A stretch of DNA of 49,384 bases, taken from Anaerolineales bacterium (GTDB taxonomy: Bacteria > Chloroflexota > Anaerolineae > E26-bin7). Position numbers and translations under genes: made by a program. This document shows, piece after piece, positions 1 through 49,384 of this stretch. How positions within the stretch are numbered: position 1 is the first letter of the stretch; the number at the start of each line of letters is the position of its first letter. The notes under the pieces were generated by a model. It saw nothing but the letters and a program-made list of their open reading frames with translations, had not been told where the DNA came from and did not search any database. The stretch lies in the NCBI GenBank assembly GCA_004377365.1, contig SOHZ01000288.1, forward strand, positions 1 to 49,384, in the 5' to 3' direction.

Positions 1-950
1 GCCAGCAACAATGCCTGAGGGGCAAACAGGGACAAAAGGGCAAAAGGCCTCAGCAATTCATACAAGTAAACCAGGTTTTGTCTAGTCAAAAGGATCTCTG
101 AAGTAAACCTCGGTCTGGTGAGCAGGGAGATGGCTATTTGCAGGGGGTTATCCCCCAGATCTTCGTAGTAATTCAAGAAGGGAGAAGTCTCTTCGGGATG
201 AAAATGGGGGATGACGACGTAAACTGCCACATAGAACCAAATTGCCCCTGCCAGGATGGTGAGCAGGCCCTCTTTTCTGTTCCTTTGGATCAAGAAGATA
301 TACAGCCCCATCATCGCCACGATCAGCGAGATCTCCTCCTTGCAACTTGCGGCCAACAAAACGAAGAGGGCAAAGAGGCGGTAATTCCGCTTGTGCATGA
401 AATAGAAGGCACAGAGGAACAAGGTTGGGGTCAGAGAGACAGCATGGAAGTCGAACATATTGGCTGCCTCGAGGGGCGGGAATAGCAGGTAGGCGGCGGC
501 GAAGACAATGGCGGCCAAGTCGTTTCCTAGCTTTTCCCTTGCCAGCCAAAAGACCGGTAGAGCCCCCAGGGCAATGACCACGGCCTGGAAAACGAGGAGC
601 GTCCTGGGGTCACTGTAAAGCAAATACAACAGCGAGAGGGGGATCAGGATGGGCTCCACGTGCATGCCCAAGCGAACCCGGCCCATCTCAGGCTGGCCCG
701 TGAAGTGTAAGAGGCGGCCGTGAAGGGTGCTCCACAGGGCCTGGTCGTAGTTGCCCATGTCCAAGACATAGGGCTTGAAGCTCTCGTAGCGGGAGATAGA
801 CAAGGTGGCGAAGGTAAGAATGTAGAGGATGATGAGGAACCAAACTAGCGCCAAGGGTAGCTTCTGTAAGTGAGGACGCCGCAGCTTGCTGCGGATAGGA
901 CAGAGCGGCTTCTCTCGTTCGGATTGTGATGTACTGGGTCTGGTTCTCAT
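1..950 (-). CDS. DUF2079-family GT-C membrane glycosyltransferase (3' end outside window)
   Basis: Not in ORF track because it runs off the window. Manual translation from ATG 950 gives LDMGNYDQALWST...LGMHVEPILIPLS...FDFHAVSL...CKEE, a clear paralog of 3920..6361. The ATG overlaps the upstream stop (ATGA). Confidence 0.85.
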   Translation of the reverse strand, partial: MRTRPSTSQSEREKPLCPIRSKLRRPHLQKLPLALVWFLIILYILTFATLSISRYESFKPYVLDMGNYDQALWSTLHGRLLHFTGQPEMGRVRLGMHVEPILIPLSLLYLLYSDPRTLLVFQAVVIALGALPVFWLAREKLGNDLAAIVFAAAYLLFPPLEAANMFDFHAVSLTPTLFLCAFYFMHKRNYRLFALFVLLAASCKEEISLIVAMMGLYIFLIQRNRKEGLLTILAGAIWFYVAVYVVIPHFHPEETSPFLNYYEDLGDNPLQIAISLLTRPRFTSEILLTRQNLVYLYELLRPFALLSLFAPQALLL

Positions 951-3787
951 TTCACCATCACCTTTCCCAACAGTACCCTGTCCCCTTGCACCTGCCCCCC
1001 CTCATCGAGCACGGGAAGCCGCTGTCCTGTTTCACTTTCGTACATTCCCACCTCGATGACGCACTCCCCCGGCGGCGCATCGGACTGGACGACGATGTCG
1101 TATTCGTCCACGATGACCTCGCCCTCAACCCAGCTTGTCGTAGGGCAGGTGCCATCGCAGGGGATGTTGTCCTTCTGTCCCCAGATGCGATTCTCCCCAT
1201 CCAGCAAGTGGGTGAAGACGGTGTAGCTAGTAGCCATCTGCCTTTGGGTCTGCCAGTAGAGGGTCAGGTGCAGCGTCCCGCCAGGTTCAACCCCCGTTGC
1301 CGTCAGATCGTAGCCGAGAAAGAGCACGTCATCGCCTAAGCTTGCTGGCATAGGGTGCTGTATCCCCTCCGGGATGGCGAACCGTCGCTCGCTAGCCAAG
1401 ATATGCAGCGTGGCAAGTAGGAGGTTGTCCTCGACGAGGGCTTGCCCCGTGTCACTATCAACTAAGTTAATGGACAGCCCATACTCGCCTGTCGGAGCAG
1501 CAGCATTGAGGGGCAAATCATATTGGCCCCGGATTGTCTCTCCTTGCCCCCACTGACTTGTCGGGTAGGTGTCGTTGGCTGGCTGGATCACTCTCTGAGC
1601 TCCAATATATCCGTCTTCGTTCTGAATCTGGAGGAGGAGATTGTAATCACGTCCCATCTCCCTCAACGCTTGCCAGAAAAACGTGAGATGAACGGTATCA
1701 CCGGGCTTGACCCTGTCCCCAACCAGGTTATAGCCCAGCAGTCTTACCCCATCTCCCAGATCTCTCAAGAGCGGGTGCTGAATGGGGAGGTCATCAAGGA
1801 GGGGCTTGCTTGGCTTTGTCACGGTCACCTCCCCCAGGGTGTATGCGGTGCCCGCAGGAGCCTGATTCTCATCCAGGAAATTGAGCCTCTCACCTGTATC
1901 CTTCTGATAAAGGCCGATTCTCACTCTATAACGGCCCGGGGGGGTGCCAATGAGCATGGGCAAGTACAGTCCCTGTTCATAAATCTCACCGGCCGGCCAT
2001 TGGGACGTTTTGCGGTAAGAACAGTCCTCTAACTCCATGTCCAACTGTCCCCACAGATGGTTATCATTGTCCACCAGGTGTAGGAATACGGTGTAGTCTG
2101 TCTCCATCTCTTGTTGAGACTGCCAGTACAGGATGACCCCAAAGTCCTCTCCAGCCTCAACCATCTCCTTCTCGAAGCCATATCCTCTTAGGGTCAACTG
2201 ATAACCAAAGTTCGAGTTCAGCGGCGTAACGGGGTTGAGGTCCTCGGCGTGATACACCTGAAATAGCTGACCACTCCGGTTAAAGCCGCGCACAAGGTGG
2301 AAATGGGTATGAACATAGTGACGAAAATCCCCGTAATCTCGTAATCTAAGCAGTTGATGGGGTGGGGGGATCCCCCCCCAGGTATGGAGGAGTATCATCC
2401 TCACTCCTTTATCCTCGATCTCCTTTGTGAGCTTTTGCCCTGTGATTTGTCCGCTGGCAGTCGCCCCGCTAGATATGTAAGCTCCTAAATGTGTGGTTCT
2501 GCGCTGTGCACAGAAACTCAAACCCGGATAATCGGAGAGGATATAATCATCTGGCTGGGTATGAGCCTGGATGTAATCTGCCAGTCGCCACGTGTCTTTC
2601 TCTGGCAATCTCGATTCGGCTAAGGCACGGTCCTTCTGCAAGAAGGGGATGGCTATCACTGCAGTCAGCAGAAGGCTCAGAGCCCACTTGATTCTGTTGT
2701 CCCTGAGGGGAGATAGGCCCAGGTGCGTTTCGATGCTTGGGGATGCCAGGATAAGCAAAAGCGATTCCAGGGAGGAAGTGAAGAGAATGCAAAGCACAGG
2801 CACTAAATATGCCAGGTGGCGATGCTCCAAAGATCTGGAGAGGAAAAGGAAGATCAGGCCAGTTGGCAACTGCCAGACGAAGATAGTCGTCAGTCTATCT
2901 CTTCGCACAAAACTTCTTACTATGGCCGGAACCGTAAGCAGGAGGAACAAGGGATACTTCAGAAAATAGGTCCAATAGAACTGGAGCCCTTTTCTAAAAA
3001 CCTGCCAGCGAGTGAGCTCTGCCCCTTGCATGAGGTGATGCCCTAACACGGCCTCATAAAGGTGGGGCGTTAGAAGATAGAAGACGGCGAATACCATACC
3101 CACAAGGGCAGCATAGGCAACTGTCAGCGCCAGGGCATTTTTCAACGTTTGTTTCCATTTAGCTCTTGTTCTAAGCCCTTCATGCGACATAAATAACAGG
3201 CAGCCGACCAAGGGCAGAAACCCGAAGAGCTTGCACAAGGTCGCCAAAGCGAACAGTGCTCCCGAAGCCGAAAATCCCCACCACCGATTTTTGAGATTTG
3301 CCAGGACAAAGACATAAATACCCATTACAGCGAAGAGCAACATATACGCTTCGGGAAGAAAGAGCCGGCCTAGCCAATAGATGTGTGGGTGCATCACGAA
3401 GACTAACATGCTCAACAACCCCACCCTGTGATTAAAGACTCTTTTAGCCGTGAGATAAATGAAGAACGAGGTCAGGAACACCGCTAAAGAGGTAAAAGCT
3501 CGCATTACAAACACCGACGGTCCAAAGATCTTACACAACGTAGCTCCCAGGTATAGAAACAGCGGCAACTGAGGGCTAAGAAAATCCCTGTAAGGGAACT
3601 CTCCCTCACTGATGCGCCAGATAGCATATAGATAAGAACCCTCGTCGTCATGCATTAACCACCCGTCTATATCCTCAAGGTAGAAGGAAAGGCCGAGGAT
3701 GATGATAATGATAGGAATGATGTTATATCTGATCAGCAAATCCCTGAAGTCAACACTTCTTTTAGACATTTTGATGCTCGGATCCAC
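947..3787 (-). CDS. ArnT/PMT-like (GT39/GT83) GT-C glycosyltransferase with 3 C-terminal extracellular beta-domains
   Basis: 946 aa; first-loop acidic motif HDDEGSY, many TM helices, then three LxGYxL...LYWQ...YTVFxHL...PPGxY repeats. Confidence 0.8.
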   Translation of the reverse strand: MDPSIKMSKRSVDFRDLLIRYNIIPIIIIILGLSFYLEDIDGWLMHDDEGSYLYAIWRISEGEFPYRDFLSPQLPLFLYLGATLCKIFGPSVFVMRAFTSLAVFLTSFFIYLTAKRVFNHRVGLLSMLVFVMHPHIYWLGRLFLPEAYMLLFAVMGIYVFVLANLKNRWWGFSASGALFALATLCKLFGFLPLVGCLLFMSHEGLRTRAKWKQTLKNALALTVAYAALVGMVFAVFYLLTPHLYEAVLGHHLMQGAELTRWQVFRKGLQFYWTYFLKYPLFLLLTVPAIVRSFVRRDRLTTIFVWQLPTGLIFLFLSRSLEHRHLAYLVPVLCILFTSSLESLLLILASPSIETHLGLSPLRDNRIKWALSLLLTAVIAIPFLQKDRALAESRLPEKDTWRLADYIQAHTQPDDYILSDYPGLSFCAQRRTTHLGAYISSGATASGQITGQKLTKEIEDKGVRMILLHTWGGIPPPHQLLRLRDYGDFRHYVHTHFHLVRGFNRSGQLFQVYHAEDLNPVTPLNSNFGYQLTLRGYGFEKEMVEAGEDFGVILYWQSQQEMETDYTVFLHLVDNDNHLWGQLDMELEDCSYRKTSQWPAGEIYEQGLYLPMLIGTPPGRYRVRIGLYQKDTGERLNFLDENQAPAGTAYTLGEVTVTKPSKPLLDDLPIQHPLLRDLGDGVRLLGYNLVGDRVKPGDTVHLTFFWQALREMGRDYNLLLQIQNEDGYIGAQRVIQPANDTYPTSQWGQGETIRGQYDLPLNAAAPTGEYGLSINLVDSDTGQALVEDNLLLATLHILASERRFAIPEGIQHPMPASLGDDVLFLGYDLTATGVEPGGTLHLTLYWQTQRQMATSYTVFTHLLDGENRIWGQKDNIPCDGTCPTTSWVEGEVIVDEYDIVVQSDAPPGECVIEVGMYESETGQRLPVLDEGGQVQGDRVLLGKVMVK

Positions 3788-3919
3788 CTTATTTGGACCG
3801 ACTCGTCCAGCAGAATACGGTTATCTACGACTGCAACACCTATTTTACCACACTTACCTTGTTCAATAAAACTCTGTCTTCCTGCGCTACGCCTCCATTG
3901 CCCCCACTTTGCCTGGCAT
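3788..3919 (-). pseudogene. Two stacked 3'-end remnants of GT-C genes
   Basis: Reads GGVAQEDRVLLNKVSVVK* (cf. GDVAQEDRILLNEAVVVK* ending 6385..9246), then VVDNRILLDESVQIR. Confidence 0.7.
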
Positions 3920-6361
3920 CTACTCCTTCCTCCTGGGTATCTGAGCCTTACACAGTACTATCCTGTTCCCTTCCACGTCTCCACCTTCATCCTGCACTTT
4001 CAGCCTCTCTCCCGTGTAAACATTATACATACCGATTTCGATGACATACTCGCCGGGGGGAGCGCCAGCCCGTATCGATACTTTGTATTCGTCGGCTATG
4101 ACCTCCCCCTCCAGCCAACTGGTCGTTGGGAGGAGACCACCTCCGGGCACGCTGTCCCATTGTCCTCCCATTATCCCATCCTTGTTCAGCAAGTGGACAA
4201 AGACTGTGTAGGACTCGTCTATCCTGGTCATAGCCTGCCAGTACAGGGTCAGGTGCAAAGTCTCACCACGTTTGTAGGGTGGGGGAGAGAGGTCGTATCC
4301 CAGAAACCGCACCTGATCTCCCAGGATGGCCTCCATAGGGTGCTCGATCTCTGGCACGGTGAAGCGCCGCTCTTGCAGCATGGGCTTGGCTCCTGCCCAG
4401 GTTTTGCGGAAGGTTATCAGTTGCAACAGGGTACCATCAGCAGGCAGCGGCGTGAGCAATTCGGATTCGATGACCTTTGGCCTCAACCGGCGGCCCACGT
4501 CCCAGGTGTCGTTTCCATCCAGGATTCCCAGGGCAACGCTGTATTGCTCCCTGTCACCTGTCCACCAAGATAGGGTATCCGCTCTGATCTTCACCACTTC
4601 GCCTGGCTGCCAACGGTCTGTGGGATACCAGATTGTTGCCGCTTGCAGTTCGACGGTGCTGCCCACAACCTGACCAGCCTCGTCAACCAGGTACAGGGCG
4701 ATGAAGTAGTTGCGGTCCAACGGGTGCCAGGTTCGGAAGTAAAGGTTGTAATGCGGTTCTTCATCGCGCTTGTGGATGACATCGAATCCCAGGAACTCGA
4801 TGTGAGAGTCAAAGTCGGCCAGCAGAGGGTACTGGATCTCGGGGTCTTTGACCCTGACGAAGGTATAAAATGAATCGGGTGGGCGAGAATCAGAAGCGCC
4901 GCGCTGCAACAGGAGATACCCGTCTCGGGCAGCGACGACACCGAAAGGTCCGTTTTCCAGCAACTGTTCCTTAACCCAGGTATTTATATCATCCTTGTTG
5001 CCCAACGAGGCTGCGTCGAGGAAGATGTACTCAGCTTGGTCAATATGGGGAAAGATATAGAGCTTCTCCCGATGGCTGACGTGAGGGTTCAAGTTGAGTT
5101 GGGCTGAGACGCTGGCCGTTGGTGGGATCCGGTCAATCAACTCCTGAGCCAGGCGGTGATGTGCAGTGGCTACAGGCCATCTGAATCGTACGGATAAAGG
5201 CGAGAACCCCCGATAGCGATGATAGCCCAGGCTGCAAACCAAAACCAAACAAGAGAGGAGATAGGACAACGATCTGCTCCCCCCTGGCATTCGTCTCCCC
5301 AGGTGTCTAACCAGGAACCCTGCTCCCCAAATAGCAGCCAGGACGGCGAAAGGGACGATGGGCCCTGCGTAGTGAAACATCTCTGGGCGGTGCATCTGCA
5401 TGTTGCCGCTCAGCAGGTTGATGGCCAGTGAGGGGAGGGCAATAAGCAGAATAGGCGGGTAAAATAGGGGCAGAAAGGCCAGGGGAAGAAGCAACCTGAA
5501 TAGATAGTCCAAGTTACCCTTGTTGAAGATGAGCCACCAGGCTCGTTGCCCGATCATGGTCAAGGCTATCTCGAAGGGATTGTCGCCCCAATCTTCGTAG
5601 TAGGCGAGGTACTGGGATTTGCCCTGGGGGTTGGCCCAGGGGATGACGATGTAGACTGCCACGTAGAACCAGATCGCCGCCACGACGATCATGGCCGCCC
5701 CAAGCTTCTTCCTCTTGCGCATCAGGAGAGTATACAAGCCCATCATCCCTATCAGGAGCGACATCTCTTCTTTGCAGCTCATGGCCAATACAGAGAAGAC
5801 GATGAACCACGGATCCTTCTCCTTCTCCAGGAAGTAAAAGGCCCAGAGCAAAAAGGTGGGAGCCAGGGATACGGCATGAAAGTCGTACAAGTTGGCTGCC
5901 TCGAGGGCTGGAAAGAGCAAATACGCCGCTGCGAAAACGATCCCCCCGAACTCGCTTCGTAACTTCTCCCGCGCCAACAGGTAGACCGGCCAGGCTCCTA
6001 GAGCAACGACCACCGTCTGGAGGACGAGCAGCGTCTTGGGGCTGCTGTAGATCAAGTAAAACAGCGAAACTGGCAGGAGGATGGGTTCCACGTGCTGGGC
6101 CAACCGGATGGTCAGGCCCTTCACGTTGGTGAAACGGAGGAGACGACTATGGCTAGTGTTCCAGACGGCCTGATCGTAGTTGCCTAGATCGTAGGCCAAG
6201 GTCTCAAAGGCTTCGTGCCGGGCCGCCGTTAGAGCGGAGAAGACAGCGATGTAGAGGACGATGAGGAGCCCCATTATGCCCAGAGCTAACCAACTTTGGG
6301 AATGGGGTTGCGTGATTTGTGATGTGTGATTCGTGATTCGTGAAGTTGACTCCTGACCCAC
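3920..6361 (-). CDS. DUF2079-family GT-C glycosyltransferase with 2 C-terminal beta-domains
   Basis: 813 aa; DLGNYDQAVWN, HVEPILLP, DFHAVSLA, CKEE motifs. Confidence 0.85.
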   Translation of the reverse strand: MGQESTSRITNHTSQITQPHSQSWLALGIMGLLIVLYIAVFSALTAARHEAFETLAYDLGNYDQAVWNTSHSRLLRFTNVKGLTIRLAQHVEPILLPVSLFYLIYSSPKTLLVLQTVVVALGAWPVYLLAREKLRSEFGGIVFAAAYLLFPALEAANLYDFHAVSLAPTFLLWAFYFLEKEKDPWFIVFSVLAMSCKEEMSLLIGMMGLYTLLMRKRKKLGAAMIVVAAIWFYVAVYIVIPWANPQGKSQYLAYYEDWGDNPFEIALTMIGQRAWWLIFNKGNLDYLFRLLLPLAFLPLFYPPILLIALPSLAINLLSGNMQMHRPEMFHYAGPIVPFAVLAAIWGAGFLVRHLGRRMPGGSRSLSYLLSCLVLVCSLGYHRYRGFSPLSVRFRWPVATAHHRLAQELIDRIPPTASVSAQLNLNPHVSHREKLYIFPHIDQAEYIFLDAASLGNKDDINTWVKEQLLENGPFGVVAARDGYLLLQRGASDSRPPDSFYTFVRVKDPEIQYPLLADFDSHIEFLGFDVIHKRDEEPHYNLYFRTWHPLDRNYFIALYLVDEAGQVVGSTVELQAATIWYPTDRWQPGEVVKIRADTLSWWTGDREQYSVALGILDGNDTWDVGRRLRPKVIESELLTPLPADGTLLQLITFRKTWAGAKPMLQERRFTVPEIEHPMEAILGDQVRFLGYDLSPPPYKRGETLHLTLYWQAMTRIDESYTVFVHLLNKDGIMGGQWDSVPGGGLLPTTSWLEGEVIADEYKVSIRAGAPPGEYVIEIGMYNVYTGERLKVQDEGGDVEGNRIVLCKAQIPRRKE

Positions 6362-6384
6362 TGACCTCTCCTCCTTTGCAGCAC

Positions 6385-9246
6385 CTATTTTACCACAACT
6401 GCTTCGTTCAATAAAATCCTATCCTCCTGCGCCACGTCTCCAGGGACAGGCTCTTCGGCTTTCCCTTCGACTTCGCTCAGGGCGGGGCTCAGGACAGGCA
6501 AACGCTGGCCAGTCTGCGCGTCGTACAGGCCGACCTCGATAAGGTATTCGCCCGGCGGCGCATCGGTCTTGACGGTGAACTCGTACTCGTCGGCGATAAC
6601 CTCTCCCTCGACCCACCTCGTGGTCGGCAGGGTGCCGTTACCAGGTACGCTGTCGCGCTGTCCCCAGATCCGATTCTCTTTGTCCAACAGATGCACAAAG
6701 ACAGTGTAAGACACTTCCATCTCATCCAAGGCCCGCCAATATAAGGTCAGGTGCATCGCTTCACCGGCTCGCACCTCATCAGGGGTCAGGTCGTAACCCA
6801 AGAACTCTACCTGATCGCCCAGGTTGGCCGAGAGCTGGTGCTGGATCTGCAGGACCTGGAAAACCCTGCTCCGGCCCTCGATGGTCAGCGAGGGGAGAGC
6901 GATCTCACAGACCAGGCTTTCCGTAGCCGTGTCTACCAGGCCCACTGTCAACTGATACTGGCCGGCTGGCGTCTCTGCAGAGAGAGGCAGTTCATAACGA
7001 TCTCGCAGGACCTCGCCCTCTTGCCAAAGAGTGGTGGGATAAGTGCTGGCCACAGGCCGCTCCTTCACCTGACCCCATACCTGGCCAGCCTGATCCCTCA
7101 CACGGATGAGGACGAAATAGTCTTCCTGCACGTCGGCCAGAGCCTGCCAGTACAAGTCCAGGGATACGGCAGCCCCAGGTGTTACGGTTTCACTGGCCAA
7201 GTCATACCCCAGCAGCCTGACCTCTCCCCAGCCCGCTGTAAGCTCGTGTTGGATGCCCAGGGAGGCAACAGACGGCGGTGACAGGGGGCGACTGACCTCT
7301 ATCTTACCTAGCTGAACGGCCGTCCCCTGGGGCGTGCCGTTGGCGTCAAGGACGTCGAGCCTGGCCAGGCTTTCAGGCTCGTAGACGGCTACTTCTACGG
7401 TGTATTGGCCCGGCGGGGTGCCGTCGGGCACCAGCGGGTCATAGACATTGATCACCACCTCATCCAACCACCAACTAGGAGTATACAGATGCCGGTCGTT
7501 GATCAATTGCCGGTCGTCCTGTCCGATGAGATGACCACGATTATCTTTCAGGAACAGGGCAACTTTGTAGTTTCGGTCCACCTCTTGCTGCAATTGCCAC
7601 TGCAGAACGGCCCACATTTTTTTCCCTGCTGGTACGACCCTTGCCTCCACTTCTGCTTCGTTGCTGGTAGCTCCTGCTCCTCGCCCACCATAAGCATAGC
7701 CCACCAGCGAAATCTGGTCGGCAAAGTCCACGTCAATGGGGTTGACTTCCGAGGTCAAAGAAAAAGTCCCGTGGGGTGGCAGTTGATACCAGAGCACCTC
7801 GTAGCCACGAAAGCTCGCCTGGCCCAGGGGCTGGCCGTACTTGTCTAGCAGGAACAGGACCGCACCACGGGGGTCGGTATCGGATTTGTGCCAGCGGATC
7901 CAAAAGACCCGCTCCCGCCCCTGGCACAGCGTGGTCAGTCGCTGGGCCACCGTGTGGATGTCAACGAAAAGGTAGTGGGCTGGCGCCAGACCGTGGTAGT
8001 AATAATCGAAAGGATAGGGCACGTCAATCAGGATGACATCGTTCTTCCCGGCCTGGCTCTCGATGAAATGGGCCAGACCGCGCGTGTCGTCGCCGAAACC
8101 GGCCGGATCGAAATAATCGGCCTGGATAGCGGGAACAAAAGCGGCGAGGAGAAAGATGGCAGACAGCAGCCCAACCACTGGCACCCGCTTCCAGATCTGC
8201 CCGACGGCATAGGCCAGTAGCAGATAGTAGGGTGGGGTAGCCAACATGATGTAGCGGGGGTGGAAGAAGGGCCTGTCGCGCAAAACATAGAAGTACAGGA
8301 GGATAGGCAACGCCAGCCACAGGCACAGCCATATCATTTGAGATTTGAGAGAGGCCAATCCGATGACCAGGCCCAGGACCAGGATGAGGGCTATGCCAGC
8401 CAGGAAGGGAGTGGCTTGGATTAGTTCAGCGGCTGGTCCCAGGCTGAAGCCTTGCCAGACTTCCAGCAGAAAAGAAGGCAGGTCCGGCACCCCCATGGTG
8501 GGGTTCTCATAAGCCACGTACTGTCGCAAAGTGATGCGCATCTGAGGAACGTATAGCAGGGCTATGCCTAGCTGGCTGAGCACCCAACCTCGCAGAATTT
8601 TCAGCCACTTTCCCTGCCGCCAGACTGTGACAAGAACCATCAACCCCAGGAAGGCGTTTTCGGCAATCAGGATAAAGCCAGCCGAGTAGTGGGTGTAGAT
8701 GCTCAGAGCCGACGTCAGCACGTAGCCAATCCACAAGAGCCAGCCACCTTTTCGCCAGGCCCGGTAGAGGAAGTAAGCCGAGGCCGTGGTCAGAAAGATA
8801 GCCATGGTGTACATCCTGGTCTCCTGGGCCTCAGAAACGTAGAAGGGAGCAAAGGCAGCCACAGTAGCCGCCAGCAAGCTGAAGGGGTGATTTGGGATTT
8901 GAGGTTTGAGATTCGTCCCCATTGCCGCACTGAAACGATAGAACAGGGGGATGGTCAGCAGGGAGAAAAAGATGGACAGGAACCTCACGGCGAACTCGCT
9001 GCGCCCGGCTCCCAGCATCCAGAGGTGTAGGGTATAGAAGTACAGGGGAGGGTGGATGTCCATCTCCTTGGCCGTGGCGATGACAGCCAGGCTGCGGCCG
9101 GCCACGTCAATGTTGCGTCCCTCGTCCCACCAGATGTCCTGGGAATCGAGGCGATAGAGACGCAAAGCAAAGGCGCACAACAGTACGAGAAAGATTATCA
9201 CTAGATTCCGGTGGCGTGACATAGGAAATTTACCCATGCTGATCAA
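6385..9246 (-). CDS. GT39/ArnT-like GT-C glycosyltransferase with 3 C-terminal beta-domains
   Basis: 953 aa; LRLYRL..IWWDEG, DIHPPLYF, SEAQETRMY, YTHY motifs; true start probably a few codons downstream. Confidence 0.85.
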   Translation of the reverse strand: MISMGKFPMSRHRNLVIIFLVLLCAFALRLYRLDSQDIWWDEGRNIDVAGRSLAVIATAKEMDIHPPLYFYTLHLWMLGAGRSEFAVRFLSIFFSLLTIPLFYRFSAAMGTNLKPQIPNHPFSLLAATVAAFAPFYVSEAQETRMYTMAIFLTTASAYFLYRAWRKGGWLLWIGYVLTSALSIYTHYSAGFILIAENAFLGLMVLVTVWRQGKWLKILRGWVLSQLGIALLYVPQMRITLRQYVAYENPTMGVPDLPSFLLEVWQGFSLGPAAELIQATPFLAGIALILVLGLVIGLASLKSQMIWLCLWLALPILLYFYVLRDRPFFHPRYIMLATPPYYLLLAYAVGQIWKRVPVVGLLSAIFLLAAFVPAIQADYFDPAGFGDDTRGLAHFIESQAGKNDVILIDVPYPFDYYYHGLAPAHYLFVDIHTVAQRLTTLCQGRERVFWIRWHKSDTDPRGAVLFLLDKYGQPLGQASFRGYEVLWYQLPPHGTFSLTSEVNPIDVDFADQISLVGYAYGGRGAGATSNEAEVEARVVPAGKKMWAVLQWQLQQEVDRNYKVALFLKDNRGHLIGQDDRQLINDRHLYTPSWWLDEVVINVYDPLVPDGTPPGQYTVEVAVYEPESLARLDVLDANGTPQGTAVQLGKIEVSRPLSPPSVASLGIQHELTAGWGEVRLLGYDLASETVTPGAAVSLDLYWQALADVQEDYFVLIRVRDQAGQVWGQVKERPVASTYPTTLWQEGEVLRDRYELPLSAETPAGQYQLTVGLVDTATESLVCEIALPSLTIEGRSRVFQVLQIQHQLSANLGDQVEFLGYDLTPDEVRAGEAMHLTLYWRALDEMEVSYTVFVHLLDKENRIWGQRDSVPGNGTLPTTRWVEGEVIADEYEFTVKTDAPPGEYLIEVGLYDAQTGQRLPVLSPALSEVEGKAEEPVPGDVAQEDRILLNEAVVVK
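6451..6498. repeat. Nested REP-like element (24 bp inside 24 bp), in frame in CDS
   Basis: CTCTTCGGCTTT[CCCTTCGACTTCGCTCAGGGCGGG]GCTCAGGACAGG; encodes PVLSPALSEVEGKAEE. Confidence 0.8.
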
Positions 9247-9269
9247 CTGCTAGAGACCTGAGCAGGAGT

Positions 9270-9298
9270 TTGACACGAATCGCAATTTGGCTTATACT
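9270..9298 (+). promoter_or_regulatory. sigma70-type promoter of the Phd/DUF5678-protease pair
   Basis: TTGACA-17 nt-TATACT, followed by GAGGTG RBS before GTG 9318. Confidence 0.8.
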
Positions 9299-9317
9299 GT
9301 TCATGAGGTGACAGATT

Positions 9318-9740
9318 GTGACCAAAACGATAAGTCTTAAAGAAACCCGCACAACCTATTCCCTTTCCCTCGATGAGACTCAACTTGGCCAAGAGCCTGT
9401 CATCATCGAGCGAGAGGGCCAACCGTTGGCGGCCATTATTCCCATTGAGAAATACCGAGAATTCGTCGCTTGGCAGGAGAGTCGCACCGAAAGACATCGG
9501 CAACTCTCCGCTCTGCAAAAGGAGAGAGAGGCTTTCCACCAACTACGGGATCAACTTTTGAAGACCCACAGAGGTCAATTCGTCGCCGTTCTAGACGGTC
9601 AGGTCGTTGACTCGGATGCAGATAATTGCGAATTGGCTCGGAGGGTCTATAACAAATTTGGCTACGTGCCCATCTACATCCAGATGGTCGAGGAAAAACC
9701 AACGGTGTATGAGATCCCCTCCCCTGAGGTGGTAAGCTGA
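9318..9740 (+). CDS. Phd/YefM-like N-terminal domain fused to DUF5678-like domain
   Basis: EPVIIEREGQPLAAIIPIEKY (Phd-like) + LLKTHRGQFVAVLDGQVVDSDAD (DUF5678-like). Confidence 0.65.
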   Translation: MTKTISLKETRTTYSLSLDETQLGQEPVIIEREGQPLAAIIPIEKYREFVAWQESRTERHRQLSALQKEREAFHQLRDQLLKTHRGQFVAVLDGQVVDSDADNCELARRVYNKFGYVPIYIQMVEEKPTVYEIPSPEVVS

Positions 9741-10117
9741 TGCCTCGTTACGACACCAGTATCCAGCCCCCAGCCCCGTTTGTAGACGTCCTGATTTTGC
9801 ATCCCTCTGACCACGAGCAAACCAGGTACATTCGAGGCAAGCTTGATAGTGGGGCCGACCTCTCTGTGATTCCTGAGGAAGTAGCCGATGAATTGCAACT
9901 CATCCCGGCCAGGGAGATACAAACTCGTAGCTACGATGGTACGGTGCGAGACATTCAGAGCTATTTCGTCGCCCTTGAGATAGAAGGGTATTCTATCCAA
10001 CTCATCGAAGTAGTTGCCTCTCACCGAGCCGATACACTTTTAGGCCGGGATGTTCTGAACCATTTTAGGATCACCCTCGATGGGAAAACGCTCACTTTTG
10101 AGATGACAGATCCCTGA
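9740..10117 (+). CDS. Retropepsin-like (clan AA) aspartyl protease
   Basis: LDSGAD catalytic motif and LLGRDVL motif; translationally coupled to the upstream gene (TGATG). Confidence 0.8.
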   Translation: MPRYDTSIQPPAPFVDVLILHPSDHEQTRYIRGKLDSGADLSVIPEEVADELQLIPAREIQTRSYDGTVRDIQSYFVALEIEGYSIQLIEVVASHRADTLLGRDVLNHFRITLDGKTLTFEMTDP

Positions 10118-10205
10118 GCGCCTACCACAACTGCTCCACTGCCGTCCCCTGTGCTATCTGCTGGCCTATCTTCTTCTCCAACTGTTCCTTGACTCAGCGA
10201 CCTCC

Positions 10206-11186
10206 TCACTCCAGGATCTCCCTGACCACGTAAATGCGCTTGCCCTGGCTCTCGTGGTAGGTGCGCACTACCAGTTCACCCAGCAGCCCCATGGTGATCA
10301 TCTGCACGCCCATGACCATGAGCAGAATGGCCAGCAACAGCAGGGGACGGCTGCCAATGTCCTGCCCCAGGGCCAACTTGACAACGGAAAGGTAGAGGCC
10401 CAAGATACCCCCCAAACCCGACATGGCCAACCCCAGGGAACCAAAGATGTGAATGGGACGGGTGGAGTAGCTGAGCAGGAACCGGACAGTGAGCAGGTCC
10501 AGCATCACCTTGATGGTACGTTTGAGGCTGCCGTACTTGGAGCGGCCAAATTGCCGTGAACGATAATGGACCGGTATCTCAGCTACAGAGACGCCCATCC
10601 AACTGGCCATAGCCGGGATGAAGCGGTGGAGCTCACCGTAGAGGTTGATGTTCTTCACCACCTCGCTCCTGTAGGCCTTGAGGGAGCAACCATAGTCGTG
10701 CAGGTGCACCCCAGTGGTCTCCGAGATGAGACGGTTGGCCACCACCGAGGGCAGACGCCGCGTCAACCAGGCGCTCTTCCAACGTTCCATCCGCCAGCCG
10801 CTGACTACATCGTAGCCTTCCTCCAGTTTCTCCAGGAGCCTGGGGATATCTGCCGGATCGTTCTGCAAATCGGCGTCCATAGTGACGACCACCTGGCCCC
10901 GAGCGTACTCGAAGCCAGCGGCGAAGGCGGCCGTCTGGCCAAAGTTGCGGCGGAAGCGGATTACCTTCAGCCGCTTGTCTTGGGCCTGGAGGCCCCTCAG
11001 CAGCTCAAAGCTCCGGTCGGTGCTGCCATCGTCCACGATGATGATCTCGTAACTCTGCTCTAGTGGCTCCAGGGCCTCCTTGAGTTGAGCGTAGAGGGGC
11101 TCCACGCTTTCTTCCTCGTTGAAAAGCGGGATGACAATAGAAAGTTCGATTTCATCGTTCATAGGCTCATCCTTCTTCTGCTGCAT
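10206..11186 (-). CDS. GT2 polyprenyl-phosphate glycosyltransferase (ArnC/DPM1-like)
   Basis: SIVIPLFNEE, VDDGSTD, RRNFGQTAA, MDADLQNDP, HRFIP, two C-terminal TM helices. Confidence 0.9.
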   Translation of the reverse strand: MQQKKDEPMNDEIELSIVIPLFNEEESVEPLYAQLKEALEPLEQSYEIIIVDDGSTDRSFELLRGLQAQDKRLKVIRFRRNFGQTAAFAAGFEYARGQVVVTMDADLQNDPADIPRLLEKLEEGYDVVSGWRMERWKSAWLTRRLPSVVANRLISETTGVHLHDYGCSLKAYRSEVVKNINLYGELHRFIPAMASWMGVSVAEIPVHYRSRQFGRSKYGSLKRTIKVMLDLLTVRFLLSYSTRPIHIFGSLGLAMSGLGGILGLYLSVVKLALGQDIGSRPLLLLAILLMVMGVQMITMGLLGELVVRTYHESQGKRIYVVREILE

Positions 11187-12219
11187 AGTCCTGTGCTCCC
11201 TTCAGCACGTAGATGATCCCGCCGATCAAGCCTGGGGTGAATATACTGATAACGTAAACCAGCAGTGATAGCGACAGGGCCGTCTCCCGGGGCATGCCAG
11301 CCTGGGTGAAGAGAAAGACGTAAGCGCCCTCCCTCACCCCCAGACCGGCGAAAGATACAGGCAATATGGTGACTATGGAAGTGATAGGCACAAAAAGGAA
11401 ATAGTACCATATCGAGACCCGATCACCCAAGGATAGACCGAGCAGGTAATTCATGGTAATCAGCGAGATGTTAAAGACCAGAGACACGCCCAAGGTCTTG
11501 CCAACCGCGGCGACATTGTAGCCATGAAGTGACTCGTAGAATCGCTTGAGCCCTTCGATGATTCCTTCGGCTTTCCCTTCGACTTTGCTCAGGCCATGCC
11601 CTGAGCCTGTCGAAGGGACAGACCCCTGCTTCTGACTAAAGGAGGCCAGGGGTTTCAGGCGCTCTCCCAGGCTCTGCCACAGTCGCTGGTTGAGGAGGAG
11701 CCACACCGAGACTAGGCTCCCGACGAAGAGGAGCACGGTGAAAGCGATCATCCACGGCTCGACCAACTGATAGCCAAAGGCCAGGGCCACCACGGCCATA
11801 GCCTGTAAGACGATGAGGCCAAAGAAGCGGTCGGCGAGGACCGTACCGGCCGACTCTGCTGTCTTATGAGTGTACCTTGATAGCTCATACATGCGAACGG
11901 GGTCGCCGCCGAAGCCGGTGGGGAGCACGTTGGTGAAAAGGAAGCCGATGAAGTAGAGGTCGATCAGTTGTCTCAGAGGCACCTCCACCTCCAGGGCTGA
12001 GAGCAAGACCTGCCAGCGGTAGGCCCTGACCACAATACCCAACAGGGCCACGACCAGAGCTGCCAGGAGATAGCCCGGCTGGACCTGCAGGAGCTTTTCC
12101 AGAGTCTCCTGCAAACCTATCTCCCTCAACAAGAGGACGATAAAGATCAAACTCACAATGACCTTGGCCAAATCTAGAAGTCTCTTTTTATTCATTGTCT
12201 GTCTTCCCTGGGGAATCAC
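11167..12219 (-). CDS. Lysylphosphatidylglycerol-synthase TM / UPF0104 flippase-like protein
   Basis: RAYRW, LPTGFGGDPVR, DRFFG, PVSFAGLGVREG motifs; likely start 12195. Confidence 0.85.
   Translation of the reverse strand: MIPQGRQTMNKKRLLDLAKVIVSLIFIVLLLREIGLQETLEKLLQVQPGYLLAALVVALLGIVVRAYRWQVLLSALEVEVPLRQLIDLYFIGFLFTNVLPTGFGGDPVRMYELSRYTHKTAESAGTVLADRFFGLIVLQAMAVVALAFGYQLVEPWMIAFTVLLFVGSLVSVWLLLNQRLWQSLGERLKPLASFSQKQGSVPSTGSGHGLSKVEGKAEGIIEGLKRFYESLHGYNVAAVGKTLGVSLVFNISLITMNYLLGLSLGDRVSIWYYFLFVPITSIVTILPVSFAGLGVREGAYVFLFTQAGMPRETALSLSLLVYVISIFTPGLIGGIIYVLKGAQDYAAEEG
11564..11617. repeat. Composite REP-like hairpin, in frame in flippase gene
   Basis: CCTTCGGCTTT-CCCTTCGACTTTGCTCAGG-CCATGC-CCTGAGCCTGTCGAAGGG; encodes PSTGSGHGLSKVEGKAEG. 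Confidence 0.8.
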
Positions 12220-14537
12220 TCCCCCTTGACCATGATCTCGCTCAACAGGGCCTTATCATCCAATACTTGCCCATCCTGGTCCACAATGGTCAGGCGCTGG
12301 CCGTCGGCCAGGCGATACATCCCCACTTCGATCCAGTACTTACCCGGTGGAGTGTCCTCGCCGACGACGAAAGCGTGCTTATCCTTGACTACCTCATCCT
12401 GGTCCCAGAAGGAGGTTGGGTAATAGCCGTTGACAGGCTGGCCATCATGCTGCCCCCAGATGGTGCCCTCCTCATCCACCAAATGAACAAAGACGGTATA
12501 ATCCTCTTCCATTTTCCTTTGAGCCCGCCAGTACAAGGCCACATTGATGGTCTCACCAGCCTTGACCTCGGTCTTGTCTACCTTGTAACCGGTCAGAGAC
12601 ACCTGCCTGCCCTGAGCGGAGTCGAAGGGGTGGGCCATGTCGAAGGCTACTGGCGTTCCTCCGGAGTAGTGCGGCTCCTGTTGGGTGGTGACCTTGCCCT
12701 GAGCCACAGTGACTCCGTGGAGGAGGTGGCCGTCCTTGTCAAAAGCAGGTAGGGCCTCGCCTGTGGAGCGGTCGTAGACGCCCACTTCTACTCGGAAGCG
12801 GCTGGGCGCTTTGGATTCGGGCAGGACGTACATCCCATAGGTGTCCTTTATCACCCCCCCGACCTGCCATAGGCTGGTGGGGTAAGAACCCATCCCAGGA
12901 TAAGTGTCCTTCTGAGCGATCACTTCCTCGTCACGACCGAGGATGTGGACGAACACGTTGTAATCTTGCTCCATCTCGGCCCGGGGTTGCCAGTACAGGG
13001 TGACGCTCAGGGGATCGCCCCGTCTGACCACCTTCTTATCCAGTTGGCAGGCCAGCAACCTTGTCTTATCACCAAAGTTGATGTCGAGGTGATGGGCTTC
13101 GGCCGGGATGTCCTCGGCGGTGATAACAGGCGGCTTGGCATAGGTTGGGGCAATGTAGACGAAGGGGCATAAGACGGCCAGGAGAAACAATGCTCCGCCG
13201 ACCACGCCGGCCAACATCCCATTGTACCGCTGCGGCACGAACTGGCTGAGCCCCAGGAAAATAAAGATAGAAATAGCCGGGATAGCTGGAAACAGGTAGC
13301 GGCCTTGAGCGCCGGTTTGGATCTGCATGAACCTGAGCAGGGAAGCAAAGAGAAGCAGAAACCATAATCCAAGTAGCAACAGGCTAAGCAAGTTTGATCT
13401 GTCTAGCTGCTTCCTCTGTAGGGCTTTGAACTTTTCAAATTGGCTGATGGCGAGGACTAGAAGGCCCACGATGGATAGACGCACCATTACCGCCAGGAGC
13501 TTGTAAAAGATTTCATCAATCACTATGTTCATCCAGCCAAAGACGGCCCAGAAGGATATCTCCAGGCCCCAGAACTCTTCGTACAATTCAATGAGGCTGG
13601 GTTGGGGCTCCCGAAGACCAACAGCCGCCAGCCATACATTGGAAGCTAAGGGGTGACGATAAAGAATCCAATTTCTTAAGTACGCCCATCCAGCTATCAG
13701 CAGGACTATGGAGAATACGATCATGCCCCATTTGATCAAGCGACCAACAGAGCGCTGTTGGATGGCTCGGATGGCGAGCGTTAAAGCCGCCAGGGGCAAA
13801 AGGGCCAGGGAGCTAATCTTGGAGAGCAGAGCCAGGCTCAGGGTCACGCCCAGCCAGATCAGTCGCCCTCTGGTCGCTCCCCGTTTCAAGAGTCTGACTA
13901 TCCCCAGGAGCACCAGCGCGGAAAAGGTAGTCACCATAGCGTCATTACCTACTCTGGCGCTGATGAAAATGAATTGAGGGTTGAAAGCATTGATAGCAGC
14001 CGCACCCAAAGCCAGGGGCTTCCAATGGGGGAAGATCTCCAGAGCGATGAGATAGGTAGCGAGCACAGTTACTCCACTCAACAGCACCGTGAACAGACGG
14101 AGAATACGTATAGCCAAAGCTGTGCCGTGGTAGTTGAACACCTCAGTGTCAAGGTGGATGATCCTGTTCTTGTTGCCGGGCCAATGGGGCACCCCGGCAA
14201 CACAGTGCGGGTTATGCCAAATCAAGCTGTCCGCGTCGTCTGTGTCAATCCAGAATGTGAGCAGGGCCGATGTGAGATGGTACAAAGGGGGGTGATGGCC
14301 GACTGTGCCAGCCACCGGGTTCTTAGAAGGATCCAGATGCAGCACGGGCAAACCACGACCGTCGGCTATGTGCTTCACATATCCATAGTGAGAGTCTTCG
14401 TCTGGTGTCTCGATAAGGGGAGTGACTACGCTGTAGATAACCCCTAACGCCAGGAAAGAAACGATTATGAGACTGATACCCAAGTGTTGTCTAATCGAAA
14501 ATATTATAGATCTCATTCTTGGCCTAGTTTCTGTCAA
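12216..14537 (-). CDS. DUF2142/ArnT-like GT-C glycosyltransferase with 2 C-terminal beta-domains
   Basis: 773 aa; TPLIETPDEDSH, HHPPLYH, AFNPQF..GND, QGRYLFPA. Confidence 0.8.
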   Translation of the reverse strand: MTETRPRMRSIIFSIRQHLGISLIIVSFLALGVIYSVVTPLIETPDEDSHYGYVKHIADGRGLPVLHLDPSKNPVAGTVGHHPPLYHLTSALLTFWIDTDDADSLIWHNPHCVAGVPHWPGNKNRIIHLDTEVFNYHGTALAIRILRLFTVLLSGVTVLATYLIALEIFPHWKPLALGAAAINAFNPQFIFISARVGNDAMVTTFSALVLLGIVRLLKRGATRGRLIWLGVTLSLALLSKISSLALLPLAALTLAIRAIQQRSVGRLIKWGMIVFSIVLLIAGWAYLRNWILYRHPLASNVWLAAVGLREPQPSLIELYEEFWGLEISFWAVFGWMNIVIDEIFYKLLAVMVRLSIVGLLVLAISQFEKFKALQRKQLDRSNLLSLLLLGLWFLLLFASLLRFMQIQTGAQGRYLFPAIPAISIFIFLGLSQFVPQRYNGMLAGVVGGALFLLAVLCPFVYIAPTYAKPPVITAEDIPAEAHHLDINFGDKTRLLACQLDKKVVRRGDPLSVTLYWQPRAEMEQDYNVFVHILGRDEEVIAQKDTYPGMGSYPTSLWQVGGVIKDTYGMYVLPESKAPSRFRVEVGVYDRSTGEALPAFDKDGHLLHGVTVAQGKVTTQQEPHYSGGTPVAFDMAHPFDSAQGRQVSLTGYKVDKTEVKAGETINVALYWRAQRKMEEDYTVFVHLVDEEGTIWGQHDGQPVNGYYPTSFWDQDEVVKDKHAFVVGEDTPPGKYWIEVGMYRLADGQRLTIVDQDGQVLDDKALLSEIMVKGE
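12606..12629. repeat. 24-bp REP-like element in frame (PFDSAQGR)
   Basis: CCTGCCCTGAGCGGAGTCGAAGGG. Confidence 0.8.
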
Positions 14538-17142
14538 CAGTCAATGTTCCCAACAATATAGCGTCATCCGTCAGGCGCAATCCAGGCTGATCATAGGCAG
14601 GCAGACGTTCTCCTGTAGCGAGCTGGTACAACCCCACTTTGAGCTCGTACCTTCCAGAAGGCACACCTAGCCCAATTACGAGCCGGTGCTCATCTTTGAC
14701 GATCTCTCCTACATCCCAGATAGAGGTCGGATAACGTCCGCTCTGCGGCTGGTCATCATGTTGAGCTTCAATATGGTCATCTGGACCTAGCAGGTGGGTG
14801 AAAACTGTGTAGTCTTTATCAATCTTCTTCCGTGCTTGCCAGTACAAAGTCAGATTGATCGTGTCACCCGGTTTAAGAGCACGGCTCCTCAGGTCGTAGC
14901 CGCGAAAGATAATCTCATCTCCCAGGTTGACTTTCATGGGAAATGGGATAGAGCTAGCGTTAATGAACTCGCCGATGATCTTTACTGTCCCCAGTGTAAT
15001 TTTATTATCCAGTAACCCCGATTCGGAATCCACAATGATGGGCAGTCGCTGTCCCGTCGATTTCTGATATAAACCAACTTCAAAGGTGTATTTCCCCGGG
15101 ATAGCCCCCGGACCAACTTTGATCTTGTACTGATCGGGCACAATTTCACCCGGACGCCAGAGAACAGTGGGATAGGCCCCTTGTAAGGGTTGCACATCTG
15201 TCTGCCCCCGAACCTGCCCTTTGCTGTCCAGCAAGTGCACAAAGACTTCATGATTTCTTTTCATCTTCGATACTGCTTGCCAGTAGAGATCTAGCCTGAT
15301 TTCATTCCCTCTCATAACCTCATACGGAGCCAGGTTGTAGCCGACTAGCCTCAACTGGCCGTTGAAATCAGCCTTGAGGGGGTGAGGGGGGATGACATAG
15401 GGGGAGAAGAAGTCAATAGGAGAGGAGAAAGGCCACTCGTAAGCGATGAGCATATTGTTTGAATCCCGCAGTTCAAAGGTTGATTCTTGGTTAACACGTT
15501 CTATCAACATTTCTCTGAGGGAGTGATCTAGAGGGCTCAGGATGTAAGCTGTGCCTTTGCTCTGAGAAGCGCGATCCAGCAGGATAAATGAGTGCCCCCC
15601 TTCATTATCAGGAGACAGAAAACATACAGCTTTCTCCTCGCCAGAGATCAACGACATGGAATCATCGGCCATCGAAAGAGAAACCGCATCAGTATACACC
15701 TGGCTAAGGAGATAGGTAACGGTGGGATAGGCATACATCTCCACAGGTAGATAGACCGTGTGATTCTGTCCTTGCTGAATCACACGTCTGGCTAGAGCAG
15801 CCTTGTCTGCATCGAAAGCATAGTATGTTTCGGGTTGGTAAGCCCAAACGTTGAAATAGTCATGGTAGGTCCGCAAGCCGCCAAGTCCGAGGAAAGCCAC
15901 AATCAAACCTGGTAGCCATTTCACGGTGGGCCAGCCCATCCAAGACGTCAATTTAGCCCAAAGGATGGATAGGCCAATAGCCGATAGGATATAGACAGCC
16001 GGTGCCGCTCCAAGAGAGCGCAAGGTATTAGGAGCGTCTGTGGAGAAAACCGTAGCCGAGAGCATCACCCCGATCCAAAGCAGAGTGAGCCCGTATTGAG
16101 GCTTATTTAACCGGTGGATGGCTATTACGATGCCTATCCAAAAACCGATGGATGAGATGGTGTTTAGGACAGGGCGGCAAGGCAGGTTATGTCTCCACTG
16201 CCAATCGCCTTGATCAACAAACATACGCAGCACCTTGCCTAGGTTAGACAATGTTGCTAAGATGATCTCTCGATATTCTGACGAGATAGCCAAAATGGAC
16301 ACATCCTTGCCCCGACCACTCCAGGCAAAGGGATGGGTTTGAAAATAGCAACCCAGAGGAGCAAAGAGGGCCAAGGAGACAAGCGTCAATAGAAGAGCTC
16401 CCTTTAGGCGATCAGAGAATCGGGGCACTTGGGAGGCAGGCTGACCGGAATCCCCGCTGCTAGTAGTTGCCGAAAGTTGATTCCCCCGCCTCTTCATGGT
16501 AGCCCAGCTTTTCTTCAGGCATTCCCAAAGGATGAAAGCCAAAAGCACCAGTGGCATAAGCCGGGCCGCGATATAAGTATAGGCACTCATCCCAAGAAGA
16601 ACACCGGTTCCCAGAAAGAAGCCCTTCTTCCCGGTGAACCACCCCTGCCAGAATAGACAAAGGGTCATCACGATGAATAAGGGAAGCAGAATAGTCCTAA
16701 AACCGATGCGGCTGAAGTGTACGTGCCAATAGGAAGTTGTCAGGCCGGTAGCGGCCAGCAAGGCAATTCGCCTCGCCTCTTCACTTCCAACGGAGGCGAA
16801 CATCAATTTGGTCAAAACATATAACATTGGAATTGTAGACAACCCAACTAAGGCCGAAACGATGCGCAACGCAAAGGGGCTAGCGCCTAGCATTTTAATA
16901 GAAATTGCCTCCAGATAGATGAAAAGAGGTTCTCGCCCTCCATTGCCCTCAAAAAACAGCGGGTGCCATCCGGCCTGCAAAATCCTTATCGCATCCAGAC
17001 CATTGAAGGCTTCATCATGGTATAATCCAGGTGGCACGTCATTCAGGCGATAGAGCCTGAGGAAAGCAGCCACAAGAATTAGTAGCCCCAGAAGGGCCAG
17101 ATCCTTTCTACCATCCCTGCCAAGTTTTGCGAACCGTTTCAC
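14524..17142 (-). CDS. ArnT/GT39-like GT-C glycosyltransferase with 2 C-terminal beta-domains (lower GC)
   Basis: 872 aa; LRLYRL..VPPGLYHDEAFNG, GREPLF, HVHFSRIGFR, YTYIAAR. Confidence 0.85.
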   Translation of the reverse strand: MKRFAKLGRDGRKDLALLGLLILVAAFLRLYRLNDVPPGLYHDEAFNGLDAIRILQAGWHPLFFEGNGGREPLFIYLEAISIKMLGASPFALRIVSALVGLSTIPMLYVLTKLMFASVGSEEARRIALLAATGLTTSYWHVHFSRIGFRTILLPLFIVMTLCLFWQGWFTGKKGFFLGTGVLLGMSAYTYIAARLMPLVLLAFILWECLKKSWATMKRRGNQLSATTSSGDSGQPASQVPRFSDRLKGALLLTLVSLALFAPLGCYFQTHPFAWSGRGKDVSILAISSEYREIILATLSNLGKVLRMFVDQGDWQWRHNLPCRPVLNTISSIGFWIGIVIAIHRLNKPQYGLTLLWIGVMLSATVFSTDAPNTLRSLGAAPAVYILSAIGLSILWAKLTSWMGWPTVKWLPGLIVAFLGLGGLRTYHDYFNVWAYQPETYYAFDADKAALARRVIQQGQNHTVYLPVEMYAYPTVTYLLSQVYTDAVSLSMADDSMSLISGEEKAVCFLSPDNEGGHSFILLDRASQSKGTAYILSPLDHSLREMLIERVNQESTFELRDSNNMLIAYEWPFSSPIDFFSPYVIPPHPLKADFNGQLRLVGYNLAPYEVMRGNEIRLDLYWQAVSKMKRNHEVFVHLLDSKGQVRGQTDVQPLQGAYPTVLWRPGEIVPDQYKIKVGPGAIPGKYTFEVGLYQKSTGQRLPIIVDSESGLLDNKITLGTVKIIGEFINASSIPFPMKVNLGDEIIFRGYDLRSRALKPGDTINLTLYWQARKKIDKDYTVFTHLLGPDDHIEAQHDDQPQSGRYPTSIWDVGEIVKDEHRLVIGLGVPSGRYELKVGLYQLATGERLPAYDQPGLRLTDDAILLGTLTVDRN

Positions 17143-17154
17143 AGTGATGATCCT

Positions 17155-19482
17155 CTACGATCCCTTCACGCGCACCTTGGTCAACAGGACGCGACTGTCA
17201 ATCCAATGTCCCGCTTCATCCAGAAGGCCCAACCGCTCTCCTGTAGCTGGCAGATAGAGCCCCACTTCGATATCGTAGACGCCGGGAGGGGTGTCGGGCT
17301 CGACGAGCAAGTGATATTCGTCCATCAAGACCTGCCCCTGGTTCCAGGTTGAGGTCGGTACCGCTCCTCCCTGTGGCTGGCTGTCCACCTGGGCCCAGAT
17401 GCGGTCTCGCTCCCCTAGGACGTGGGTGAACACAGTGTAATCCCTTTCTATCTCGGCCAGGGCTTCCCAGTAGAGGGTCAGGTGGATTTCCTCACCTGGC
17501 CCAACCGCTCGCCCCTCCAGGGCATAGCCAATGAGGGCAATCTGGTCCCCGAAATTAAAGCGCACAGGATTGGGCACACTACGTCCTGAGCCTGTCGAAG
17601 GGTCGCTCCCCGCGTGAGGCAGGACCTCTATCCTGTGAAAACGGACGTTGTCTCCAAGGGACTCTCCCTGGGACCCATAAACCGCCAAGCGCTTCCCGCT
17701 GTCAAACTCGTACAGCCCCACTTCGAGCTGGGCCGAGCTGGGGGTGAAGGCCGTGGGCGGTACGGCGATGGTGTACACATCGGCGATGGCATCCCCTGCC
17801 CGCCACAGCCGGGTTGGATAGGTGCCCTGGCCCGGGAAGGTATCTTGTGAGGCCAACACCAGATCGTTCTCATCCAGAAGATGAACGAAGACGCTGTAGT
17901 TCCTTTCCATCGGGGCCAAAGCCTGCCAGTACAGGGTGACATCGAGGCTCTCCCCTGGCCGGACTGTCTCCCGACCTACCTCGTAGCCCAGGAGCTTTAT
18001 CTGGTCATCGAAGGTGATGGCCATAGGATTTGGTATCTTCTCCAGATTGGTTTCTGAGAGGAGAGGCGGCCCTTCGGCTATGCTCAGGACATGCCTGGCG
18101 TAGGCTGGCGCGATGTAGCGAAAGGGACTGATAACGGCAATGGCCAGCATAACCAAGCCCAATATGCCAGCCAGGGACATGACGGCCTGCCGAGGCACCC
18201 ACTGGGCCAGACCCGTGAACAGTAGGATGGAAATGGCCGAGATGGCCGGATACATCAATCGCCCCTGGGAAGCGCGGGTCATCTGAGTCCAGCGTACCAA
18301 GCCGGCCAGGACAACAGCGATCCACAAGAGCAGGAACAACAGCCAGGGCCAGCTCAGTGTCTCCTCTCCTCTCAGTTGCTTAAAGACCAGCAGCAACAGC
18401 CCCACCGCTCCCAGCAGAGCCAGCCCGTCGAAGGCCAGGTAGAGCCAGGGCTCGGCCAGAATGTTGAACCAGCCAAAGAGAGCCCAGAAGGACATTCTCA
18501 GCCCTTTGAATTCTGCCAGGAGTTCGAGCAGGGATGGCCTGTAGACCCGGGTGCGGAAGAGGATGGCCATGATCTTCATGCCAAGGGGGTCACCGTACAG
18601 CAGCCAGTTCCGGGCGTACCACCAGCCGCCCACGGCCAGGGCCACGATAGACACGATGGTCATCCACCCGACGAAAGAAATCAGTCGCTGGCGGTGGAGG
18701 GCTACCACCCCCAATACCACAGCGGCCAGTGGCAGGAGCATCAGACCAGTCAGCTTGGTCAGCGAGGCCAGACCGATGACAAGGCCCAGCAAGATCAAGC
18801 GACCCCTTGAAACCTCCCTCCTGGCCAGAACCACCAGCAACCAGGCCGCCAGGGCAAAGAGAACGATCACCAGGTTGTCGTTGTTGATGGTCCCGCTGAT
18901 GAAGGCGAACTGTGGATTGAAGGCGTTGATGACCGCCGCGCCGATGGCCAGCCCCTCTGCTCCCTCCCTCAAAGTTGGGGGAGGGCCGGGGTGGGGGCGC
19001 TGGGGCATGATCTGTCGAGCAATACAATAGGTTGCCAGCACCGTGGCTGCTCCCATCAGCACCGAGAGCAAACGCACCAGGTGCACCGCCAGGGTCACCC
19101 CTCGATAGGGAAAGCTCTCCTCAGCCGAGTGAACGACCATGTTCACGTTACCGCTCGCCGTGGGGACGCCAATCTGGGCGTGAGGGTTGTGCCAGACGAA
19201 ATCCGTCAAGGGGCCTGTGTTTATCCAAAAGGTGACCAGAGCCCCCAGAGTATAATAGAGGGGCGGCTGGTGCACCTCTGCCTGGATGTCCGGTACCGGC
19301 CCGGTGATGACTGGCAATCCCTCCCCATCAGCGAGGTGTTGGACGAAGAAATAGTGCTGAAGCTCGTCGGGGGCCTCAAAGATGGGTGTGACCACGCTGT
19401 AAGTGGTGCTCAGCAACACGAAGGCAACAAGGATGACTGCGATAGCTTTGTGCTGATTTGCTGGTTGGGTTAATCTGTTCAC
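17155..19482 (-). CDS. DUF2142/ArnT-like GT-C glycosyltransferase with 2 C-terminal beta-domains
   Basis: 775 aa; TPIFEAPDELQH, HQPPLYY, INNDNL, SQGRLMYPA; close paralog of 19479..21896. Confidence 0.8.
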   Translation of the reverse strand: MNRLTQPANQHKAIAVILVAFVLLSTTYSVVTPIFEAPDELQHYFFVQHLADGEGLPVITGPVPDIQAEVHQPPLYYTLGALVTFWINTGPLTDFVWHNPHAQIGVPTASGNVNMVVHSAEESFPYRGVTLAVHLVRLLSVLMGAATVLATYCIARQIMPQRPHPGPPPTLREGAEGLAIGAAVINAFNPQFAFISGTINNDNLVIVLFALAAWLLVVLARREVSRGRLILLGLVIGLASLTKLTGLMLLPLAAVVLGVVALHRQRLISFVGWMTIVSIVALAVGGWWYARNWLLYGDPLGMKIMAILFRTRVYRPSLLELLAEFKGLRMSFWALFGWFNILAEPWLYLAFDGLALLGAVGLLLLVFKQLRGEETLSWPWLLFLLLWIAVVLAGLVRWTQMTRASQGRLMYPAISAISILLFTGLAQWVPRQAVMSLAGILGLVMLAIAVISPFRYIAPAYARHVLSIAEGPPLLSETNLEKIPNPMAITFDDQIKLLGYEVGRETVRPGESLDVTLYWQALAPMERNYSVFVHLLDENDLVLASQDTFPGQGTYPTRLWRAGDAIADVYTIAVPPTAFTPSSAQLEVGLYEFDSGKRLAVYGSQGESLGDNVRFHRIEVLPHAGSDPSTGSGRSVPNPVRFNFGDQIALIGYALEGRAVGPGEEIHLTLYWEALAEIERDYTVFTHVLGERDRIWAQVDSQPQGGAVPTSTWNQGQVLMDEYHLLVEPDTPPGVYDIEVGLYLPATGERLGLLDEAGHWIDSRVLLTKVRVKGS
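17579..17602. repeat. 24-bp REP-like element in frame (PSTGSGRS)
   Basis: CTACGTCCTGAGCCTGTCGAAGGG; the 8 aa are absent from the paralog linker (VLPREDSPVPNP). Confidence 0.85.
18070..18093. repeat. 24-bp REP-like element in frame (HVLSIAEG)
   Basis: CCCTTCGGCTATGCTCAGGACATG; paralog reads YIAPAYAKPVLLSE versus YIAPAYAR[HVLSIAEG]PPLLSE here. Confidence 0.85.
18959..18997. repeat. C/G-rich hairpin repeat in frame (PHPGPPPTLREGA)
   Basis: CCCTCCCTCAAAGTTGGGGGAGGG hairpin + CCGGGGTGGGGG; about 13 aa absent from both paralogs. Confidence 0.7.
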
Positions 19483-21896
19483 GGGCTCACCACGCGCACC
19501 TTGCTCAAGAGGACCCGGTTGTCACGCAAGCGTCCTCCCTCGTCCAGAACCCCCAATCGTCCTCCCGTAGCGGCCAGGTAGAGCCCTACCTCGATATCGT
19601 AGACGTCGGGCGGTGTGTCAGGTTTGGTGACCAGATCGTAATGGTCCTCAACCATCTGGCCCACCTGCCAGGACGAGGTTGGCGCAACGCCTCCTTGCGG
19701 CTGGCTGTCCACCTGCGCCCAAAGGCGATCCTCCTCACCCAGCACGTGGGTAAAGACGGTGTAGTCTTCTTCCATCTCGCCCAAAGCCCGCCAGTATAAA
19801 GTGAGGTGGATGGTCTCTCCCTGCCGCGCGGTGCGCTTGTCCAGGTTATAGCCTACGAGGGCGACCCGGCCCTCGAAATCGAAATCCACCGGGTTGGGTA
19901 CCGGGCTATCCTCACGAGGCAGGACGGCTACCTGGTGAAAGCGCACGTTGTCGCCCAGGGATTGACGATCCGGCCCCGTGGCCACCAACCGCTCCCCGCT
20001 GGCGAAATCGTAGAGCCCCACCTCGAAGCGGCCCGTGCAAGGTGCGAAAACCGTGGGAGACAATGTCAAGACGTAACGGTCAGCGAAGGCGTCGCCCACT
20101 CGCCACAGGCGGGTCGGGTAGGTCCCCAGACCTGGATAGGTGTCCCGCTGCGCGATGACCAGGTCGTTCTCATCCAACAGGTGCACAAAGACAGTGTAAT
20201 CCCTGTCTATCTCGGCCAACGACTGCCAATAGAGGGTGACCTCCACGCTCTCTCCTGGCTTGATCTCTTCGTTGCCAGCCTCGTAGCCCAGCAGCCTGGC
20301 TTTACCTTCGAAAGTGACATCAAGACGGTCAGGTATCCCTTCGAGTTCGGCCTCTGAGAGCAGGACTGGCTTGGCGTAGGCTGGCGCAATGTAGCGGAAA
20401 GGGGCGATGGCGGCCAGAACAAGCATCAGACCGCCGACGATGCCCAGCAGCCACTTCTCATAACGACGCGGCACCCATTGGCTCCACCCCAGGGCCAGCA
20501 GGACAGAGATGGCCGAGATGGCCGGGAACATGAGCCGGCCCTGGGAGGCTTTGGTGATCGTGGTCCAGCGGATCAGGGCCAGGAAAAGGATGATGGGCCA
20601 GGTCAGGAGGGTGAGGAGGGAGTAACGGGTAGTAAGTGATGAGTCGTCCCTCGAAACCTGAAACGTGAAACGTGTCACCAATGCACGCCCCAGGTCGATC
20701 ATCAGGCCGACAAGGCCTAGGATGGCTAAAGCGTTGAGCACCCAGTATGCTGCTGGCTCCATGGCCACGTTGACCCCGCCGAAGAGCCCCCAGAAAGTCT
20801 TGACGAACCCTTCCCATTCGCCCAGCAGTTGTCGCAGAGTCGGTTGGGGGAGACGGGGTCCGACGATGGCCACGAAGGTGTTCAGGCCCAGTGGGTCGCG
20901 GTAGAGTAACCAGTTCCTCATGTACCACCAACCGGCTATGGCGGAGGAAATAGCCAGGACCGTGACAAAGCTTCCAAAAAACCAAGCAATGCGACGGGAC
21001 ACCGACTCAGCCCGTATTCTCCAGGCTGAGAAGGCCAAGCCCAGGGCTGTCAGAGGAATCAGGCCCAGGGCGCTGGCTTTGGATAAGGCCCCCAGCCCGA
21101 TGACCAGGCCCAACAATGCACAATGACCAAATCCCAAATCCCAAATCCTAAATCCCAATTGGTCATTGGGCATTGGCTCCGAAGGTCTGCTGCGGCGGCT
21201 ATGGAAAGCCGCCCTACTGCGCACCAGACGGATCAGGAGAAGCAAAGTGAGCGAACAAAAGAGAATCGTCAGGTTATCGTTGTTGACAGAGCCGCTGATG
21301 AAAGGGAACATGGGCACAAAGGCGTTGAAAGCGGCCGCGCCAGCGGCCAGCGTTTTCTGTTCCGGAAAAACCTCTAAAGCGATCAGGTAGGTGCAGAGCA
21401 CGGTGCCTGCTCCCATCAGCACCGAAAGGAAGCGCACGATGTGCACCGCCAGGGCCGTGCCCCGATAGGGAAAGCTCTCTCGCTCCGAGTGGACGACCAT
21501 GTTGAGGTTGCCGTCGGCCGTTTCGACGCCGATGTCGGCGTGGGGGTTGAGCCACCGCACCTCCGTCAAGTTGGAGGTGTCAATCCAAAAGGTGGCCAGA
21601 GCCCCCAGGGCGTAGTAGAGGGGGGGCTGGCTGCCCTCCTGCCGCCACGGCTGCTCGATGCGAGGGTCCTGGACTGGCAGTCCTCCGCCGTCGGCCAAGT
21701 GTTGGACGAAAGGATAGTGCCACAGCTCGTCAGACGCCTCAAAGAGGGGCGTGACCACGCTGTAGACCGTGCCCAGAATGATGAAGCTGATCAGGATAAG
21801 AGTGATGGCTCGATGCTGCTGCACGATCTCAACCAGCGATGATAGCTTGTCATGAGCGCAGTCGAATGGCTTGTCATGAGCATGGTCGAATGGCAT
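19479..21896 (-). CDS. DUF2142/ArnT-like GT-C glycosyltransferase with 2 C-terminal beta-domains
   Basis: TPLFEASDELWH, QEGSQPPLYY, VNNDNL, SQGRLMFPA; ATG 21896 with GAGG RBS preferred over 21923. Confidence 0.8.
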   Translation of the reverse strand: MPFDHAHDKPFDCAHDKLSSLVEIVQQHRAITLILISFIILGTVYSVVTPLFEASDELWHYPFVQHLADGGGLPVQDPRIEQPWRQEGSQPPLYYALGALATFWIDTSNLTEVRWLNPHADIGVETADGNLNMVVHSERESFPYRGTALAVHIVRFLSVLMGAGTVLCTYLIALEVFPEQKTLAAGAAAFNAFVPMFPFISGSVNNDNLTILFCSLTLLLLIRLVRSRAAFHSRRSRPSEPMPNDQLGFRIWDLGFGHCALLGLVIGLGALSKASALGLIPLTALGLAFSAWRIRAESVSRRIAWFFGSFVTVLAISSAIAGWWYMRNWLLYRDPLGLNTFVAIVGPRLPQPTLRQLLGEWEGFVKTFWGLFGGVNVAMEPAAYWVLNALAILGLVGLMIDLGRALVTRFTFQVSRDDSSLTTRYSLLTLLTWPIILFLALIRWTTITKASQGRLMFPAISAISVLLALGWSQWVPRRYEKWLLGIVGGLMLVLAAIAPFRYIAPAYAKPVLLSEAELEGIPDRLDVTFEGKARLLGYEAGNEEIKPGESVEVTLYWQSLAEIDRDYTVFVHLLDENDLVIAQRDTYPGLGTYPTRLWRVGDAFADRYVLTLSPTVFAPCTGRFEVGLYDFASGERLVATGPDRQSLGDNVRFHQVAVLPREDSPVPNPVDFDFEGRVALVGYNLDKRTARQGETIHLTLYWRALGEMEEDYTVFTHVLGEEDRLWAQVDSQPQGGVAPTSSWQVGQMVEDHYDLVTKPDTPPDVYDIEVGLYLAATGGRLGVLDEGGRLRDNRVLLSKVRVVSP
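21113..21217. repeat. Heptamer array (CAAATCC)n with inverted arms plus GTAG-type REP hairpin, in frame
   Basis: CAATGCA CAATGAC CAAATCC x3 TAAATCC ... TGGTCAT TGGGCAT; minus strand GTAG-GGCGGCT-TTCCAT-AGCCGCC at 21194-21217. Confidence 0.75.
21846..21893. repeat. Tandem pair of 24-bp REP-like units
   Basis: CTTGTCATGAGCGCAGTCGAATGG / CTTGTCATGAGCATGGTCGAATGG; encodes PFDHAHDK PFDCAHDK. Confidence 0.85.
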
Positions 21897-23070
21897 GGTA
21901 AACCTCAAGGGTCTTCTCCGCAATGCTATCCCATCCGAAGGCTTTGGATAGCTCTTTCGCTCCTTGTCCTAGCTTCTGTCGCAGCTCAGGAGTATCGGCC
22001 AGACGAGCGATGGCCTCCGCCAGGGCCTCTGCGTCGTCCGGCGGCACCAGCAGCACATTCTCCCCGTCTCGCAAACGAGGCAGGTGGGCAGCGGATTCCA
22101 AATCCGCCGCGAGCGGGCCTGCCGAGGTGGTGACGATGGGCAGGCCGTGGATCAGGGCGGCCATAAAGCTCCCCCGCCGGAAGGAGGCCCCATCGCGGTA
22201 GGGCAGCACACAGATGTCCGAGGCCAGCAGGTTGGCCGACACCTCCTCCTGGGAGGTATAGCCCGTCCACATCACCCGTTCCGACAGGCCCAGTTCGTCA
22301 ATCAGGGCCTCGACCCGCTGGGCGTAGGCCACGTTGGTGGGGTCGCTGGAGCCCCATCTGCCGCCAACCATCAGCAGGCGAGCGCGGTAGCCTTTTTTCA
22401 TCACCTTGTCCAGAGCCCGCATCAAGGTCTCGCCGCCTTTGCTCTCATTGAGAAAGCCAAAGTAGGAGAGCAGAATGTCCTCCGGTCCCATACCCCAACG
22501 GGCGCGCCAGGCGTCGCGATCATACTTGGCGGGCGGTGCTGGCTCGATGTTGCTGCCGATGGGGATAAGGTAAGGGGCAGGAGATAGTGGATAAGGGGCC
22601 AGGGTTTCCAGATCCTCCTCGTTGGTGACGATGACGGCGTCGCTCCAGCGGGCCAGGGCCAGGACGACCCACCAGCGGATGCGACCCGCTTTGGGGAACA
22701 GGTAAGGCACTTTCAGGTCGTGGAAAGTGACCACGACCCTGGGGCGCTGTTTCCGTGCTCGCAACCGCAGCGGCAGAAAGTTGATGGCCGGGTGCATCCC
22801 GTAGGCGGCAGCCTGGTACTGGATGTTGAGGACATCGGCTTCCAGTTCCTCCGCTATGCGCATGATGGTCCGCCAACTGTTCCATCCCCAACGCTCCAGG
22901 CGTGGCTCGACCCGCAGCCCGTCTTCGTTGCGGTGTGGCCCGGCTGCCGTTGAGGTCAGCACCGTCACTGCTGCCCCCAGATAGCGCAAGGCCCACCCCA
23001 CCTCGTAAGTGAAATCGCCGACGCCTCCCTGCATCGGCCTGAATTCGCCGCTGATCAAACAGACTTTCAT
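21874..23070 (-). CDS. GT4 family glycosyltransferase
   Basis: MKVCLIS..GGVGDF, VVTFHD, YFGFLNESKG, ASDICVLPY, ALIHGLPIVTT, LLVPPDDAEALA. Confidence 0.9.
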   Translation of the reverse strand: MKVCLISGEFRPMQGGVGDFTYEVGWALRYLGAAVTVLTSTAAGPHRNEDGLRVEPRLERWGWNSWRTIMRIAEELEADVLNIQYQAAAYGMHPAINFLPLRLRARKQRPRVVVTFHDLKVPYLFPKAGRIRWWVVLALARWSDAVIVTNEEDLETLAPYPLSPAPYLIPIGSNIEPAPPAKYDRDAWRARWGMGPEDILLSYFGFLNESKGGETLMRALDKVMKKGYRARLLMVGGRWGSSDPTNVAYAQRVEALIDELGLSERVMWTGYTSQEEVSANLLASDICVLPYRDGASFRRGSFMAALIHGLPIVTTSAGPLAADLESAAHLPRLRDGENVLLVPPDDAEALAEAIARLADTPELRQKLGQGAKELSKAFGWDSIAEKTLEVYHAIRPCS

Positions 23071-23213
23071 CTCTCCCACCACTTGGAATCCTTCCGCAAA
23101 ACGAAAGGCTGGCGGCGTGCACTCCCTACAAGCCGACCTCGTTTGGTCGCTCGACGCCTTCCGCGAGACCAGACGGTGCTGTCAGCCAGAGCCGTGTATT
23201 TGCAGACCCCGTT

Positions 23214-23570
23214 CTACTCAAGTTCACGCGGTTCTAGTAGAAGCCCGATCCCATCAAGAATCTCGTGCACTCGCCTACTCGAGAGTGTCCCGATCTTTTC
23301 GCCCAATTGGCTCTTATCCACCGTGAAAATCTGAGATACGTTGACGACACTCTGTTTCGGCAGATTGGCCTCTTTTGGTTCAAGGAGGACATTTCCTGGA
23401 GCAGCGGCACGTTTGAGGTTGGAGGTTAGCGCGCAAACGACGACCGTGTTGATACGACTGCGGTTGAACACGTTGTTCTGGACGACCACGTGGGGATGTC
23501 GGTATCCGGGTTCCGAGCCCGAGGGTTCGTCCAGGTCAATCCAGAAGATGTCGCCCTGGTTGATCACCAT
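23214..23570 (-). CDS. mazF: MazF/PemK toxin (mRNA interferase)
   Basis: QGDIFWIDL.EPSGSEPGYRHPHVVVQNN.FN...VVCALTSN...SVVNVSQIFTVDK. Confidence 0.9.
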   Translation of the reverse strand: MVINQGDIFWIDLDEPSGSEPGYRHPHVVVQNNVFNRSRINTVVVCALTSNLKRAAAPGNVLLEPKEANLPKQSVVNVSQIFTVDKSQLGEKIGTLSSRRVHEILDGIGLLLEPRELE

Positions 23571-23818
23571 TCGCCTTCTACAATCTGCCGATGCTGGCGA
23601 CGCATCCTACGCCGCAGAACTTGCTCCGATGGATCGGGAGCATCGTCGTAAGCGGCGTTGATCCGTTCCAAAAGTTGCTGGCTTTGATGGCGCTGGAAAA
23701 ATTCTTCCAGGGCCAGCACGAATAGGCGGCTGCGTGAGATTTTCATTTCGCTAGCCAGGGTTTCGACTTGCTCAAAGAGGTCTTCTCGAAGAGAGATCGC
23801 TGTTTTGATATGGGCCAT
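23564..23818 (-). CDS. Ribbon-helix-helix antitoxin (ChpI/MazE-like)
   Basis: KTAISLREDLF...ISRSRLFVLALEEF...ERINAAY; overlaps toxin start. Confidence 0.85.
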   Translation of the reverse strand: MAHIKTAISLREDLFEQVETLASEMKISRSRLFVLALEEFFQRHQSQQLLERINAAYDDAPDPSEQVLRRRMRRQHRQIVEGEW

Positions 23819-23820
23819 TT

Positions 23821-23872
23821 GTTATACCATCCTTTCTACCGACAGTATAACCAATTTGCACGCCAATGTCAA
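23821..23872 (-). promoter_or_regulatory. TA promoter with inverted-repeat operator
   Basis: Minus strand TTGACA-17-TATACT (23872-23844); inverted repeat GTTATAC (23821-27) / GTATAAC (23845-51) overlapping the -10. Confidence 0.75.
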
Positions 23873-23888
23873 GGCCGCAACATAAGAG

Positions 23889-24393
23889 TCACTCACTGGC
23901 TACAACCACTACCCCGACGAGTCCAGCACCAGAGTGGACGGACAGACCCGGCGTGAGCTCGGCCGTGAGCACGTCGTCAGGGCATGGCAGGCTGGCGCGC
24001 ACCTGCTCCTCTTGAACGCGGAATTTCGGAACTCGCGGAACACGCGGAAACCATCCGCGCTCTCCGTCCCTCCGCGCTTCCGCGACCCTCATGGCCAGGT
24101 ATTTGAGCGTGGACAGGGCAGCGTAAAGGTACGTGCGCTCGCCCACTGCAACGGCGTGGGCGACGATCTCGTCCCTGGACGCGCCTGTCTGGGCGGCCTC
24201 TGCCGCGGCCAGCACCATGAACCCCTGGCTCATGGAGAGGCTGCGCGAGTCCACCACCGTAAGGTCTCCTGCCCAAAGTGGACGGCGATGGGCACCTGCC
24301 GCCTGTGCCGCAACAGTGGCGGATGCCGTAGCGAGCGGCAACCTCGGCCGGCAGGCTGGAATCGGTGTCGGTGATAATGGCAATGGATGACAT
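23889..24393 (-). pseudogene. DegV-family fatty-acid-binding protein, decayed
   Basis: N-term IAIITDTDSSLP..YGIR/QVPIAVHFG, middle VVDSRSLSMSQG..LSTLKYLAM, C-term ELTPGLSVHSGAGLVG; frameshifts, two large deletions, repeat insertions. Confidence 0.85.
24012..24094. repeat. CGCGGAA-rich 9-mer-based inverted repeat element, copy 1
   Basis: TTGAACGCGGAATTTCGGAACTCGCGGAACACGCGGAAACCATCCGCGC...; related copies near 24405, 25288 and 26385. Confidence 0.8.
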
Positions 24394-24404
24394 AGCTCCT
24401 CCCT

Positions 24405-24460
24405 TTGAACGCGGAATTTCGGAGGGCGCGGAATATGCGGAAATCCCTTCCGCGCCCTTC
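24405..24460. repeat. Same repeat family, copy 2, directly upstream of the DegV RBS
   Basis: TTGAACGCGGAATTTCGGAGGGCGCGGAATATGCGGAAATCCCTTCCGCGCCC. Confidence 0.75.
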
Positions 24461-24557
24461 GCTCTACTCAGTTGCAATCGTTCAACTCGGCCTCTCACAG
24501 CAGCGACTTTCGCCAGTCCCTGTGAGGTCATTGGCTTGCTTTGGAATGGTTGTGGCT

Positions 24558-24779
24558 TCAGGCTTCAGCACGGGCAAGCTGTGCCAGGCGCTCTGGGCCA
24601 ATGGTTGCACGTAGAAAGCGTGAAGCGTTCAGGATCTCCACGCCGAGCAGTTGCCCTTCCTCGTCTAGCTCTACATTGACCCCTTCGGCCACCTCCACAA
24701 ATCTCTCTTCCTCTCCGTCCCGCACCAGAAAATAGAGTATATCGCTTTGTGGGTCGTAGTGAACTGCTGGTCTATTCAT
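24558..24779 (-). CDS. DUF2283 protein (putative antitoxin)
   Basis: VHYDPQSDILYF...VNVELDEEGQLLGVEILNAS. Confidence 0.85.
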   Translation of the reverse strand: MNRPAVHYDPQSDILYFLVRDGEEERFVEVAEGVNVELDEEGQLLGVEILNASRFLRATIGPERLAQLARAEA

Positions 24780-25053
24780 GGGTCCACCTCCCTGCGAGCA
24801 CTCGCTCGCTGATCTGACGGCTTTCGATAGGATGGATAGTCACAATCTCCACACGGTCAGGAAACTCGTCGTAGGCGATCATCATCTTTCTGCGGCGACG
24901 ATGGTAGATCACAGACATTACAGCGACATGACGAAAAGTGGCGTGATTGTAATAGCGTTCCTGTGCCTCGCGGTAAATGCGTTCGGGCATCCTCTCAGGA
25001 ATCCGTCTCGCTCGCAAACGAAGTTTGAGATGGTCAGTGTAGACGACGCGCAC
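24772..25053 (-). CDS. DUF4258-like (RelE/BrnT-fold) putative toxin
   Basis: VVYTDHLKLRLRARRI...MIAYDE...EIVTIHP; upstream of DUF2283; GTG 25053 with GAGGAG RBS. Confidence 0.65.
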   Translation of the reverse strand: MRVVYTDHLKLRLRARRIPERMPERIYREAQERYYNHATFRHVAVMSVIYHRRRRKMMIAYDEFPDRVEIVTIHPIESRQISERVLAGRWTHE

Positions 25054-25273
25054 ACCTCTCCTCCAGCATGTCTGCATGTCTGGCGTGTGCCAGCGAAGCC
25101 TGCATCAGGTCATGCAAGTCTTCCTCGCTCCAGGCATCGCTCACGTCCACGGCTGTGCGTTGGCCGTAGCGCTCTTGCAAAAAGGTGATAAAGTCATACA
25201 CCTCGGCCACCTTTTCGGGGGGCAGGGTAAACAATGCCTGCAGGATTTCTCTGGCTTGTGTGCGCGTCATCAT
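25034..25273 (-). CDS. DUF2281-like small antitoxin-type protein
   Basis: LPPEKVAEVYDFITFL motif; AAGGAGG RBS. Confidence 0.65.
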   Translation of the reverse strand: MMTRTQAREILQALFTLPPEKVAEVYDFITFLQERYGQRTAVDVSDAWSEEDLHDLMQASLAHARHADMLEERCARRLH

Positions 25274-25287
25274 CGGCGTTCCTCCTT

Positions 25288-25350
25288 TTGAACGCGGAAG
25301 CTCGGAACTCGCGGAATACGCGGAAACCATCCGCGCCCTCGCCCCTCCAT
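25288..25350. repeat. Same repeat family, copy 3, upstream of RBS
   Basis: TTGAACGCGGAAGCTCGGAACTCGCGGAATACGCGGAAACCATCCGCGCCC. Confidence 0.8.
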
Positions 25351-25375
25351 GCTTTGGCATCTTTTGCTTTCACCA

Positions 25376-26362
25376 TCAGAGAATCCGCATATCAGCGAGG
25401 TCTCCACAAGCCTCAGGGATTGGCCCGTGCAAAATTACGTCGGTTGCATCAACCCATCTTCCGAGACGCTCAGCAATCGGCTCAGGGTGGGGAGCGAAAA
25501 CGTGCACCAATGGCCGATTTACTCCTGATTTCTTGAGCAGGCGGCCAATCTCAACATCATAGTCTGGAATGCTATAGCCAACAATCAACCATGTTGTTGC
25601 CGCTTTGAGTTTTTCCAATGCTAACTCCCAGATAGGCTTCAGCCATTCGGGAGTCTCTTTCCCTTGAATCGGTGGGATCATAGCGGCATCACCTCGGAAA
25701 GCTGGACGGCAGTCACCATATTTCACCAGAGAGGTTTTCTCAACCGCCCAAGAAATTGAACCGTGAAGTTTCAGCAATGCAACCGAGCCCGAGATTTCGG
25801 GATTTCGTCGGTATTCTGAACGGGGGTGGCCAGTAACACCGGCAAGCAATTCCTTACCAGAGCCGTAATGAAATCCAGGTCTGAGCCGCCGAGGGGTGGG
25901 TCTAGGCCTGAGACCTCGTTCAACCCAAATATCCCAGTTCGTCGTTACGACAGTAAGAGGGTATTCTAGCCCAAGCCTTTGGAAGAGTGCATCCCACCAC
26001 AGTTCGTGTGGGAAGGGTATCTGGGCTTCAAAGATGTTATCACTCGAACGGCTAGATTTGGAGTCATGCTTGTACCACCGTGCGAAATCTTGAGCCAACC
26101 GCATTGCCAGAAATTGCACTATGTCTTGCCAAAGCTTCAAACCGCTGAACTCATTACGATGACGGTACACCTCCGTGACAAATGCCTCGGGGCCGCCATC
26201 ATGTTCTCGGCTCCAGCGGTCCCAGGCAACAAGCACACGCTCAATCAAGCGATTTCGCCATTGAGCCCCGCCGAAGGGCTCGATGTCAAACAGTTCTGCC
26301 GCGAGAGGCGATCCTGCGGTCTTCGAAAAACCAGCACCAAGAATCAAGGCCATGCTTGACAT
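25376..26362 (-). CDS. Stand-alone SIR2-like (SIR2_2) protein, putative NADase
   Basis: ILGAGFS, VVTTNWD, LLKLHGSISW, IVGYSIPDYD motifs; ATG 26362 with GGAGAGGA RBS. Confidence 0.85.
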   Translation of the reverse strand: MSSMALILGAGFSKTAGSPLAAELFDIEPFGGAQWRNRLIERVLVAWDRWSREHDGGPEAFVTEVYRHRNEFSGLKLWQDIVQFLAMRLAQDFARWYKHDSKSSRSSDNIFEAQIPFPHELWWDALFQRLGLEYPLTVVTTNWDIWVERGLRPRPTPRRLRPGFHYGSGKELLAGVTGHPRSEYRRNPEISGSVALLKLHGSISWAVEKTSLVKYGDCRPAFRGDAAMIPPIQGKETPEWLKPIWELALEKLKAATTWLIVGYSIPDYDVEIGRLLKKSGVNRPLVHVFAPHPEPIAERLGRWVDATDVILHGPIPEACGDLADMRIL

Positions 26363-26384
26363 ACGAGATTCCTCTCCCAATCTA

Positions 26385-26462
26385 CCCGCGCCTTCCGCCT
26401 CTCCGTGCTTCCGCGACCCTCATGGACGGAATCTCGGAACTCGCGGAACTCGCGGAAACCCC
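26385..26462. repeat. Same repeat family, copy 4, arms in swapped order, upstream of SIR2
   Basis: GCTTCCGCGACCCTCATGG (26407-25, identical to 24076-94) followed by CGGAATCTCGGAACTCGCGGAACTCGCGGAAACC. Confidence 0.75.
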
Positions 26463-26583
26463 TCCCCCCCGGCCTCATGGACGTCCAGCAAGTGATCATA
26501 ATCAGGATTGGCCTTGGCCAACTCCCGCTCCCGATGAGCGATGCGCAAAGCGGCTTCCTTATCGGACAACGATTACCTCGCCC

Positions 26584-29500
26584 CTACTCCAAAACCGCCC
26601 CCTGTGCCGCCAGCCATTGGCCAAGGGTCACGTTTTCAACAACGTATTCCTCCGCTTCCTCGTTGAACACTTTCTTTGTATGTACAACTGCATCTAGTCC
26701 CTTGGCTCCGGCCAGTTGTAGATTCTGACATCTCAAACGCTGGGAAATTCTAGCTATTGGATAGAATTTTTCCATCTCTTTTGTTGAGAAAATCACGATA
26801 GTTCCATCGTCAAGTCCTGCAGCGATGAGGTCCCCAGTGTTGTCGTAGCTCACGCTTTTGATAACTCCTATCTTACTGGTGGTCTCATAGCACTTGTACA
26901 TCATCGGATGATCCGTAGCAAAAAAGTAGATTCTATTACTAAGACCAACTGCAGCTTCCTCAACTCTTGGGTGGAGATCGAAGTTCCTGGGAAAACTAAG
27001 TCTCAACGTCAAAGCGTAGCGCCTGGACTGGATTTGTACCTCCAGGCAAATCGATGAGCGATGTGAGCGCCTGAACCTGGCATCGTTGTTTCTTTGTGAG
27101 GCAAAGTGAGCGCAAATCGAGGACTTGCTAGTTCCGACTTGATAGTATTTCTCATCGAATTCTTCTGAACCAAGCACTCTGGTGTTACGTGTCTGCAGCG
27201 ACAGCACATGAATTGATCGGGTACTAATGTCCCAAATTAGAAGGTCATCGCCGCTAAAGGCAATATCGCCCGGTCGCCAAGTTTGTCGAAAACTAGCATA
27301 TCGAGACTGCTTTTCAAGGTGCCATATGCAGACATTTCCATCATCATCGCAGCTAGCAATCAAATCTCCTTTCGCAGACCAGCAAATAGCCTTCAGTGGA
27401 GCAGAATGACCACTGAATGTAATAACCTCCTTCACATTCTTAAGCTCGCTCACGTCCCATATGTGCAAGTAGGTGTCCATGCCGCCACTAGCTAGCATCG
27501 TCCCCTCCGGGCTGAAGGCGATAGAGTTCACCGCACTCATCTCGCTGAACTGGGCATTAGTCAGGTCGGCGTCCCGCAGATTGGCGTTTACTAGCGTGCC
27601 GCCTCGGAATTGGACGGATCGCAGATTGGCAGACCGCAAATTGCAGTCAGTCAGATCGGGATTCTGTAATTGGACGAATTGCAGATTGGCAGACCGCAAA
27701 TTGCAGCCGGTTAGGTCAGGGTTCTGCAAGTTAGCATAGCTCAGGTTAACTTCGCGCAGATTATGCCCCTTGAGAGTCAGAGGGTCGCACCGGATAAGCA
27801 GTGTGGCGACGTTGCCCCCCGTAGTCCCTACGTCATCCATGGTTTTGACTCGCGTCCTGGCAATGACGGCCAATAGTCGCTCTTTGACAGCTTCCTCGTT
27901 CGGACCAAGCATGTTCTGCATCAATTCTAGTATGGCTTTGGTAAACGGTTCCTTGCCCACGGTTTCCGCCAGATTCTTCATTTCTTCAGCTACAAACTCT
28001 CGGAGGTGTGAGATGGGTTTAATGGCGCCCGTTTCATCTACCTTACGCTGGAAATAGGAGGACCACGCGTAGTCCTGGGGTGACGCACTCTCATCCAAAT
28101 GTGACTGCTGTTGGGCCATTACAGTAAGGTCTGGGGCCAACACACCTAGTTCGGCGGCAAATTTGTAGGCCACGAAGAACTCCAGGAGTGAACGATGGGC
28201 CGGGGTATAGTCGCCGTCGGCGTTGCGGATCAGCATGGTTTGGCCCATCATGTCGTAGTGCCAATGGTCCAGGTCCTTTTGTTCCTGTACGACGGGACCG
28301 AAGAGACGGCGCAGGCGATCAGGAAATTGACGGTAGTTGAGGCTCATCTGGTCGGTAGAGAGCATCTCCCATGACAACTCGCACAAGAAGTGGAGCTTGT
28401 CGGCCAGCGAGGTAAAGGTGCGCTCCGCTTTGATGTCCCGCTCCATCTTGCGCCGTACGGCGTAGAGGTAGATGCGCGATAGGTCCACTGGCTTGCCGGC
28501 CTCGATGTCGGGCAGCGCCTCCAGGATGAACTCGGTCATCACCGGGCGGCGGGCCAAGTCGAGAAGCTGGGGATTGCTCATCACCTGCTTCACTATGGCA
28601 GGCTCGGCCCGCAACGACAGCACCTGGCGGATTTGGGCGTCATCGAATTTCTCCAGTTCCAGCACCTCGAACTGGGGCGGTTCGCCGGTCAGCTTGGAAG
28701 TAGAGGCTTGCAATTCCGCACTGAGCAGGGCACGGCCCTCTCTGGCCTCTGGAAAGTGCTCGGTGCGACAGGTGAGAATCGCCTTGGCCCCCGAAACCAC
28801 CACCCGGGCCAGTTCCCAAAAGTTGTTAATCATCTTTTGGCGATCTACTTTAGCTGCCATCTCGTCAAAGCCATCGAAGATGAGCAGCAGCTTGCCCATG
28901 CGGTTGAGTTGCTCAAAGGCGGAATAGCCGGGCAGGGGGATCTCGTGCTTGCGGAAGAAGAATTCGGAAAAGAGGGACTCAACGCTGACCGCCTTGGCAT
29001 AGTCGCGCAGGGGGATGACCAGGGGCAGGCGGGGTCGTTCGACACCCCGTTCTTTGGCCTCGCGGTAGCGTTGCAAGGCGGTCCAGGCATAGTGCAAGGC
29101 GAACCAGGTCTTGCCGGTGCCGAACTCGCCCAGGATGGAGATGTGCTCCTTGGCCGGGTCATCCAGCCAGCGATCAATGTAGCCGTCTATCCAGCCGTTG
29201 CGGTCGTTGTAACGACTTTCCCCAACCTTTTTCTTGGTGACCGGATCGAACTCCTCTTTGGTACAAGCCAAGGGGACGTACATTCGGTCAATGCCATGGC
29301 GCTTGACCTCGGCCTCCAACCAATCGAGGTAGCCGCTAAAGTCGGCGTGCTCGTCCAGCAGTTCGTCAAAGGTGTAGCAAAAGAGGTCGCGATTCTCCTT
29401 CTTTTCGAGTTCGTCACAGGCGGCTTGACTTTTACGACGGGCAGCCACCAGCCAGCCCTCATCGGTCTTTTGGTCGTTCACGGCTTGGCGCAAGGCCGCG

Positions 29501-30228
29501 ACATCGCTCACTTCGGCCTCACCTTCGATGCCGCGCACCAGGATGCGGTCGTATCCCCGCCGCGCTGGGATGTTGATGATCCACTCGAAATAGTCCTCGG
29601 CTCGGATGGCGTGGCTTTCAAAACGGTAGCCGAGGGTTTCAAACCAGGCCTTCATCTGCTGGGCCAGGTAGTCGGAGGGGGTGCCCTGAGGCAGACGTTC
29701 GCGGCTGGCAGCCTGCAGGCGGTCCACCTCGGCCTGGAGGCGAGCGATCTTGTCCTGGGAAACACGTGCTGCCTGAATCTCGGCTGTCATCTCTCGGTGC
29801 CGCCACACCAACCAGGCCATGATGTCATCGGCGACTTGCTGGCCCAATTCTACGGCGCTGTCGAAGTAGTCGTAGGTCACACCTTTTTGCAGGTCGTAGA
29901 TCTCGTTCTCCAGGAAATCTTCCAATGCTTTCTCTCGTTGAATATCCTTGTCGCGGATGTAGACAAAGCATTCCTTACCCAGGGCGCGAGCGTGGTGGTA
30001 CTCCTGCACCGTTACCTCGCCGTACTTTTGCCAGAACAGTCCCAGATAGATGTCGGCGGCCTCCACCTCGCGCAATGAGGTCTCTACCACATCTTCCGGC
30101 CTAGCGCCGGCGTGAGCTTCATACACCCAGGCCTCAATCCCTTTGTCATCGAGGGCCTTGGCGACAACCTCGCGTACGTCGCGCAGTTCAGCCATCTTGG
30201 AACTGATAAACACCTTGAGCTTTTCCAT
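26584..30228 (-). CDS. NLR-like STAND NTPase: DUF4062 - degenerate REase-like - NACHT - pentapeptide - WD40
   Basis: KVFISS..EL..R (DUF4062); Walker A GEFGTGKT; Walker B LLIFDGFDEM; ILTCR; xNLxx pentapeptides; WD40 repeats VNSIAFSPEG.MLASGG.D..LHIWD and GHSAP..W. Confidence 0.9.
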   Translation of the reverse strand: MEKLKVFISSKMAELRDVREVVAKALDDKGIEAWVYEAHAGARPEDVVETSLREVEAADIYLGLFWQKYGEVTVQEYHHARALGKECFVYIRDKDIQREKALEDFLENEIYDLQKGVTYDYFDSAVELGQQVADDIMAWLVWRHREMTAEIQAARVSQDKIARLQAEVDRLQAASRERLPQGTPSDYLAQQMKAWFETLGYRFESHAIRAEDYFEWIINIPARRGYDRILVRGIEGEAEVSDVAALRQAVNDQKTDEGWLVAARRKSQAACDELEKKENRDLFCYTFDELLDEHADFSGYLDWLEAEVKRHGIDRMYVPLACTKEEFDPVTKKKVGESRYNDRNGWIDGYIDRWLDDPAKEHISILGEFGTGKTWFALHYAWTALQRYREAKERGVERPRLPLVIPLRDYAKAVSVESLFSEFFFRKHEIPLPGYSAFEQLNRMGKLLLIFDGFDEMAAKVDRQKMINNFWELARVVVSGAKAILTCRTEHFPEAREGRALLSAELQASTSKLTGEPPQFEVLELEKFDDAQIRQVLSLRAEPAIVKQVMSNPQLLDLARRPVMTEFILEALPDIEAGKPVDLSRIYLYAVRRKMERDIKAERTFTSLADKLHFLCELSWEMLSTDQMSLNYRQFPDRLRRLFGPVVQEQKDLDHWHYDMMGQTMLIRNADGDYTPAHRSLLEFFVAYKFAAELGVLAPDLTVMAQQQSHLDESASPQDYAWSSYFQRKVDETGAIKPISHLREFVAEEMKNLAETVGKEPFTKAILELMQNMLGPNEEAVKERLLAVIARTRVKTMDDVGTTGGNVATLLIRCDPLTLKGHNLREVNLSYANLQNPDLTGCNLRSANLQFVQLQNPDLTDCNLRSANLRSVQFRGGTLVNANLRDADLTNAQFSEMSAVNSIAFSPEGTMLASGGMDTYLHIWDVSELKNVKEVITFSGHSAPLKAICWSAKGDLIASCDDDGNVCIWHLEKQSRYASFRQTWRPGDIAFSGDDLLIWDISTRSIHVLSLQTRNTRVLGSEEFDEKYYQVGTSKSSICAHFASQRNNDARFRRSHRSSICLEVQIQSRRYALTLRLSFPRNFDLHPRVEEAAVGLSNRIYFFATDHPMMYKCYETTSKIGVIKSVSYDNTGDLIAAGLDDGTIVIFSTKEMEKFYPIARISQRLRCQNLQLAGAKGLDAVVHTKKVFNEEAEEYVVENVTLGQWLAAQGAVLE
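27608..27727. repeat. 60-bp tandem duplication in pentapeptide region
   Basis: LQNPDLTGCNLRSANLQFVQ / LQNPDLTDCNLRSANLRSVQ. Confidence 0.85.
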
Positions 30229-30247
30229 CTCGCCCCTCCTGAGCTGG

Positions 30248-30484
30248 TCAATTTACCGACACACCTAGCTTCATGTATTCACCAGCCTCATATTCCATCC
30301 GAGCTTCTCGAATCTCAGCCATGATGCGAAGATTGGCTAACATCAACTCATCCTCGTACTCAGCTAGCTTCTCGTCCAGCCACTCACGCAATCGCAGCAT
30401 ATCCTGGGGCTGCAATTGCTCCATGAGCCTGGTTAGCGCGGAAAACGGCACCTTGAGCTGAATGTCCCTTTCATCTACCCCCAT
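30248..30484 (-). CDS. Small acidic orphan antitoxin-like protein
   Basis: C-terminal EIREARMEYEAGEY resembles RelE-partner antitoxins; GGGAG RBS; no toxin follows. Confidence 0.5.
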   Translation of the reverse strand: MGVDERDIQLKVPFSALTRLMEQLQPQDMLRLREWLDEKLAEYEDELMLANLRIMAEIREARMEYEAGEYMKLGVSVN

Positions 30485-30505
30485 ACTCCCATCCCCTTTC
30501 ACATC

Positions 30506-30763
30506 TTAACACGAGGCTGAAACCTCTACGCTTCTATCTACCGCTACCTGGAAAACATCCCGCCACCTACCTCCTACCGCTTCGTACATCCTCCCCAATC
30601 GCTCGGGGATTTCGCTGAAATCCGACACCCAGAGCACGCGCGTGCCCAAACGTTTCAGAGGGGCTTCGGCCAGATGATTGATCTCGGGCGCTGTCCAATC
30701 CGGCAGGATGGCGAAATGGAGGGATGCGGTCAAGTCAGTGGTGTGGGCATGAAAGCTGACCAT
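30506..30763 (-). pseudogene. Probable C-terminal fragment of a SIR2-family gene
   Basis: HFAILP...LKRLGTRVLWVSDFSEIPERL resembles the last strands and helix of SIR2_2 domains; no N-terminal part. Confidence 0.45.
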
Positions 30764-30777
30764 CCAACGACAGCACC

Positions 30778-31017
30778 CTACGCCGTCAGAGATAGCGGCA
30801 GGCGGAACACGGGCGCCTGTCCCACTGGCGTTTCGGTTTCCGGATCCAGGGCAAACAGGGTGTCCAGCACGCGCAAATCCAGCACCGTATACCCACACAC
30901 CGGGCAAACCAGCGCTGGCAGATCTTCAACGACAATGGGATTTCCATCACGCACAAATGTATGCACGATCCGGCGTTGCTCCATTTCGCCAGGGCATCCC
31001 TGAACAATGCATTTCAT
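30778..31017 (-). CDS. YgiT-type (MqsA-like) zinc-finger protein
   Basis: MKCxxxxC.G.M...IVVEDLPALVCPVCG. Confidence 0.85.
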   Translation of the reverse strand: MKCIVQGCPGEMEQRRIVHTFVRDGNPIVVEDLPALVCPVCGYTVLDLRVLDTLFALDPETETPVGQAPVFRLPLSLTA

Positions 31018-31340
31018 CGCTCGTAACCTCCTCGTAAGGTTGGTGTGATCCATTTGGGTGGACGGGGTTCATACACGGTGATAATCGTGACCGGAAAGCC
31101 CGAGTAGGAGGCAACAATGTGTAAATCGCGTCCAGCGGCGGTCCGTCCATGGATCAGACATGATGGCCCAAGCCACCACTGGGGATAATCCTCAAGCAGT
31201 TGCGCGTTGAGCATGGCCTCCTCTATCTCTGGCCGGGTGATGTGTTCAGCGAGTGCCTCCTCAGCCGCGTATAGTGAAATCTTGAGTTGGTGTTCTCGTA
31301 CCGTTCGTTCGAACAGGTCCAGAATGGACGCCGTGTTCAA
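31014..31340 (-). CDS. DUF4258 protein (putative toxin)
   Basis: LEDYP...PSCLIHGRT.AGR.LHIV...IITVYEP...W; typical partner of YgiT zinc finger. Confidence 0.85.
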   Translation of the reverse strand: MNTASILDLFERTVREHQLKISLYAAEEALAEHITRPEIEEAMLNAQLLEDYPQWWLGPSCLIHGRTAAGRDLHIVASYSGFPVTIITVYEPRPPKWITPTLRGGYER

Positions 31341-31531
31341 TCCAGCTCTTCGGGCAGAGGTTCACCGTCAGCTAGCCTGTCTTCGACGTGCAACCCGATG
31401 GCGCCCCTGATATTCTCCAGGGCCTCTTCGTAGGTATCTCCCTGGGTATAGCACCCTTTCAACTGGGGACAATAGGCGAAATAGCCATCGGCGTCCTTCT
31501 CAATGAAAACAGGCAAAGAGAGTTTTTCCAT
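31337..31531 (-). CDS. HicB-like antitoxin (short, no HicA adjacent)
   Basis: IEKDADGYFAYCPQLKGCYTQGDTYEEALENIRGAI. Confidence 0.85.
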   Translation of the reverse strand: MEKLSLPVFIEKDADGYFAYCPQLKGCYTQGDTYEEALENIRGAIGLHVEDRLADGEPLPEELD

Positions 31532-31563
31532 GATCTCACTATCGGACTTTTTCAAACGCAAAG

Positions 31564-31680
31564 GTTTCGAATCACGAATGGGCGAATTTCACGCCTGTAC
31601 CGCAACAGTGGTGAATGTGGCTTCATCATTTCGGATAGAGTTTGTGCCGTTCGTCCCTTCGTGACATTCGTGTTTCAAAG
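31564..31680. repeat. CACGAA/TTCGTG inverted-arm repeat element at island border
   Basis: GAATCACGAATGGGCGAATTTCACG ... TTCGTCCCTTCGTGACATTCGTGTTTC; contains a 20-mer shared with 24300-24319. Confidence 0.6.
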
Positions 31681-31688
31681 CTGCCAGA

Positions 31689-32636
31689 TCACCGTAACCC
31701 TGATCTGAGCACCTGCCAATGTGCTCTCACCCGCTCTGCCCGCAATGGCCGCTTGTGCCCCACCAGCCACTTCAGAGATTCCAGGAACAGTTGGTAGGCG
31801 TAGGTAGCCAGTAGGAAGAGGCACAGGACCTCGGCCTGCCAACGTCCATGATGCTTGCGGAAGTAGAGGACCTTGCTGCGCTGAAACTGGATGTGCTGCA
31901 AGGGTTTCACCTGCTCGCTGGACTTGGCCTCGTGGTGGATGATTTGGGCCGTGGGCAGATAGACCACCCGCCAGCCACGTTCTTTGAAACGGCGGCACCA
32001 ATCCATCTCCTCGGAGTACATGAAGAACTCTTCGTCCAACAGACCGACCTGCTCGATGGCCTGGCGGCGGGCCAGGAGGCAGGCCCCCACTACCCAGTCC
32101 ACCTCTTGCACCTCGTCGTCCCCCCGCTCACGGATGTAGTAGCGGCGTAGGACCCGGTTATCGGGGAACCACTGCTGGAGGACGGTGCTCTCCAGAAAGG
32201 CCGTGGCCATGGTCGGGAAGCGACGCCGTGAGGGCTGTACGCTGCCATCGGGATTCAGCAACTGTGGCCCCAGAGCCCCCCCCTGGGGATGGGCGTCCAT
32301 GTACTGCACCATCGTGCTCAGGGCATCGCCCACCACTTCGGTGTCTGGGTTCAGCAGGAGCACGTAGCGCCCCTGGCTCTGGGCGATGGCCTGATTGTTG
32401 CCTTTGGTGAAGCCCAGGTTCTTTTCGTTGGCGATCAGGTGCACCTGGGGAAAGCCCTCACCCACCATGGCCACGCTGCCGTCACTGGAGGCATTGTCCA
32501 CAACAATGACCTCCAATTCAAGGCTGGCTCCCGTGGTCCGATAGATCGAACTTAGACAGCGCCGCAACAACTCTCGCACGTTCCAGCTAACGATGACGAT
32601 AGAGAGATCAATGGAGAGTGGTAAGCGTTCAGCCAT
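31689..32636 (-). CDS. GT2 glycosyltransferase (WbbL/rhamnosyltransferase-like)
   Basis: SIVIVSWN, VVDNASSD, NLGF..GNN, LLLNPDT, VVGAC, LDEEFFMYSEEMDWC. Confidence 0.9.
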   Translation of the reverse strand: MAERLPLSIDLSIVIVSWNVRELLRRCLSSIYRTTGASLELEVIVVDNASSDGSVAMVGEGFPQVHLIANEKNLGFTKGNNQAIAQSQGRYVLLLNPDTEVVGDALSTMVQYMDAHPQGGALGPQLLNPDGSVQPSRRRFPTMATAFLESTVLQQWFPDNRVLRRYYIRERGDDEVQEVDWVVGACLLARRQAIEQVGLLDEEFFMYSEEMDWCRRFKERGWRVVYLPTAQIIHHEAKSSEQVKPLQHIQFQRSKVLYFRKHHGRWQAEVLCLFLLATYAYQLFLESLKWLVGHKRPLRAERVRAHWQVLRSGLR

Positions 32637-32698
32637 CAGCGGTCAGCTTTCAGTTTCTGGATAAACGATGTGAGCATTCGCTTCACCTCGGTCACTTC
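32636..32698 (-). pseudogene. C-terminal remnant of a four-helix-bundle (23S rRNA IVP-like) gene between heptamer repeats
   Basis: EVTEVKRMLTSFIQKLKADR*; TGA overlaps the next ATG; flanked by (GCTGAnn)n heptamers. Confidence 0.65.
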
Positions 32699-32809
32699 AC
32701 AAGCAATCAGCCGTCAGCTTTCGGCGATCGCCTAACCGCTGTGAGTGAAAAGACGGCGGCTCGAGGGCCGCCGCGTCGTTGAGATATGGCAATGGCTGGG
32801 CCTCCACCC

Positions 32810-33772
32810 TCACCAGCGCCGCTCCACCACATAGTCGGCCAAATCCAGCATGGCCTGGCGATACTCGTTGTGGGGCAATACTTGCAAGGACTCCCGGCTG
32901 CCCTGAGCGAAGCTTCTGGCTTCATCCAGGGCTGATTCCACTGCGCCCGATTCCTTGACGGCGGCTACAACCGCTCTCACCTCCTCTTCCCCTGGGTCGT
33001 TGAGCGCTTTTATCAGCGCGTCGTCTGTCGGGTGCATCTCGTGGAAATAGAGCGCCGGCAGAGTGACGATACCCTGGCGCAGGTCGCTGCCCACAGGCTT
33101 GCCCAATTCACGCTCGTCGCCCACAAAGTCCAGCACGTCGTCAACGATCTGGAAGGCCATGCCCAGGGTGCGGCCGTATTCACGCAGGGCCTGTACCTCT
33201 GGCTCTGGTGCCCCGCTCAGCACCGCCCCGGCCTCCGTCGAAGCGGCAAAGAGGGAAGCGGTCTTGCTGTAGATGCGTTGATAGTACTCCTCTCTGGCAG
33301 GAAGATTTCCCTGGCTGTTAAAGATCTGCTTTAGCTCCCCGCTGCAAATGGCCATCAGGCCTTGGGCAAAGATAGACATCACCCGCACGTTCTCTACCTC
33401 CGCGGCCAGGCCCGCTGCCAGGGCAAAGAGGAAATCACCGGCCAGGACGGTCGCCCCCCTGTTCCAGGTAGCGTTGAGGGTAGGGTTGCCCCGCCGGACG
33501 AGGGAGTTATCTATCATATCGTCGTGGACGAGGGTAGCTGTGTGCAACATCTCCACCGAAGCGGCCAGAGAGATGGCTTTCTCTGCATCGGCGGGGTGGA
33601 ACTTGCATGACAGTAGAACCAAAGCTGGCCGCAGGCGCTTTCCCCCGCTTTTCAAAAGATCATCCAGCACTGCTGCCAGGTGTTCGTATTCGACCTGGCT
33701 GGCCTCGCGCATCTTTTGCTCTACGCGCTGCAACTCCTCGTGAACCAGGTCCAGAATGGAGATGGTCTTCAA
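32810..33772 (-). CDS. Trans-polyprenyl diphosphate synthase
   Basis: GGKRLRP, HTATLVHDDMID..RRG, KTASLF, FQIVDDVLD, GKPVGSDL; TTG 33772 chosen because the longer ORF overlaps tatD. Confidence 0.92.
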   Translation of the reverse strand: MKTISILDLVHEELQRVEQKMREASQVEYEHLAAVLDDLLKSGGKRLRPALVLLSCKFHPADAEKAISLAASVEMLHTATLVHDDMIDNSLVRRGNPTLNATWNRGATVLAGDFLFALAAGLAAEVENVRVMSIFAQGLMAICSGELKQIFNSQGNLPAREEYYQRIYSKTASLFAASTEAGAVLSGAPEPEVQALREYGRTLGMAFQIVDDVLDFVGDERELGKPVGSDLRQGIVTLPALYFHEMHPTDDALIKALNDPGEEEVRAVVAAVKESGAVESALDEARSFAQGSRESLQVLPHNEYRQAMLDLADYVVERRW

Positions 33773-33789
33773 ATCCCTTCCTTTCGATG

Positions 33790-34599
33790 TCAGGTAGCTC
33801 CGGGCGATTCCAGGCCAAAGAGCGCCCGGGCATTCGTAGTGGTGATACGTGCCACTTGTTCCAGCGGTATCCCCCTGATCCGTGCGATGGCCTCCGCTAC
33901 CAGTCTGACGTAAGCTGGCTCGTTGCGCTTCCCTCGATGGGGATGAGGGGTGAGATAAGGACAATCGGTTTCGATCAGTAATCGTTCCAGCGGCAAAGCG
34001 CGTACCAATTCCGGCAGGCGACGGGCGTTGGTGAAAGTGACCGGGCCAGGGATGGAGATGTAGAAGCCCATCTCGATGACCTCCCGGGCCATGGCCAGAT
34101 CACCTGAGAAGCAGTGCATCACGCCAACTGGCCGATGGCTGGTGGCAGATGGCTGGTAGCCTTCCCCGACCCACTGGCGGAGCATGTTCATGACGTCATC
34201 ATGGGCTTCGCGGTCGTGGACGATGATGGGCTTGCCCAGTTTCCTGGCCAGAGCCAGTTGTTGCTGGAAAGCCCGGCGCTGGACCGGCCGGGGTGACTGG
34301 TCACGATAGTAATCCAGCCCTATCTCACCGATGGCCACCACTTTTTGGTGCTGAGCCAGAGCTCGTAGCTTTTCCAGAACGCCCTCGTTCAGGGTCTTAG
34401 CCTCATGGGGGTGGACTCCTACCGCAGCGTAAACCTGGGGGTAGGTCTCGGCCAGGGCCACCCCCGCCTGGCTGGCTTCCAACCCGGCCCCGGCGTTGAC
34501 GATGATCTCCACCCCGGCTTCCTGAGCGCGAGTGATCACCTCCTGGCGGTCTGCATCGAATTGGGGGAAGTCAAGGTGGGCGTGGGTATCAATCAGCAA
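33790..34599 (-). CDS. tatD: TatD family DNase
   Basis: IDTHAHL, GVHPH, IGEIGLDY, HDREA, MHCFSG, ETDCPYLTP. Confidence 0.95.
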   Translation of the reverse strand: MLIDTHAHLDFPQFDADRQEVITRAQEAGVEIIVNAGAGLEASQAGVALAETYPQVYAAVGVHPHEAKTLNEGVLEKLRALAQHQKVVAIGEIGLDYYRDQSPRPVQRRAFQQQLALARKLGKPIIVHDREAHDDVMNMLRQWVGEGYQPSATSHRPVGVMHCFSGDLAMAREVIEMGFYISIPGPVTFTNARRLPELVRALPLERLLIETDCPYLTPHPHRGKRNEPAYVRLVAEAIARIRGIPLEQVARITTTNARALFGLESPGAT

Positions 34600-34612
34600 A
34601 AGCTGCTCCTCC

Positions 34613-34638
34613 GGTTTCGATACGCTTCGTACTCAACC
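34613..34638. repeat. Small intergenic REP-like hairpin
   Basis: GGTTTCGATACGCTTCGTACTCAACC. Confidence 0.45.
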
Positions 34639-34663
34639 CAAGAATCAATTATGGCGCGCAACA

Positions 34664-36061
34664 TTATCCGCTTTCCCATTCCTCCCCAATTTCAGGGTAC
34701 TTGGAGAACTTTTTGCGGAAGATGGCCATGATCTCGTCAACGCGCTCTTGAGTCTTGGCTTCGAAGCGCAAGACCAGCACAGGGAGATTAGAGGAAGCAC
34801 GGACCAGTCCCCACCCATCGCCAAAATTGACCCTGGCTCCGTTAATATCGTTGACATCATATCCGTCTGCTTTAAACTCTTGGGTCAACTTGTCAACCAC
34901 ATCATATTTGACTTCATCTGCACAATCGGCCTGCAAAGCTGGAGTAGATACGTAGTACGGTGTGTTAGCAATCACTTCAGACATGGTGCCTGTTTGTTGT
35001 GAAAGGTATTCTGTCAGTTTCAGAGCGGCAAAGACGGAATCATCAAACCCATAGTAGTCAGGCTGGCTTACGAATATGTGGCCGCTCATCTCCCCTCCCA
35101 GCACCGCTTGCTCGTCCCGCACTTTTTGCTTGATGTAGGAGTGTCCTGTTTTCCACATAATGGGGATGCCACCGTGGGCCTCAATGTCTTCTGGCAGAGC
35201 CTGAGAACACTTTACGTCAAATACAATCTTCGATCCAGGATGCTTTTGCAGAGCTTGCCGCGAGAGCAGGATGAGGAAACGGTCGGGCCAGACAACCTGA
35301 CCCTGCTCATCAGTAATTCCCAGTCGGTCACCATCGCCGTCAATCGCCAGGCCGATGTCGGCTTCTGTTTCGACGACCTTCTGCCCTGTGTCTTCCATCA
35401 TTTCCACTAATGAGGGATTGGGGAAGTAAACGGGAAAGTCCCAATCCAGATTGCAGTACAGTTCGACCACCTCGCACCCTGCTTTACGCAAGATAGCTGG
35501 GACAAACGCGCCAGCGGTTCCATTTCCTGTGTTGACGACAACTTTCATAGGGCGTGCTATCTCGACGCGCTTTAACAGGTCCGCTGTATAGTGTTCTGTG
35601 AAATCATCGGCCTGAACCGTGCCCTTTCCAGACCCAAAATCCTCGCTGACGGTTAGCTCGTACAGTTCTTCCATTTCCTCTGGCCCAAACGTATAAGAAT
35701 ATCCAAGGGCCAGTTTCAACCCACTCCATCCACTGGGATTGTGGGAAGCCGTGAGCATGAGCCCGCCCTTGGTCTCGTAATGATACTGAGCCGAATACAT
35801 CAGCGGGGTCAAAATCATACCCAGGCTGATGGCGTTGACGCCCGTAGATACGAGCCCCTCAATCGCTGCTTGTGTGAGTCTCTCCGAAGATTTCCTGTAA
35901 TCGTGGCCAACTATTGCTGTCTTGATCTCCCGTTGCCGAAGCATCGTCCCGTATGCTTTAGCAAGGATTCTGATGGTATCCTCGTTCAACTCCTTGTCGT
36001 TCACCCTCCCGCGAAGGTCATATTCGCGGAACATAGTACGCTCCAGGTTTGCCATTGACAA
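34664..36061 (-). CDS. Phosphomannomutase/phosphoglucomutase (AlgC-like)
   Basis: FREYDLRG, TASHNP, DGDGDR, GEMSGH, VRASSN..LRFE. Confidence 0.93.
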   Translation of the reverse strand: MSMANLERTMFREYDLRGRVNDKELNEDTIRILAKAYGTMLRQREIKTAIVGHDYRKSSERLTQAAIEGLVSTGVNAISLGMILTPLMYSAQYHYETKGGLMLTASHNPSGWSGLKLALGYSYTFGPEEMEELYELTVSEDFGSGKGTVQADDFTEHYTADLLKRVEIARPMKVVVNTGNGTAGAFVPAILRKAGCEVVELYCNLDWDFPVYFPNPSLVEMMEDTGQKVVETEADIGLAIDGDGDRLGITDEQGQVVWPDRFLILLSRQALQKHPGSKIVFDVKCSQALPEDIEAHGGIPIMWKTGHSYIKQKVRDEQAVLGGEMSGHIFVSQPDYYGFDDSVFAALKLTEYLSQQTGTMSEVIANTPYYVSTPALQADCADEVKYDVVDKLTQEFKADGYDVNDINGARVNFGDGWGLVRASSNLPVLVLRFEAKTQERVDEIMAIFRKKFSKYPEIGEEWESG

Positions 36062-36076
36062 ACTCCTTTTAAAAGA

Positions 36077-36637
36077 TCAGATTCCCTTGCGTTGCTTTAG
36101 GATGATCTCCACCGCCTGAGCTAGGTCCTCCACAATGAAATCGGGCCGTGTCTTCCAGTTCTGACGCTCCTGTAGCGCTTTGCCGCCCCGGCCTGTTTTG
36201 ACCAGGAAGGTCGTGCAGCCCACGGCCGAACCAGCTTCAATGTCCGATATGGCATCGCCCACCATATAGCATCGAGTCAGGTCGAGGTCCCAGTCTGCCG
36301 CAGCCTTGAGCAACATTCCCGGCTTGGGCTTGCGACACTGACATCCGTCCTCAACCCGATGGGGACAGTGATATACCGCCGATATCTTCCTGCCAGCGAC
36401 GCTGGTTTGTGTAACCAGGCGGCGGTTGATCTCCTGCACCATCGCATCCGATACCAGCCCTTTGCCTATACAGGCTTGATTGCAAATCACGATGACAGGC
36501 CTGTTCTCTCTTAGCAATCGTTGGATGGCCTCGCGGGAGCCGGAGAGAAACTCGAACTCTTGCCAGTGCCTGACATAGTCGCCATCTATATTGCGGTTGA
36601 TTACACCGTCGCGATCCAAAAACACCGCGGTCTTCAT
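36077..36637 (-). CDS. gmhB: D-glycero-D-manno-heptose 1,7-bisphosphate phosphatase
   Basis: FLDRDGVIN, NQACIG, CPH...C.CRKPKPGM, MVGD..SD. Confidence 0.85.
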   Translation of the reverse strand: MKTAVFLDRDGVINRNIDGDYVRHWQEFEFLSGSREAIQRLLRENRPVIVICNQACIGKGLVSDAMVQEINRRLVTQTSVAGRKISAVYHCPHRVEDGCQCRKPKPGMLLKAAADWDLDLTRCYMVGDAISDIEAGSAVGCTTFLVKTGRGGKALQERQNWKTRPDFIVEDLAQAVEIILKQRKGI

Positions 36638-36651
36638 ATTTTTGCTCGAAC

Positions 36652-36888
36652 CTATCCTGTCACCTGCTGGATGACATCGGCGATGGCCTGTGTTTCTCTC
36701 TCGATGACTTCCTGATCGTCTCCCTTGATCATCACTCGCGCTGGGTCCTGGGTGGCCGAATAGCGCAGCACGATGCGGTTAGCTTCGCCCAGCGCGACCC
36801 AGGCTTTGGCTACTTGAGCCTGGACTTTAGGGATTTCTTCGCCGCGGATGCTGTCGGTGCCGAAAAGCTTTTTCACCTCGACTGCCAT
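36652..36888 (-). pseudogene. glmM: Internally deleted phosphoglucosamine mutase remnant
   Basis: 78 aa: N-terminal KLFGTDSIRG fused in frame to C-terminal LGEANRIVLRYSATQDPARVMIKG. Confidence 0.75.
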
Positions 36889-36889
36889 G

Positions 36890-37297
36890 TCATTGCGCTC
36901 CCAGGTATTGTTCGACGAGTTCCAGAACCTCGGTCGCCAAAGCGATAGCTCCTTCGGCGTCCCGGTCATCATATACTTCGGCTGGCACGCCGCCAGGCAG
37001 CCCATTAGGGTATCGAGTGGGGATGTAGAAACGATCCAACTTGCCCACCTGCGAGGTCAGAGAGGCAAAAACTTCCTGGTGCTCTCCACAGCGTTCGCAC
37101 AACTCTATGACCGAGTGGCCAGTTACGAATCGCTCTCCCTGTCGAAAAAGAAAGGCTTTAAGGGCTTTCTCGGCACTCTGCTGGGCACTGAAGCAGGCGG
37201 TGGCATAGAATTGGCCCTCAGCGTTGTACTTGGCCACTTCAAGGTCGTATTGGGCTTGTTTAAGCCAACGCGCGGCTTCAGCTACTGGATCCTTCAT
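36890..37297 (-). CDS. HEPN domain protein
   Basis: RWLKQA.YDL, ACFSAQQSAEKALKA, GHSVIEL, YIPTRYP. Confidence 0.9.
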   Translation of the reverse strand: MKDPVAEAARWLKQAQYDLEVAKYNAEGQFYATACFSAQQSAEKALKAFLFRQGERFVTGHSVIELCERCGEHQEVFASLTSQVGKLDRFYIPTRYPNGLPGGVPAEVYDDRDAEGAIALATEVLELVEQYLGAQ

Positions 37298-37601
37298 AGA
37301 CGACGACGCCTTCCTTCAATACTATTTCAACGAAAGAGTTGCCTCGCTCTTGCATCTCCGTGAACTCTTGGGGAGTGTAGACCAACACGTCCAAGGCGAA
37401 ACGGGGTTGAACCAGTTCGTAGATAGTTTTCAACCGATCCAAGAAGCGCTCGTTTGTCTCTTTTATGATTACAATATCCAAATCGCTGTACTGGTCAGCA
37501 TTCCCTCTGGCTTGAGATCCAAAAAGAATGATTCGCTTAGGCTCATATTCCCTCAGAGCTGAGACGACTTGAGCGATTCGATCCTGCTGGGAAATCAACA
37601 T
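37278..37601 (-). CDS. Minimal nucleotidyltransferase (MNT)
   Basis: IILFGSQARG...SDLDIVII...DVLVYTPQEF. Confidence 0.9.
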   Translation of the reverse strand: MLISQQDRIAQVVSALREYEPKRIILFGSQARGNADQYSDLDIVIIKETNERFLDRLKTIYELVQPRFALDVLVYTPQEFTEMQERGNSFVEIVLKEGVVVYEGSSS

Positions 37602-37602
37602 A

Positions 37603-38583
37603 CTATACCTTAGCCTTTACACTGTCCTTCTGCAAGGCTTTCACATCAGCGTCCACCATCATGTGAATCAGTTCCTCGAAGGAGACCCTGGGCTCCCAGC
37701 CCAGTACCTTTCTGGCCTTGCTGGCATCGCCGATCAACTGATCTACCTCGGCCGGGCGGTAGAATTTGGGATCGCAGACCACATACTTTCGATAGTCGAG
37801 GCCCAGGTACCCGAAAGCCACCTCGCATAGCTCTCGCACCGAGTGCGTCTCGCCGGTGGCTATAACATAGTCATCGGGTTCGTCCTGCTGGAGCATGAGC
37901 CACATGGCCTCGACGTAATCGCAGGCGTAGCCCCAGTCCCGTTGGGCTTCCAGATTGCCCAGCGTCAGTTCATCGGCCAGGCCCAGCTTGATCTTGGCCG
38001 CGCTGTGGGTCACTTTGTGGGTAACGAACTCGAGGCCACGGCGAGGACTCTCGTGGTTGAACAGGATGCCCGAGCAGGCGAACAGGCCGTAGCTCTCCCG
38101 GTAGTTGACGGTCATCCAGTGGCCATAGACCTTGGCTGCGCCGTAAGGACTACGGGGGTGGAAAGGGGTGTTCTCGTTCTGGGGTACCTCTCGAACTTTA
38201 CCAAACATCTCCGAGGAGCTGGCCTGATAGAAGCGGATGTTGTGATCCACCAGCCGGATAGCATCCAGCACCCGGGTCACCCCTAGGGCGGTGAATTCCC
38301 CGGTCAAGACCGGCTGCTCAAAAGAAGTGGGCACGAAGGACTGGGCAGCCAGGTTGTAGACCTCATCAGGGTGGTGCTTCTGAAGGATGGCGATGAGGGA
38401 GACCTGATCCAGTAGATCACCCTGTACCAACTCGATATCATTTTGAATGTGGGTGATACGGTCAAAACCTACGGTGCTGGTGCGGCGCACCATACCCAGA
38501 ACCTTGTATCCCTTCCCTAGCAAGAACTCAGCCAGGTATGAACCGTCTTGACCGGTGACGCCAGTGATCAAAGCTTTTCTCAT
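37603..38583 (-). CDS. gmd: GDP-mannose 4,6-dehydratase
   Basis: [55 protein letters not shown]. Confidence 0.95.
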
Positions 38584-38602
38584 TACCTTTATCTCTTATC
38601 CT

Positions 38603-39562
38603 TTATTCCTTATCCCTTACGCTCTCTCGCCAATAGTCCAGCACGTTTTGTAAACTCTTCTCGAAGGGAATGGTCACCCGCCAACCTGTGCGAGCCCGCA
38701 ACTTGGAGCAGTCGCTGACCATAACCGGTACATCGGCCGGGCGCAGGCGGGCCGGGTCTTGCTCGACCTGGATGGACACGGAAGCCATTGACAGCAGACC
38801 GTCTAACAATTCGCCAATAGAGTGCGTCTGCTCTGAGCCCAGATTATAGACCTCCCCTGGCTCCCCTTCGGTAAGAGCTGCATGGTATCCCCGCACCACA
38901 TCGCGCACATCGCTGAAGTCACGCTGGGGTTCCAGGTTACCGACCTGGATGACGGGCTCTTTCAAACCCGCTTCGGCTTTGGCTATTTGCCTGGCAAAGT
39001 CGGGGGCCACGAAGCCCAACCTCTGGCGAGGGCCAATGTGGTTGAAGGGCCGCACCCGCACGGTGAACAACTTGTGGCTCAAGTGATATTGCAGTCCCAG
39101 CATATCCTGGGCCACTTTGCTCACCGCGTAGGGACTGGTGGGGCGTAAGGGATTCGTCTCTTTGATTGGCAATTCGTCAGGTTGCACCAGACCATACTCT
39201 TCACTGGAGCCGACCACCAGTATCTTGGCCGTCGAGCCCAGCCTGGCAACAGCCTCCAGGATATTGAGCTGGAGACGGATGTTATTGGCCAGGGTCGCCC
39301 AGGGGTCGCGTCGTGAGAGGGAGACAAGAGGCTGGGCAGCCAGGTGAAAGATATAATCCGGCTTCACTCGCTCTATGATTGAGGTCACTGTTTTCAGTTC
39401 TGAAAGCTCTGCTGGGTAGAGCTCCAGTCTGTCTTGCAAGTGCTCGATGTTGTCTTCAGGGCCGTAGACAGTACCAGCCACCTGCCAGTCGGTATGCTCA
39501 AGAAGATATTCGGCCAAGTGGCTGCCGACGAAACCGGAGATGCCCGTGATCAATGCCTGCAA
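38603..39562 (-). CDS. GDP-4-keto-6-deoxy-sugar reductase (Rmd-like extended SDR)
   Basis: ITGISGFVGSHL, GSSEEYG, SPYAVSK, RPFNHIGPRQ, RDFSDVRDVVRGY; adjacent to gmd. Confidence 0.75.
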   Translation of the reverse strand: MQALITGISGFVGSHLAEYLLEHTDWQVAGTVYGPEDNIEHLQDRLELYPAELSELKTVTSIIERVKPDYIFHLAAQPLVSLSRRDPWATLANNIRLQLNILEAVARLGSTAKILVVGSSEEYGLVQPDELPIKETNPLRPTSPYAVSKVAQDMLGLQYHLSHKLFTVRVRPFNHIGPRQRLGFVAPDFARQIAKAEAGLKEPVIQVGNLEPQRDFSDVRDVVRGYHAALTEGEPGEVYNLGSEQTHSIGELLDGLLSMASVSIQVEQDPARLRPADVPVMVSDCSKLRARTGWRVTIPFEKSLQNVLDYWRESVRDKE

Positions 39563-39630
39563 GTTGCCCCCTTGTCACTCGTTATTCATTGCTCATTACT
39601 TGCTGGCTAGGTGTTCAATCTTGGTGTCCT

Positions 39631-39659
39631 ATTATACCCCACTTTGTTTATCATCGCAA
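39631..39659 (-). promoter_or_regulatory. Promoter of the leftward glycosylation operon
   Basis: Minus strand TTGCGA-17-TATAAT. Confidence 0.7.
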
Positions 39660-39686
39660 GGATACCCTTGCCGTAACTTCACCCAC

Positions 39687-39715
39687 TTGCCAGCAGGCTA
39701 TCCCTGTGGTATCAT
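39687..39715 (+). promoter_or_regulatory. Divergent promoter of the DUF2723 gene
   Basis: TTGCCA-17-TATCAT with extended -10 TG. Confidence 0.65.
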
Positions 39716-39735
39716 TGGTGCAGGCACAAAATACA

Positions 39736-41757
39736 ATGACCAACTTCCAAATTCCAATCTCTATGAAAGAACTCTTACCCAGACGCAAAGTTTTTCTTCT
39801 AAGGGCTATCGTTTTCGTTGGCGCTCTGGCCCTCTATTGGCGTACCCTGGCCCCTTCAGTGGCCACCGTCTTTGACGACAGCCTGGAATTTCAACTCGTT
39901 TGCCCCACACTGGGCATAGCTCACCCCACCGGCTATCCTCTCTACACTCTCTTGGGCAAATTCTTCACTTTGATCCCCATCGGCGACGCTGCCTATCGGG
40001 TGAACTTGATGTCAGCTTTCTTCGCGGCCTTGACTGTGGTTTTCACTTACCTCCTCGTCCGTATGCTCACCGACAATTCTCTCTCAGCCTTTTTTGCCTC
40101 CTTAGCCGTTGCCGTCTCCCCCGTTTTCTGGTCACAGGCGGTCATTGCAGAGGTGTATTCTCTGAATGCTTTCTTTACCGCTCTGGTGGTCTATTTGCTT
40201 CTCAGATGGGAGGCGAACCGCAGACAGCGGCCAACAGTATGGCAGGTTTCCATACCTGCCATACCCAATAACTTATTGCTGGCTGCTTTCGTCTACGGCT
40301 TGAGCCTGACCCATCATCGCCTGATGCTGTTCCTGGCTCCGGCCATGGCCCTTTTCGCCTGGTTGACGGAACGCCCCCTCCGCTCGTGGCGGATTTGCAA
40401 TCCGCCACCCCTCAAGCTCGCCTCGAGGCTCTTCCTCCTTTTCCTGGCTCCCCTTATGCTCTACGCCTATATCCCTCTTCGGGGCCTGCACATTTCTTCC
40501 CTGGACGGCACTTACCAGAATACCTGGAGCGGCTTCCTTCACCATGTCACAGCCAGCGGGTACAACGTTTTTATCACTGGAAACCCCCTGGCCCAAAGTC
40601 GTCCCTTGAGCTTTTACTGGCAACTGTTGGTCAGCCAATTTGGGCTGGTGGGGATTGCCCTGGGCCTGGTGGGTTTCCTCGCCTCAATGAGGAGGCCCAG
40701 ACCCTCAACCCTGCTGGGGGTGGCCTTCGCCCTCAACGCCGCCTTCGTCCTGACCTATCGCGTGGCAGATATTGAGGTCTTTGCCATCCCGACCTTCTTG
40801 CTATACGCTATCTGGATTGGGATCGGAGTGGACTTTCTGGGGGGAATCCTTGCGAAGGTTTGGAAGCGGCTTTCAAGCCCCAAACGCCTTCGCTCACCGA
40901 GAATCGTCCTGTTGCCAGGGCTATTCGCAACCTTCGCAAGGGTGGCTGAACGTTTGCCCGACGCGAAGGCACTTGCCTCCTGCCGTTTGCTACTTGTCAC
41001 TCTGCTTCTCCTTCAACCACTAGCCCTCCTCAGAGACAATTATCCTGAGCTCGACCTGAGCCAACGTTGGGCGGTTCATGATTATGGTGTTGACATGCTG
41101 AGCCAACCCCTGGAAGACAATGCCGTCGTCATTGGCATCCTGGGCGAGATGACCCTCCTGAGATACTTTCAGCGAACGGAGGACCTGCGTCCCGAGGTCG
41201 TCACCATTGTCGCCGATCGCGATGAGGAACGCCTGGCTGCCATCGAGGGTGCCCTGGATGCCGACCATGCCGTCTACGTGACCCGTCTCATTCATGGCCT
41301 GCCCGAGCGCTACAGCTTATCGGCTTTGGGCCCCTTGATTAGAGTGAGGGATGCACCGGTCACTGCTATCCCTACCCCTCAGCATCCGCTGGCCATTGAC
41401 CTGACCGATTCGCTGCGCCTGCTCGGCTATGACGCGGCTGTTATGTCACCTCACCAGCAAACCACAGTGCGCCTCACCCTGCACTGGCAAGTTATTGCTA
41501 CAGTAGGTGCCGACTACAAGGTCTCGGCCCGTCTCTTGGACGTAGAGGGAAATCAGGTGGCTCAGATTGACGACGTGCCTGTCCACAGCACCTATCCTAC
41601 CAGCCGCTGGAAAGCGGGCGAAACCCTCGCCGATGTCTACGACCTGACTGTCCCGTCTGACACGCCATCCGGTCAGTACCGCCTGCTGGTTATCTTATAT
41701 GAGCCGGATACCCTGGCCGAAGTGGGACGGGCAGAATTGGGAACAGTCCAGTTGTAA
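39736..41757 (+). CDS. DUF2723 (TMEM260-like) GT-C glycosyltransferase with one C-terminal beta-domain
   Basis: TLAPSV..DDSLEFQ, GIAHPTGYPLY, RVNLMSA, WSQAVIAEVY, LTHH; start 39736 or 39763, downstream of the promoter. Confidence 0.85.
   Translation: MTNFQIPISMKELLPRRKVFLLRAIVFVGALALYWRTLAPSVATVFDDSLEFQLVCPTLGIAHPTGYPLYTLLGKFFTLIPIGDAAYRVNLMSAFFAALTVVFTYLLVRMLTDNSLSAFFASLAVAVSPVFWSQAVIAEVYSLNAFFTALVVYLLLRWEANRRQRPTVWQVSIPAIPNNLLLAAFVYGLSLTHHRLMLFLAPAMALFAWLTERPLRSWRICNPPPLKLASRLFLLFLAPLMLYAYIPLRGLHISSLDGTYQNTWSGFLHHVTASGYNVFITGNPLAQSRPLSFYWQLLVSQFGLVGIALGLVGFLASMRRPRPSTLLGVAFALNAAFVLTYRVADIEVFAIPTFLLYAIWIGIGVDFLGGILAKVWKRLSSPKRLRSPRIVLLPGLFATFARVAERLPDAKALASCRLLLVTLLLLQPLALLRDNYPELDLSQRWAVHDYGVDMLSQPLEDNAVVIGILGEMTLLRYFQRTEDLRPEVVTIVADRDEERLAAIEGALDADHAVYVTRLIHGLPERYSLSALGPLIRVRDAPVTAIPTPQHPLAIDLTDSLRLLGYDAAVMSPHQQTTVRLTLHWQVIATVGADYKVSARLLDVEGNQVAQIDDVPVHSTYPTSRWKAGETLADVYDLTVPSDTPSGQYRLLVILYEPDTLAEVGRAELGTVQL
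40237..40264. repeat. REP-type hairpin in frame (VWQVSIPAIP)
   Basis: GTATGGCAGGT-TTCCAT-ACCTGCCATAC, perfect 11-bp stem. Confidence 0.8.
40386..40408. repeat. REP-type hairpin in frame (WRICNPP)
   Basis: GTGGCGGATT-TGC-AATCCGCCAC, perfect 10-bp stem. Confidence 0.8.
40848..40941. repeat. 94-bp element with 13-bp terminal inverted repeats within the CDS
   Basis: CCTTGCGAAGGTT (40848-60) ... AACCTTCGCAAGG (40929-41). Confidence 0.65.
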
Positions 41758-41814
41758 AGCCCAGGTGCGACGTACTTCAATAAGTGCGAAAAAAAGCCTG
41801 AGCATGGCAGTCAG

Positions 41815-41843
41815 TTGTGCTTGATAGCGGTCTGTGGTATAAT
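41815..41843 (+). promoter_or_regulatory. dinJ-yafQ promoter
   Basis: TTGTGC-17-TATAAT with extended TG; GGAGGTG RBS. Confidence 0.65.
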
Positions 41844-41887
41844 GTACGCACAACAGCAATACAAATTACAGTGGGAGGTGTTCTATT

Positions 41888-42148
41888 ATGCCCAAGACAG
41901 CGGTTATTTCAGCCAGGATTGACCCCGAGCTTAAGCGCGACGCGGAAGAGGTGTTCAGGGAACTGGGTCTAACTGCCACGCAGGCTATCACGTTATTCTA
42001 CAAGCAGGTAGAGCTTGAGCGAGGGCTACCCTTTGCCGTGCGGGTGCCCAACGACGTGACTGTGGAAGCGCTGGAGCAGGCAAGAACACGCCAGGGGCTT
42101 GAGAGTTTCAACACGCTTGACGATCTGTTCGAGGACTTGGGGATCTGA
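41888..42148 (+). CDS. dinJ: RelB/DinJ antitoxin
   Basis: ARIDPELK..AEEVF.ELGL...AITLFYKQV....GLPF...PN. Confidence 0.9.
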   Translation: MPKTAVISARIDPELKRDAEEVFRELGLTATQAITLFYKQVELERGLPFAVRVPNDVTVEALEQARTRQGLESFNTLDDLFEDLGI

Positions 42149-42417
42149 TGAGGACGATCAGGCGGACGTCGCAGTTCAAGCGGGACATCAAGCAAATGCA
42201 GCGGCAGGGCAAGGACTTGGGAAAACTGAAGAAGGTGCTTGAGAGCCTGGTGAAAGACGAGAAACTATCCCAGAAGTATCGTGATCACGTCTTGGTTGGG
42301 CAGTACAAGGGGACACGAGAGTGCCATATCGAGCCCGACTGGCTGCTGATCTATGAGTTGCCTAAGAGCGAGGTAGTGCTCATCAGAACAGGCTCACATT
42401 CAGATTTGTTCAGGTAG
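42148..42417 (+). CDS. yafQ: YafQ mRNA interferase toxin
   Basis: QFKRD.K, YRDH.L.G.YKG.RECHIEPDWLLIY, RTGSHSDLF. Confidence 0.92.
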   Translation: MRTIRRTSQFKRDIKQMQRQGKDLGKLKKVLESLVKDEKLSQKYRDHVLVGQYKGTRECHIEPDWLLIYELPKSEVVLIRTGSHSDLFR

Positions 42418-42556
42418 TACCACGGGGGGAGTCCTGTTGTCGCCATTGGGCGCAGGCTAGCACGCGGTTGGTGCGACCCGTCCGCTTGAAACTGGCAAAA
42501 GAGCCGGGGAAAAAGCGGGGAAGGGAGAGACACCGGCAAGTCTCGAACTTTTACAG

Positions 42557-42766
42557 GGGAGTCAGATAGCCCAGATTGACCACGTGCCTGTCCACAGCAC
42601 CTATCCTACCAGCCGCTGGAAAGCGGGCGAAACCATTACCGATGTCTGCGACCTGACTGTCCCGCCTGACACGCAATCCGGTCAGTACCGCCTGCTGGTT
42701 ATCCTATATCAGCCAGATACCCTGGCCGAAGTGGAGCGGGCAGAATTGGGAACAGTCCAGTTATAC
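42557..42766 (+). pseudogene. Duplicated 3' 210 bp of the DUF2723 gene (direct repeat of 41548..41757)
   Basis: Ungapped manual alignment, 19 mismatches in 210 nt. Confidence 0.9.
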
Positions 42767-42811
42767 ACTCATGACCTATCATAAGTGTCAGGCACCTTCC
42801 CATTAGAGCCG

Positions 42812-42832
42812 TTTTGTAGTATAATTACAAAA
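42812..42832 (+). promoter_or_regulatory. -10 box embedded in an inverted repeat upstream of dinG
   Basis: TTTTGTA-G-TATAAT-TACAAAA. Confidence 0.5.
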
Positions 42833-42916
42833 GTTCCCATTGAATTCATAGAAGCGCACCAGTTATTGGTTGAGGCAAAGCTCTTATAGAGCCCTCACCT
42901 CCTAGATCGGAACCCC

Positions 42917-45778
42917 ATGAGCAGAATCTACGTGGCTCTGGACCTGGAGACCACCGGCCTGCGGCCTGAGCACGACGCCATCATCGAGATTGGAGCGGTC
43001 AAGTTCCGCGAGAACGAGGTGTTGGAGACCTGGTCTAGCCTGATCAACCCCCAACGCTCCATCCCTCACAAAATTACCCAACTGACGGGCATCACTCAGG
43101 CCGAGGTGGATCAGGCTCCTACTCTGTCCTCAGTCATCGGCCCCTTGAGGAGCTTTGTCAAGGATTATCCCATCGTTGGCCACAATGTACCCTTCGATCT
43201 GAGGTTCCTGGAACGCCACGATCTCTTTCTGGACAATCCGGCCATTGACACCTTTGAGCTGGCCAGTATCCTTCTGCCCCATGCTGCGCGTTACAGCCTG
43301 GGCATCCTGGCTGACACTCTGAGCATCACCTTCCCCACCCGACACCGCGCCCTGGACGACGCCCTGGCTACCAAGGACCTTTTCCTGGGACTCTTGCAGC
43401 AGGCCTCTCAACTGGACCTCAGCGTCATCCGCGAGATCAACCGTCTGGCTGCCAGGAGTAACTGGTCTCTTAGGCCCGTCTTCCAGGGTCTGGAGCGCAA
43501 TAAGGTCCGCTTCGCCTTCACCGGCAGCATCGGCCAGCAACTGATGGCCAAAGGGGCTCTGGACGGCGAGGGCTCCATGAGGCTGCTCTTCACCCAGGAG
43601 GAAAGAGCGAAGCCCCTCCAGCCGAAAGCGGAGCGGCAGTTGTTGGACATGGACTCCCTGGCGGCCATGCTGGGGGAGGACGGCGATTTCTCCTACAAGT
43701 TTCCCGGCTACGAGTATCGTCCTCAGCAAGTGGAAATGCTTCGGGCCGTGGCCGAGGCCTTCAACGAGCGCCAGCACCTCCTGGTGGAGGCCGGCACCGG
43801 TACGGGGAAATCCATCGCTTATCTCCTGCCTGCAGCCCATTTCGCTGTGCAGAACGGCGAGCGGGTGGTCATCTCCACCAACACCATCAATCTGCAAGAC
43901 CAGCTCTTCTTAAAGGACGTTCCCGACTTGCAGAAAATACTGCCTTTTGAATTCAAAGCAGCCTTGCTCAAAGGACGCAGCAACTATATTTGCCTGCGGC
44001 GGCTGACTGCTATGCGCCGTGCTGGCAATTTATCGGTTGACGAACTGCGGGTGCTGGCCAAAGTCCTGGTTTGGCTGCCCAGCACGATGATTGGTGATCG
44101 GGCCGAGTTGTTCATGCCCACCCTGGGGGAGCGCCTCATAGGGAATCGAATCTGCTCAGATTCCGAGAATTGCCTGGCCGAGCGGTGCACTTTTCGGCAG
44201 GAAGGTAAGTGCTTTTTCTATCGCGCCCGTCAGCAGGCGGAGGGGGCTCACCTCATCGTCGTCAACCACGCTCTGCTCCTCTCCGACGTAGCCGTGGAAA
44301 ATCGGGTGCTGCCCGAATATCGCTACCTCATCGTGGATGAAGCTCACCACCTGGAGGATGCCACCACCCATCAACTGAGTTTTGCAGTCAGCCTGCGGAG
44401 CGCCCAACGGCTGCTCTCCGAGTTGAGCCAGAGGCCGGGCCCCAGGCGCTACACAGGCTACCTGGCCGAGGTCATGGCCCGCTGCCGAGGAAGCGTGCCT
44501 GAGGCTATCGAGCATGAGTTGGAGAGTTACATCAGGGACCTGCACCAAGAGGTGGAAGCGGCCGAGCGTAGCCTCCACGAATTCTTTGACACCCTATCTC
44601 TCTTTCTGAAGGAGCACAGCCGACCGGGCGGCAAATACGATCAACGCATCAGACTGACCAGCGGCCTCCGGGTGCAGCCCGCCTGGGCAGACGTGGAAAT
44701 TGCCGGGGACAACTTTGCCGTTCACCTTTTCAAGTTAAGTGGTGGGCTGAAGCGACTCTATAGTGGTCTGGGGGATCTGGAAGGCTATGACATCTCTGAC
44801 TATGAGGATCTGCTGCAAGGATTGCTGGGCTATCACCAACGGCTGGAGGGCCTGCACGAACAACTGAACGCTCTCATTGCCGAACCCTCACCCGGCGACA
44901 TCTATTGGGTCAAGATCGCGGCCAAAGACGAGGAACTCTCTCTGCACGCCGCACCCCTGCACATCGGTCATCTGGTGGAGCAACATTTGCTTGCACCTAA
45001 GAAGTGCGTCGTCCTCACCTCAGCTACCCTGTGCACCGACGGCGATTTCAGCTTCATCAAGGAACGCCTCAATGCCTGGGAGGCGCAGGAACTGGCGGTC
45101 GGCTCTCCTTTCGATTACGTGAATTCCACTTTGCTCTACCTGGTCAACGACATCCCCGCGCCCAACCAACCCTATTATCAGAAAGCTGTGGAGCAGGCGC
45201 TTATCGCCCTCTGCCGGGCCACCCGGGGGCGCACCTTGGCTCTTTTCACCTCTTACAATCAGTTGCGCAATACCTCCAAGACCATCACCCGCCCTCTGGC
45301 AGAACACGACATCGTGGTTTTTCAGCAGGGCGATGGCTCCTCACGCCGTCAACTGCTGGAGAACTTTCGCACCACCCCCCGTTCGGTCCTCCTGGGCACG
45401 CGCAGCTTTTGGGAGGGGATTGATGTCATGGGCGAGGCTCTCAGTTGCCTGGTCATCGCCCGGCTGCCCTTCTCCGTGCCCACCGATCCCGTCTTTGCTG
45501 CCCGCAGCGAGACCTTCGAGGACCCTTTTGGCCAGTATGCGGTGCCGGAGACCATCCTGCGCTTTCGCCAGGGTTTTGGGCGGCTCATCAGGAGCAAGAC
45601 CGATCGGGGCGTGGTGGTGATCCTCGACAAGCGGGTGCTGACCAAATCCTATGGCCAGTCCTTCTTGAACTCGTTGCCGGAATGTACCGTCAAACGCGAC
45701 CCTCTAGCGGACCTTCCCGCTGCGGCGGCCCGCTGGATTGATGGCGAAGCGTCTTACCAGCCGGGTATGGGTTTGTGA
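42917..45778 (+). CDS. dinG: DnaQ-like exonuclease / DinG-family helicase fusion
   Basis: ALDLETTG, VGHNVPFD, HRALDDA; EAGTGTGKS, IVDEAHH, LTSATL, SFWEGID, QGFGRLIRS. Confidence 0.92.
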   Translation: MSRIYVALDLETTGLRPEHDAIIEIGAVKFRENEVLETWSSLINPQRSIPHKITQLTGITQAEVDQAPTLSSVIGPLRSFVKDYPIVGHNVPFDLRFLERHDLFLDNPAIDTFELASILLPHAARYSLGILADTLSITFPTRHRALDDALATKDLFLGLLQQASQLDLSVIREINRLAARSNWSLRPVFQGLERNKVRFAFTGSIGQQLMAKGALDGEGSMRLLFTQEERAKPLQPKAERQLLDMDSLAAMLGEDGDFSYKFPGYEYRPQQVEMLRAVAEAFNERQHLLVEAGTGTGKSIAYLLPAAHFAVQNGERVVISTNTINLQDQLFLKDVPDLQKILPFEFKAALLKGRSNYICLRRLTAMRRAGNLSVDELRVLAKVLVWLPSTMIGDRAELFMPTLGERLIGNRICSDSENCLAERCTFRQEGKCFFYRARQQAEGAHLIVVNHALLLSDVAVENRVLPEYRYLIVDEAHHLEDATTHQLSFAVSLRSAQRLLSELSQRPGPRRYTGYLAEVMARCRGSVPEAIEHELESYIRDLHQEVEAAERSLHEFFDTLSLFLKEHSRPGGKYDQRIRLTSGLRVQPAWADVEIAGDNFAVHLFKLSGGLKRLYSGLGDLEGYDISDYEDLLQGLLGYHQRLEGLHEQLNALIAEPSPGDIYWVKIAAKDEELSLHAAPLHIGHLVEQHLLAPKKCVVLTSATLCTDGDFSFIKERLNAWEAQELAVGSPFDYVNSTLLYLVNDIPAPNQPYYQKAVEQALIALCRATRGRTLALFTSYNQLRNTSKTITRPLAEHDIVVFQQGDGSSRRQLLENFRTTPRSVLLGTRSFWEGIDVMGEALSCLVIARLPFSVPTDPVFAARSETFEDPFGQYAVPETILRFRQGFGRLIRSKTDRGVVVILDKRVLTKSYGQSFLNSLPECTVKRDPLADLPAAAARWIDGEASYQPGMGL

Positions 45779-45795
45779 AAATGTTAGCAGGGCAT

Positions 45796-45824
45796 TTGAC
45801 AGTTGCCAGAGGAAGACTTATAAT
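45796..45824 (+). promoter_or_regulatory. Consensus sigma70 promoter of efp
   Basis: TTGACA-17-TATAAT. Confidence 0.85.
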
Positions 45825-45871
45825 CCAGACCAGAGGTTAGAATTAGAAATTAGAAGGGGCGAAGAACAACC

Positions 45872-46429
45872 ATGATTGATGTGAACGAACTCAGAAAAGG
45901 CGTTACCTTCGAGTTGGATGGGGAACTGTATCAAATCCTCGACTACCAACACCACAAACCCGGCCGAGGAAAAGCCATCATCCGCACCACCATTCGCAAC
46001 CTGCGCACCGGTGCCATCATTGACAAGAAATTTATCTCCGGTGACCGGGTTCAGGACGTTCGCCTGGACCATCATACAGTCCAGTATCTCTACAGCGATG
46101 GGGACCTCTACTACTTTATGGATACCAAGACTTACGAGCAGCCCAGCCTTTCGGCCGAGGTCCTGGGCGAGGCGGTGAACTATCTGACCGACGGGTTGAC
46201 CTTGGAATTGTCCACCTACGAGGGCGAGCCCATAGACCTCGAGTTGCCCGTCACCGTCGAATTGGAGGTCGTGGAGGCTCCGCCGGGTTACGCTGGCGAT
46301 ACGGCCACTGGTGCCACCAAACAGGTCATCCTGGCGACCGGTTTGAAAGTCCAGGTGCCCCTCTTCGTCGAGAAGGGCGACCGCATCAGAGTGGATACCC
46401 GCACCGGTGAGTATTTGACTCGCGTATAG
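45872..46429 (+). CDS. efp: Elongation factor P
   Basis: HKPGRGKA, QYLYSDG..YFMD..TYEQ, GDTATGATK, VPLFV..GD.I.VDTRTGEY. Confidence 0.97.
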   Translation: MIDVNELRKGVTFELDGELYQILDYQHHKPGRGKAIIRTTIRNLRTGAIIDKKFISGDRVQDVRLDHHTVQYLYSDGDLYYFMDTKTYEQPSLSAEVLGEAVNYLTDGLTLELSTYEGEPIDLELPVTVELEVVEAPPGYAGDTATGATKQVILATGLKVQVPLFVEKGDRIRVDTRTGEYLTRV

Positions 46430-46458
46430 GGCGTATAAGGGGTGAGAGGACAAGGCCA

Positions 46459-47754
46459 GTGAGAGGCAAAAGCCTGGACGATGAATGGGGGCAGCAGTTG
46501 TCTATGTGGGGCAGTCCCCAGGCGGGACCATCTCTCCCAGCTATGCAGATCTACCGGGTCTCGCAGATCACTGCCTACATCAAAGGGTTGTTCGACAGCG
46601 ACTACGCCTTGCAGGACCTCTGGCTGGAAGGTGAGGTCTCGAACTATTCCCGGGCAGCTTCGGGACACGTCTACTTCACCCTCAAGGATGAGGAGGCCCA
46701 GATCCGCTGTGTGATGTGGCGTTCGCAGGCGGAGCGACAGGCCTATTTGCCGCAGAATGGTGAGGCCATTATCGCCCACGGTCGTATCTCGGTCTACGAG
46801 GCAGGAGGCCGGTATCAGCTCTACGTTGACGACATTCAGCCAGCGGGCGCCGGTCTTTTGTACCTCCAATTCGAGGCCCTCAAGGAGCGGTTGGCTGCCG
46901 AGGGCCTCTTTGATGTCGAGCGCAAGCGCCCCTTGCCACCCTTCCCCCGGCGGCTTGGTTTGGTCACCTCGCCCACGGCCGCAGCCCTACGGGACATCGT
47001 GAACGTCCTGAGACGCCGCTATCCCCTGGTCGAAGTGGTGCTTTCACCCACCTTAGTTCAGGGCGATGAGGCTCCTTCCCAGATTGTAGCTGCCATCAAA
47101 GCCCTCAACCAGCATACGGATATGGATGCCATCATCGTCGCCCGGGGTGGCGGTTCACTGGAGGATTTGTGGGCTTTCAACGATGAGCGGGTGGCGCGGG
47201 CTATCTACGCCTCCCAGATACCCGTCGTCACTGGCGTGGGCCACGAGACCGACTTTACCATCGCCGACTTTGTAGCCGATGTGCGGGCTCCCACCCCGTC
47301 GGCAGCAGCCGAGGTGGCTGTGCCCGACCGGCAGGAGCTACGAGGGGCGGTGGAGAATTGGCGCGGGCGTCTGGTGCAGCTCATGAGAGGGCGTATCGAG
47401 GAAGGACGCAGGGCCTTGCAATACCGGGAGCAGATTCTGCGCCGTTTCTCGCCCCAGGCCCAAATTGATAGCTACCGCCAGCGCATTGACGATCTGATGC
47501 ATTCGGCGCTGGCTGGCCTGAAGCACCATCTGGCTCTGGCAAGGGAACGGCTGCGGACCCTGGATAGCCAGTTGCAGACCCTCAGCCCTCTGGCTACTTT
47601 GGAGCGAGGATACGCTATCGCCAGGCACCTGGGCACAGGGAAGGTGGTGAGGAGCATCGCTCAGGTGGGGGCCGGAGACCGGCTGGAAGTGCGGGTGAGC
47701 GACGGCCAGTTCGAGAGCACTGTGGAGGCGGCACAACAGTGCCGTCAGACGTAA
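46459..47754 (+). CDS. xseA: Exodeoxyribonuclease VII large subunit
   Basis: GEVSN..SGHVYFTLKD, RGGGSLEDLWAFN, GVGHETDFTIADFVAD.RAPTPSAAAE; true start may be near 46543. Confidence 0.95.
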   Translation: MRGKSLDDEWGQQLSMWGSPQAGPSLPAMQIYRVSQITAYIKGLFDSDYALQDLWLEGEVSNYSRAASGHVYFTLKDEEAQIRCVMWRSQAERQAYLPQNGEAIIAHGRISVYEAGGRYQLYVDDIQPAGAGLLYLQFEALKERLAAEGLFDVERKRPLPPFPRRLGLVTSPTAAALRDIVNVLRRRYPLVEVVLSPTLVQGDEAPSQIVAAIKALNQHTDMDAIIVARGGGSLEDLWAFNDERVARAIYASQIPVVTGVGHETDFTIADFVADVRAPTPSAAAEVAVPDRQELRGAVENWRGRLVQLMRGRIEEGRRALQYREQILRRFSPQAQIDSYRQRIDDLMHSALAGLKHHLALARERLRTLDSQLQTLSPLATLERGYAIARHLGTGKVVRSIAQVGAGDRLEVRVSDGQFESTVEAAQQCRQT

Positions 47755-47798
47755 GCCCGAAAATCAGGACACAACTTGGGCAGATTAGAGAGAGCGGA

Positions 47799-48038
47799 AT
47801 GGAGATAGAGAATCTGTCATTTGAAGAAGCGTTCAAGGAATTGGAGGAGACAGTGCGCCGCCTGGAAGAGGGGGATTTGACCCTGGATGAGTCCATCACT
47901 CTTTTTGAACGGGGTCAAGCTCTGGCCCGGCATTGCGGCGAAAAGTTGGATAGAGCAGAGCTCAGAGTAAGCCAGCTTGTTCCCTCCAGCGGGCAGGACG
48001 AAGGCGGCTACGAAACCGTGCCCTTTGAAGGCGAGTGA
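47799..48038 (+). CDS. xseB: Exodeoxyribonuclease VII small subunit
   Basis: LSFEEAFKELEETVRRLEEG.L.LDESI.LFERG..L...C...LD.AE. Confidence 0.93.
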   Translation: MEIENLSFEEAFKELEETVRRLEEGDLTLDESITLFERGQALARHCGEKLDRAELRVSQLVPSSGQDEGGYETVPFEGE

Positions 48039-48070
48039 GAGCGGCAAGTATCAGCAGATCACAAAAGCTC

Positions 48071-48117
48071 GCAGCGGATCCCTTCGGTAGGCTCAGGACA
48101 GGCGCCAGATCCGCTGC
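48071..48117. repeat. REP-like unit inside a 10-bp inverted repeat
   Basis: GCAGCGGATC-CCTTCGGTAGGCTCAGGACAGG-CGCCA-GATCCGCTGC. Confidence 0.7.
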
Positions 48118-48196
48118 TCAGTTGCTGGATCTGGCGATCCAGCAGGGGCAAGTTGGGATCTACTGGGTATGTCAACAGACAATAACAGGTTCTGGC

Positions 48197-49183
48197 ATGG
48201 AGCAAGTGATCGAATTGCTGGTTGCCGAAGGTGGCCAGCGTTTGGACAAGTACATCGCCCAGGAGGCACCCGATCTCTCCCGGTCGCTGATACAGAGGCT
48301 GATCCGCGAGGGACTGGTCACTGTCAATGGGCAAACGGTCAAAGCCAGCCGCAAAGTAAAAGTCGGCGATACGATTGTCCTGCACGTCCCGCCGCCGGAA
48401 CCCCTGGAGGTGCGTCCGGAGGCCATCCCTCTGGACATCGTCTACGAGGACGCTGATCTCTTGGTGGTGAACAAACCGGCGGGCATGGTCGTGCACCCGG
48501 CCTATGGCCACCGAACAGCCACTCTGGTCAACGCCGTCCTGGCCCATTGTCCCGAGATAGCCGGTGTGGGGGACACCCTGCGGTCGGGGATAGTCCATCG
48601 CCTGGACAAAGAGACCTCGGGACTGATCATCGTGGCCAAGAACGACGCCGCTCGACAGCATTTGCAGCGGCAGTTCAAACGACGAGAGGTCAAGAAGACC
48701 TATCTGGCTTTGGCGGAAGGGCATTTGGAGCCAGCGCAGGGGCTTATCGAGGCTCCCATCGGCCGTGACCCCCGTCGTCGCAAGCGTATGGCTGTGGTGA
48801 AAGCAGAGGAGGGGGGGCGGGAGGCCCGAACCGAGTATCGGGTGGTGGAGTATTTCGCTTTGCAGGTGGGTGGGAAGTCTCGCCTCTACTCGTTGGTTGA
48901 GGCCCAGCCCGTGACCGGCCGCACCCACCAGGTGCGGGTTCATTTCGCCTTTATCGGCCATCCCCTGGTCGGTGACCCCGTCTATGGCTTCCGCAAACAG
49001 CGTCTGGCTGACTATGGTTTGCCGCCCCTGAGCCGGCAGTTCCTCCACGCTCAGAGCCTAGCCTTTCATTTACCCCATTCCAATCAGTACGTCGAATTCA
49101 GAGCCGAATTGCCGACTGACTTGAGGGAGGTGTTGGAAAGATTACGAGTTCCGACTGACTCCGGACCCTGGTCGCTGCCGTGA
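48197..49183 (+). CDS. rluD: RluA/RluD-family pseudouridine synthase with S4 domain
   Basis: RLDKYIA..SRS, VNKPAGMVVHP, IVHRLDKETSG, TGRTHQVRVH, HPLVGD.VYG. Confidence 0.92.
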   Translation: MEQVIELLVAEGGQRLDKYIAQEAPDLSRSLIQRLIREGLVTVNGQTVKASRKVKVGDTIVLHVPPPEPLEVRPEAIPLDIVYEDADLLVVNKPAGMVVHPAYGHRTATLVNAVLAHCPEIAGVGDTLRSGIVHRLDKETSGLIIVAKNDAARQHLQRQFKRREVKKTYLALAEGHLEPAQGLIEAPIGRDPRRRKRMAVVKAEEGGREARTEYRVVEYFALQVGGKSRLYSLVEAQPVTGRTHQVRVHFAFIGHPLVGDPVYGFRKQRLADYGLPPLSRQFLHAQSLAFHLPHSNQYVEFRAELPTDLREVLERLRVPTDSGPWSLP

Positions 49184-49201
49184 GCGTACCAAGTCAGGAC
49201 A

Positions 49202-49384
49202 TGTCATTCTAAGCGACCGAAGGGAGCGAAGAATCTCGGTCCACAAGCTAAGAACGGGATGGGTATATCCCAGAAATGTCGGTGAGCGGGGCACACTGCC
49301 TGTCATTGCGAGCGACCGAAGGGAGCGAGGCAATCTCCTGACTTGGCCAAACGAGATTGCTTCGTCGCGGAGTTTATCCTGAGC
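49202..49384. repeat. Cluster of GTCATT-type REP-like repeats downstream of rluD
   Basis: TGTCATTCTAAGCGACCGAAGGGAGCGAAGAATCTC (49202-37); TGTCATTGCGAGCGACCGAAGGGAGCGAGGCAATCTC (49301-37); inverted arm GAGATTGCTTCGTCGC; start of a CCTGAGC unit at the window end. Confidence 0.75.

Follow-up and report, generated by a model that had tools for sequence, protein, structure and literature searches.

A repeated Ig-like C-terminal module on the GT-C glycosyltransferases of a candidate extracytoplasmic glycosylation locus in Anaerolineae

Three-component glycosylation systems of the GtrA/GtrB/Gtr type, including Citrobacter youngae ORF15/14/12, encode together a polyprenyl-phosphate sugar synthase, a small flippase and a GT-C glycosyltransferase, and are described as decorating glycans outside the membrane after polymerisation (PMC11127046). 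The GT136 enzyme of the Citrobacter system, ORF12, is reported to have a beta-rich periplasmic C-terminal domain (PMC11127046). A related arrangement is found in the mycobacterial GT-C arabinosyltransferases EmbC (PMC3044687) and AftD (6w98), in which the GT-C domain is followed by one or more extracytoplasmic beta-sandwiches where the acceptor glycan is bound; EmbC's C-terminal domain is reported to be an acceptor-binding CBM (PMC3044687).

The stretch of DNA analysed here (the window, 49,384 nt) holds nine GT-C-type ORFs, and like the three-component systems it encodes a polyprenyl-phosphate sugar synthase and a candidate flippase together with GT-Cs that bear beta-rich extracytoplasmic C-terminal domains. 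On balance, we favor reading it as a three-component-type extracytoplasmic glycosylation operon whose GT-Cs share a tail that would bind an envelope polymer. It departs from the described systems in several respects. The flippase is GtrA or MATE in the systems covered by PMC11127046 versus an MprF-type (TIGR00374) candidate here, and a single donor synthase accompanies four GT-Cs in the operon and nine in the window. In addition, the GT-Cs here end in a repeated, unnamed module that is common to at least five GT-C families, and the genome encodes at least 43 such enzymes.

The core of the locus is a minus-strand operon running from 23082 to 10206, in which ORF ends overlap or abut. It begins with a cytoplasmic GT4 glycosyltransferase (21874..23082; PF13692, PF00534) and includes a GT2, a flippase-like protein and four GT-Cs in one tight unit. 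The GT2 (10206..11186; PF00535 at 1.9e-36) is a polyprenyl-phosphate glycosyltransferase of the GtrB/ArnC/PgfS-like kind with two hydrophobic helices at its C-terminus. It resembles ArnC, PgfS and AglJ, and its NCBIfam scores for ArnC (240.8 bits) and PgfS (184.9 bits) both lie under the equivalog cut-offs. The adjacent MprF-type membrane protein (11167..12219; PF03706 at 5.1e-47; TIGR00374 108.5 bits, cut-off 43.2) is a candidate flippase for the lipid-linked donor.

Further sugar-related genes lie at higher window coordinates, also on the minus strand. These encode a cytoplasmic GT2 whose link to the system is uncertain (31689..32636; PF00535 at 1.2e-24), a phosphomannomutase/phosphoglucomutase with four PGM_PMM domains (34664..36061; PgmG 399 bits, cut-off 600), a GmhB-like HAD-IIIA phosphatase (36077..36637; NF006506 167.5 bits, cut-off 178), GDP-mannose 4,6-dehydratase (Gmd; 37603..38583; TIGR01472 457.2 bits, cut-off 415) and, beside Gmd, an NAD-dependent sugar epimerase/reductase of the SDR type (38603..39562; PF16363, PF01370), which reaches no NCBIfam cut-off. 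The product of the SDR is predicted to be a GDP-6-deoxyhexose. A trans-type long-chain polyprenyl diphosphate synthase (32810..33964; PF00348) has heptaprenyl and solanesyl diphosphate synthases as its best NCBIfam matches, below cut-offs. This family serves quinones rather than the cis-polyprenyl carrier lipid. The enzyme therefore probably makes quinone side chains and stands outside the glycosylation system.

An earlier note on this DNA had proposed a complete pipeline of donor synthesis, flipping and transfer. All the accessory genes that it named (GT2, flippase-like protein, polyprenyl synthase and NDP-sugar enzymes) are present, and the tight operon bears out the joining of GT2, flippase-like protein and four GT-Cs, but the quinone-type synthase probably drops out of the scheme. 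Nor does the pipeline form one unit, since defence and toxin-antitoxin insertions, some of them missing from same-genus genomes, break up the cluster. Several points also speak against our own reading: the window has a single donor synthase for its nine GT-Cs, a Pfam search of it for backbone-polymer synthesis and export genes (Wzx/Wzy, Wzm/Wzt, LCP) found none, and neither a GT2 nor a flippase adjoins an array of eight genes in another complete genome.

The nine array enzymes are GT-Cs by Pfam thresholds, by the fold of the DUF2079 protein and by the TMEM260 match of the 39553-41757 gene, and an acidic motif follows TM1 in all nine translations. By homology they form four groups rather than nine. 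Eight lie on the minus strand, among them two DUF2079 genes. One of these (3..950; PF09852 at 2.1e-45, covering positions 9-266 of the 459 in the profile) encodes only a 316-aa N-terminal part, its C-terminus being lost at the contig end; a search for exact DNA overlap with other contig ends found none. The other (3920..6361; PF09852 at 1.4e-65) encodes an 813-aa protein with two modules. Its AF2 model (pLDDT 90.2, pTM 0.82) matches STT3 (E 1.5e-6), PglB, ArnT (TMt 0.48), ALG12 (TMt 0.51), AftD and AftA in Foldseek, the AftD match being a further likeness to the mycobacterial enzymes, and its D58 is invariant in 72 homologues.

The PMT_2 genes encode proteins of 946 aa with three modules (947..3787; PF13231 63.7 bits, cut-off 26.1; acidic motif HDDEGSY directly after TM1), 953 aa with three modules (6385..9246; 30.9 bits), 872 aa with two modules (14524..17142; 33.4 bits) and 814 aa with two modules (19479..21923; 27.0 bits, cut-off 26.1). 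A 775-aa protein with two modules (17155..19482) weakly matches PMT_2 (PF13231 29.4 bits) and TMEM260 (25.3 bits), and a DUF2142-like protein of 773 aa with two modules (12216..14537; PF09913 35.8 bits, cut-off 30.1) has the motif PDEDSHY after TM1. Three of these genes, those at 12216, 17155 and 19479, are paralogous from end to end, the 17155 product sharing 40% identity with that of 12216 over the full length and 52% with that of 19479.

The ninth gene (39553..41757, plus strand) encodes a 734-aa protein with one module that passes PF11028 (1.9e-38) and, over residues 86-551, aligns at E 1.1e-21 with the solved structure of the human protein O-mannosyltransferase TMEM260 (9rql). The bacterial protein has the beta-sandwich module at its end, and human TMEM260 a C-terminal region of a different kind.

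To count modules, we ran phmmer from one seed module and then searched an HMM against all 484 ORFs in the six reading frames of the window. Where about 17 modules of ~130 aa had been noted earlier in the eight complete GT-Cs, the search finds exactly 17 (3+2+3+2+2+2+2+1 in gene order), each with a domain E-value between 1e-31 and 1e-52; the size was a fair estimate, as the HMM core spans 115 positions and the folded unit ~140 aa. The consensus of 81 aligned copies (LTLYWQA, YTVFVHLLD, GQxD, PT..W..GE, PPGxY, VGLY, DRILL) agrees with the motif first described. Modules always stand at the extreme C-terminus, with a ~20-aa tail beyond. Listed from the innermost to the terminal copy, they lie on the minus strand at 1871..2215, 1433..1762 and 1004..1345 in the 946-aa protein (135.6, 130.6 and 156.7 bits by hmmsearch), 4508..4819 and 3992..4330 in the 813-aa protein (101.2 and 149.7 bits), 7345..7653, 6910..7227 and 6490..6828 in the 953-aa protein (104.6, 136.9 and 168.4 bits), 12741..13082 and 12279..12614 in the 773-aa protein (139.3 and 159.4 bits), 15034..15372 and 14590..14931 in the 872-aa protein (150.3 bits each), 17677..18018 and 17221..17559 in the 775-aa protein (145.0 and 156.8 bits), and 19980..20315 and 19542..19883 in the 814-aa protein (136.4 and 152.1 bits). 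The single, divergent copy of the 734-aa protein is at 41395..41718 on the plus strand (122.3 bits).

No sequence model in Pfam, NCBIfam or PDB covers the module, and it is not a named domain. The terminal module of the 773-aa protein (12279..12614) was folded with AF2 (pLDDT 92.3, eight strands), and the module is confidently predicted to be an Ig-like beta-sandwich of ~140 aa. By fold it lies nearest to Ig-like domains found in GH2 enzymes (Z 10.8), to the carbohydrate-binding domain of Wzt (Z 9.4, with an rmsd of 2.9 over 107 residues; TMq 0.57 in Foldseek) and to RbmA (Z 8.6), all generic beta-sandwiches at a level where many unrelated proteins score Z 7-10 and where, by the comparison tool's own note, a best Z of 7-8 is common even for models with no true match. 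Two modules in tandem are similar to the matrix scaffold RbmA and to arrestin. Wzt_C (PF14524; 6o14, 8dl0, 5hno) is the sole named Pfam family to match the module repeatedly, and does so weakly; with 3 of 81 copies at E<=0.1, we did not assign the module to it. The 953-aa protein scores 30.7 bits for Wzt_C as a whole (cut-off 30.4), with no single stretch above the cut-off. Wzt_C binds glycan in the cytoplasm, on an ABC-transporter ATPase, in contrast to the module outside the membrane. The CBMs of EmbC and AftD share no sequence similarity with the module, EmbC-type CBMs are absent from its listed fold neighbours, and the Emb CBMs, unlike the module, do not recur as one shuffled cassette on catalytic domains of unrelated families.

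The module is very common in Anaerolineae and not special to this locus. We found 105 copies on 60 ORFs of this genome. Of 41 genomes of the class, 40 have the module, and it is present in 31,260 protein clusters, in tandems of 1-4 copies. In this genome Pfam can classify 45 of the module ORFs, and 43 of them are GT-Cs, as are 94 of the best 120 database matches. Other carriers are PTPS_related/YfhO proteins, an AlgX-like SGNH protein and a PASTA Ser/Thr kinase. The kinase reads kinase, TM helix, two PASTA domains, module, and the SGNH protein (P0241) carries three modules behind a signal anchor at its N-terminus; because the module follows the PASTA domains in the one and sits on a signal-anchored protein in the other, it faces outward. 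A ~795-aa family resembles AlgX in combining an AlgX-like SGNH domain with three modules where AlgX has a CBM, but differs in the tail domain itself, in its three copies and in an N-terminal helix serving as membrane anchor. Thus the earlier note was right to place the module outside the membrane and mainly on glycosyltransferases, but its locus-level system gives way to something larger: the array is one instance of a family spread across the genome and the class, and with a little more confidence than doubt we take the members of this family to be outward-acting, envelope-modifying enzymes, here of an uncultured bacterium of the Anaerolineae (Chloroflexota).

Copies of the module group by array position and not by catalytic family. 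On a tree of 88 copies, mapping array position takes 13 changes (shuffled mean 32.5, with none of 200 shuffles reaching so low a number), and mapping catalytic family takes 17 (shuffled mean 20.8). Terminal copies of PMT_2, DUF2079 and SGNH proteins form one clade, so that the unrelated catalytic domains noted earlier to share a tail indeed carry closely related last copies, and these have the shortest branches on the tree. Residues T57, H61, Q72, D74, E91, D95 and R124 are conserved at 0.82-1.0 in terminal copies versus 0.15-0.65 in inner ones, the near-invariant polar set H61/Q72/D74/E91/D95/R124 being kept only in the last copy. The same pattern holds for 105 terminal versus 129 inner copies at 67 loci of other Anaerolineae, a set retrieved by the terminal-module motif (positions 56-62), which biases T57-H61 but not Q72-R124.

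Gene content, fold, outward location, distribution and position-specific conservation are what the analysis shows, and they are consistent with the following mechanism. At the inner membrane face the GT2 would attach a sugar to polyprenyl phosphate, the MprF-type protein would carry this putative donor outward, and the four operon GT-Cs, with further GT-Cs upstream and downstream, would transfer the sugar outside the membrane, where each ends in a cassette of 1-3 Ig-like modules. For the last module, with its conserved polar and aromatic site (H61, Q72, D74, W87, E91, D95, R124), the most likely ligand is a shared envelope glycopolymer, by which it would hold different catalytic domains on the same acceptor; inner copies may be mainly degenerate spacers. 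That one acceptor is common to all the enzymes, and what its nature is, we infer. The presence of this tail on an AlgX-like SGNH enzyme and a PASTA kinase suggests that the polymer is also acylated and sensed.

This raises the question as to whether the modules need a ligand at all. As passive Ig-like spacers or stalks, they could lift or orient catalytic and periplasmic domains in a thick, multilayered envelope. A multilayered envelope has been reported for Chloroflexota (PMC13319060). Tandems of 1-4 Ig-like domains, degenerate inner copies and the non-binding Ig-like domains of GH2 enzymes among the closest folds would all suit such a role, but the near-invariance of seven polar residues in the last copy alone, in unrelated enzymes and in different genomes, is unexpected of a pure spacer, as are the short branches of that copy, and we consider this explanation unlikely. 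It is quite unlikely, too, that the ligand is instead a protein lattice, whether S-layer, sheath or some other envelope protein, or further copies of the tail, which would then be an address or assembly tag gathering many enzymes at one site rather than a carbohydrate-binding module. The occurrence of the same terminal copy on GT-C, SGNH and kinase proteins and the RbmA- and arrestin-like tandem pair are compatible with a tag of this kind; against it, the analysis turned up no partner protein, all fusion partners are carbohydrate-active or cell-wall-sensing, and a glycan-binding domain, that of Wzt, is among the fold neighbours.

Two further possibilities give the module another part. Like the C-terminal domain of Wzt, the terminal module might read a chain-end cap or a particular state of decoration, and so order or gate successive glycosylation steps rather than simply tether the enzyme. 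One reader common to many enzymes, and the standing of Wzt among the best fold matches and as the only repeatedly matching named Pfam family, would fit; given the 3 of 81 copies that match Wzt_C by sequence and the absence of both a capping enzyme and an ABC exporter from the window, this is very unlikely. Most improbable is that the module is itself the acceptor, each GT-C glycosylating its own tail or that of another, for instance at the conserved Thr in 'PT' or in 'YTVF'. Some GT-C protein mannosyltransferases do target beta-sandwich domains, as reported for TMEM260 on IPT domains (PMC10214176). One array enzyme is a clear TMEM260 homologue, T84 of the module hardly varies and terminal copies conserve T57; yet the TMEM260-like enzyme bears the most divergent copy, and the tail also occurs on a kinase and on families not known as protein glycosylators (DUF2079, PTPS_related/YfhO, SGNH). 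We know of no precedent for self-substrate tails, and glycopolymer binding by the last copy remains our preferred reading.

A search for a long DNA match to the 14524..17142 gene in three same-genus genomes gave 0 of 3, and in one of these genomes (contig G002:C426) DNA matching 10255-14483 directly adjoins DNA matching 17166-18162, skipping that gene. A dispersed repeat of ~45 nt (6441-6499) forms an in-frame insert just past the terminal module of the 953-aa protein. Finally, a truncated orphan half-module lies at 42554..42730 on the plus strand (HMM positions 52-110, 60.4 bits), within a 214-nt direct repeat (41543-41756 and 42552-42765, 91% identity); it duplicates, at a displaced position, the 3' end of the gene at 39553-41757.

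Nine GT-C-type membrane proteins are encoded in the window by ORF listing and Pfam search, and all nine score above a Pfam gathering threshold. On the minus strand lie two DUF2079 genes (3-950, cut by the contig end, and 3920-6361; 156 and 223 bits, cut-off 28.2), five PMT_2 genes (947-3787, 6385-9246, 14524-17142 and, just over threshold, 17155-19482 and 19479-21923; 63.7, 30.9, 33.4, 29.4 and 27.0 bits for the five ORFs, cut-off 26.1) and one DUF2142 gene (12216-14537; 35.8 bits, cut-off 30.1). The plus strand carries a TMEM260-like gene (39553-41757; 132.5 bits, cut-off 24.2). We take both DUF2079 and DUF2142 to be members of the GT-C clan. Because the genes starting at 12216, 17155 and 19479 encode full-length paralogues (40% and 52% identity), the nine genes represent four families.

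As read from the translations, an acidic motif follows soon after the first transmembrane (TM) helix in all nine proteins (HDDEG, WWDEG, YHDEA, PDEDSHY, PDELQHY, SDELWHY, YDLGNYDQ in two, and FDDSLEF), and the Asp of the DUF2079 proteins, D58, is invariant across 72 homologues; we infer a catalytic role for these acidic residues. The GT-C fold check covers the DUF2079 family. The full-length AF2 model of the 3920-6361 product (pLDDT 90.2, pTM 0.82) was matched by Foldseek, at moderate TM-scores, to STT3 (8pn9_A, E 1.5e-6), PglB (6gxc), ArnT (5f15, TMt 0.48) and ALG12 (9s6t, TMt 0.51), as well as to DPY19, AftD and AftA. Contig C621 of the same genome opens partway through a DUF2079 protein, encoding its C-terminal half; joining it to the cut gene 3-950 was rejected, as the protein tails are similar, yet there is no exact DNA overlap.

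The eight complete GT-C proteins share an unnamed module of about 140 aa, present in one to three copies at their C-termini. A search seeded from one C-terminus recovered 17 copies in these proteins, and screening the window's 484 six-frame ORFs with an HMM yielded just one more half-copy, at 42554-42730. The array of GT-C genes with a shared C-terminal module described in the earlier note is thus real and exactly reported, and its motif and count of about 17 were correct. An AlphaFold model of the module, from an alignment of 81 near-complete copies in this genome, has eight strands (pLDDT 92.3, pTM 0.85). Fold searches with this model returned generic Ig-like sandwiches with no match clear of the rest, among them domain 2 of GH2 hydrolases (Z 10.8), the carbohydrate-binding domain of Wzt (Z 9.4, Foldseek TMq 0.57), RbmA (Z 8.6), Spo0M and NPC2/ML domains. 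The Wzt structures (Z 9.4 for 6o14, 8.8 for 7k2t and 8.0 for 5hno) are level with many unrelated beta-sandwiches.

Nor does the module belong to Wzt_C (PF14524) by sequence, given that 3 of the 81 single modules matched at E<=0.1 (best 3.4e-5); one full-length protein edges past the cut-off (30.7 bits versus 30.4), but only as a sum over stretches that each fall short. DUF4832 was likewise rejected as its identity (1 of 81 copies at 1.4e-3, Atlas score 0.76). No single module exceeds a gathering score in Pfam, where matches are scattered and sub-threshold, and no NCBIfam family matches. The best E value of the module profile against the PDB was 0.04, and a PDB sequence search with this profile and four full-length proteins gave TMEM260 as the sole match; the C-terminal subdomain II of EmbC is absent among the matches listed in the PDB profile and fold searches of the module. 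In the ESM Atlas, the nearest clusters are Chloroflexota entries named "hypothetical protein," without a common Pfam family. Pfam, NCBIfam, PDB sequences and the ESM Atlas therefore offer no named family, which supports treating the module as an unnamed domain.

Related records place the lineage among uncultured Anaerolineae/Anaerolineales of the Chloroflexota. Across the source assembly, of which the window is one entire contig (C285, 49,384 bp), the module HMM found 105 copies on 60 ORFs, numbers that are approximate because this 5.87-Mb MAG, in 676 contigs, is 88.8% complete and 7.1% contaminated. The module always occupies the extreme C-terminus. Its Pfam partner is PMT_2 in 31 of the 60 ORFs (one also with TPR repeats), DUF2079 in four, PTPS_related and TMEM260-like in three each, and YfhO, DUF2142, an AlgX-like SGNH domain and Pkinase plus PASTA in one each. 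The 15 ORFs with no Pfam partner comprise eight polytopic membrane proteins (four cut by a contig end), five short pieces (53-133 aa) and two ORFs cut N-terminally by a contig end. At least 43 GT-Cs in this genome carry the tail. One PMT_2 enzyme (L002:5910-9104, contig C676) has a TPR array (residues ~625-785) that separates its membrane domain from two modules, a layout that resembles TMTC-type enzymes.

Searching 1.84 billion cluster representatives with the module profile retrieved 31,260 proteins at E<=1e-3, of which 8,140 reach E<=1e-30. Among the best 120 word-index matches, a list biased toward three-module proteins, 94 have GT-C families, 10 have SGNH/AlgX, one has a weak Wzt_C match alone and 15 have no match, so the module does not occur mainly on non-GT proteins. 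Of 41 genomes sampled from the same class, 40 have it, with between 2 and at least 99 matches apiece; phylum-wide sampling found it in 74 of 201 genomes, a tally that includes the unpublished genomes G065 and G197. With 60 module-bearing ORFs genome-wide and this spread through the class, it was wrong to regard the locus as special. Tandem arrays are common in other MAGs, where 39 of 71 module-bearing loci contain two or more module-bearing ORFs inside 12 kb. A run of eight occurs in one complete genome, with housekeeping genes on the flanks and neither a GT2 nor a flippase nearby; the five that Pfam can classify are all PMT_2, and two of the seven scanned have no Pfam match. Two families of the class are without the module (none of 14 genomes in one and none of 5 in the other, each genome at least 97% complete), and nearly all its other families have tens of copies; loss or a different envelope could account for the two module-free families.

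The side of the membrane on which the module lies can be settled without GT-C topology, for which crude hydropathy TM counts are ambiguous, because of two non-GT fusions. In a PknB-like Ser/Thr kinase (L021:5535-7472, contig C214), a cytoplasmic kinase domain leads through one TM helix into a pair of PASTA domains, with a single module after them. In the AlgX-like protein P0241, an N-terminal signal-anchor helix precedes the SGNH domain and three modules. In STT3, PglB, ArnT, ALG12, DPY19, AftD and AftA, the domain past the last helices is extracytoplasmic. The two fusions and this GT-C precedent place the module outside the membrane, rather than in the cytoplasm.

In a tree of 88 module copies (115 columns, with strong support on only 6 of 85 inner branches), copies cluster according to array position, with 13 changes versus 32.5 when shuffled (0 of 200 shuffles as low), and hardly by catalytic family (17 versus 20.8). 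Copies from the same protein are never nearest neighbours. Terminal copies, the last in each array, of PMT_2, DUF2079 and SGNH proteins form one common clade with the shortest branches. Residues T57, H61, Q72, D74, E91, D95 and R124 (module numbering) are conserved at 0.82-1.0 in terminal copies versus 0.15-0.65 in the inner copies before them; the structural core (Y27, W46, Y56, T84, W87 and L125) is kept in both alike. The same contrast holds in other Anaerolineae, across 67 loci with 105 terminal and 129 inner copies; this set was retrieved with a 12-row alignment of terminal modules and fetched by a motif over positions 56-62 of terminal copies, which biases the comparison at T57-H61 but not at Q72-R124. 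The terminal SGNH copy and the kinase's single copy also keep the terminal-type polar set, and we consider that the kinase may sense the same envelope ligand.

A polar and aromatic site conserved on the outermost domain of enzymes that act on or sense cell-wall carbohydrate points to one common ligand that the terminal module would bind. Precedents include the acceptor-binding C-terminal domain of the GT-C enzyme EmbC (PMC3044687) and the beta-rich periplasmic domain of the GT136 enzyme ORF12 (PMC11127046). The earlier note's interpretation of the shared tail, as docking different enzymes onto one acceptor, is reasonable; its "complete pipeline" was overstated. A broader reading, which we offer speculatively and judge rather unlikely, is that in Anaerolineae one terminal "reader" module addresses GT-Cs, an AlgX-like acyltransferase and a PASTA kinase to one envelope polymer, with combinatorial glycan decoration outside the membrane by dozens of GT-Cs per genome (at least 43 here). 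If so, this polymer would be assembled, modified and sensed via a single recognition domain common to all these proteins, and the surface would diversify as species of one genus gained or lost array members.

The design itself is known: acceptor-binding beta-sandwiches on GT-C enzymes have been described before, so the principle is not new. Our full-text literature searches found no description of the module or of a GT-C expansion in Anaerolineae, and nothing in them covered the domain family, its scale or its position-specific site. The Chloroflexota envelope is poorly understood: these bacteria stain Gram negative and are regarded as monoderm, with layers of unknown composition (PMC13319060). 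This one domain, unnamed yet present in 31,260 protein clusters, marks most outward-acting glycosyltransferases of a whole class and exposes a large annotation gap. The polar site and the AlgX-like and PASTA kinase fusions provide concrete handles for mutation and binding work, and a purified terminal module is a possible probe to fish out the envelope polymer.

As to donor synthesis, the minus-strand ORFs from 23082 down to 10206 overlap or abut and encode, in order, a GT4, four GT-Cs, a flippase-like protein and a GT2. The GT2 (10206-11186; PF00535) has two hydrophobic C-terminal segments, overlaps the next gene and matches ArnC (240.8 bits), PgfS (184.9 bits) and AglJ, all below equivalog cut-offs. 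A GtrB/ArnC-type polyprenyl-P GT2 with C-terminal TM helices thus lies beside GT-C genes, the layout of three-component extracytoplasmic glycosylation. The flippase candidate is unusual: the operon holds none of the GtrA, ArnE/F or MATE flippase families, and the slot is occupied by a flippase-like protein of the MprF type (TIGR00374, 108.5 bits, cut-off 43.2). The GT-Cs may transfer from a polyprenyl-phosphate-linked sugar. Genome-wide, the donor synthase has 15 GT2 paralogues, about five of them full-length with C-terminal helices, versus the at least 43 tailed GT-Cs. In NCBIfam, Gmd passes its equivalog cut-off (an SDR, a PMM/PGM and a GmhB-like phosphatase lie near it), and the polyprenyl synthase is of the trans, long-chain, heptaprenyl/solanesyl-like type. 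The latter was rejected as carrier-lipid synthase on family grounds, since this type points to quinone synthesis.

Three same-genus genomes contain orthologous DNA over most of the window, at 76-89% identity for GT-C genes and 80-90% for housekeeping genes. None of the three has a long match to 1-3900 (the leftmost two GT-C genes), to the GT-C gene 14524-17142 or to 9182-10211, nor any DNA match to 25287-30269, indicating that the array gains and loses members within the genus. The neighbours of the 14524-17142 gene are directly joined on contig C426 of one congener, G002, and this gene is a presence/absence polymorphism within the array. Under the speculative broader reading above, phage pressure would be one possible driver of surface diversification, as defence and toxin-antitoxin islands are embedded in the locus.

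The island at 25287-30269, amid the sugar cluster, encodes a SIR2_2-like protein (25376-26380) and a 1214-aa DUF4062/NA-iREase1/NACHT/pentapeptide/WD40 STAND protein (26584-30228). Between a GT-C gene and the GT2, on the opposite strand, lie two genes: 9318-9740 encodes a Phd/YefM-like antitoxin with a fused DUF5678, and 9740-10117 a retropepsin-like aspartyl protease. This pair is an insertion here, since its flanks are 45 bp apart in the congener G001. A RelB-YafQ toxin-antitoxin pair (41885-42148 and 42148-42417) lies between the two copies of a 214-nt direct repeat (41543-41756 and 42552-42765; 91% identity), a duplication of the TMEM260-like GT-C gene's 3' end. Apparently, the cassette was inserted with a long target duplication, which left the orphan half-module ORF. 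A dispersed repeat of about 45 nt (39 blastn-short matches on 34 contigs of this genome, and many in same-genus genomes) lies in frame inside coding sequence, adding SEVEGKAEEP to the end of a terminal module (6441-6499) and SKVEGKAEG to the flippase-like protein (11565-11593). A second short element (18950-19000) is an insert in the 17155 gene. Further conflict-type genes among the sugar genes are a HEPN/nucleotidyltransferase (MNT) pair (36890-37601), a MazF toxin (23214-23570), a DUF4258 protein (31014-31340) and a DUF2281 protein (25034-25360).

Follow-up and report, generated by a model that had tools for sequence, protein, structure and literature searches.

In an attempt to explain why a short motif recurs within apparently intact genes of an Anaerolineales bacterium, and what peptides it adds to the encoded proteins, we analyzed the whole 49,384-nt stretch of contig SOHZ01000288.1 (the window) together with its source genome and relatives. 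The window was scanned with the exact consensus of the initial annotation, with up to three mismatches, and with a core allowing up to one mismatch, each against 100 shuffles. Exact matches were found at 12606-12629(-) and 18070-18093(+), with 0 expected; allowing ≤3 mismatches added 6463-6486 and 11575-11598 (0.01 expected), and the core with ≤1 mismatch added two diverged tandem copies at 21846-21893, giving six matches against 0.19 expected, a number reached by 0 of the 100 shuffles. Two variants, at 17579-17602 and at 48080-48103, have a 2-nt spacer. These scans confirmed the units where the initial annotation had placed them, and all intragenic copies in the window lie within long minus-strand ORFs bearing Pfam domains.

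The unit has the 24-nt consensus CCCTTCGRC-(2-3 nt)-GCTCAGGRCA-(3-4 nt) and consists of two 12-nt half-modules, A (CCCTTCGRC plus spacer) and B (GCTCAGGRCA plus tail). The source genome (G000, 5.87 Mb) contains 264 strict units and 354 matches to the position weight matrix (PWM), compared with 0 in the shuffled control, and thus the family is genome-wide. In the unit alignment of this genome, positional conservation falls off sharply beyond 25 positions. The modules follow a simple grammar, with 276 AB, 49 AABB, 7 AAABBB, 12 AbaB, 37 AAB and 11 ABB arrangements; in addition, 11 adjacent unit pairs are spaced exactly 24 nt apart as tandem arrays, and 31 inverted doublets share one conserved form. 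The initial annotation had described the unit as palindromic, which did not hold for single units: their folding compared with shuffles gave z values of +0.64, −0.53 and −0.48, that is, no stem-loop, and among the units of the window only the inverted pair 11555-11625 folds strongly (z −5.7). An origin from tRNA, Rfam families or CRISPR was rejected, with no match to any: units fell in 0 of 31 tRNA/tmRNA genes, Rfam had no match in the window or L101, and the CRISPR repeats of the genome are unrelated to the unit. The half-modules, the nesting within copies and the spread across the phylum described below had escaped the first reading.

To compare filled and empty sites, we used four congeners (G000-G003), which are metagenome-assembled genomes of 76-91% identity. 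In total, 39 distinct filled/empty events were obtained, among which differences of 24 nt (16 events) and 48 nt (8) were the most frequent, followed by 36 nt (3), 72 nt (2), 96 nt (1) and 120 nt (1); 31 of the 39 were multiples of 12 nt. At 24 of 30 clusters, the length in G000 differed from that at the orthologous site of G001. Within G000 itself, a MITE-like repeat is present in 23 empty copies and in seven with exactly 24 nt added at one position. The 24-nt gap recurs at sites outside called genes, and units with a 2-nt spacer still insert as 24 nt, which indicates that this length is intrinsic to the unit. At naive insertion sites the junction can slide by only 0-3 nt, and hence there is no target-site duplication. 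The direction of change, gain or precise loss, can be read at sites on which two or three of the congeners concur with the 52 distant homologues, and is presumptive elsewhere.

Nesting was seen directly where an AB unit of G000 corresponds to A[AB]B in G001, the inner unit being unlike the outer one, and as a series at another site, which is empty in G002 and G003, AB in G001 and AAABBB in G000. The nested forms include A[AB]B and A[ba]B, whose inner and outer units differ in spacer and variable positions. A preference for hairpin loops had been suspected from four anecdotal cases; palindrome or hairpin centers were not significantly preferred as targets, at 2 of 18 naive sites compared with 14% of random sites, and unit placement was unbiased with respect to convergent, divergent or tandem neighbors in intergenic regions.

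In the congener comparison, the five scorable sites among the six claimed intragenic ones of the window (all but 21846-21893) were 24- or 48-nt insertions that congeners lack, and these exact empty sites substantiate the claim of a codon-length insertion module surviving in coding DNA. The A-A-B-B composite of two nested units at 6451..6498(+) occupies aa 917-932 of 953, in the C-terminal tail of the PMT_2-type gene 6385-9246(-); the orthologues of G001 and G003 have a 48-nt gap there, and one metagenome contig (run X3) skips 6439-6487. The unstranded nest at 11551..11617, of grammar AAABba, corresponds to aa 201-223 of the LPG_synthase_TM gene 11167-12219(-) and contains two units, one in forward orientation at 11575-11598 and one reverse with a 2-nt spacer at ~11600-11617; the orthologues of G001 and G002 already carry an older unit and are short by 24 nt, and that of G003 is short by 30 nt. 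The exact-consensus single unit at 12606..12629(-), read as PFDSAQGR in gene 12216-14537(-), faces a 24-nt gap in G001 and G003 and a different hairpin insert at the same position in G002. Two single units lie in gene 17155-19482(-), each opposite a 24-nt gap in G001, G002 and G003: the 2-nt-spacer unit at 17579..17602(-), read as PSTGSGRS (aa 628-635), and that at 18070..18093(+), whose opposite-strand reading is HVLSIAEG (aa 464-471). The two diverged tandem units at 21846..21893(-) have a 24-nt period (CCATTCGAC...GCTCATGACAAGC), score 25.8 and 23.3 bits with the PWM, and lie where ORF 19479-21923(-) has an N-terminal extension, which overlaps the GT4 gene 21874-23082(-) at its end; the sequence of G001 is unrelated there, and contigs of runs X2 and X3 replace 21819-21889.

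Next, the survival of units in coding DNA was evaluated, using genes called with a crude codon-score caller. Called genes contain 137 of the 264 strict units (52%), compared with 84% coding DNA, and 48% of the units fall in the 16% of the genome outside called genes, a 3-fold intergenic enrichment. The five open frames are each used by 23-32 units, while the TGA frame is used by 0 of 137, for which the chance is (5/6)^137, about 1e-11. The net difference was a multiple of three at 18 of 19 polymorphic in-gene sites, and 4 of 30 in-gene clusters lay within a Pfam envelope, compared with a coverage of 35% (P=0.007). That the stop-containing frame is never used, together with the length statistics, suggests that the units are translated.

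The host genes have dN/dS values of 0.12-0.24 and are, by this sequence measure, under purifying selection. Gene 17155-19482(-), with a dN/dS of 0.14 against G001, carries another short repeat besides its two units and encodes a 775-aa GT-C-type membrane glycosyltransferase (Pfam PMT_2, TMEM260-like) with a C-terminal beta domain. HVLSIAEG is an exact 8-aa indel relative to both paralogues; neither HVLSIAEG nor PSTGSGRS was present in any of 52 homologues. The AlphaFold2 model of this protein has a mean pLDDT of 92.3, which falls to 79-81 in the PSTGSGRS segment, an inter-domain stretch, and below 50 at residues 466-468 in the HVLSIAEG segment; in the predicted structure, the inserts thus coincide with low-confidence loops of an otherwise confident model. 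The earlier view that all copies fall in linkers, loops or termini stood for the three inserts of the modeled protein and is less certain for 11564-11617, which is inside the LPG_synthase_TM Pfam envelope.

Of 301 sampled Anaerolineae, 111 carry the strict motif, as do 35 of 223 genomes belonging to the remaining classes of Chloroflexota; this 21-22-nt motif is also present in 46 of 251 genomes of a phylum sample, and a reversed-pattern control gave 0 in every genome. Comparison at this scale demonstrates phylum-wide conservation of both half-sites in the sequence. Distribution among close relatives is patchy, with 264 (G000), 201 (G001), 28 and 4 copies within one genus.

Taken together, the sequence comparisons establish insertion, length quantization, nesting, a selection filter and the conserved half-sites, and we consider it probable that the family consists of ultra-short, non-coding, non-autonomous insertion modules, which are added whole and survive in coding DNA. 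Each new copy would arrive as an entire unit or as an entire composite that starts with A on the left and ends with B on the right. Insertion would take place in both orientations, would duplicate no target site and would be only weakly selective for its target. They would have a marked tendency to land in or beside existing copies, which would generate A[AB]B, A[ba]B and the 24-nt tandem arrays. Because the unit length is divisible by three and only one of the six frames contains a stop, insertions would survive where the protein tolerates them, in loops, linkers and termini, and be translated, read as 8-aa (or 4-aa-step) peptides, and those in the TGA frame or in structured cores would be purged. 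The two conserved halves could be recognized by a protein or RNA that acts in trans with sequence specificity and copies the unit; we infer mobilization in trans because 24 nt cannot encode anything. A further step, which we put forward only tentatively and regard as possible but doubtful, is a candidate phylum-conserved machine that would read the half-sites, copy DNA in 12/24-nt quanta and paste it without target duplication, unlike DDE, HUH, serine or tyrosine transposition.

Among the other explanations, a REP/REPIN-type origin survives best and is nevertheless unlikely. It holds that the units, especially the 48-nt inverted doublets, are hairpin substrates, and that a RAYT/IS200-like HUH tyrosine transposase whose gene lies elsewhere in the genome moves them via single-stranded DNA. 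Insertion without target duplication, the 31 inverted doublets of one form and the strongly folding 11555-11625 pair agree with it, and like the unit, REPs and REPINs are short, abundant, long-persisting non-autonomous repeats that form inverted doublets. They also have some intragenic copies, and some REPs within ORFs encode amino acids (PMC3733652). However, single units are the commonest new insertions and yet do not fold, whereas a REP/REPIN is an imperfect 20-40 bp palindrome. On inspection, both consensus ends lack the GTAG or CGTC tetranucleotide, the conserved tag at one end of REPs (PMC3733652). REPs and REPINs are predominantly extragenic; the units are enriched outside called genes, and about half of them lie in genes.

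The search for a mobilizer bears on the same explanation, under which a cognate RAYT gene would have the repeats on both sides and share their distribution. Pfam Y1_Tnp had 12 matches in G000, some of them RAYT-like by reading and two near a unit, but only three of the 12 genes lay ≤1.5 kb from a cluster, which is about chance. At the level of the Pfam family, Y1_Tnp showed no association with the units: 23 of 31 relatives have it, whatever their number of units, and so do many zero-copy genomes, while no match came from G009 (87% complete, with 47 units) or G027 (84% complete, with 33 units). With a protein query, the RAYT-like subfamily that adjoins units was not found in G001 (201 units), G002 or G003. 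RAYT/IS200 was set aside as the mobilizer, showing no association by family presence in the 31 relatives, proximity in G000 or subfamily query in G001-G003, and the same holds for the IS91 Y2 HUH transposase (PF04986), which occurs in 1 of 31 relatives and is absent from G000; the HUH/RAYT link proposed in the initial annotation thus gained no support. Reverse transcriptase was also set aside, with only two in G000, one of them in a DGR-like cassette without evident link to units. In the window, none of the 33 ORFs scanned had a transposase domain, in agreement with the first reading.

Slightly less likely again is that A and B are the outermost ends of an IS or MITE, whose transposase moves emptied end-pairs or leaves excision footprints. 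The usual size of a transposase binding site is 22-24 nt, A...B-bounded composites are copied as wholes, and units occur within two families that are MITE-like and carry terminal inverted repeats, one of these resembling the B half. In that MITE-like setting, however, the unit itself is the insertion (23 empty and 7 filled copies), and no full-length A...B-bounded element was found, as the interiors of 14 orphan A...B pairs at 60-6000 nt share only one 70-nt repeat. MITEs such as Nezha, Correia/NEMIS and ERIC resemble the unit in being non-autonomous, dispersed and sometimes co-transcribed or translated with host genes, but they range from tens to hundreds of bp, end in terminal inverted repeats and are flanked by target-site duplications (PMC3733652). 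The unit shares none of these: inspection of the consensus shows no inverted-repeat relation between A and B, the target is not duplicated, and the MITE length range is not matched.

We consider it improbable that the motif is selected by the host, as a DNA-uptake signal or the binding site of a conserved protein, and owes its accumulation to gene conversion or biased recombination instead of transposing itself. Both halves are conserved across classes of the phylum, intergenic enrichment is 3-fold, and units are found in either orientation and in every open frame, like the short over-represented uptake sequences (USS/DUS), which are likewise conserved and can be accommodated in more than one reading frame. 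Substitution and drive are the main sources of uptake sequences, whereas the copies here are discrete, exact 24-nt indels of the motif alone rather than substitutions in prior sequence, form tandem and nested copies, and are patchy in close relatives. Local slippage explains part of the length changes better than insertion does, namely 12-nt steps and duplications of A alone or B alone (AAB 37, ABB 11). Purely local minisatellite dynamics, in which replication slippage would multiply 12-nt modules at a small number of founder sites without dispersal, would also fit the 24-nt tandem arrays and the AA forms, but as the sole process it is already contradicted and most improbable, since naive sites gain whole units without similar prior sequence, inner and outer units of nests differ, and hundreds of loci are dispersed.

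For the insertion modules, then, the closest precedent is the small dispersed repeats (SDRs) of cyanobacteria. SDR4-6 of Nostocaceae were reportedly described by Elhai et al. (2008, Genome Res 18:1484). SDRs are dispersed repeats of 21-27 nt that nest and have filled and empty sites, and this definition applies to the 24-nt unit with its 39 events. To our knowledge, no mobilizer has been identified for cyanobacterial SDRs, and the movement of 20-30-nt repeats has been open since their description. Rickettsia palindromic elements, which are palindromes of ~100-150 bp restricted to Rickettsia and inserted in frame in intact genes with the peptide tolerated, have only in-frame insertion in common with the 24-nt, non-palindromic unit. 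Published accounts (PMC5861425, PMC4390886, PMC3116915) present SDRs as very short, dispersed, insertion-like modules without coding capacity that occur in varied contexts, including inside other repeats; to that extent, the unit is alike in being a ~24-nt non-coding dispersed insertion module of varied contexts without known mobilizer. No SDR was found outside Nostocaceae according to PMC5861425, whereas the host here is a Chloroflexota (Anaerolineae) metagenome-assembled genome, the two sets being compared by description and not by sequence. SDR5 inserts precisely within the HIP1 octamer (PMC4390886), and no comparable fixed target was found for the Chloroflexota unit. New relative to SDRs are the grammar of 12-nt A/B half-modules, the A^nB^n nesting and the quantified survival inside genes. 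In the main-text literature covered, neither the 24-nt motif nor an element of this kind in Chloroflexota was described.

The unit would be among the smallest mobile-looking DNA elements known, recently inserted into intact genes at a gain of 8 aa, and represents a quantifiable route by which selfish DNA may write short peptides into the loops of working proteins. Copies number in the hundreds within a genome, and hundreds of genomes across the phylum score as positive or negative; with many polarized filled/empty sites and a simple grammar besides, the data set is much larger and cleaner than that of SDRs, and it allows a mobilizer to be sought by association and mechanisms to be tested with oligonucleotides. 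The unit may also account for contig breaks and for odd "low-complexity" peptides in the annotation of Chloroflexota metagenome-assembled genomes. If the candidate copying machine exists, no smaller self-propagating DNA units would be known that regularly reside within coding sequence, and the family would continually supply the proteomes of Chloroflexota with loop peptides.

Two minor observations concern the window. In the metagenome contigs, which are too short for firm alleles, unit positions are hot spots of loose ends with a few strain-level skips. The 2-nt-spacer unit at 48080..48103(+) lies between xseB and a pseudouridine synthase gene, where it may be intergenic, as initially described, or fall within the opening 22 codons of a called ORF; our search recovered no orthologous site for it, and it sits in the loop of a hairpin with a 10-bp stem (~48071-48080 / 48108-48117; −12.1 kcal/mol, z −1.4).

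Copies of a 24-nt unit, CCCTTCGRC-(2-3 nt)-GCTCAGGRCA-(3-4 nt), had been noted inside several window genes, and these were recovered: the full consensus matched without mismatch at 12606-12629(-) and 18070-18093(+), where none was expected, and up to three mismatches added 6463-6486 and 11575-11598. With the 16-nt core and at most one mismatch, six window sites were found versus 0.19 expected, two of them diverged copies in tandem at 21846-21893; the spacer was 2 nt, not 3 nt, in the copies at 17579-17602 and 48080-48103. The motif recurred throughout the source genome (G000; 5.87 Mb in 676 contigs, the window being C285), with 278 core matches, 264 matches to the strict pattern (2-3-nt spacer), and 354 matches of at least 12 bits to a position matrix trained on 267 copies, versus 0 in a block-shuffled genome. 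Information content was ~2 bits per position across 25 positions and at background level on either side, which marks the unit as discrete rather than as the centre of some longer repeat. Of 547 module clusters, 72 were situated at the edge of a gene or the end of a contig, and many strict matches had a contig end no more than 50 nt away; the repeat is a probable cause of breaks in short-read assembly of these metagenome-assembled genomes.

The unit consists of two halves, A (CCCTTCGRC; 769 copies versus ~146 expected) and B (GCTCAGGRCA; 513 versus ~31). Of the A-B spacers, 170 were 3 nt and 78 were 2 nt long, and the remaining classes, clustering at 11, 14-16 and 26-27 nt, proved on direct reading to be composites: in A-A-B-B a same-orientation unit sits in another unit's spacer, and in A-b-a-B (lower case, reversed halves) a reversed unit lies within a forward one, one 48-nt hairpin form of which had 31 copies. 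Arrangements counted were AB (276), AABB (49), AAB (37), AbaB (12), ABAB (9) and AAABBB (7). Eleven adjacent pairs were spaced exactly 24 nt, and 24-nt-period arrays, some of the 2-nt-spacer form, occurred in other genomes. The term palindromic used in the initial annotation did not hold, as three single copies folded no more stably than their shuffled versions, and folding above that level was confined to the inverted pair at 11555-11625 (z -5.7).

Comparison with orthologous DNA of three same-genus genomes, G001 (201 units), G002 (28) and G003 (4), revealed a 24-nt gap in congeners at each of 11575, 12606, 17579 and 18070, and a 48-nt gap at 6451-6498. At 11551-11617 an older unit was already present in G001 and G002, and G000 carried an additional reversed unit nested inside it. 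When seven further unit-rich G000 contigs and the congeners' own units were included, 39 distinct single-gap filled/empty events were obtained, 31 of them multiples of 12 nt (24 nt, 16 events; 48, eight; 36, three; 72, two; 96 and 120, one each); the others were 21 nt (twice) and 23, 30, 39, 47, 51 and 54 nt (once each). By hand tally, leaving out two chance 'Ab'/'BA' patterns, length differed at 24 of the 30 G000 clusters with an orthologous site in G001, and turnover is thus fast, since dS among these genomes is ~0.4. Nesting was also captured as an event: at one site, where G000 has AB, G001 has A[AB]B with an inner unit unlike the outer, and another site was empty in G002 and G003, AB in G001 and AAABBB in G000. 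At naive sites the gap could slide by 0-3 nt only, and therefore no target duplication accompanied insertion; 2-nt-spacer units still inserted 24 nt, with an unconserved tail. A MITE-like repeat had 23 empty copies in G000 (GGAGTAGCGAA followed by ACTYGTTTCG) and seven with exactly 24 nt at that junction. Pure slippage is given the least weight of the rival readings, and probably contributes the 12-nt steps.

Using our own crude codon-score caller, which called 84% of the genome coding, we found 137 of 264 strict units (52%) in genes; units are thus under-represented in genes and ~3-fold enriched outside. The five stop-free frames held 23-32 units each, and the sixth, which reads TGA within CCTGAGC, held none ((5/6)^137 ~ 1e-11). 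Of the evidence available, this empty frame speaks most strongly for translation of the units over their removal. By hand tally, 18 of the 19 in-gene sites that were polymorphic had a net length difference divisible by 3, and the remaining one falls in codons 2-9 of a called ORF. Outside called genes the differences were 24 and 120 nt, and also 23 and 47 (hand tally); 24 nt is therefore a length set by the element itself and not by selection alone. A motif selected by the host is given less weight as a reading. Host genes were under purifying selection (dN/dS versus G001 of 0.24, 0.12 and 0.14).

The suggestion that all inserts occupy linkers, loops or termini was not confirmed as a whole: it held for the three inserts of the one protein modelled, but 11564-11617 falls within an LPG_synthase_TM Pfam envelope. 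Only 4 of 30 clusters fell inside a Pfam envelope versus 35% envelope coverage (P=0.007, binomial; 21 host proteins with Pfam matches; hand tally). In an AlphaFold model (53-sequence alignment; mean pLDDT 92.3) of the GT-C-type membrane glycosyltransferase encoded at 17155-19482(-), blocks 161-170 (pLDDT 54), 461-470 (59; 466-468 below 50) and 621-640 (81 and 79) were among the least confident and coincided exactly with, respectively, another short repeat (162-174) and the unit-derived peptides HVLSIAEG (464-471) and PSTGSGRS (628-635). The remaining dips were the N-terminus and block 61-70 (64 each), and blocks 101-110, 301-320 and 371-380 (82-84) scored about as low as 621-640. Neither peptide occurred in any of 52 homologues. 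The other repeat, a GC-rich hairpin (CCCTCCC...GGGGAGGG type) at 18956-18998, is in frame in a low-pLDDT loop; it has only ~4 related copies in G000, is replaced (41 nt by 2 nt) in contigs of four metagenome runs, is absent from G003, and in G001 carries an A-B unit in its loop. In G002 (locus L003) another small palindromic insert, a GGATTGCAAATCC-type hairpin also found close to a RAYT-like gene on C8 of G000, occupies the exact site orthologous to the unit at 12606; linkers apparently accumulate repeats from several families. Large paralogous genes for GT-C-type membrane glycosyltransferases (PMT_2, DUF2079, DUF2142, TMEM260-like), at least seven in number, run through 947-21923 and 39553-41757 with interspersed sugar-nucleotide genes. 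Both in the window and on other contigs, these long-linker proteins rank with the hosts richest in units.

The strict motif was present in 111 of 301 Anaerolineae sampled (maximum 233 copies) and, in a phylum-wide sample, in 46 of 251 genomes (other classes, 35 of 223 by hand count); a reversed-pattern control gave 0 in all genomes. Families were motif-positive or motif-negative as wholes, and copy number ranged 60-fold within the window's genus. Retention of both half-sites over very deep divergence points to a conserved sequence-specific factor that recognises them, or else to horizontal spread of the element together with such a factor.

As initially annotated, no transposase domain was found in the 33 window ORFs scanned. 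For the proposed HUH/RAYT link, under which the unit would be a REP/RAYT element, no support was found, and this reading is given less weight: Y1_Tnp (IS200/RAYT) occurred in 23 of 31 relatives irrespective of unit count, with no match in G009 (47 units) or G027 (33 units); in G000 a cluster lay 1.5 kb or less from 3 of 12 Y1 genes, as cluster density predicts; and the RAYT-like subfamily adjoining units was not found in G001-G003. Y2_Tnp was present in 1 of 31. Less weight also goes to a minimal remnant of a larger transposon, as no long A/B-bounded element was found in G000. The unit matched no Rfam family, tRNA or CRISPR repeat. Insertion into hairpin loops was suggested by four anecdotal cases (48080, a C525 site, the MITE-like site and the G001 hairpin-repeat loop), but a preference for them was not significant (2 of 18 naive sites versus 14% expected). 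One of two reverse transcriptases in G000 lies within a DGR-like cassette (C98:333-3413, with a four-helix-bundle Avd-like ORF), which adjoins an IS200-like Y1 gene and is followed after 50 nt by a unit cluster; no link to the units was evident.

The units are best read as a family of insertion modules that are ultra-short and non-autonomous: A...B-bounded units would be copied as wholes by an inferred mobilising activity, pasted in either orientation without target duplication, often inside or beside existing copies, and then retained in genes only as far as frame, length and protein structure tolerate them. Such a family belongs with very small mobile repeats, already known as a kind. Small dispersed repeats (SDRs) of cyanobacteria are the closest precedent, and REPs inside ORFs are documented (PMC3733652); Rickettsia palindromic elements and MITEs are of another size and structure. 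The literature searched described neither the motif nor, in Chloroflexota, an element of this type. New features are a grammar built on 12-nt half-modules, nesting at the centre of units, conservation across the phylum, and a quantified survival within coding regions.

The MITE-like element, ~130-150 nt long and bounded by terminal inverted repeats of the form GGAGTAGC..., has 30 pattern matches in G000 (C165, C183, C216, C241, C242, C28, C33, C40 and others), and additional copies carry AABB composites. A second longer repeat (C112, C128, C19, C386, C495, C664, C30, C349, C357, C358) has AGCATCCTGAGTAG-type inverted ends, one end similar to half B, several A-like motifs (CCCTTCGATAC) and a central 2-nt-spacer unit. 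At a contig end, a RAYT-like gene is followed directly by a tandem array (C394:7160-7560; L249) in which a unit of unrelated sequence (…GCTCACGGCGGATCACA…) repeats with a 24-nt period. The window also carries toxin-antitoxin-type genes (Phd/YefM, PemK/MazF, HEPN with nucleotidyltransferase, YafQ) at 9318-9740, 23214-23570, 36890-37601 and 42148-42417, and encodes a NACHT-WD40-pentapeptide protein of 1214 aa that has an NA-iREase1 domain (26584-30228).

Follow-up and report, generated by a model that had tools for sequence, protein, structure and literature searches.

The window (the whole analyzed stretch of 49,384 nucleotides, contig SOHZ01000288.1 of an Anaerolineales bacterium) contains a gene encoding an NLR-like protein followed by a gene encoding a stand-alone SIR2-like protein, and the question is whether the two form one antiphage system. 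A first-pass annotation had read both genes as immune-type and had coupled them, with the NLR signaling through its DUF4062 domain to SIR2 or binding it. The immune-type reading holds up, and so does the accompanying caveat that the repeat between the genes may point to independent arrivals. The coupling is left without support, as the adjacency is not conserved and the SIR2 protein has no SLOG or Macro domain. We consider it probable that NLR and SIR2 are two independent NAD+-depleting defense modules, one gene each, which are adjacent by chance in a hotspot. The features of the locus are collected in Table 1.

Table 1. Features of the NLR-SIR2 locus, in window coordinates
Feature	Coordinates	Strand	Evidence
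Palindromic repeat copy 1, inside decayed DegV gene	24001..24094	-	
Palindromic repeat copy 2, upstream of DegV pseudogene; a same-genus genome has a copy at the same position	24391..24477	-	
Three small genes between repeat copies 2 and 3: DUF2283, 101-aa ORF, DUF2281-type antitoxin-like gene	24558..25270	-	
Palindromic repeat copy 3, directly downstream of SIR2; ends in Shine-Dalgarno and ATG of next gene	25276..25358	-	
Stand-alone SIR2-like gene, 328 aa from ATG at 26362 (334 aa from TTG at 26380; ORF 25376..26380)	25376..26362	-	
Palindromic repeat copy 4, between NLR stop and SIR2 start	26379..26484	-	Repeat search, nhmmer, fold z -2.66
NLR-like gene, 1214 aa: DUF4062 (NIR), inactive REase, NACHT NTPase, pentapeptide repeats, WD40	26584..30228	-	ORF and translation, Pfam, relatives
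C-terminal pentapeptide repeats and WD40 blades of NLR, fast-diverging presumed sensor	26749..27777	-	Pfam
NACHT NTPase core, residues 363-536, Walker A GEFGTGKT, Walker B LLIFDGFDE	28621..29142	-	Pfam, genome scan, motif scan
NA-iREase1 (NACHT-associated inactive restriction-endonuclease fold), residues 188-292	29353..29667	-	Pfam PF22722, E 2.7e-41
N-terminal DUF4062/NIR domain, predicted TIR-like NADase, residues 1-150, F7, W66-Q67, E76-Y77	29779..30228	-	Pfam PF13271
84-aa gene upstream of NLR; conserved in a same-genus genome; far edge of variable segment	30248..30502	-	

The two genes lie on the minus strand with SIR2 downstream, and 221 bp separate the NLR stop codon from the ATG of SIR2, in agreement with the co-orientation and the spacing of about 220 bp noted at first pass. 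The repeat noted there is also real (copy 4), and this dispersed repeat together with the stretch 26485-26583 separates NLR from SIR2. A scan of 24300-30700 gave five promoter-like sites against 2.8 expected and three terminator-like sites against 5.9 expected, with consensus sequences that may not fit this phylum. None of these sites lies between NLR and SIR2, and no convincing terminator was seen there. With this shared orientation and short spacing, and without a convincing terminator in the gap, the two genes may be cotranscribed. The island around them is TA-rich, as had been observed, with PemK/MazF, DUF2283, DUF2281, DUF4258, and HicB-like genes, and the immediate neighbors of SIR2 are NLR on one side and a TA-type cassette on the other.

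Pfam results showed that the NLR protein has a tripartite plan with an N-terminal DUF4062 domain (PF13271, residues 5-73, 41.7 bits against a cutoff of 24.7), a central NACHT domain (PF05729, residues 363-536, 28.5 bits against a cutoff of 26.7), and C-terminal pentapeptide (63.5 bits) and WD40 (73.5 bits) repeats from about residue 818 onwards. The five domain types named at first pass are thereby borne out, the REase being the inactive NA-iREase1; in NCBIfam, nothing came near the cutoff. The Walker A and Walker B motifs, described earlier as intact, were located at residues 367-374 and 448-456 and are kept in 119 and 120, respectively, of the 120 relatives examined. No SIR2 accession was found in the domain strings, some of them truncated, of the 120 relatives listed.

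At E ≤ 0.001, the protein has 1,614 relatives. The closest, from a short metagenome contig, is 87% identical, with 86 to 91% identity in the first 800 residues and only 54% and 34% in the pentapeptide/WD40 part. Across Bacillus, Paenibacillus, cyanobacteria, and this organism, the first 800 residues of the family are 60 to 87% identical. A search of 400 other genomes of the phylum gave matches at E ≤ 1e-20 in just 2, which is not enough for a context test. PF22722 was also tried as a handle for finding relatives and was rejected as too unspecific: it matched 192 of 401 genomes (a tally that includes the unpublished G145, G227, G344, and G272, on which no claim rests), mostly in ORFs of 150 to 600 aa, and 5 of 14 control genomes. 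Judged from sequence, the long gene encodes a bacterial NLR whose family is large and has been transferred widely. In the literature searched, which did not extend to supplementary tables of tested homologues, we found no test of this DUF4062/iREase/NACHT/pentapeptide/WD40 family.

DUF4062 is reported, in three 2026 preprints, to be a TIR-like NAD+ hydrolase effector with a catalytic glutamate, including in an Avs protein; E108Q abolishes defense by a DUF4062-Avs2 protein, and the reported products are ADP-ribose and nicotinamide rather than a cyclic signal. All three expected motifs are present in the NLR DUF4062 domain: a first-strand aromatic residue (F7), W66-Q67 (Q/W/E motif), and E76-Y77 (catalytic Glu, "E-Y region"), a correspondence drawn from how the preprint text describes its motifs and not from alignment to tested proteins. 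Of 84 N termini of the family, 83 have E76 and 80 have F7. Searched by sequence against PDB chains, the domain gave nothing better than E 0.26 and hence no residue mapping onto a solved TIR-like structure. As the NLR keeps the catalytic Glu-Tyr motif (E76), it would need no separate effector; it appears to carry its own, the DUF4062 domain as a predicted NADase. Its C-terminal pentapeptide/WD40 repeats would bind a phage-derived trigger, the NACHT NTPase would then oligomerize, and the oligomer would bring the N-terminal DUF4062 (NIR) domains together, so that NAD+ is hydrolyzed and the infected cell is halted.

The true start of the SIR2 gene is most likely the ATG, which encodes M7 of the TTG-initiated form, because relatives begin there, because a 94%-identical relative is 328 aa long, because the ESM Atlas sequence runs from residue 7, and because GGAGAGGA stands upstream (residue numbers below count from the TTG start). 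That closest relative is known only from a short metagenome contig. The earlier SIR2 call with intact motifs turned out weaker by sequence score and was confirmed by family and fold. The protein scored 18.7 bits (E 0.0019) with Pfam SIR2_2 (PF13289), below the cutoff of 24.5, and only about 23 bits (E about 5e-6) with PADLOC SIR2 models; it is absent from the list of a six-frame SIR2_2 scan of its own genome, and nothing in NCBIfam came near the cutoff. Many of its relatives carry PF13289 in precomputed annotation. The motifs GAGFS, TTNxD, and KxHGS vary little or not at all among 56 relatives, and N148, D150, and H206 are invariant across the 56 sequences. An AlphaFold model (pLDDT 92) had as its top PDB matches SIR2 chains with probability 1.00: the best was the SIR2 of SIR2-HerA (8uae_F, E 1.2e-9, TM about 0.5), followed by KomC, DSR2, and ThsA, while the match to a classical deacetylase (1s7g_A, E 3.2e-6) was weaker. 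We found no other Pfam domain in the 334-aa form, neither SLOG nor Macro ligand domain, and no ThsA model among the PADLOC matches. The family is patchy across bacterial phyla and archaea at 27 to 49% identity, and no match was found in plasmid and phage collections. From these alignments and the model, the short gene is a member of a rare family of stand-alone proteins of about 300 to 360 aa with a defense-type sirtuin fold and intact NAD+-site residues, and its putative product most likely works alone as an NAD+-consuming enzyme.

The locus itself is a variable hotspot for accessory genes. One same-genus genome (G401) keeps both flanks and lacks window positions 24461-30269, and thus both NLR and SIR2. 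In their place are one repeat copy and a single gene for a 335-aa SIR2_2 + ParB-HTH protein. This protein is unrelated to the window SIR2 (BLASTP E 0.057) and resembles the N terminus of Dsr2 (E 3.2e-22). The SIR2 family was found in none of three same-genus genomes (88, 92, and 69% complete), and two of the three have NLR relatives of only 33 to 35% identity.

The neighbors of SIR2 relatives are heterogeneous and include housekeeping genes, transposases, GmrSD, Eco57I, recombinases, UvrD, and DUF4365. A second SIR2_2 gene was found next to a relative twice and a TIR_2 gene once, and none of 140 neighbors belongs to the HerA family. About half of the Pfam-matched neighbors are metabolic (MoaA, MoaC, GMP synthase, GlmS, fumarase, and FGGY kinase), which would fit an arrangement in which only NLR is immune and SIR2 serves regulation or housekeeping as an NAD+-dependent deacylase or ADP-ribosyltransferase, or is drifting cargo. 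This arrangement, with which the lack of a visible partner or sensor domain, the Pfam, NCBIfam, and PADLOC scores below or near thresholds, and the lack of relatives in plasmid or phage collections also agree, is nevertheless rather unlikely. The patchy distribution over bacterial phyla and archaea and the absence from the three same-genus genomes are the pattern of a transferred accessory gene, other neighbors include restriction, GmrSD, BrxC/D-like, Mrr_N, integrase, and recombinase genes, the fold is nearer to defense sirtuins than to classical deacetylases, and in G401 the same hotspot holds a Dsr2-like SIR2.

Palindrome copies in the same orientation flank SIR2 on both sides, and likewise the adjacent three-gene cassette. 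The nhmmer search found the palindrome family, which is short and imperfect with repeated 6-nt units, on at least 12 contigs of the genome, sometimes in tandem, between genes, and often at contig ends. These palindromes resemble REP/BIME elements in being short, imperfect, dispersed, and intergenic, but differ in that one copy lies inside a decayed gene and four same-orientation copies bracket gene cassettes. The genome also has 12 Y1_Tnp matches. If NLR and SIR2 are independent modules, the SIR2 gene would have been inserted separately, between two copies of this local REP-like palindrome. A stronger version, in which the palindromes are swap joints for one-gene defense and TA cassettes, an integron-like array without a recognizable integrase in an uncultured filamentous bacterium, and the 328-aa SIR2 is one such cassette, a self-sufficient NAD+-depleting defense with sensing inside the sirtuin fold, is in our judgment decidedly doubtful. 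By eye, the repeats show no attC core sites (RYYYAAC, GTTRRRY); they are imperfect palindromes in one orientation between cassettes. One public run contains the entire stretch and may be where it comes from. In four others (X2 to X5, with contigs of at least 85% likeness), no contig spanned the greater part of 26528-27997. Repeat-to-repeat joints were seen from 24393 to 25279 (X3 and X5) and from 24393 to 26427 (X5), and a further joint in X3 leads from repeat copy 1 to just past the 84-aa gene upstream of NLR (24091 to 30551). The matching sides of the X3 and X5 joints span 21 to 59 letters and lie in repeats, and the joints are therefore indistinguishable from repeat cross-matching or from other organisms.

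We investigated whether homologs of the two genes are neighbors elsewhere, and they never were: a NACHT neighbor was found at 0 of 160 SIR2-family loci (80 from genomes and 80 from metagenomes) and a SIR2 neighbor at 0 of 22 loci of NLR/DUF4062 relatives (7 from plasmids and 15 from genomes), a comparison that covers relatives at 27 to 49% identity on the SIR2 side and 25 to 74% on the NLR side and that a young, lineage-specific pairing would escape. On the SIR2 side, the genome loci extended up to ±10 kb as far as contigs reach, and tblastn with the NLR protein gave no match in these 80 loci at E ≤ 1e-3. Pfam found no NACHT domain among 61 same-strand neighbors within 200 bp of SIR2 relatives (77 of the 80 genome loci, those with the ORF called) or among 79 flanking genes at 45 of the 80 metagenome loci. 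At E ≤ 1e-2, the 80 metagenome loci gave one tblastn match, which covers the DUF4062 domain only (locus L105). It belongs to a 481-aa DUF4062 and HATPase_c_4 protein, not an NLR, 136 bp downstream of the SIR2 relative. At another locus (L166), a TIR_2 gene adjoins the SIR2 relative. These two loci hint faintly that joint travel of small SIRs with TIR-like NADases can occur.

The NLR side comprised 7 of 8 plasmid records with 55 to 74% identical relatives (±6 kb flanks) and 15 further genome loci as far as contigs reach; the SIR2-family HMM had no match in the 22 loci at E ≤ 10, and no SIR2 Pfam domain occurs among 44 flanking genes of the 15 genome loci. Of 80 SIR2-bearing genomes, 50 were covered by a co-occurrence count; only 4 of these 50 also have an NLR relative (E ≤ 1e-20), and none has it in the DNA around the SIR2 gene (up to 10 kb on each side). 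Since many loci are short contigs and the assembly of this organism is broken into 676 contigs, part of the adjacencies could have been lost at contig ends. The NACHT matches in this genome number 22, spread over 21 contigs, and the SIR2_2 matches 11, over 10 contigs; the two sets of contigs do not overlap. With so many matches of both kinds, a chance adjacency is plausible. A rough estimate that assumes uniform placement gives about 0.1 SIR2 genes expected within 1.5 kb of an NLR, a figure that clustering in islands raises.

Thoeris consists of the TIR protein ThsB and the SIR2-SLOG protein ThsA, which cannot sense the signal without its SLOG (or Macro) domain, and Avs5 is a SIR2 fused to a STAND NTPase. 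In both, a SIR2 NADase is joined to a sensor of the TIR-like or STAND type, which is the logic of the coupling proposed at first pass. Unlike ThsA, the window SIR2 has no SLOG or Macro domain, and the adjacency of TIR-type and SIR2 genes is not conserved (one DUF4062 and one TIR_2 gene in 160 loci); unlike in Avs5, SIR2 has an ORF of its own, set off from NLR by a stop codon and 221 bp, and NLR already has a domain in its effector position. That a phage-sensing NLR activates SIR2 by binding or through the DUF4062 product, with NAD+ lost by two routes or with SIR2 as the main effector, would agree with the co-oriented genes, the 221-bp gap without a clear terminator, the two SIR2 relatives beside DUF4062 and TIR_2 genes, and the general precedents of Thoeris and Avs5, but is very improbable given an adjacency conserved in neither the 160 nor the 22 loci, a SIR2 that is a single-fold 328-aa protein without a signal-binding domain, DUF4062 products that are reportedly ADP-ribose and nicotinamide instead of a cyclic signal, an NLR family that in Bacillus, Paenibacillus, and cyanobacteria is complete with no partner, and the dispersed repeat and the stretch 26485-26583 between the genes.

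Taken as independent modules, the two proteins can each be compared with known ones. The best structural match of the window SIR2, the SIR2 subunit of SIR2-HerA (Nezha; PDB 8uae, 8wld, and 8j4u), is of similar size and has a SIR2_2-type NAD+ site; it differs in that the identity is 14%, the TM-score is moderate, and no HerA-type ATPase is found beside the window SIR2. For NLR, the accessible preprint texts describe a DUF4062 (NIR)-bearing Avs/STAND defense protein, PsAvs2 (bioRxiv 10.64898/2026.09.04.749371), and the human DUF4062-NACHT-WD40 proteins NWD1, NWD2, and TEP1 (bioRxiv 10.64898/2026.05.01.722283). As far as these texts describe them, all four share with the window NLR an N-terminal DUF4062 domain with a conserved Glu, a central STAND/NACHT NTPase, and C-terminal repeats, and the domain order DUF4062-NACHT-WD40 is common to NLR, NWD1, and TEP1. 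PsAvs2 is described there with an Avs2-type STAND module and TPR repeats, whereas the window NLR has an inactive REase, NACHT, pentapeptide repeats, and then WD40; the TROVE domain is missing from the NLR family. The bNACHT proteins (Kibby et al., "Bacterial NLR-related proteins protect against phage," bioRxiv 10.1101/2022.07.19.500537), in the parts of that preprint accessible to us, also have a tripartite effector-NACHT-repeat plan in a single gene and numerous paralogues within one genome; REase, NNH, and pentapeptide modules associated with NACHT are named there too, a further likeness to NLR. The DUF4062 effector is not among the NAD+-targeting effectors named in those parts of the preprint.

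These sequence comparisons indicate that NLR and SIR2 each add to already known kinds and do not indicate a new two-gene antiphage system. Where a genome carries NLR and SIR2 genes by the dozen, the mere fact that two of them are neighbors says little about a shared system. With the tempting new two-gene system removed as unsupported, two concrete and cheaper targets remain. If the rare stand-alone SIR2 family defends, the question is how a bare sirtuin fold stays off. The NLR belongs to a highly conserved and very large family, whose chassis is kept while the sensor diverges fast, and since it shares the DUF4062-NACHT-WD40 plan with human NWD1 and TEP1, it may offer a tractable bacterial model for how such NADases are switched on.

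The NLR and the small SIR2 gene lie on the minus strand, in the order and shared orientation that the first-pass annotation had observed. Its reading of the NLR restriction endonuclease-like segment as lacking catalytic residues agrees with the very name of the matching Pfam family, "inactive restriction endonuclease." The first 800 residues of the NLR have at least 1,614 relatives (E ≤ 0.001; 7,999 candidates scored), the best 120 of which are 60 to 87% identical to this part; named sources among these are Bacillus cereus, Paenibacillus, Metabacillus, and many cyanobacteria. Walker A is kept in 119 and Walker B in all 120 of these listed relatives, in line with NACHT motifs described as intact. 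The C-terminal domains of the listed relatives vary (WD40, HEAT/ARM, pentapeptide repeats only, TGS, and an FGE-type domain), the cyanobacterial members among them are missing DUF4062, one plasmid copy carries the annotation "caspase family protein," and the domain strings of the best 120, as far as listed, contain no SIR2 accession. On sequence grounds, the NLR is a conserved chassis with a free-running sensor, even against its closest relative listed. G+C content is 0.51 to 0.52 in the sensor part (26584-27830) versus 0.58 to 0.59 in the chassis (27830-30228), and identity is also lower in the sensor (34 to 54% versus 86 to 91%), suggesting a sensor exchange through recombination.

Features of the NLR-SIR2 island, in window coordinates or NLR residues
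Feature	Position	Strand	Evidence or remark
Island	about 23100-31650		
DegV remnant	23889-24440	minus	frame change after about 25 codons
Repeat copy 1	24001-24094		inside DegV remnant
Repeat copy 2	24391-24477		with copy 3 brackets the TA-type trio
Repeat copy 3	25276-25358		with copy 4 brackets the SIR2 gene
SIR2 ORF, 334 aa from TTG	25376-26380	minus	ORF call
Repeat copy 4	26379-26484		with copy 3 brackets the SIR2 gene
Short open frame	26485-26583		NLR stop to repeat copy 4
NLR ORF, 1214 aa	26584-30228	minus	ORF call and translation
DUF4062	NLR residues 5-73		Pfam, 41.7 bits (cutoff 24.7)
NA-iREase1	NLR residues 188-292		Pfam, E 2.7e-41
NACHT	NLR residues 363-536		Pfam, 28.5 bits (cutoff 26.7)
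Pentapeptide repeats and WD40 blades	NLR from about residue 818		Pfam, 63.5 and 73.5 bits
NLR versus closest relative among those listed	residues 1-160		91% identity
NLR versus closest relative among those listed	residues 161-800		86% identity
NLR versus closest relative among those listed	residues 801-895		54% identity
NLR versus closest relative among those listed	WD40 part		34% identity, alignment over part of it

The SIR2 gene likely starts at the ATG at 26362, giving a protein of 328 aa, because its relatives begin at this position, a 94%-identical relative has a length of 328 aa, the ESM Atlas entry starts at residue 7, and GGAGAGGA is found a few bases 5' of the ATG. With this start, the spacing to the NLR, estimated earlier at about 220 bp, is 221 bp. 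The Pfam SIR2_2 match is weak (18.7 bits, below the cutoff of 24.5), PADLOC SIR2 models match at an E value of about 5e-6, and an NCBIfam scan gave no match near cutoff. Despite the weak sequence score, the identity of the protein is settled by family motifs and fold. T146, N148, D150, K204, H206, and S208 are invariant and GAGF is nearly so in 56 relatives, upholding the description of the SIR2 motifs as intact. The AlphaFold model (mean pLDDT of 92) has as its top PDB match 8uae_F, the SIR2 subunit of SIR2-HerA (E 1.2e-9, TM about 0.5), followed by KomC, DSR2, and ThsA. Since the NAD+ site is intact and the fold is of the defense type, sequence and model suggest a predicted NAD+-consuming enzyme that acts alone; a nonimmune role of the small protein is possible but rated unlikely. 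This rare family has 74 clusters in a set of 5.8 billion proteins, with listed lengths of 230 to 358 aa, in a search that took proteins of 183 to 585 aa and therefore had fused forms outside its scope.

The two genes had been proposed to form one antiphage system. Pattern scans confirmed 184 places with SIR2 relatives among species genomes and 265 among metagenomes, and the best 80 loci of each were kept, including as much as 10 kb of flank per side (27 to 49% identity, save two short partial matches). Hosts of the genome loci span many bacterial phyla and some archaea. Using the whole NLR as a tblastn query, no relative was found in the best 80 genome loci, and the single match in the best 80 metagenome loci (L105, E 1.2e-6) covers only the DUF4062 domain, the neighbor of the SIR2 relative there being a 481-aa DUF4062 and HATPase_c_4 protein. 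Pfam scans covered 61 same-strand neighbors no more than 200 bp away, taken where a SIR2 gene was called (77 of 80 genome loci), and 79 immediate flanking genes in 45 of the 80 metagenome loci, chosen as top-ranked or on longer contigs. They found no NACHT or other NLR-type protein; one neighbor is a KAP/AAA_16 ATPase. Among the neighbors with a Pfam match, the housekeeping ones comprise MoaA, MoaC, GlmS, GMP synthase, fumarase, and FGGY kinase. The mobile-or-defense group consists of an IS1595 transposase, serine and tyrosine recombinases, GmrSD, Eco57I, a BrxC/D-like ATPase, Mrr_N, and RAMA, together with UvrD, DUF4365, and a second SIR2_2 (two each) and TIR_2 (one). This mixture fits a SIR2 gene that stands alone, can be transferred, and has no constant partner. 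In metagenome loci L093 (1479-2702) and L103 (1472-2647), a second SIR2_2 protein of 391 to 407 aa is encoded on the same strand 3' of the small-SIR2 relative, a pair that may be recurring.

Contexts on the NLR side were taken from 7 of 8 plasmid records with 55 to 74% identical relatives and from 15 genome loci, to contig limits. Seven of the 15 match the iREase-NACHT part in genomes that also carry the SIR2 family (G441, with four loci, and G452, G467, and G470); the other eight are one locus each in G015 and the same-genus genome G401 and six NLR or DUF4062 paralogues of the window's genome. The SIR2-family profile had no match at E ≤ 10 across these 22 loci. Pfam found no SIR2 domain in the 44 neighbors of the NLR or DUF4062 gene in the 15 genome loci; these neighbors are of PIN, VapB, nucleotidyltransferase, transposase, trypsin-like, and metabolic types. 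Of 80 SIR2-bearing genomes, 50 were searched for the NLR; four of the 50 have a relative of it at E ≤ 1e-20, and no such relative falls within the DNA fetched around the SIR2 gene (at most 10 kb per side). Conserved adjacency of homologs, the check suggested for the two-gene system, was thus seen from neither side, and the system is unsupported, with no NLR by 160 SIR2 loci and no SIR2 in 22 NLR-side loci.

By our own arithmetic, 22 NLR genes and roughly a dozen SIR2 genes, placed uniformly over 5.87 Mb, would leave about 0.1 SIR2 genes at most 1.5 kb from an NLR, and a chance neighbor is more likely still as immune genes cluster in islands. Genome-wide, NACHT has 22 matches on 21 contigs and SIR2_2 has 11 on 10 contigs (10 over the cutoff), with zero contigs in common; the window's own SIR2 scores below the listing level in this SIR2_2 scan. 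Since the assembly is fragmented (676 contigs), it could hide other adjacencies. SIR2_2 domains on contigs C228, C401, and C672 of this genome are inside open frames of 964 to 1125 aa, which may be DSR-like or SIR2-NTPase fusions.

The island splits a long series of cell-envelope glycosyltransferase genes. It was correctly called TA rich, given its content: a PemK/MazF toxin with a small gene upstream, a decayed DegV gene, a DUF2283/101-aa/DUF2281 trio, an 84-aa gene, and DUF4258 and HicB-like genes. The surrounding, very long cluster of membrane glycosyltransferase-type genes (1-23082 and 31689-41757) has PMT_2, DUF2079, DUF2142, GT2, GT4, and TMEM260-like genes, accompanied by GDP-mannose dehydratase-type genes. 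G401, a same-genus genome that is 88% complete, retains both flanks: the left one up to and including the MazF pair and a DegV gene that is intact at 305 aa, and the right one from the small gene 5' of the NLR onward into the glycosyltransferases. G401 is without 24461-30269 and has instead one palindrome copy and a 335-aa gene (L218 5052-6059, contig C118). This gene, a fusion of SIR2_2 (E 5.3e-28) and a ParB-type HTH and so a small SIR2 bearing a DNA-binding tail, is not significantly similar to the SIR2 of the window (E 0.057), resembles the N terminus of Dsr2 (E 3.2e-22), and may be a defense candidate in its own right. As G401 keeps the flanks with another SIR2_2 gene in place, the segment is a hotspot whose immune-type cargo differs between species. 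None of the three same-genus genomes gave a match to the SIR2 family of the window, which, as they are 88, 92, and 69% complete, means "not found" rather than "absent"; two of the three have NLR relatives, only 33 to 35% identical. The hotspot comparison shows that NLR and SIR2 are both recent arrivals and by itself does not separate their arrivals.

Four same-orientation imperfect palindromes built of TCCGCG/CGCGGA units lie in the island, and the ribosome-binding site of the following gene forms the end of copies 1 to 3. Copy 1 has replaced about 220 nt of the DegV gene. A profile derived from the copies has 19 matches in the genome, 4 in the island and 15 on 11 other contigs (C9, C670, C420, C384, C328, C206, C589, C426, C509, C607, and C245), in tandem on C9 and C670 and several at contig ends; the palindrome belongs to a REP/BIME-like family spread over the genome and is not peculiar to this locus. 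The same genome has 12 Y1_Tnp (RAYT-type) matches. Because repeat copies bracket SIR2 alone, a separate arrival of this gene is suggested, and the caveat in the first-pass annotation that the two genes may be independent arrivals is the better reading. The "gene fragment" noted between them corresponds to the short open frame downstream of the NLR.

Three 2026 preprints (among them bioRxiv 10.64898/2026.09.04.749371 and 10.64898/2026.05.01.722283) describe DUF4062 as a TIR-like NADase that yields ADP-ribose and nicotinamide, with its catalytic Glu in an "E-Y" region. They report its use as the effector in single-gene defenses, including an Avs2 protein whose defense is lost on E108Q, and DUF4062-NACHT-WD40 as the domain order of human NWD1, NWD2, and TEP1. 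F7, W66-Q67, and E76-Y77 are present in the NLR DUF4062, E76 being equated with the published Glu via motif descriptions rather than alignment to the tested proteins. Among 84 family N termini (the NLR and the 83 of 120 listed relatives with DUF4062), 83 retain E76 and all 84 retain A80. Close relatives of the NLR may already be included in published tables of tested DUF4062 or bNACHT homologs. The most economical scheme for the NLR, which we offer as a proposal only, is that the C-terminal repeats would sense a trigger, the NACHT module would oligomerize, the DUF4062 domains would be brought together, and NAD+ would be lost.
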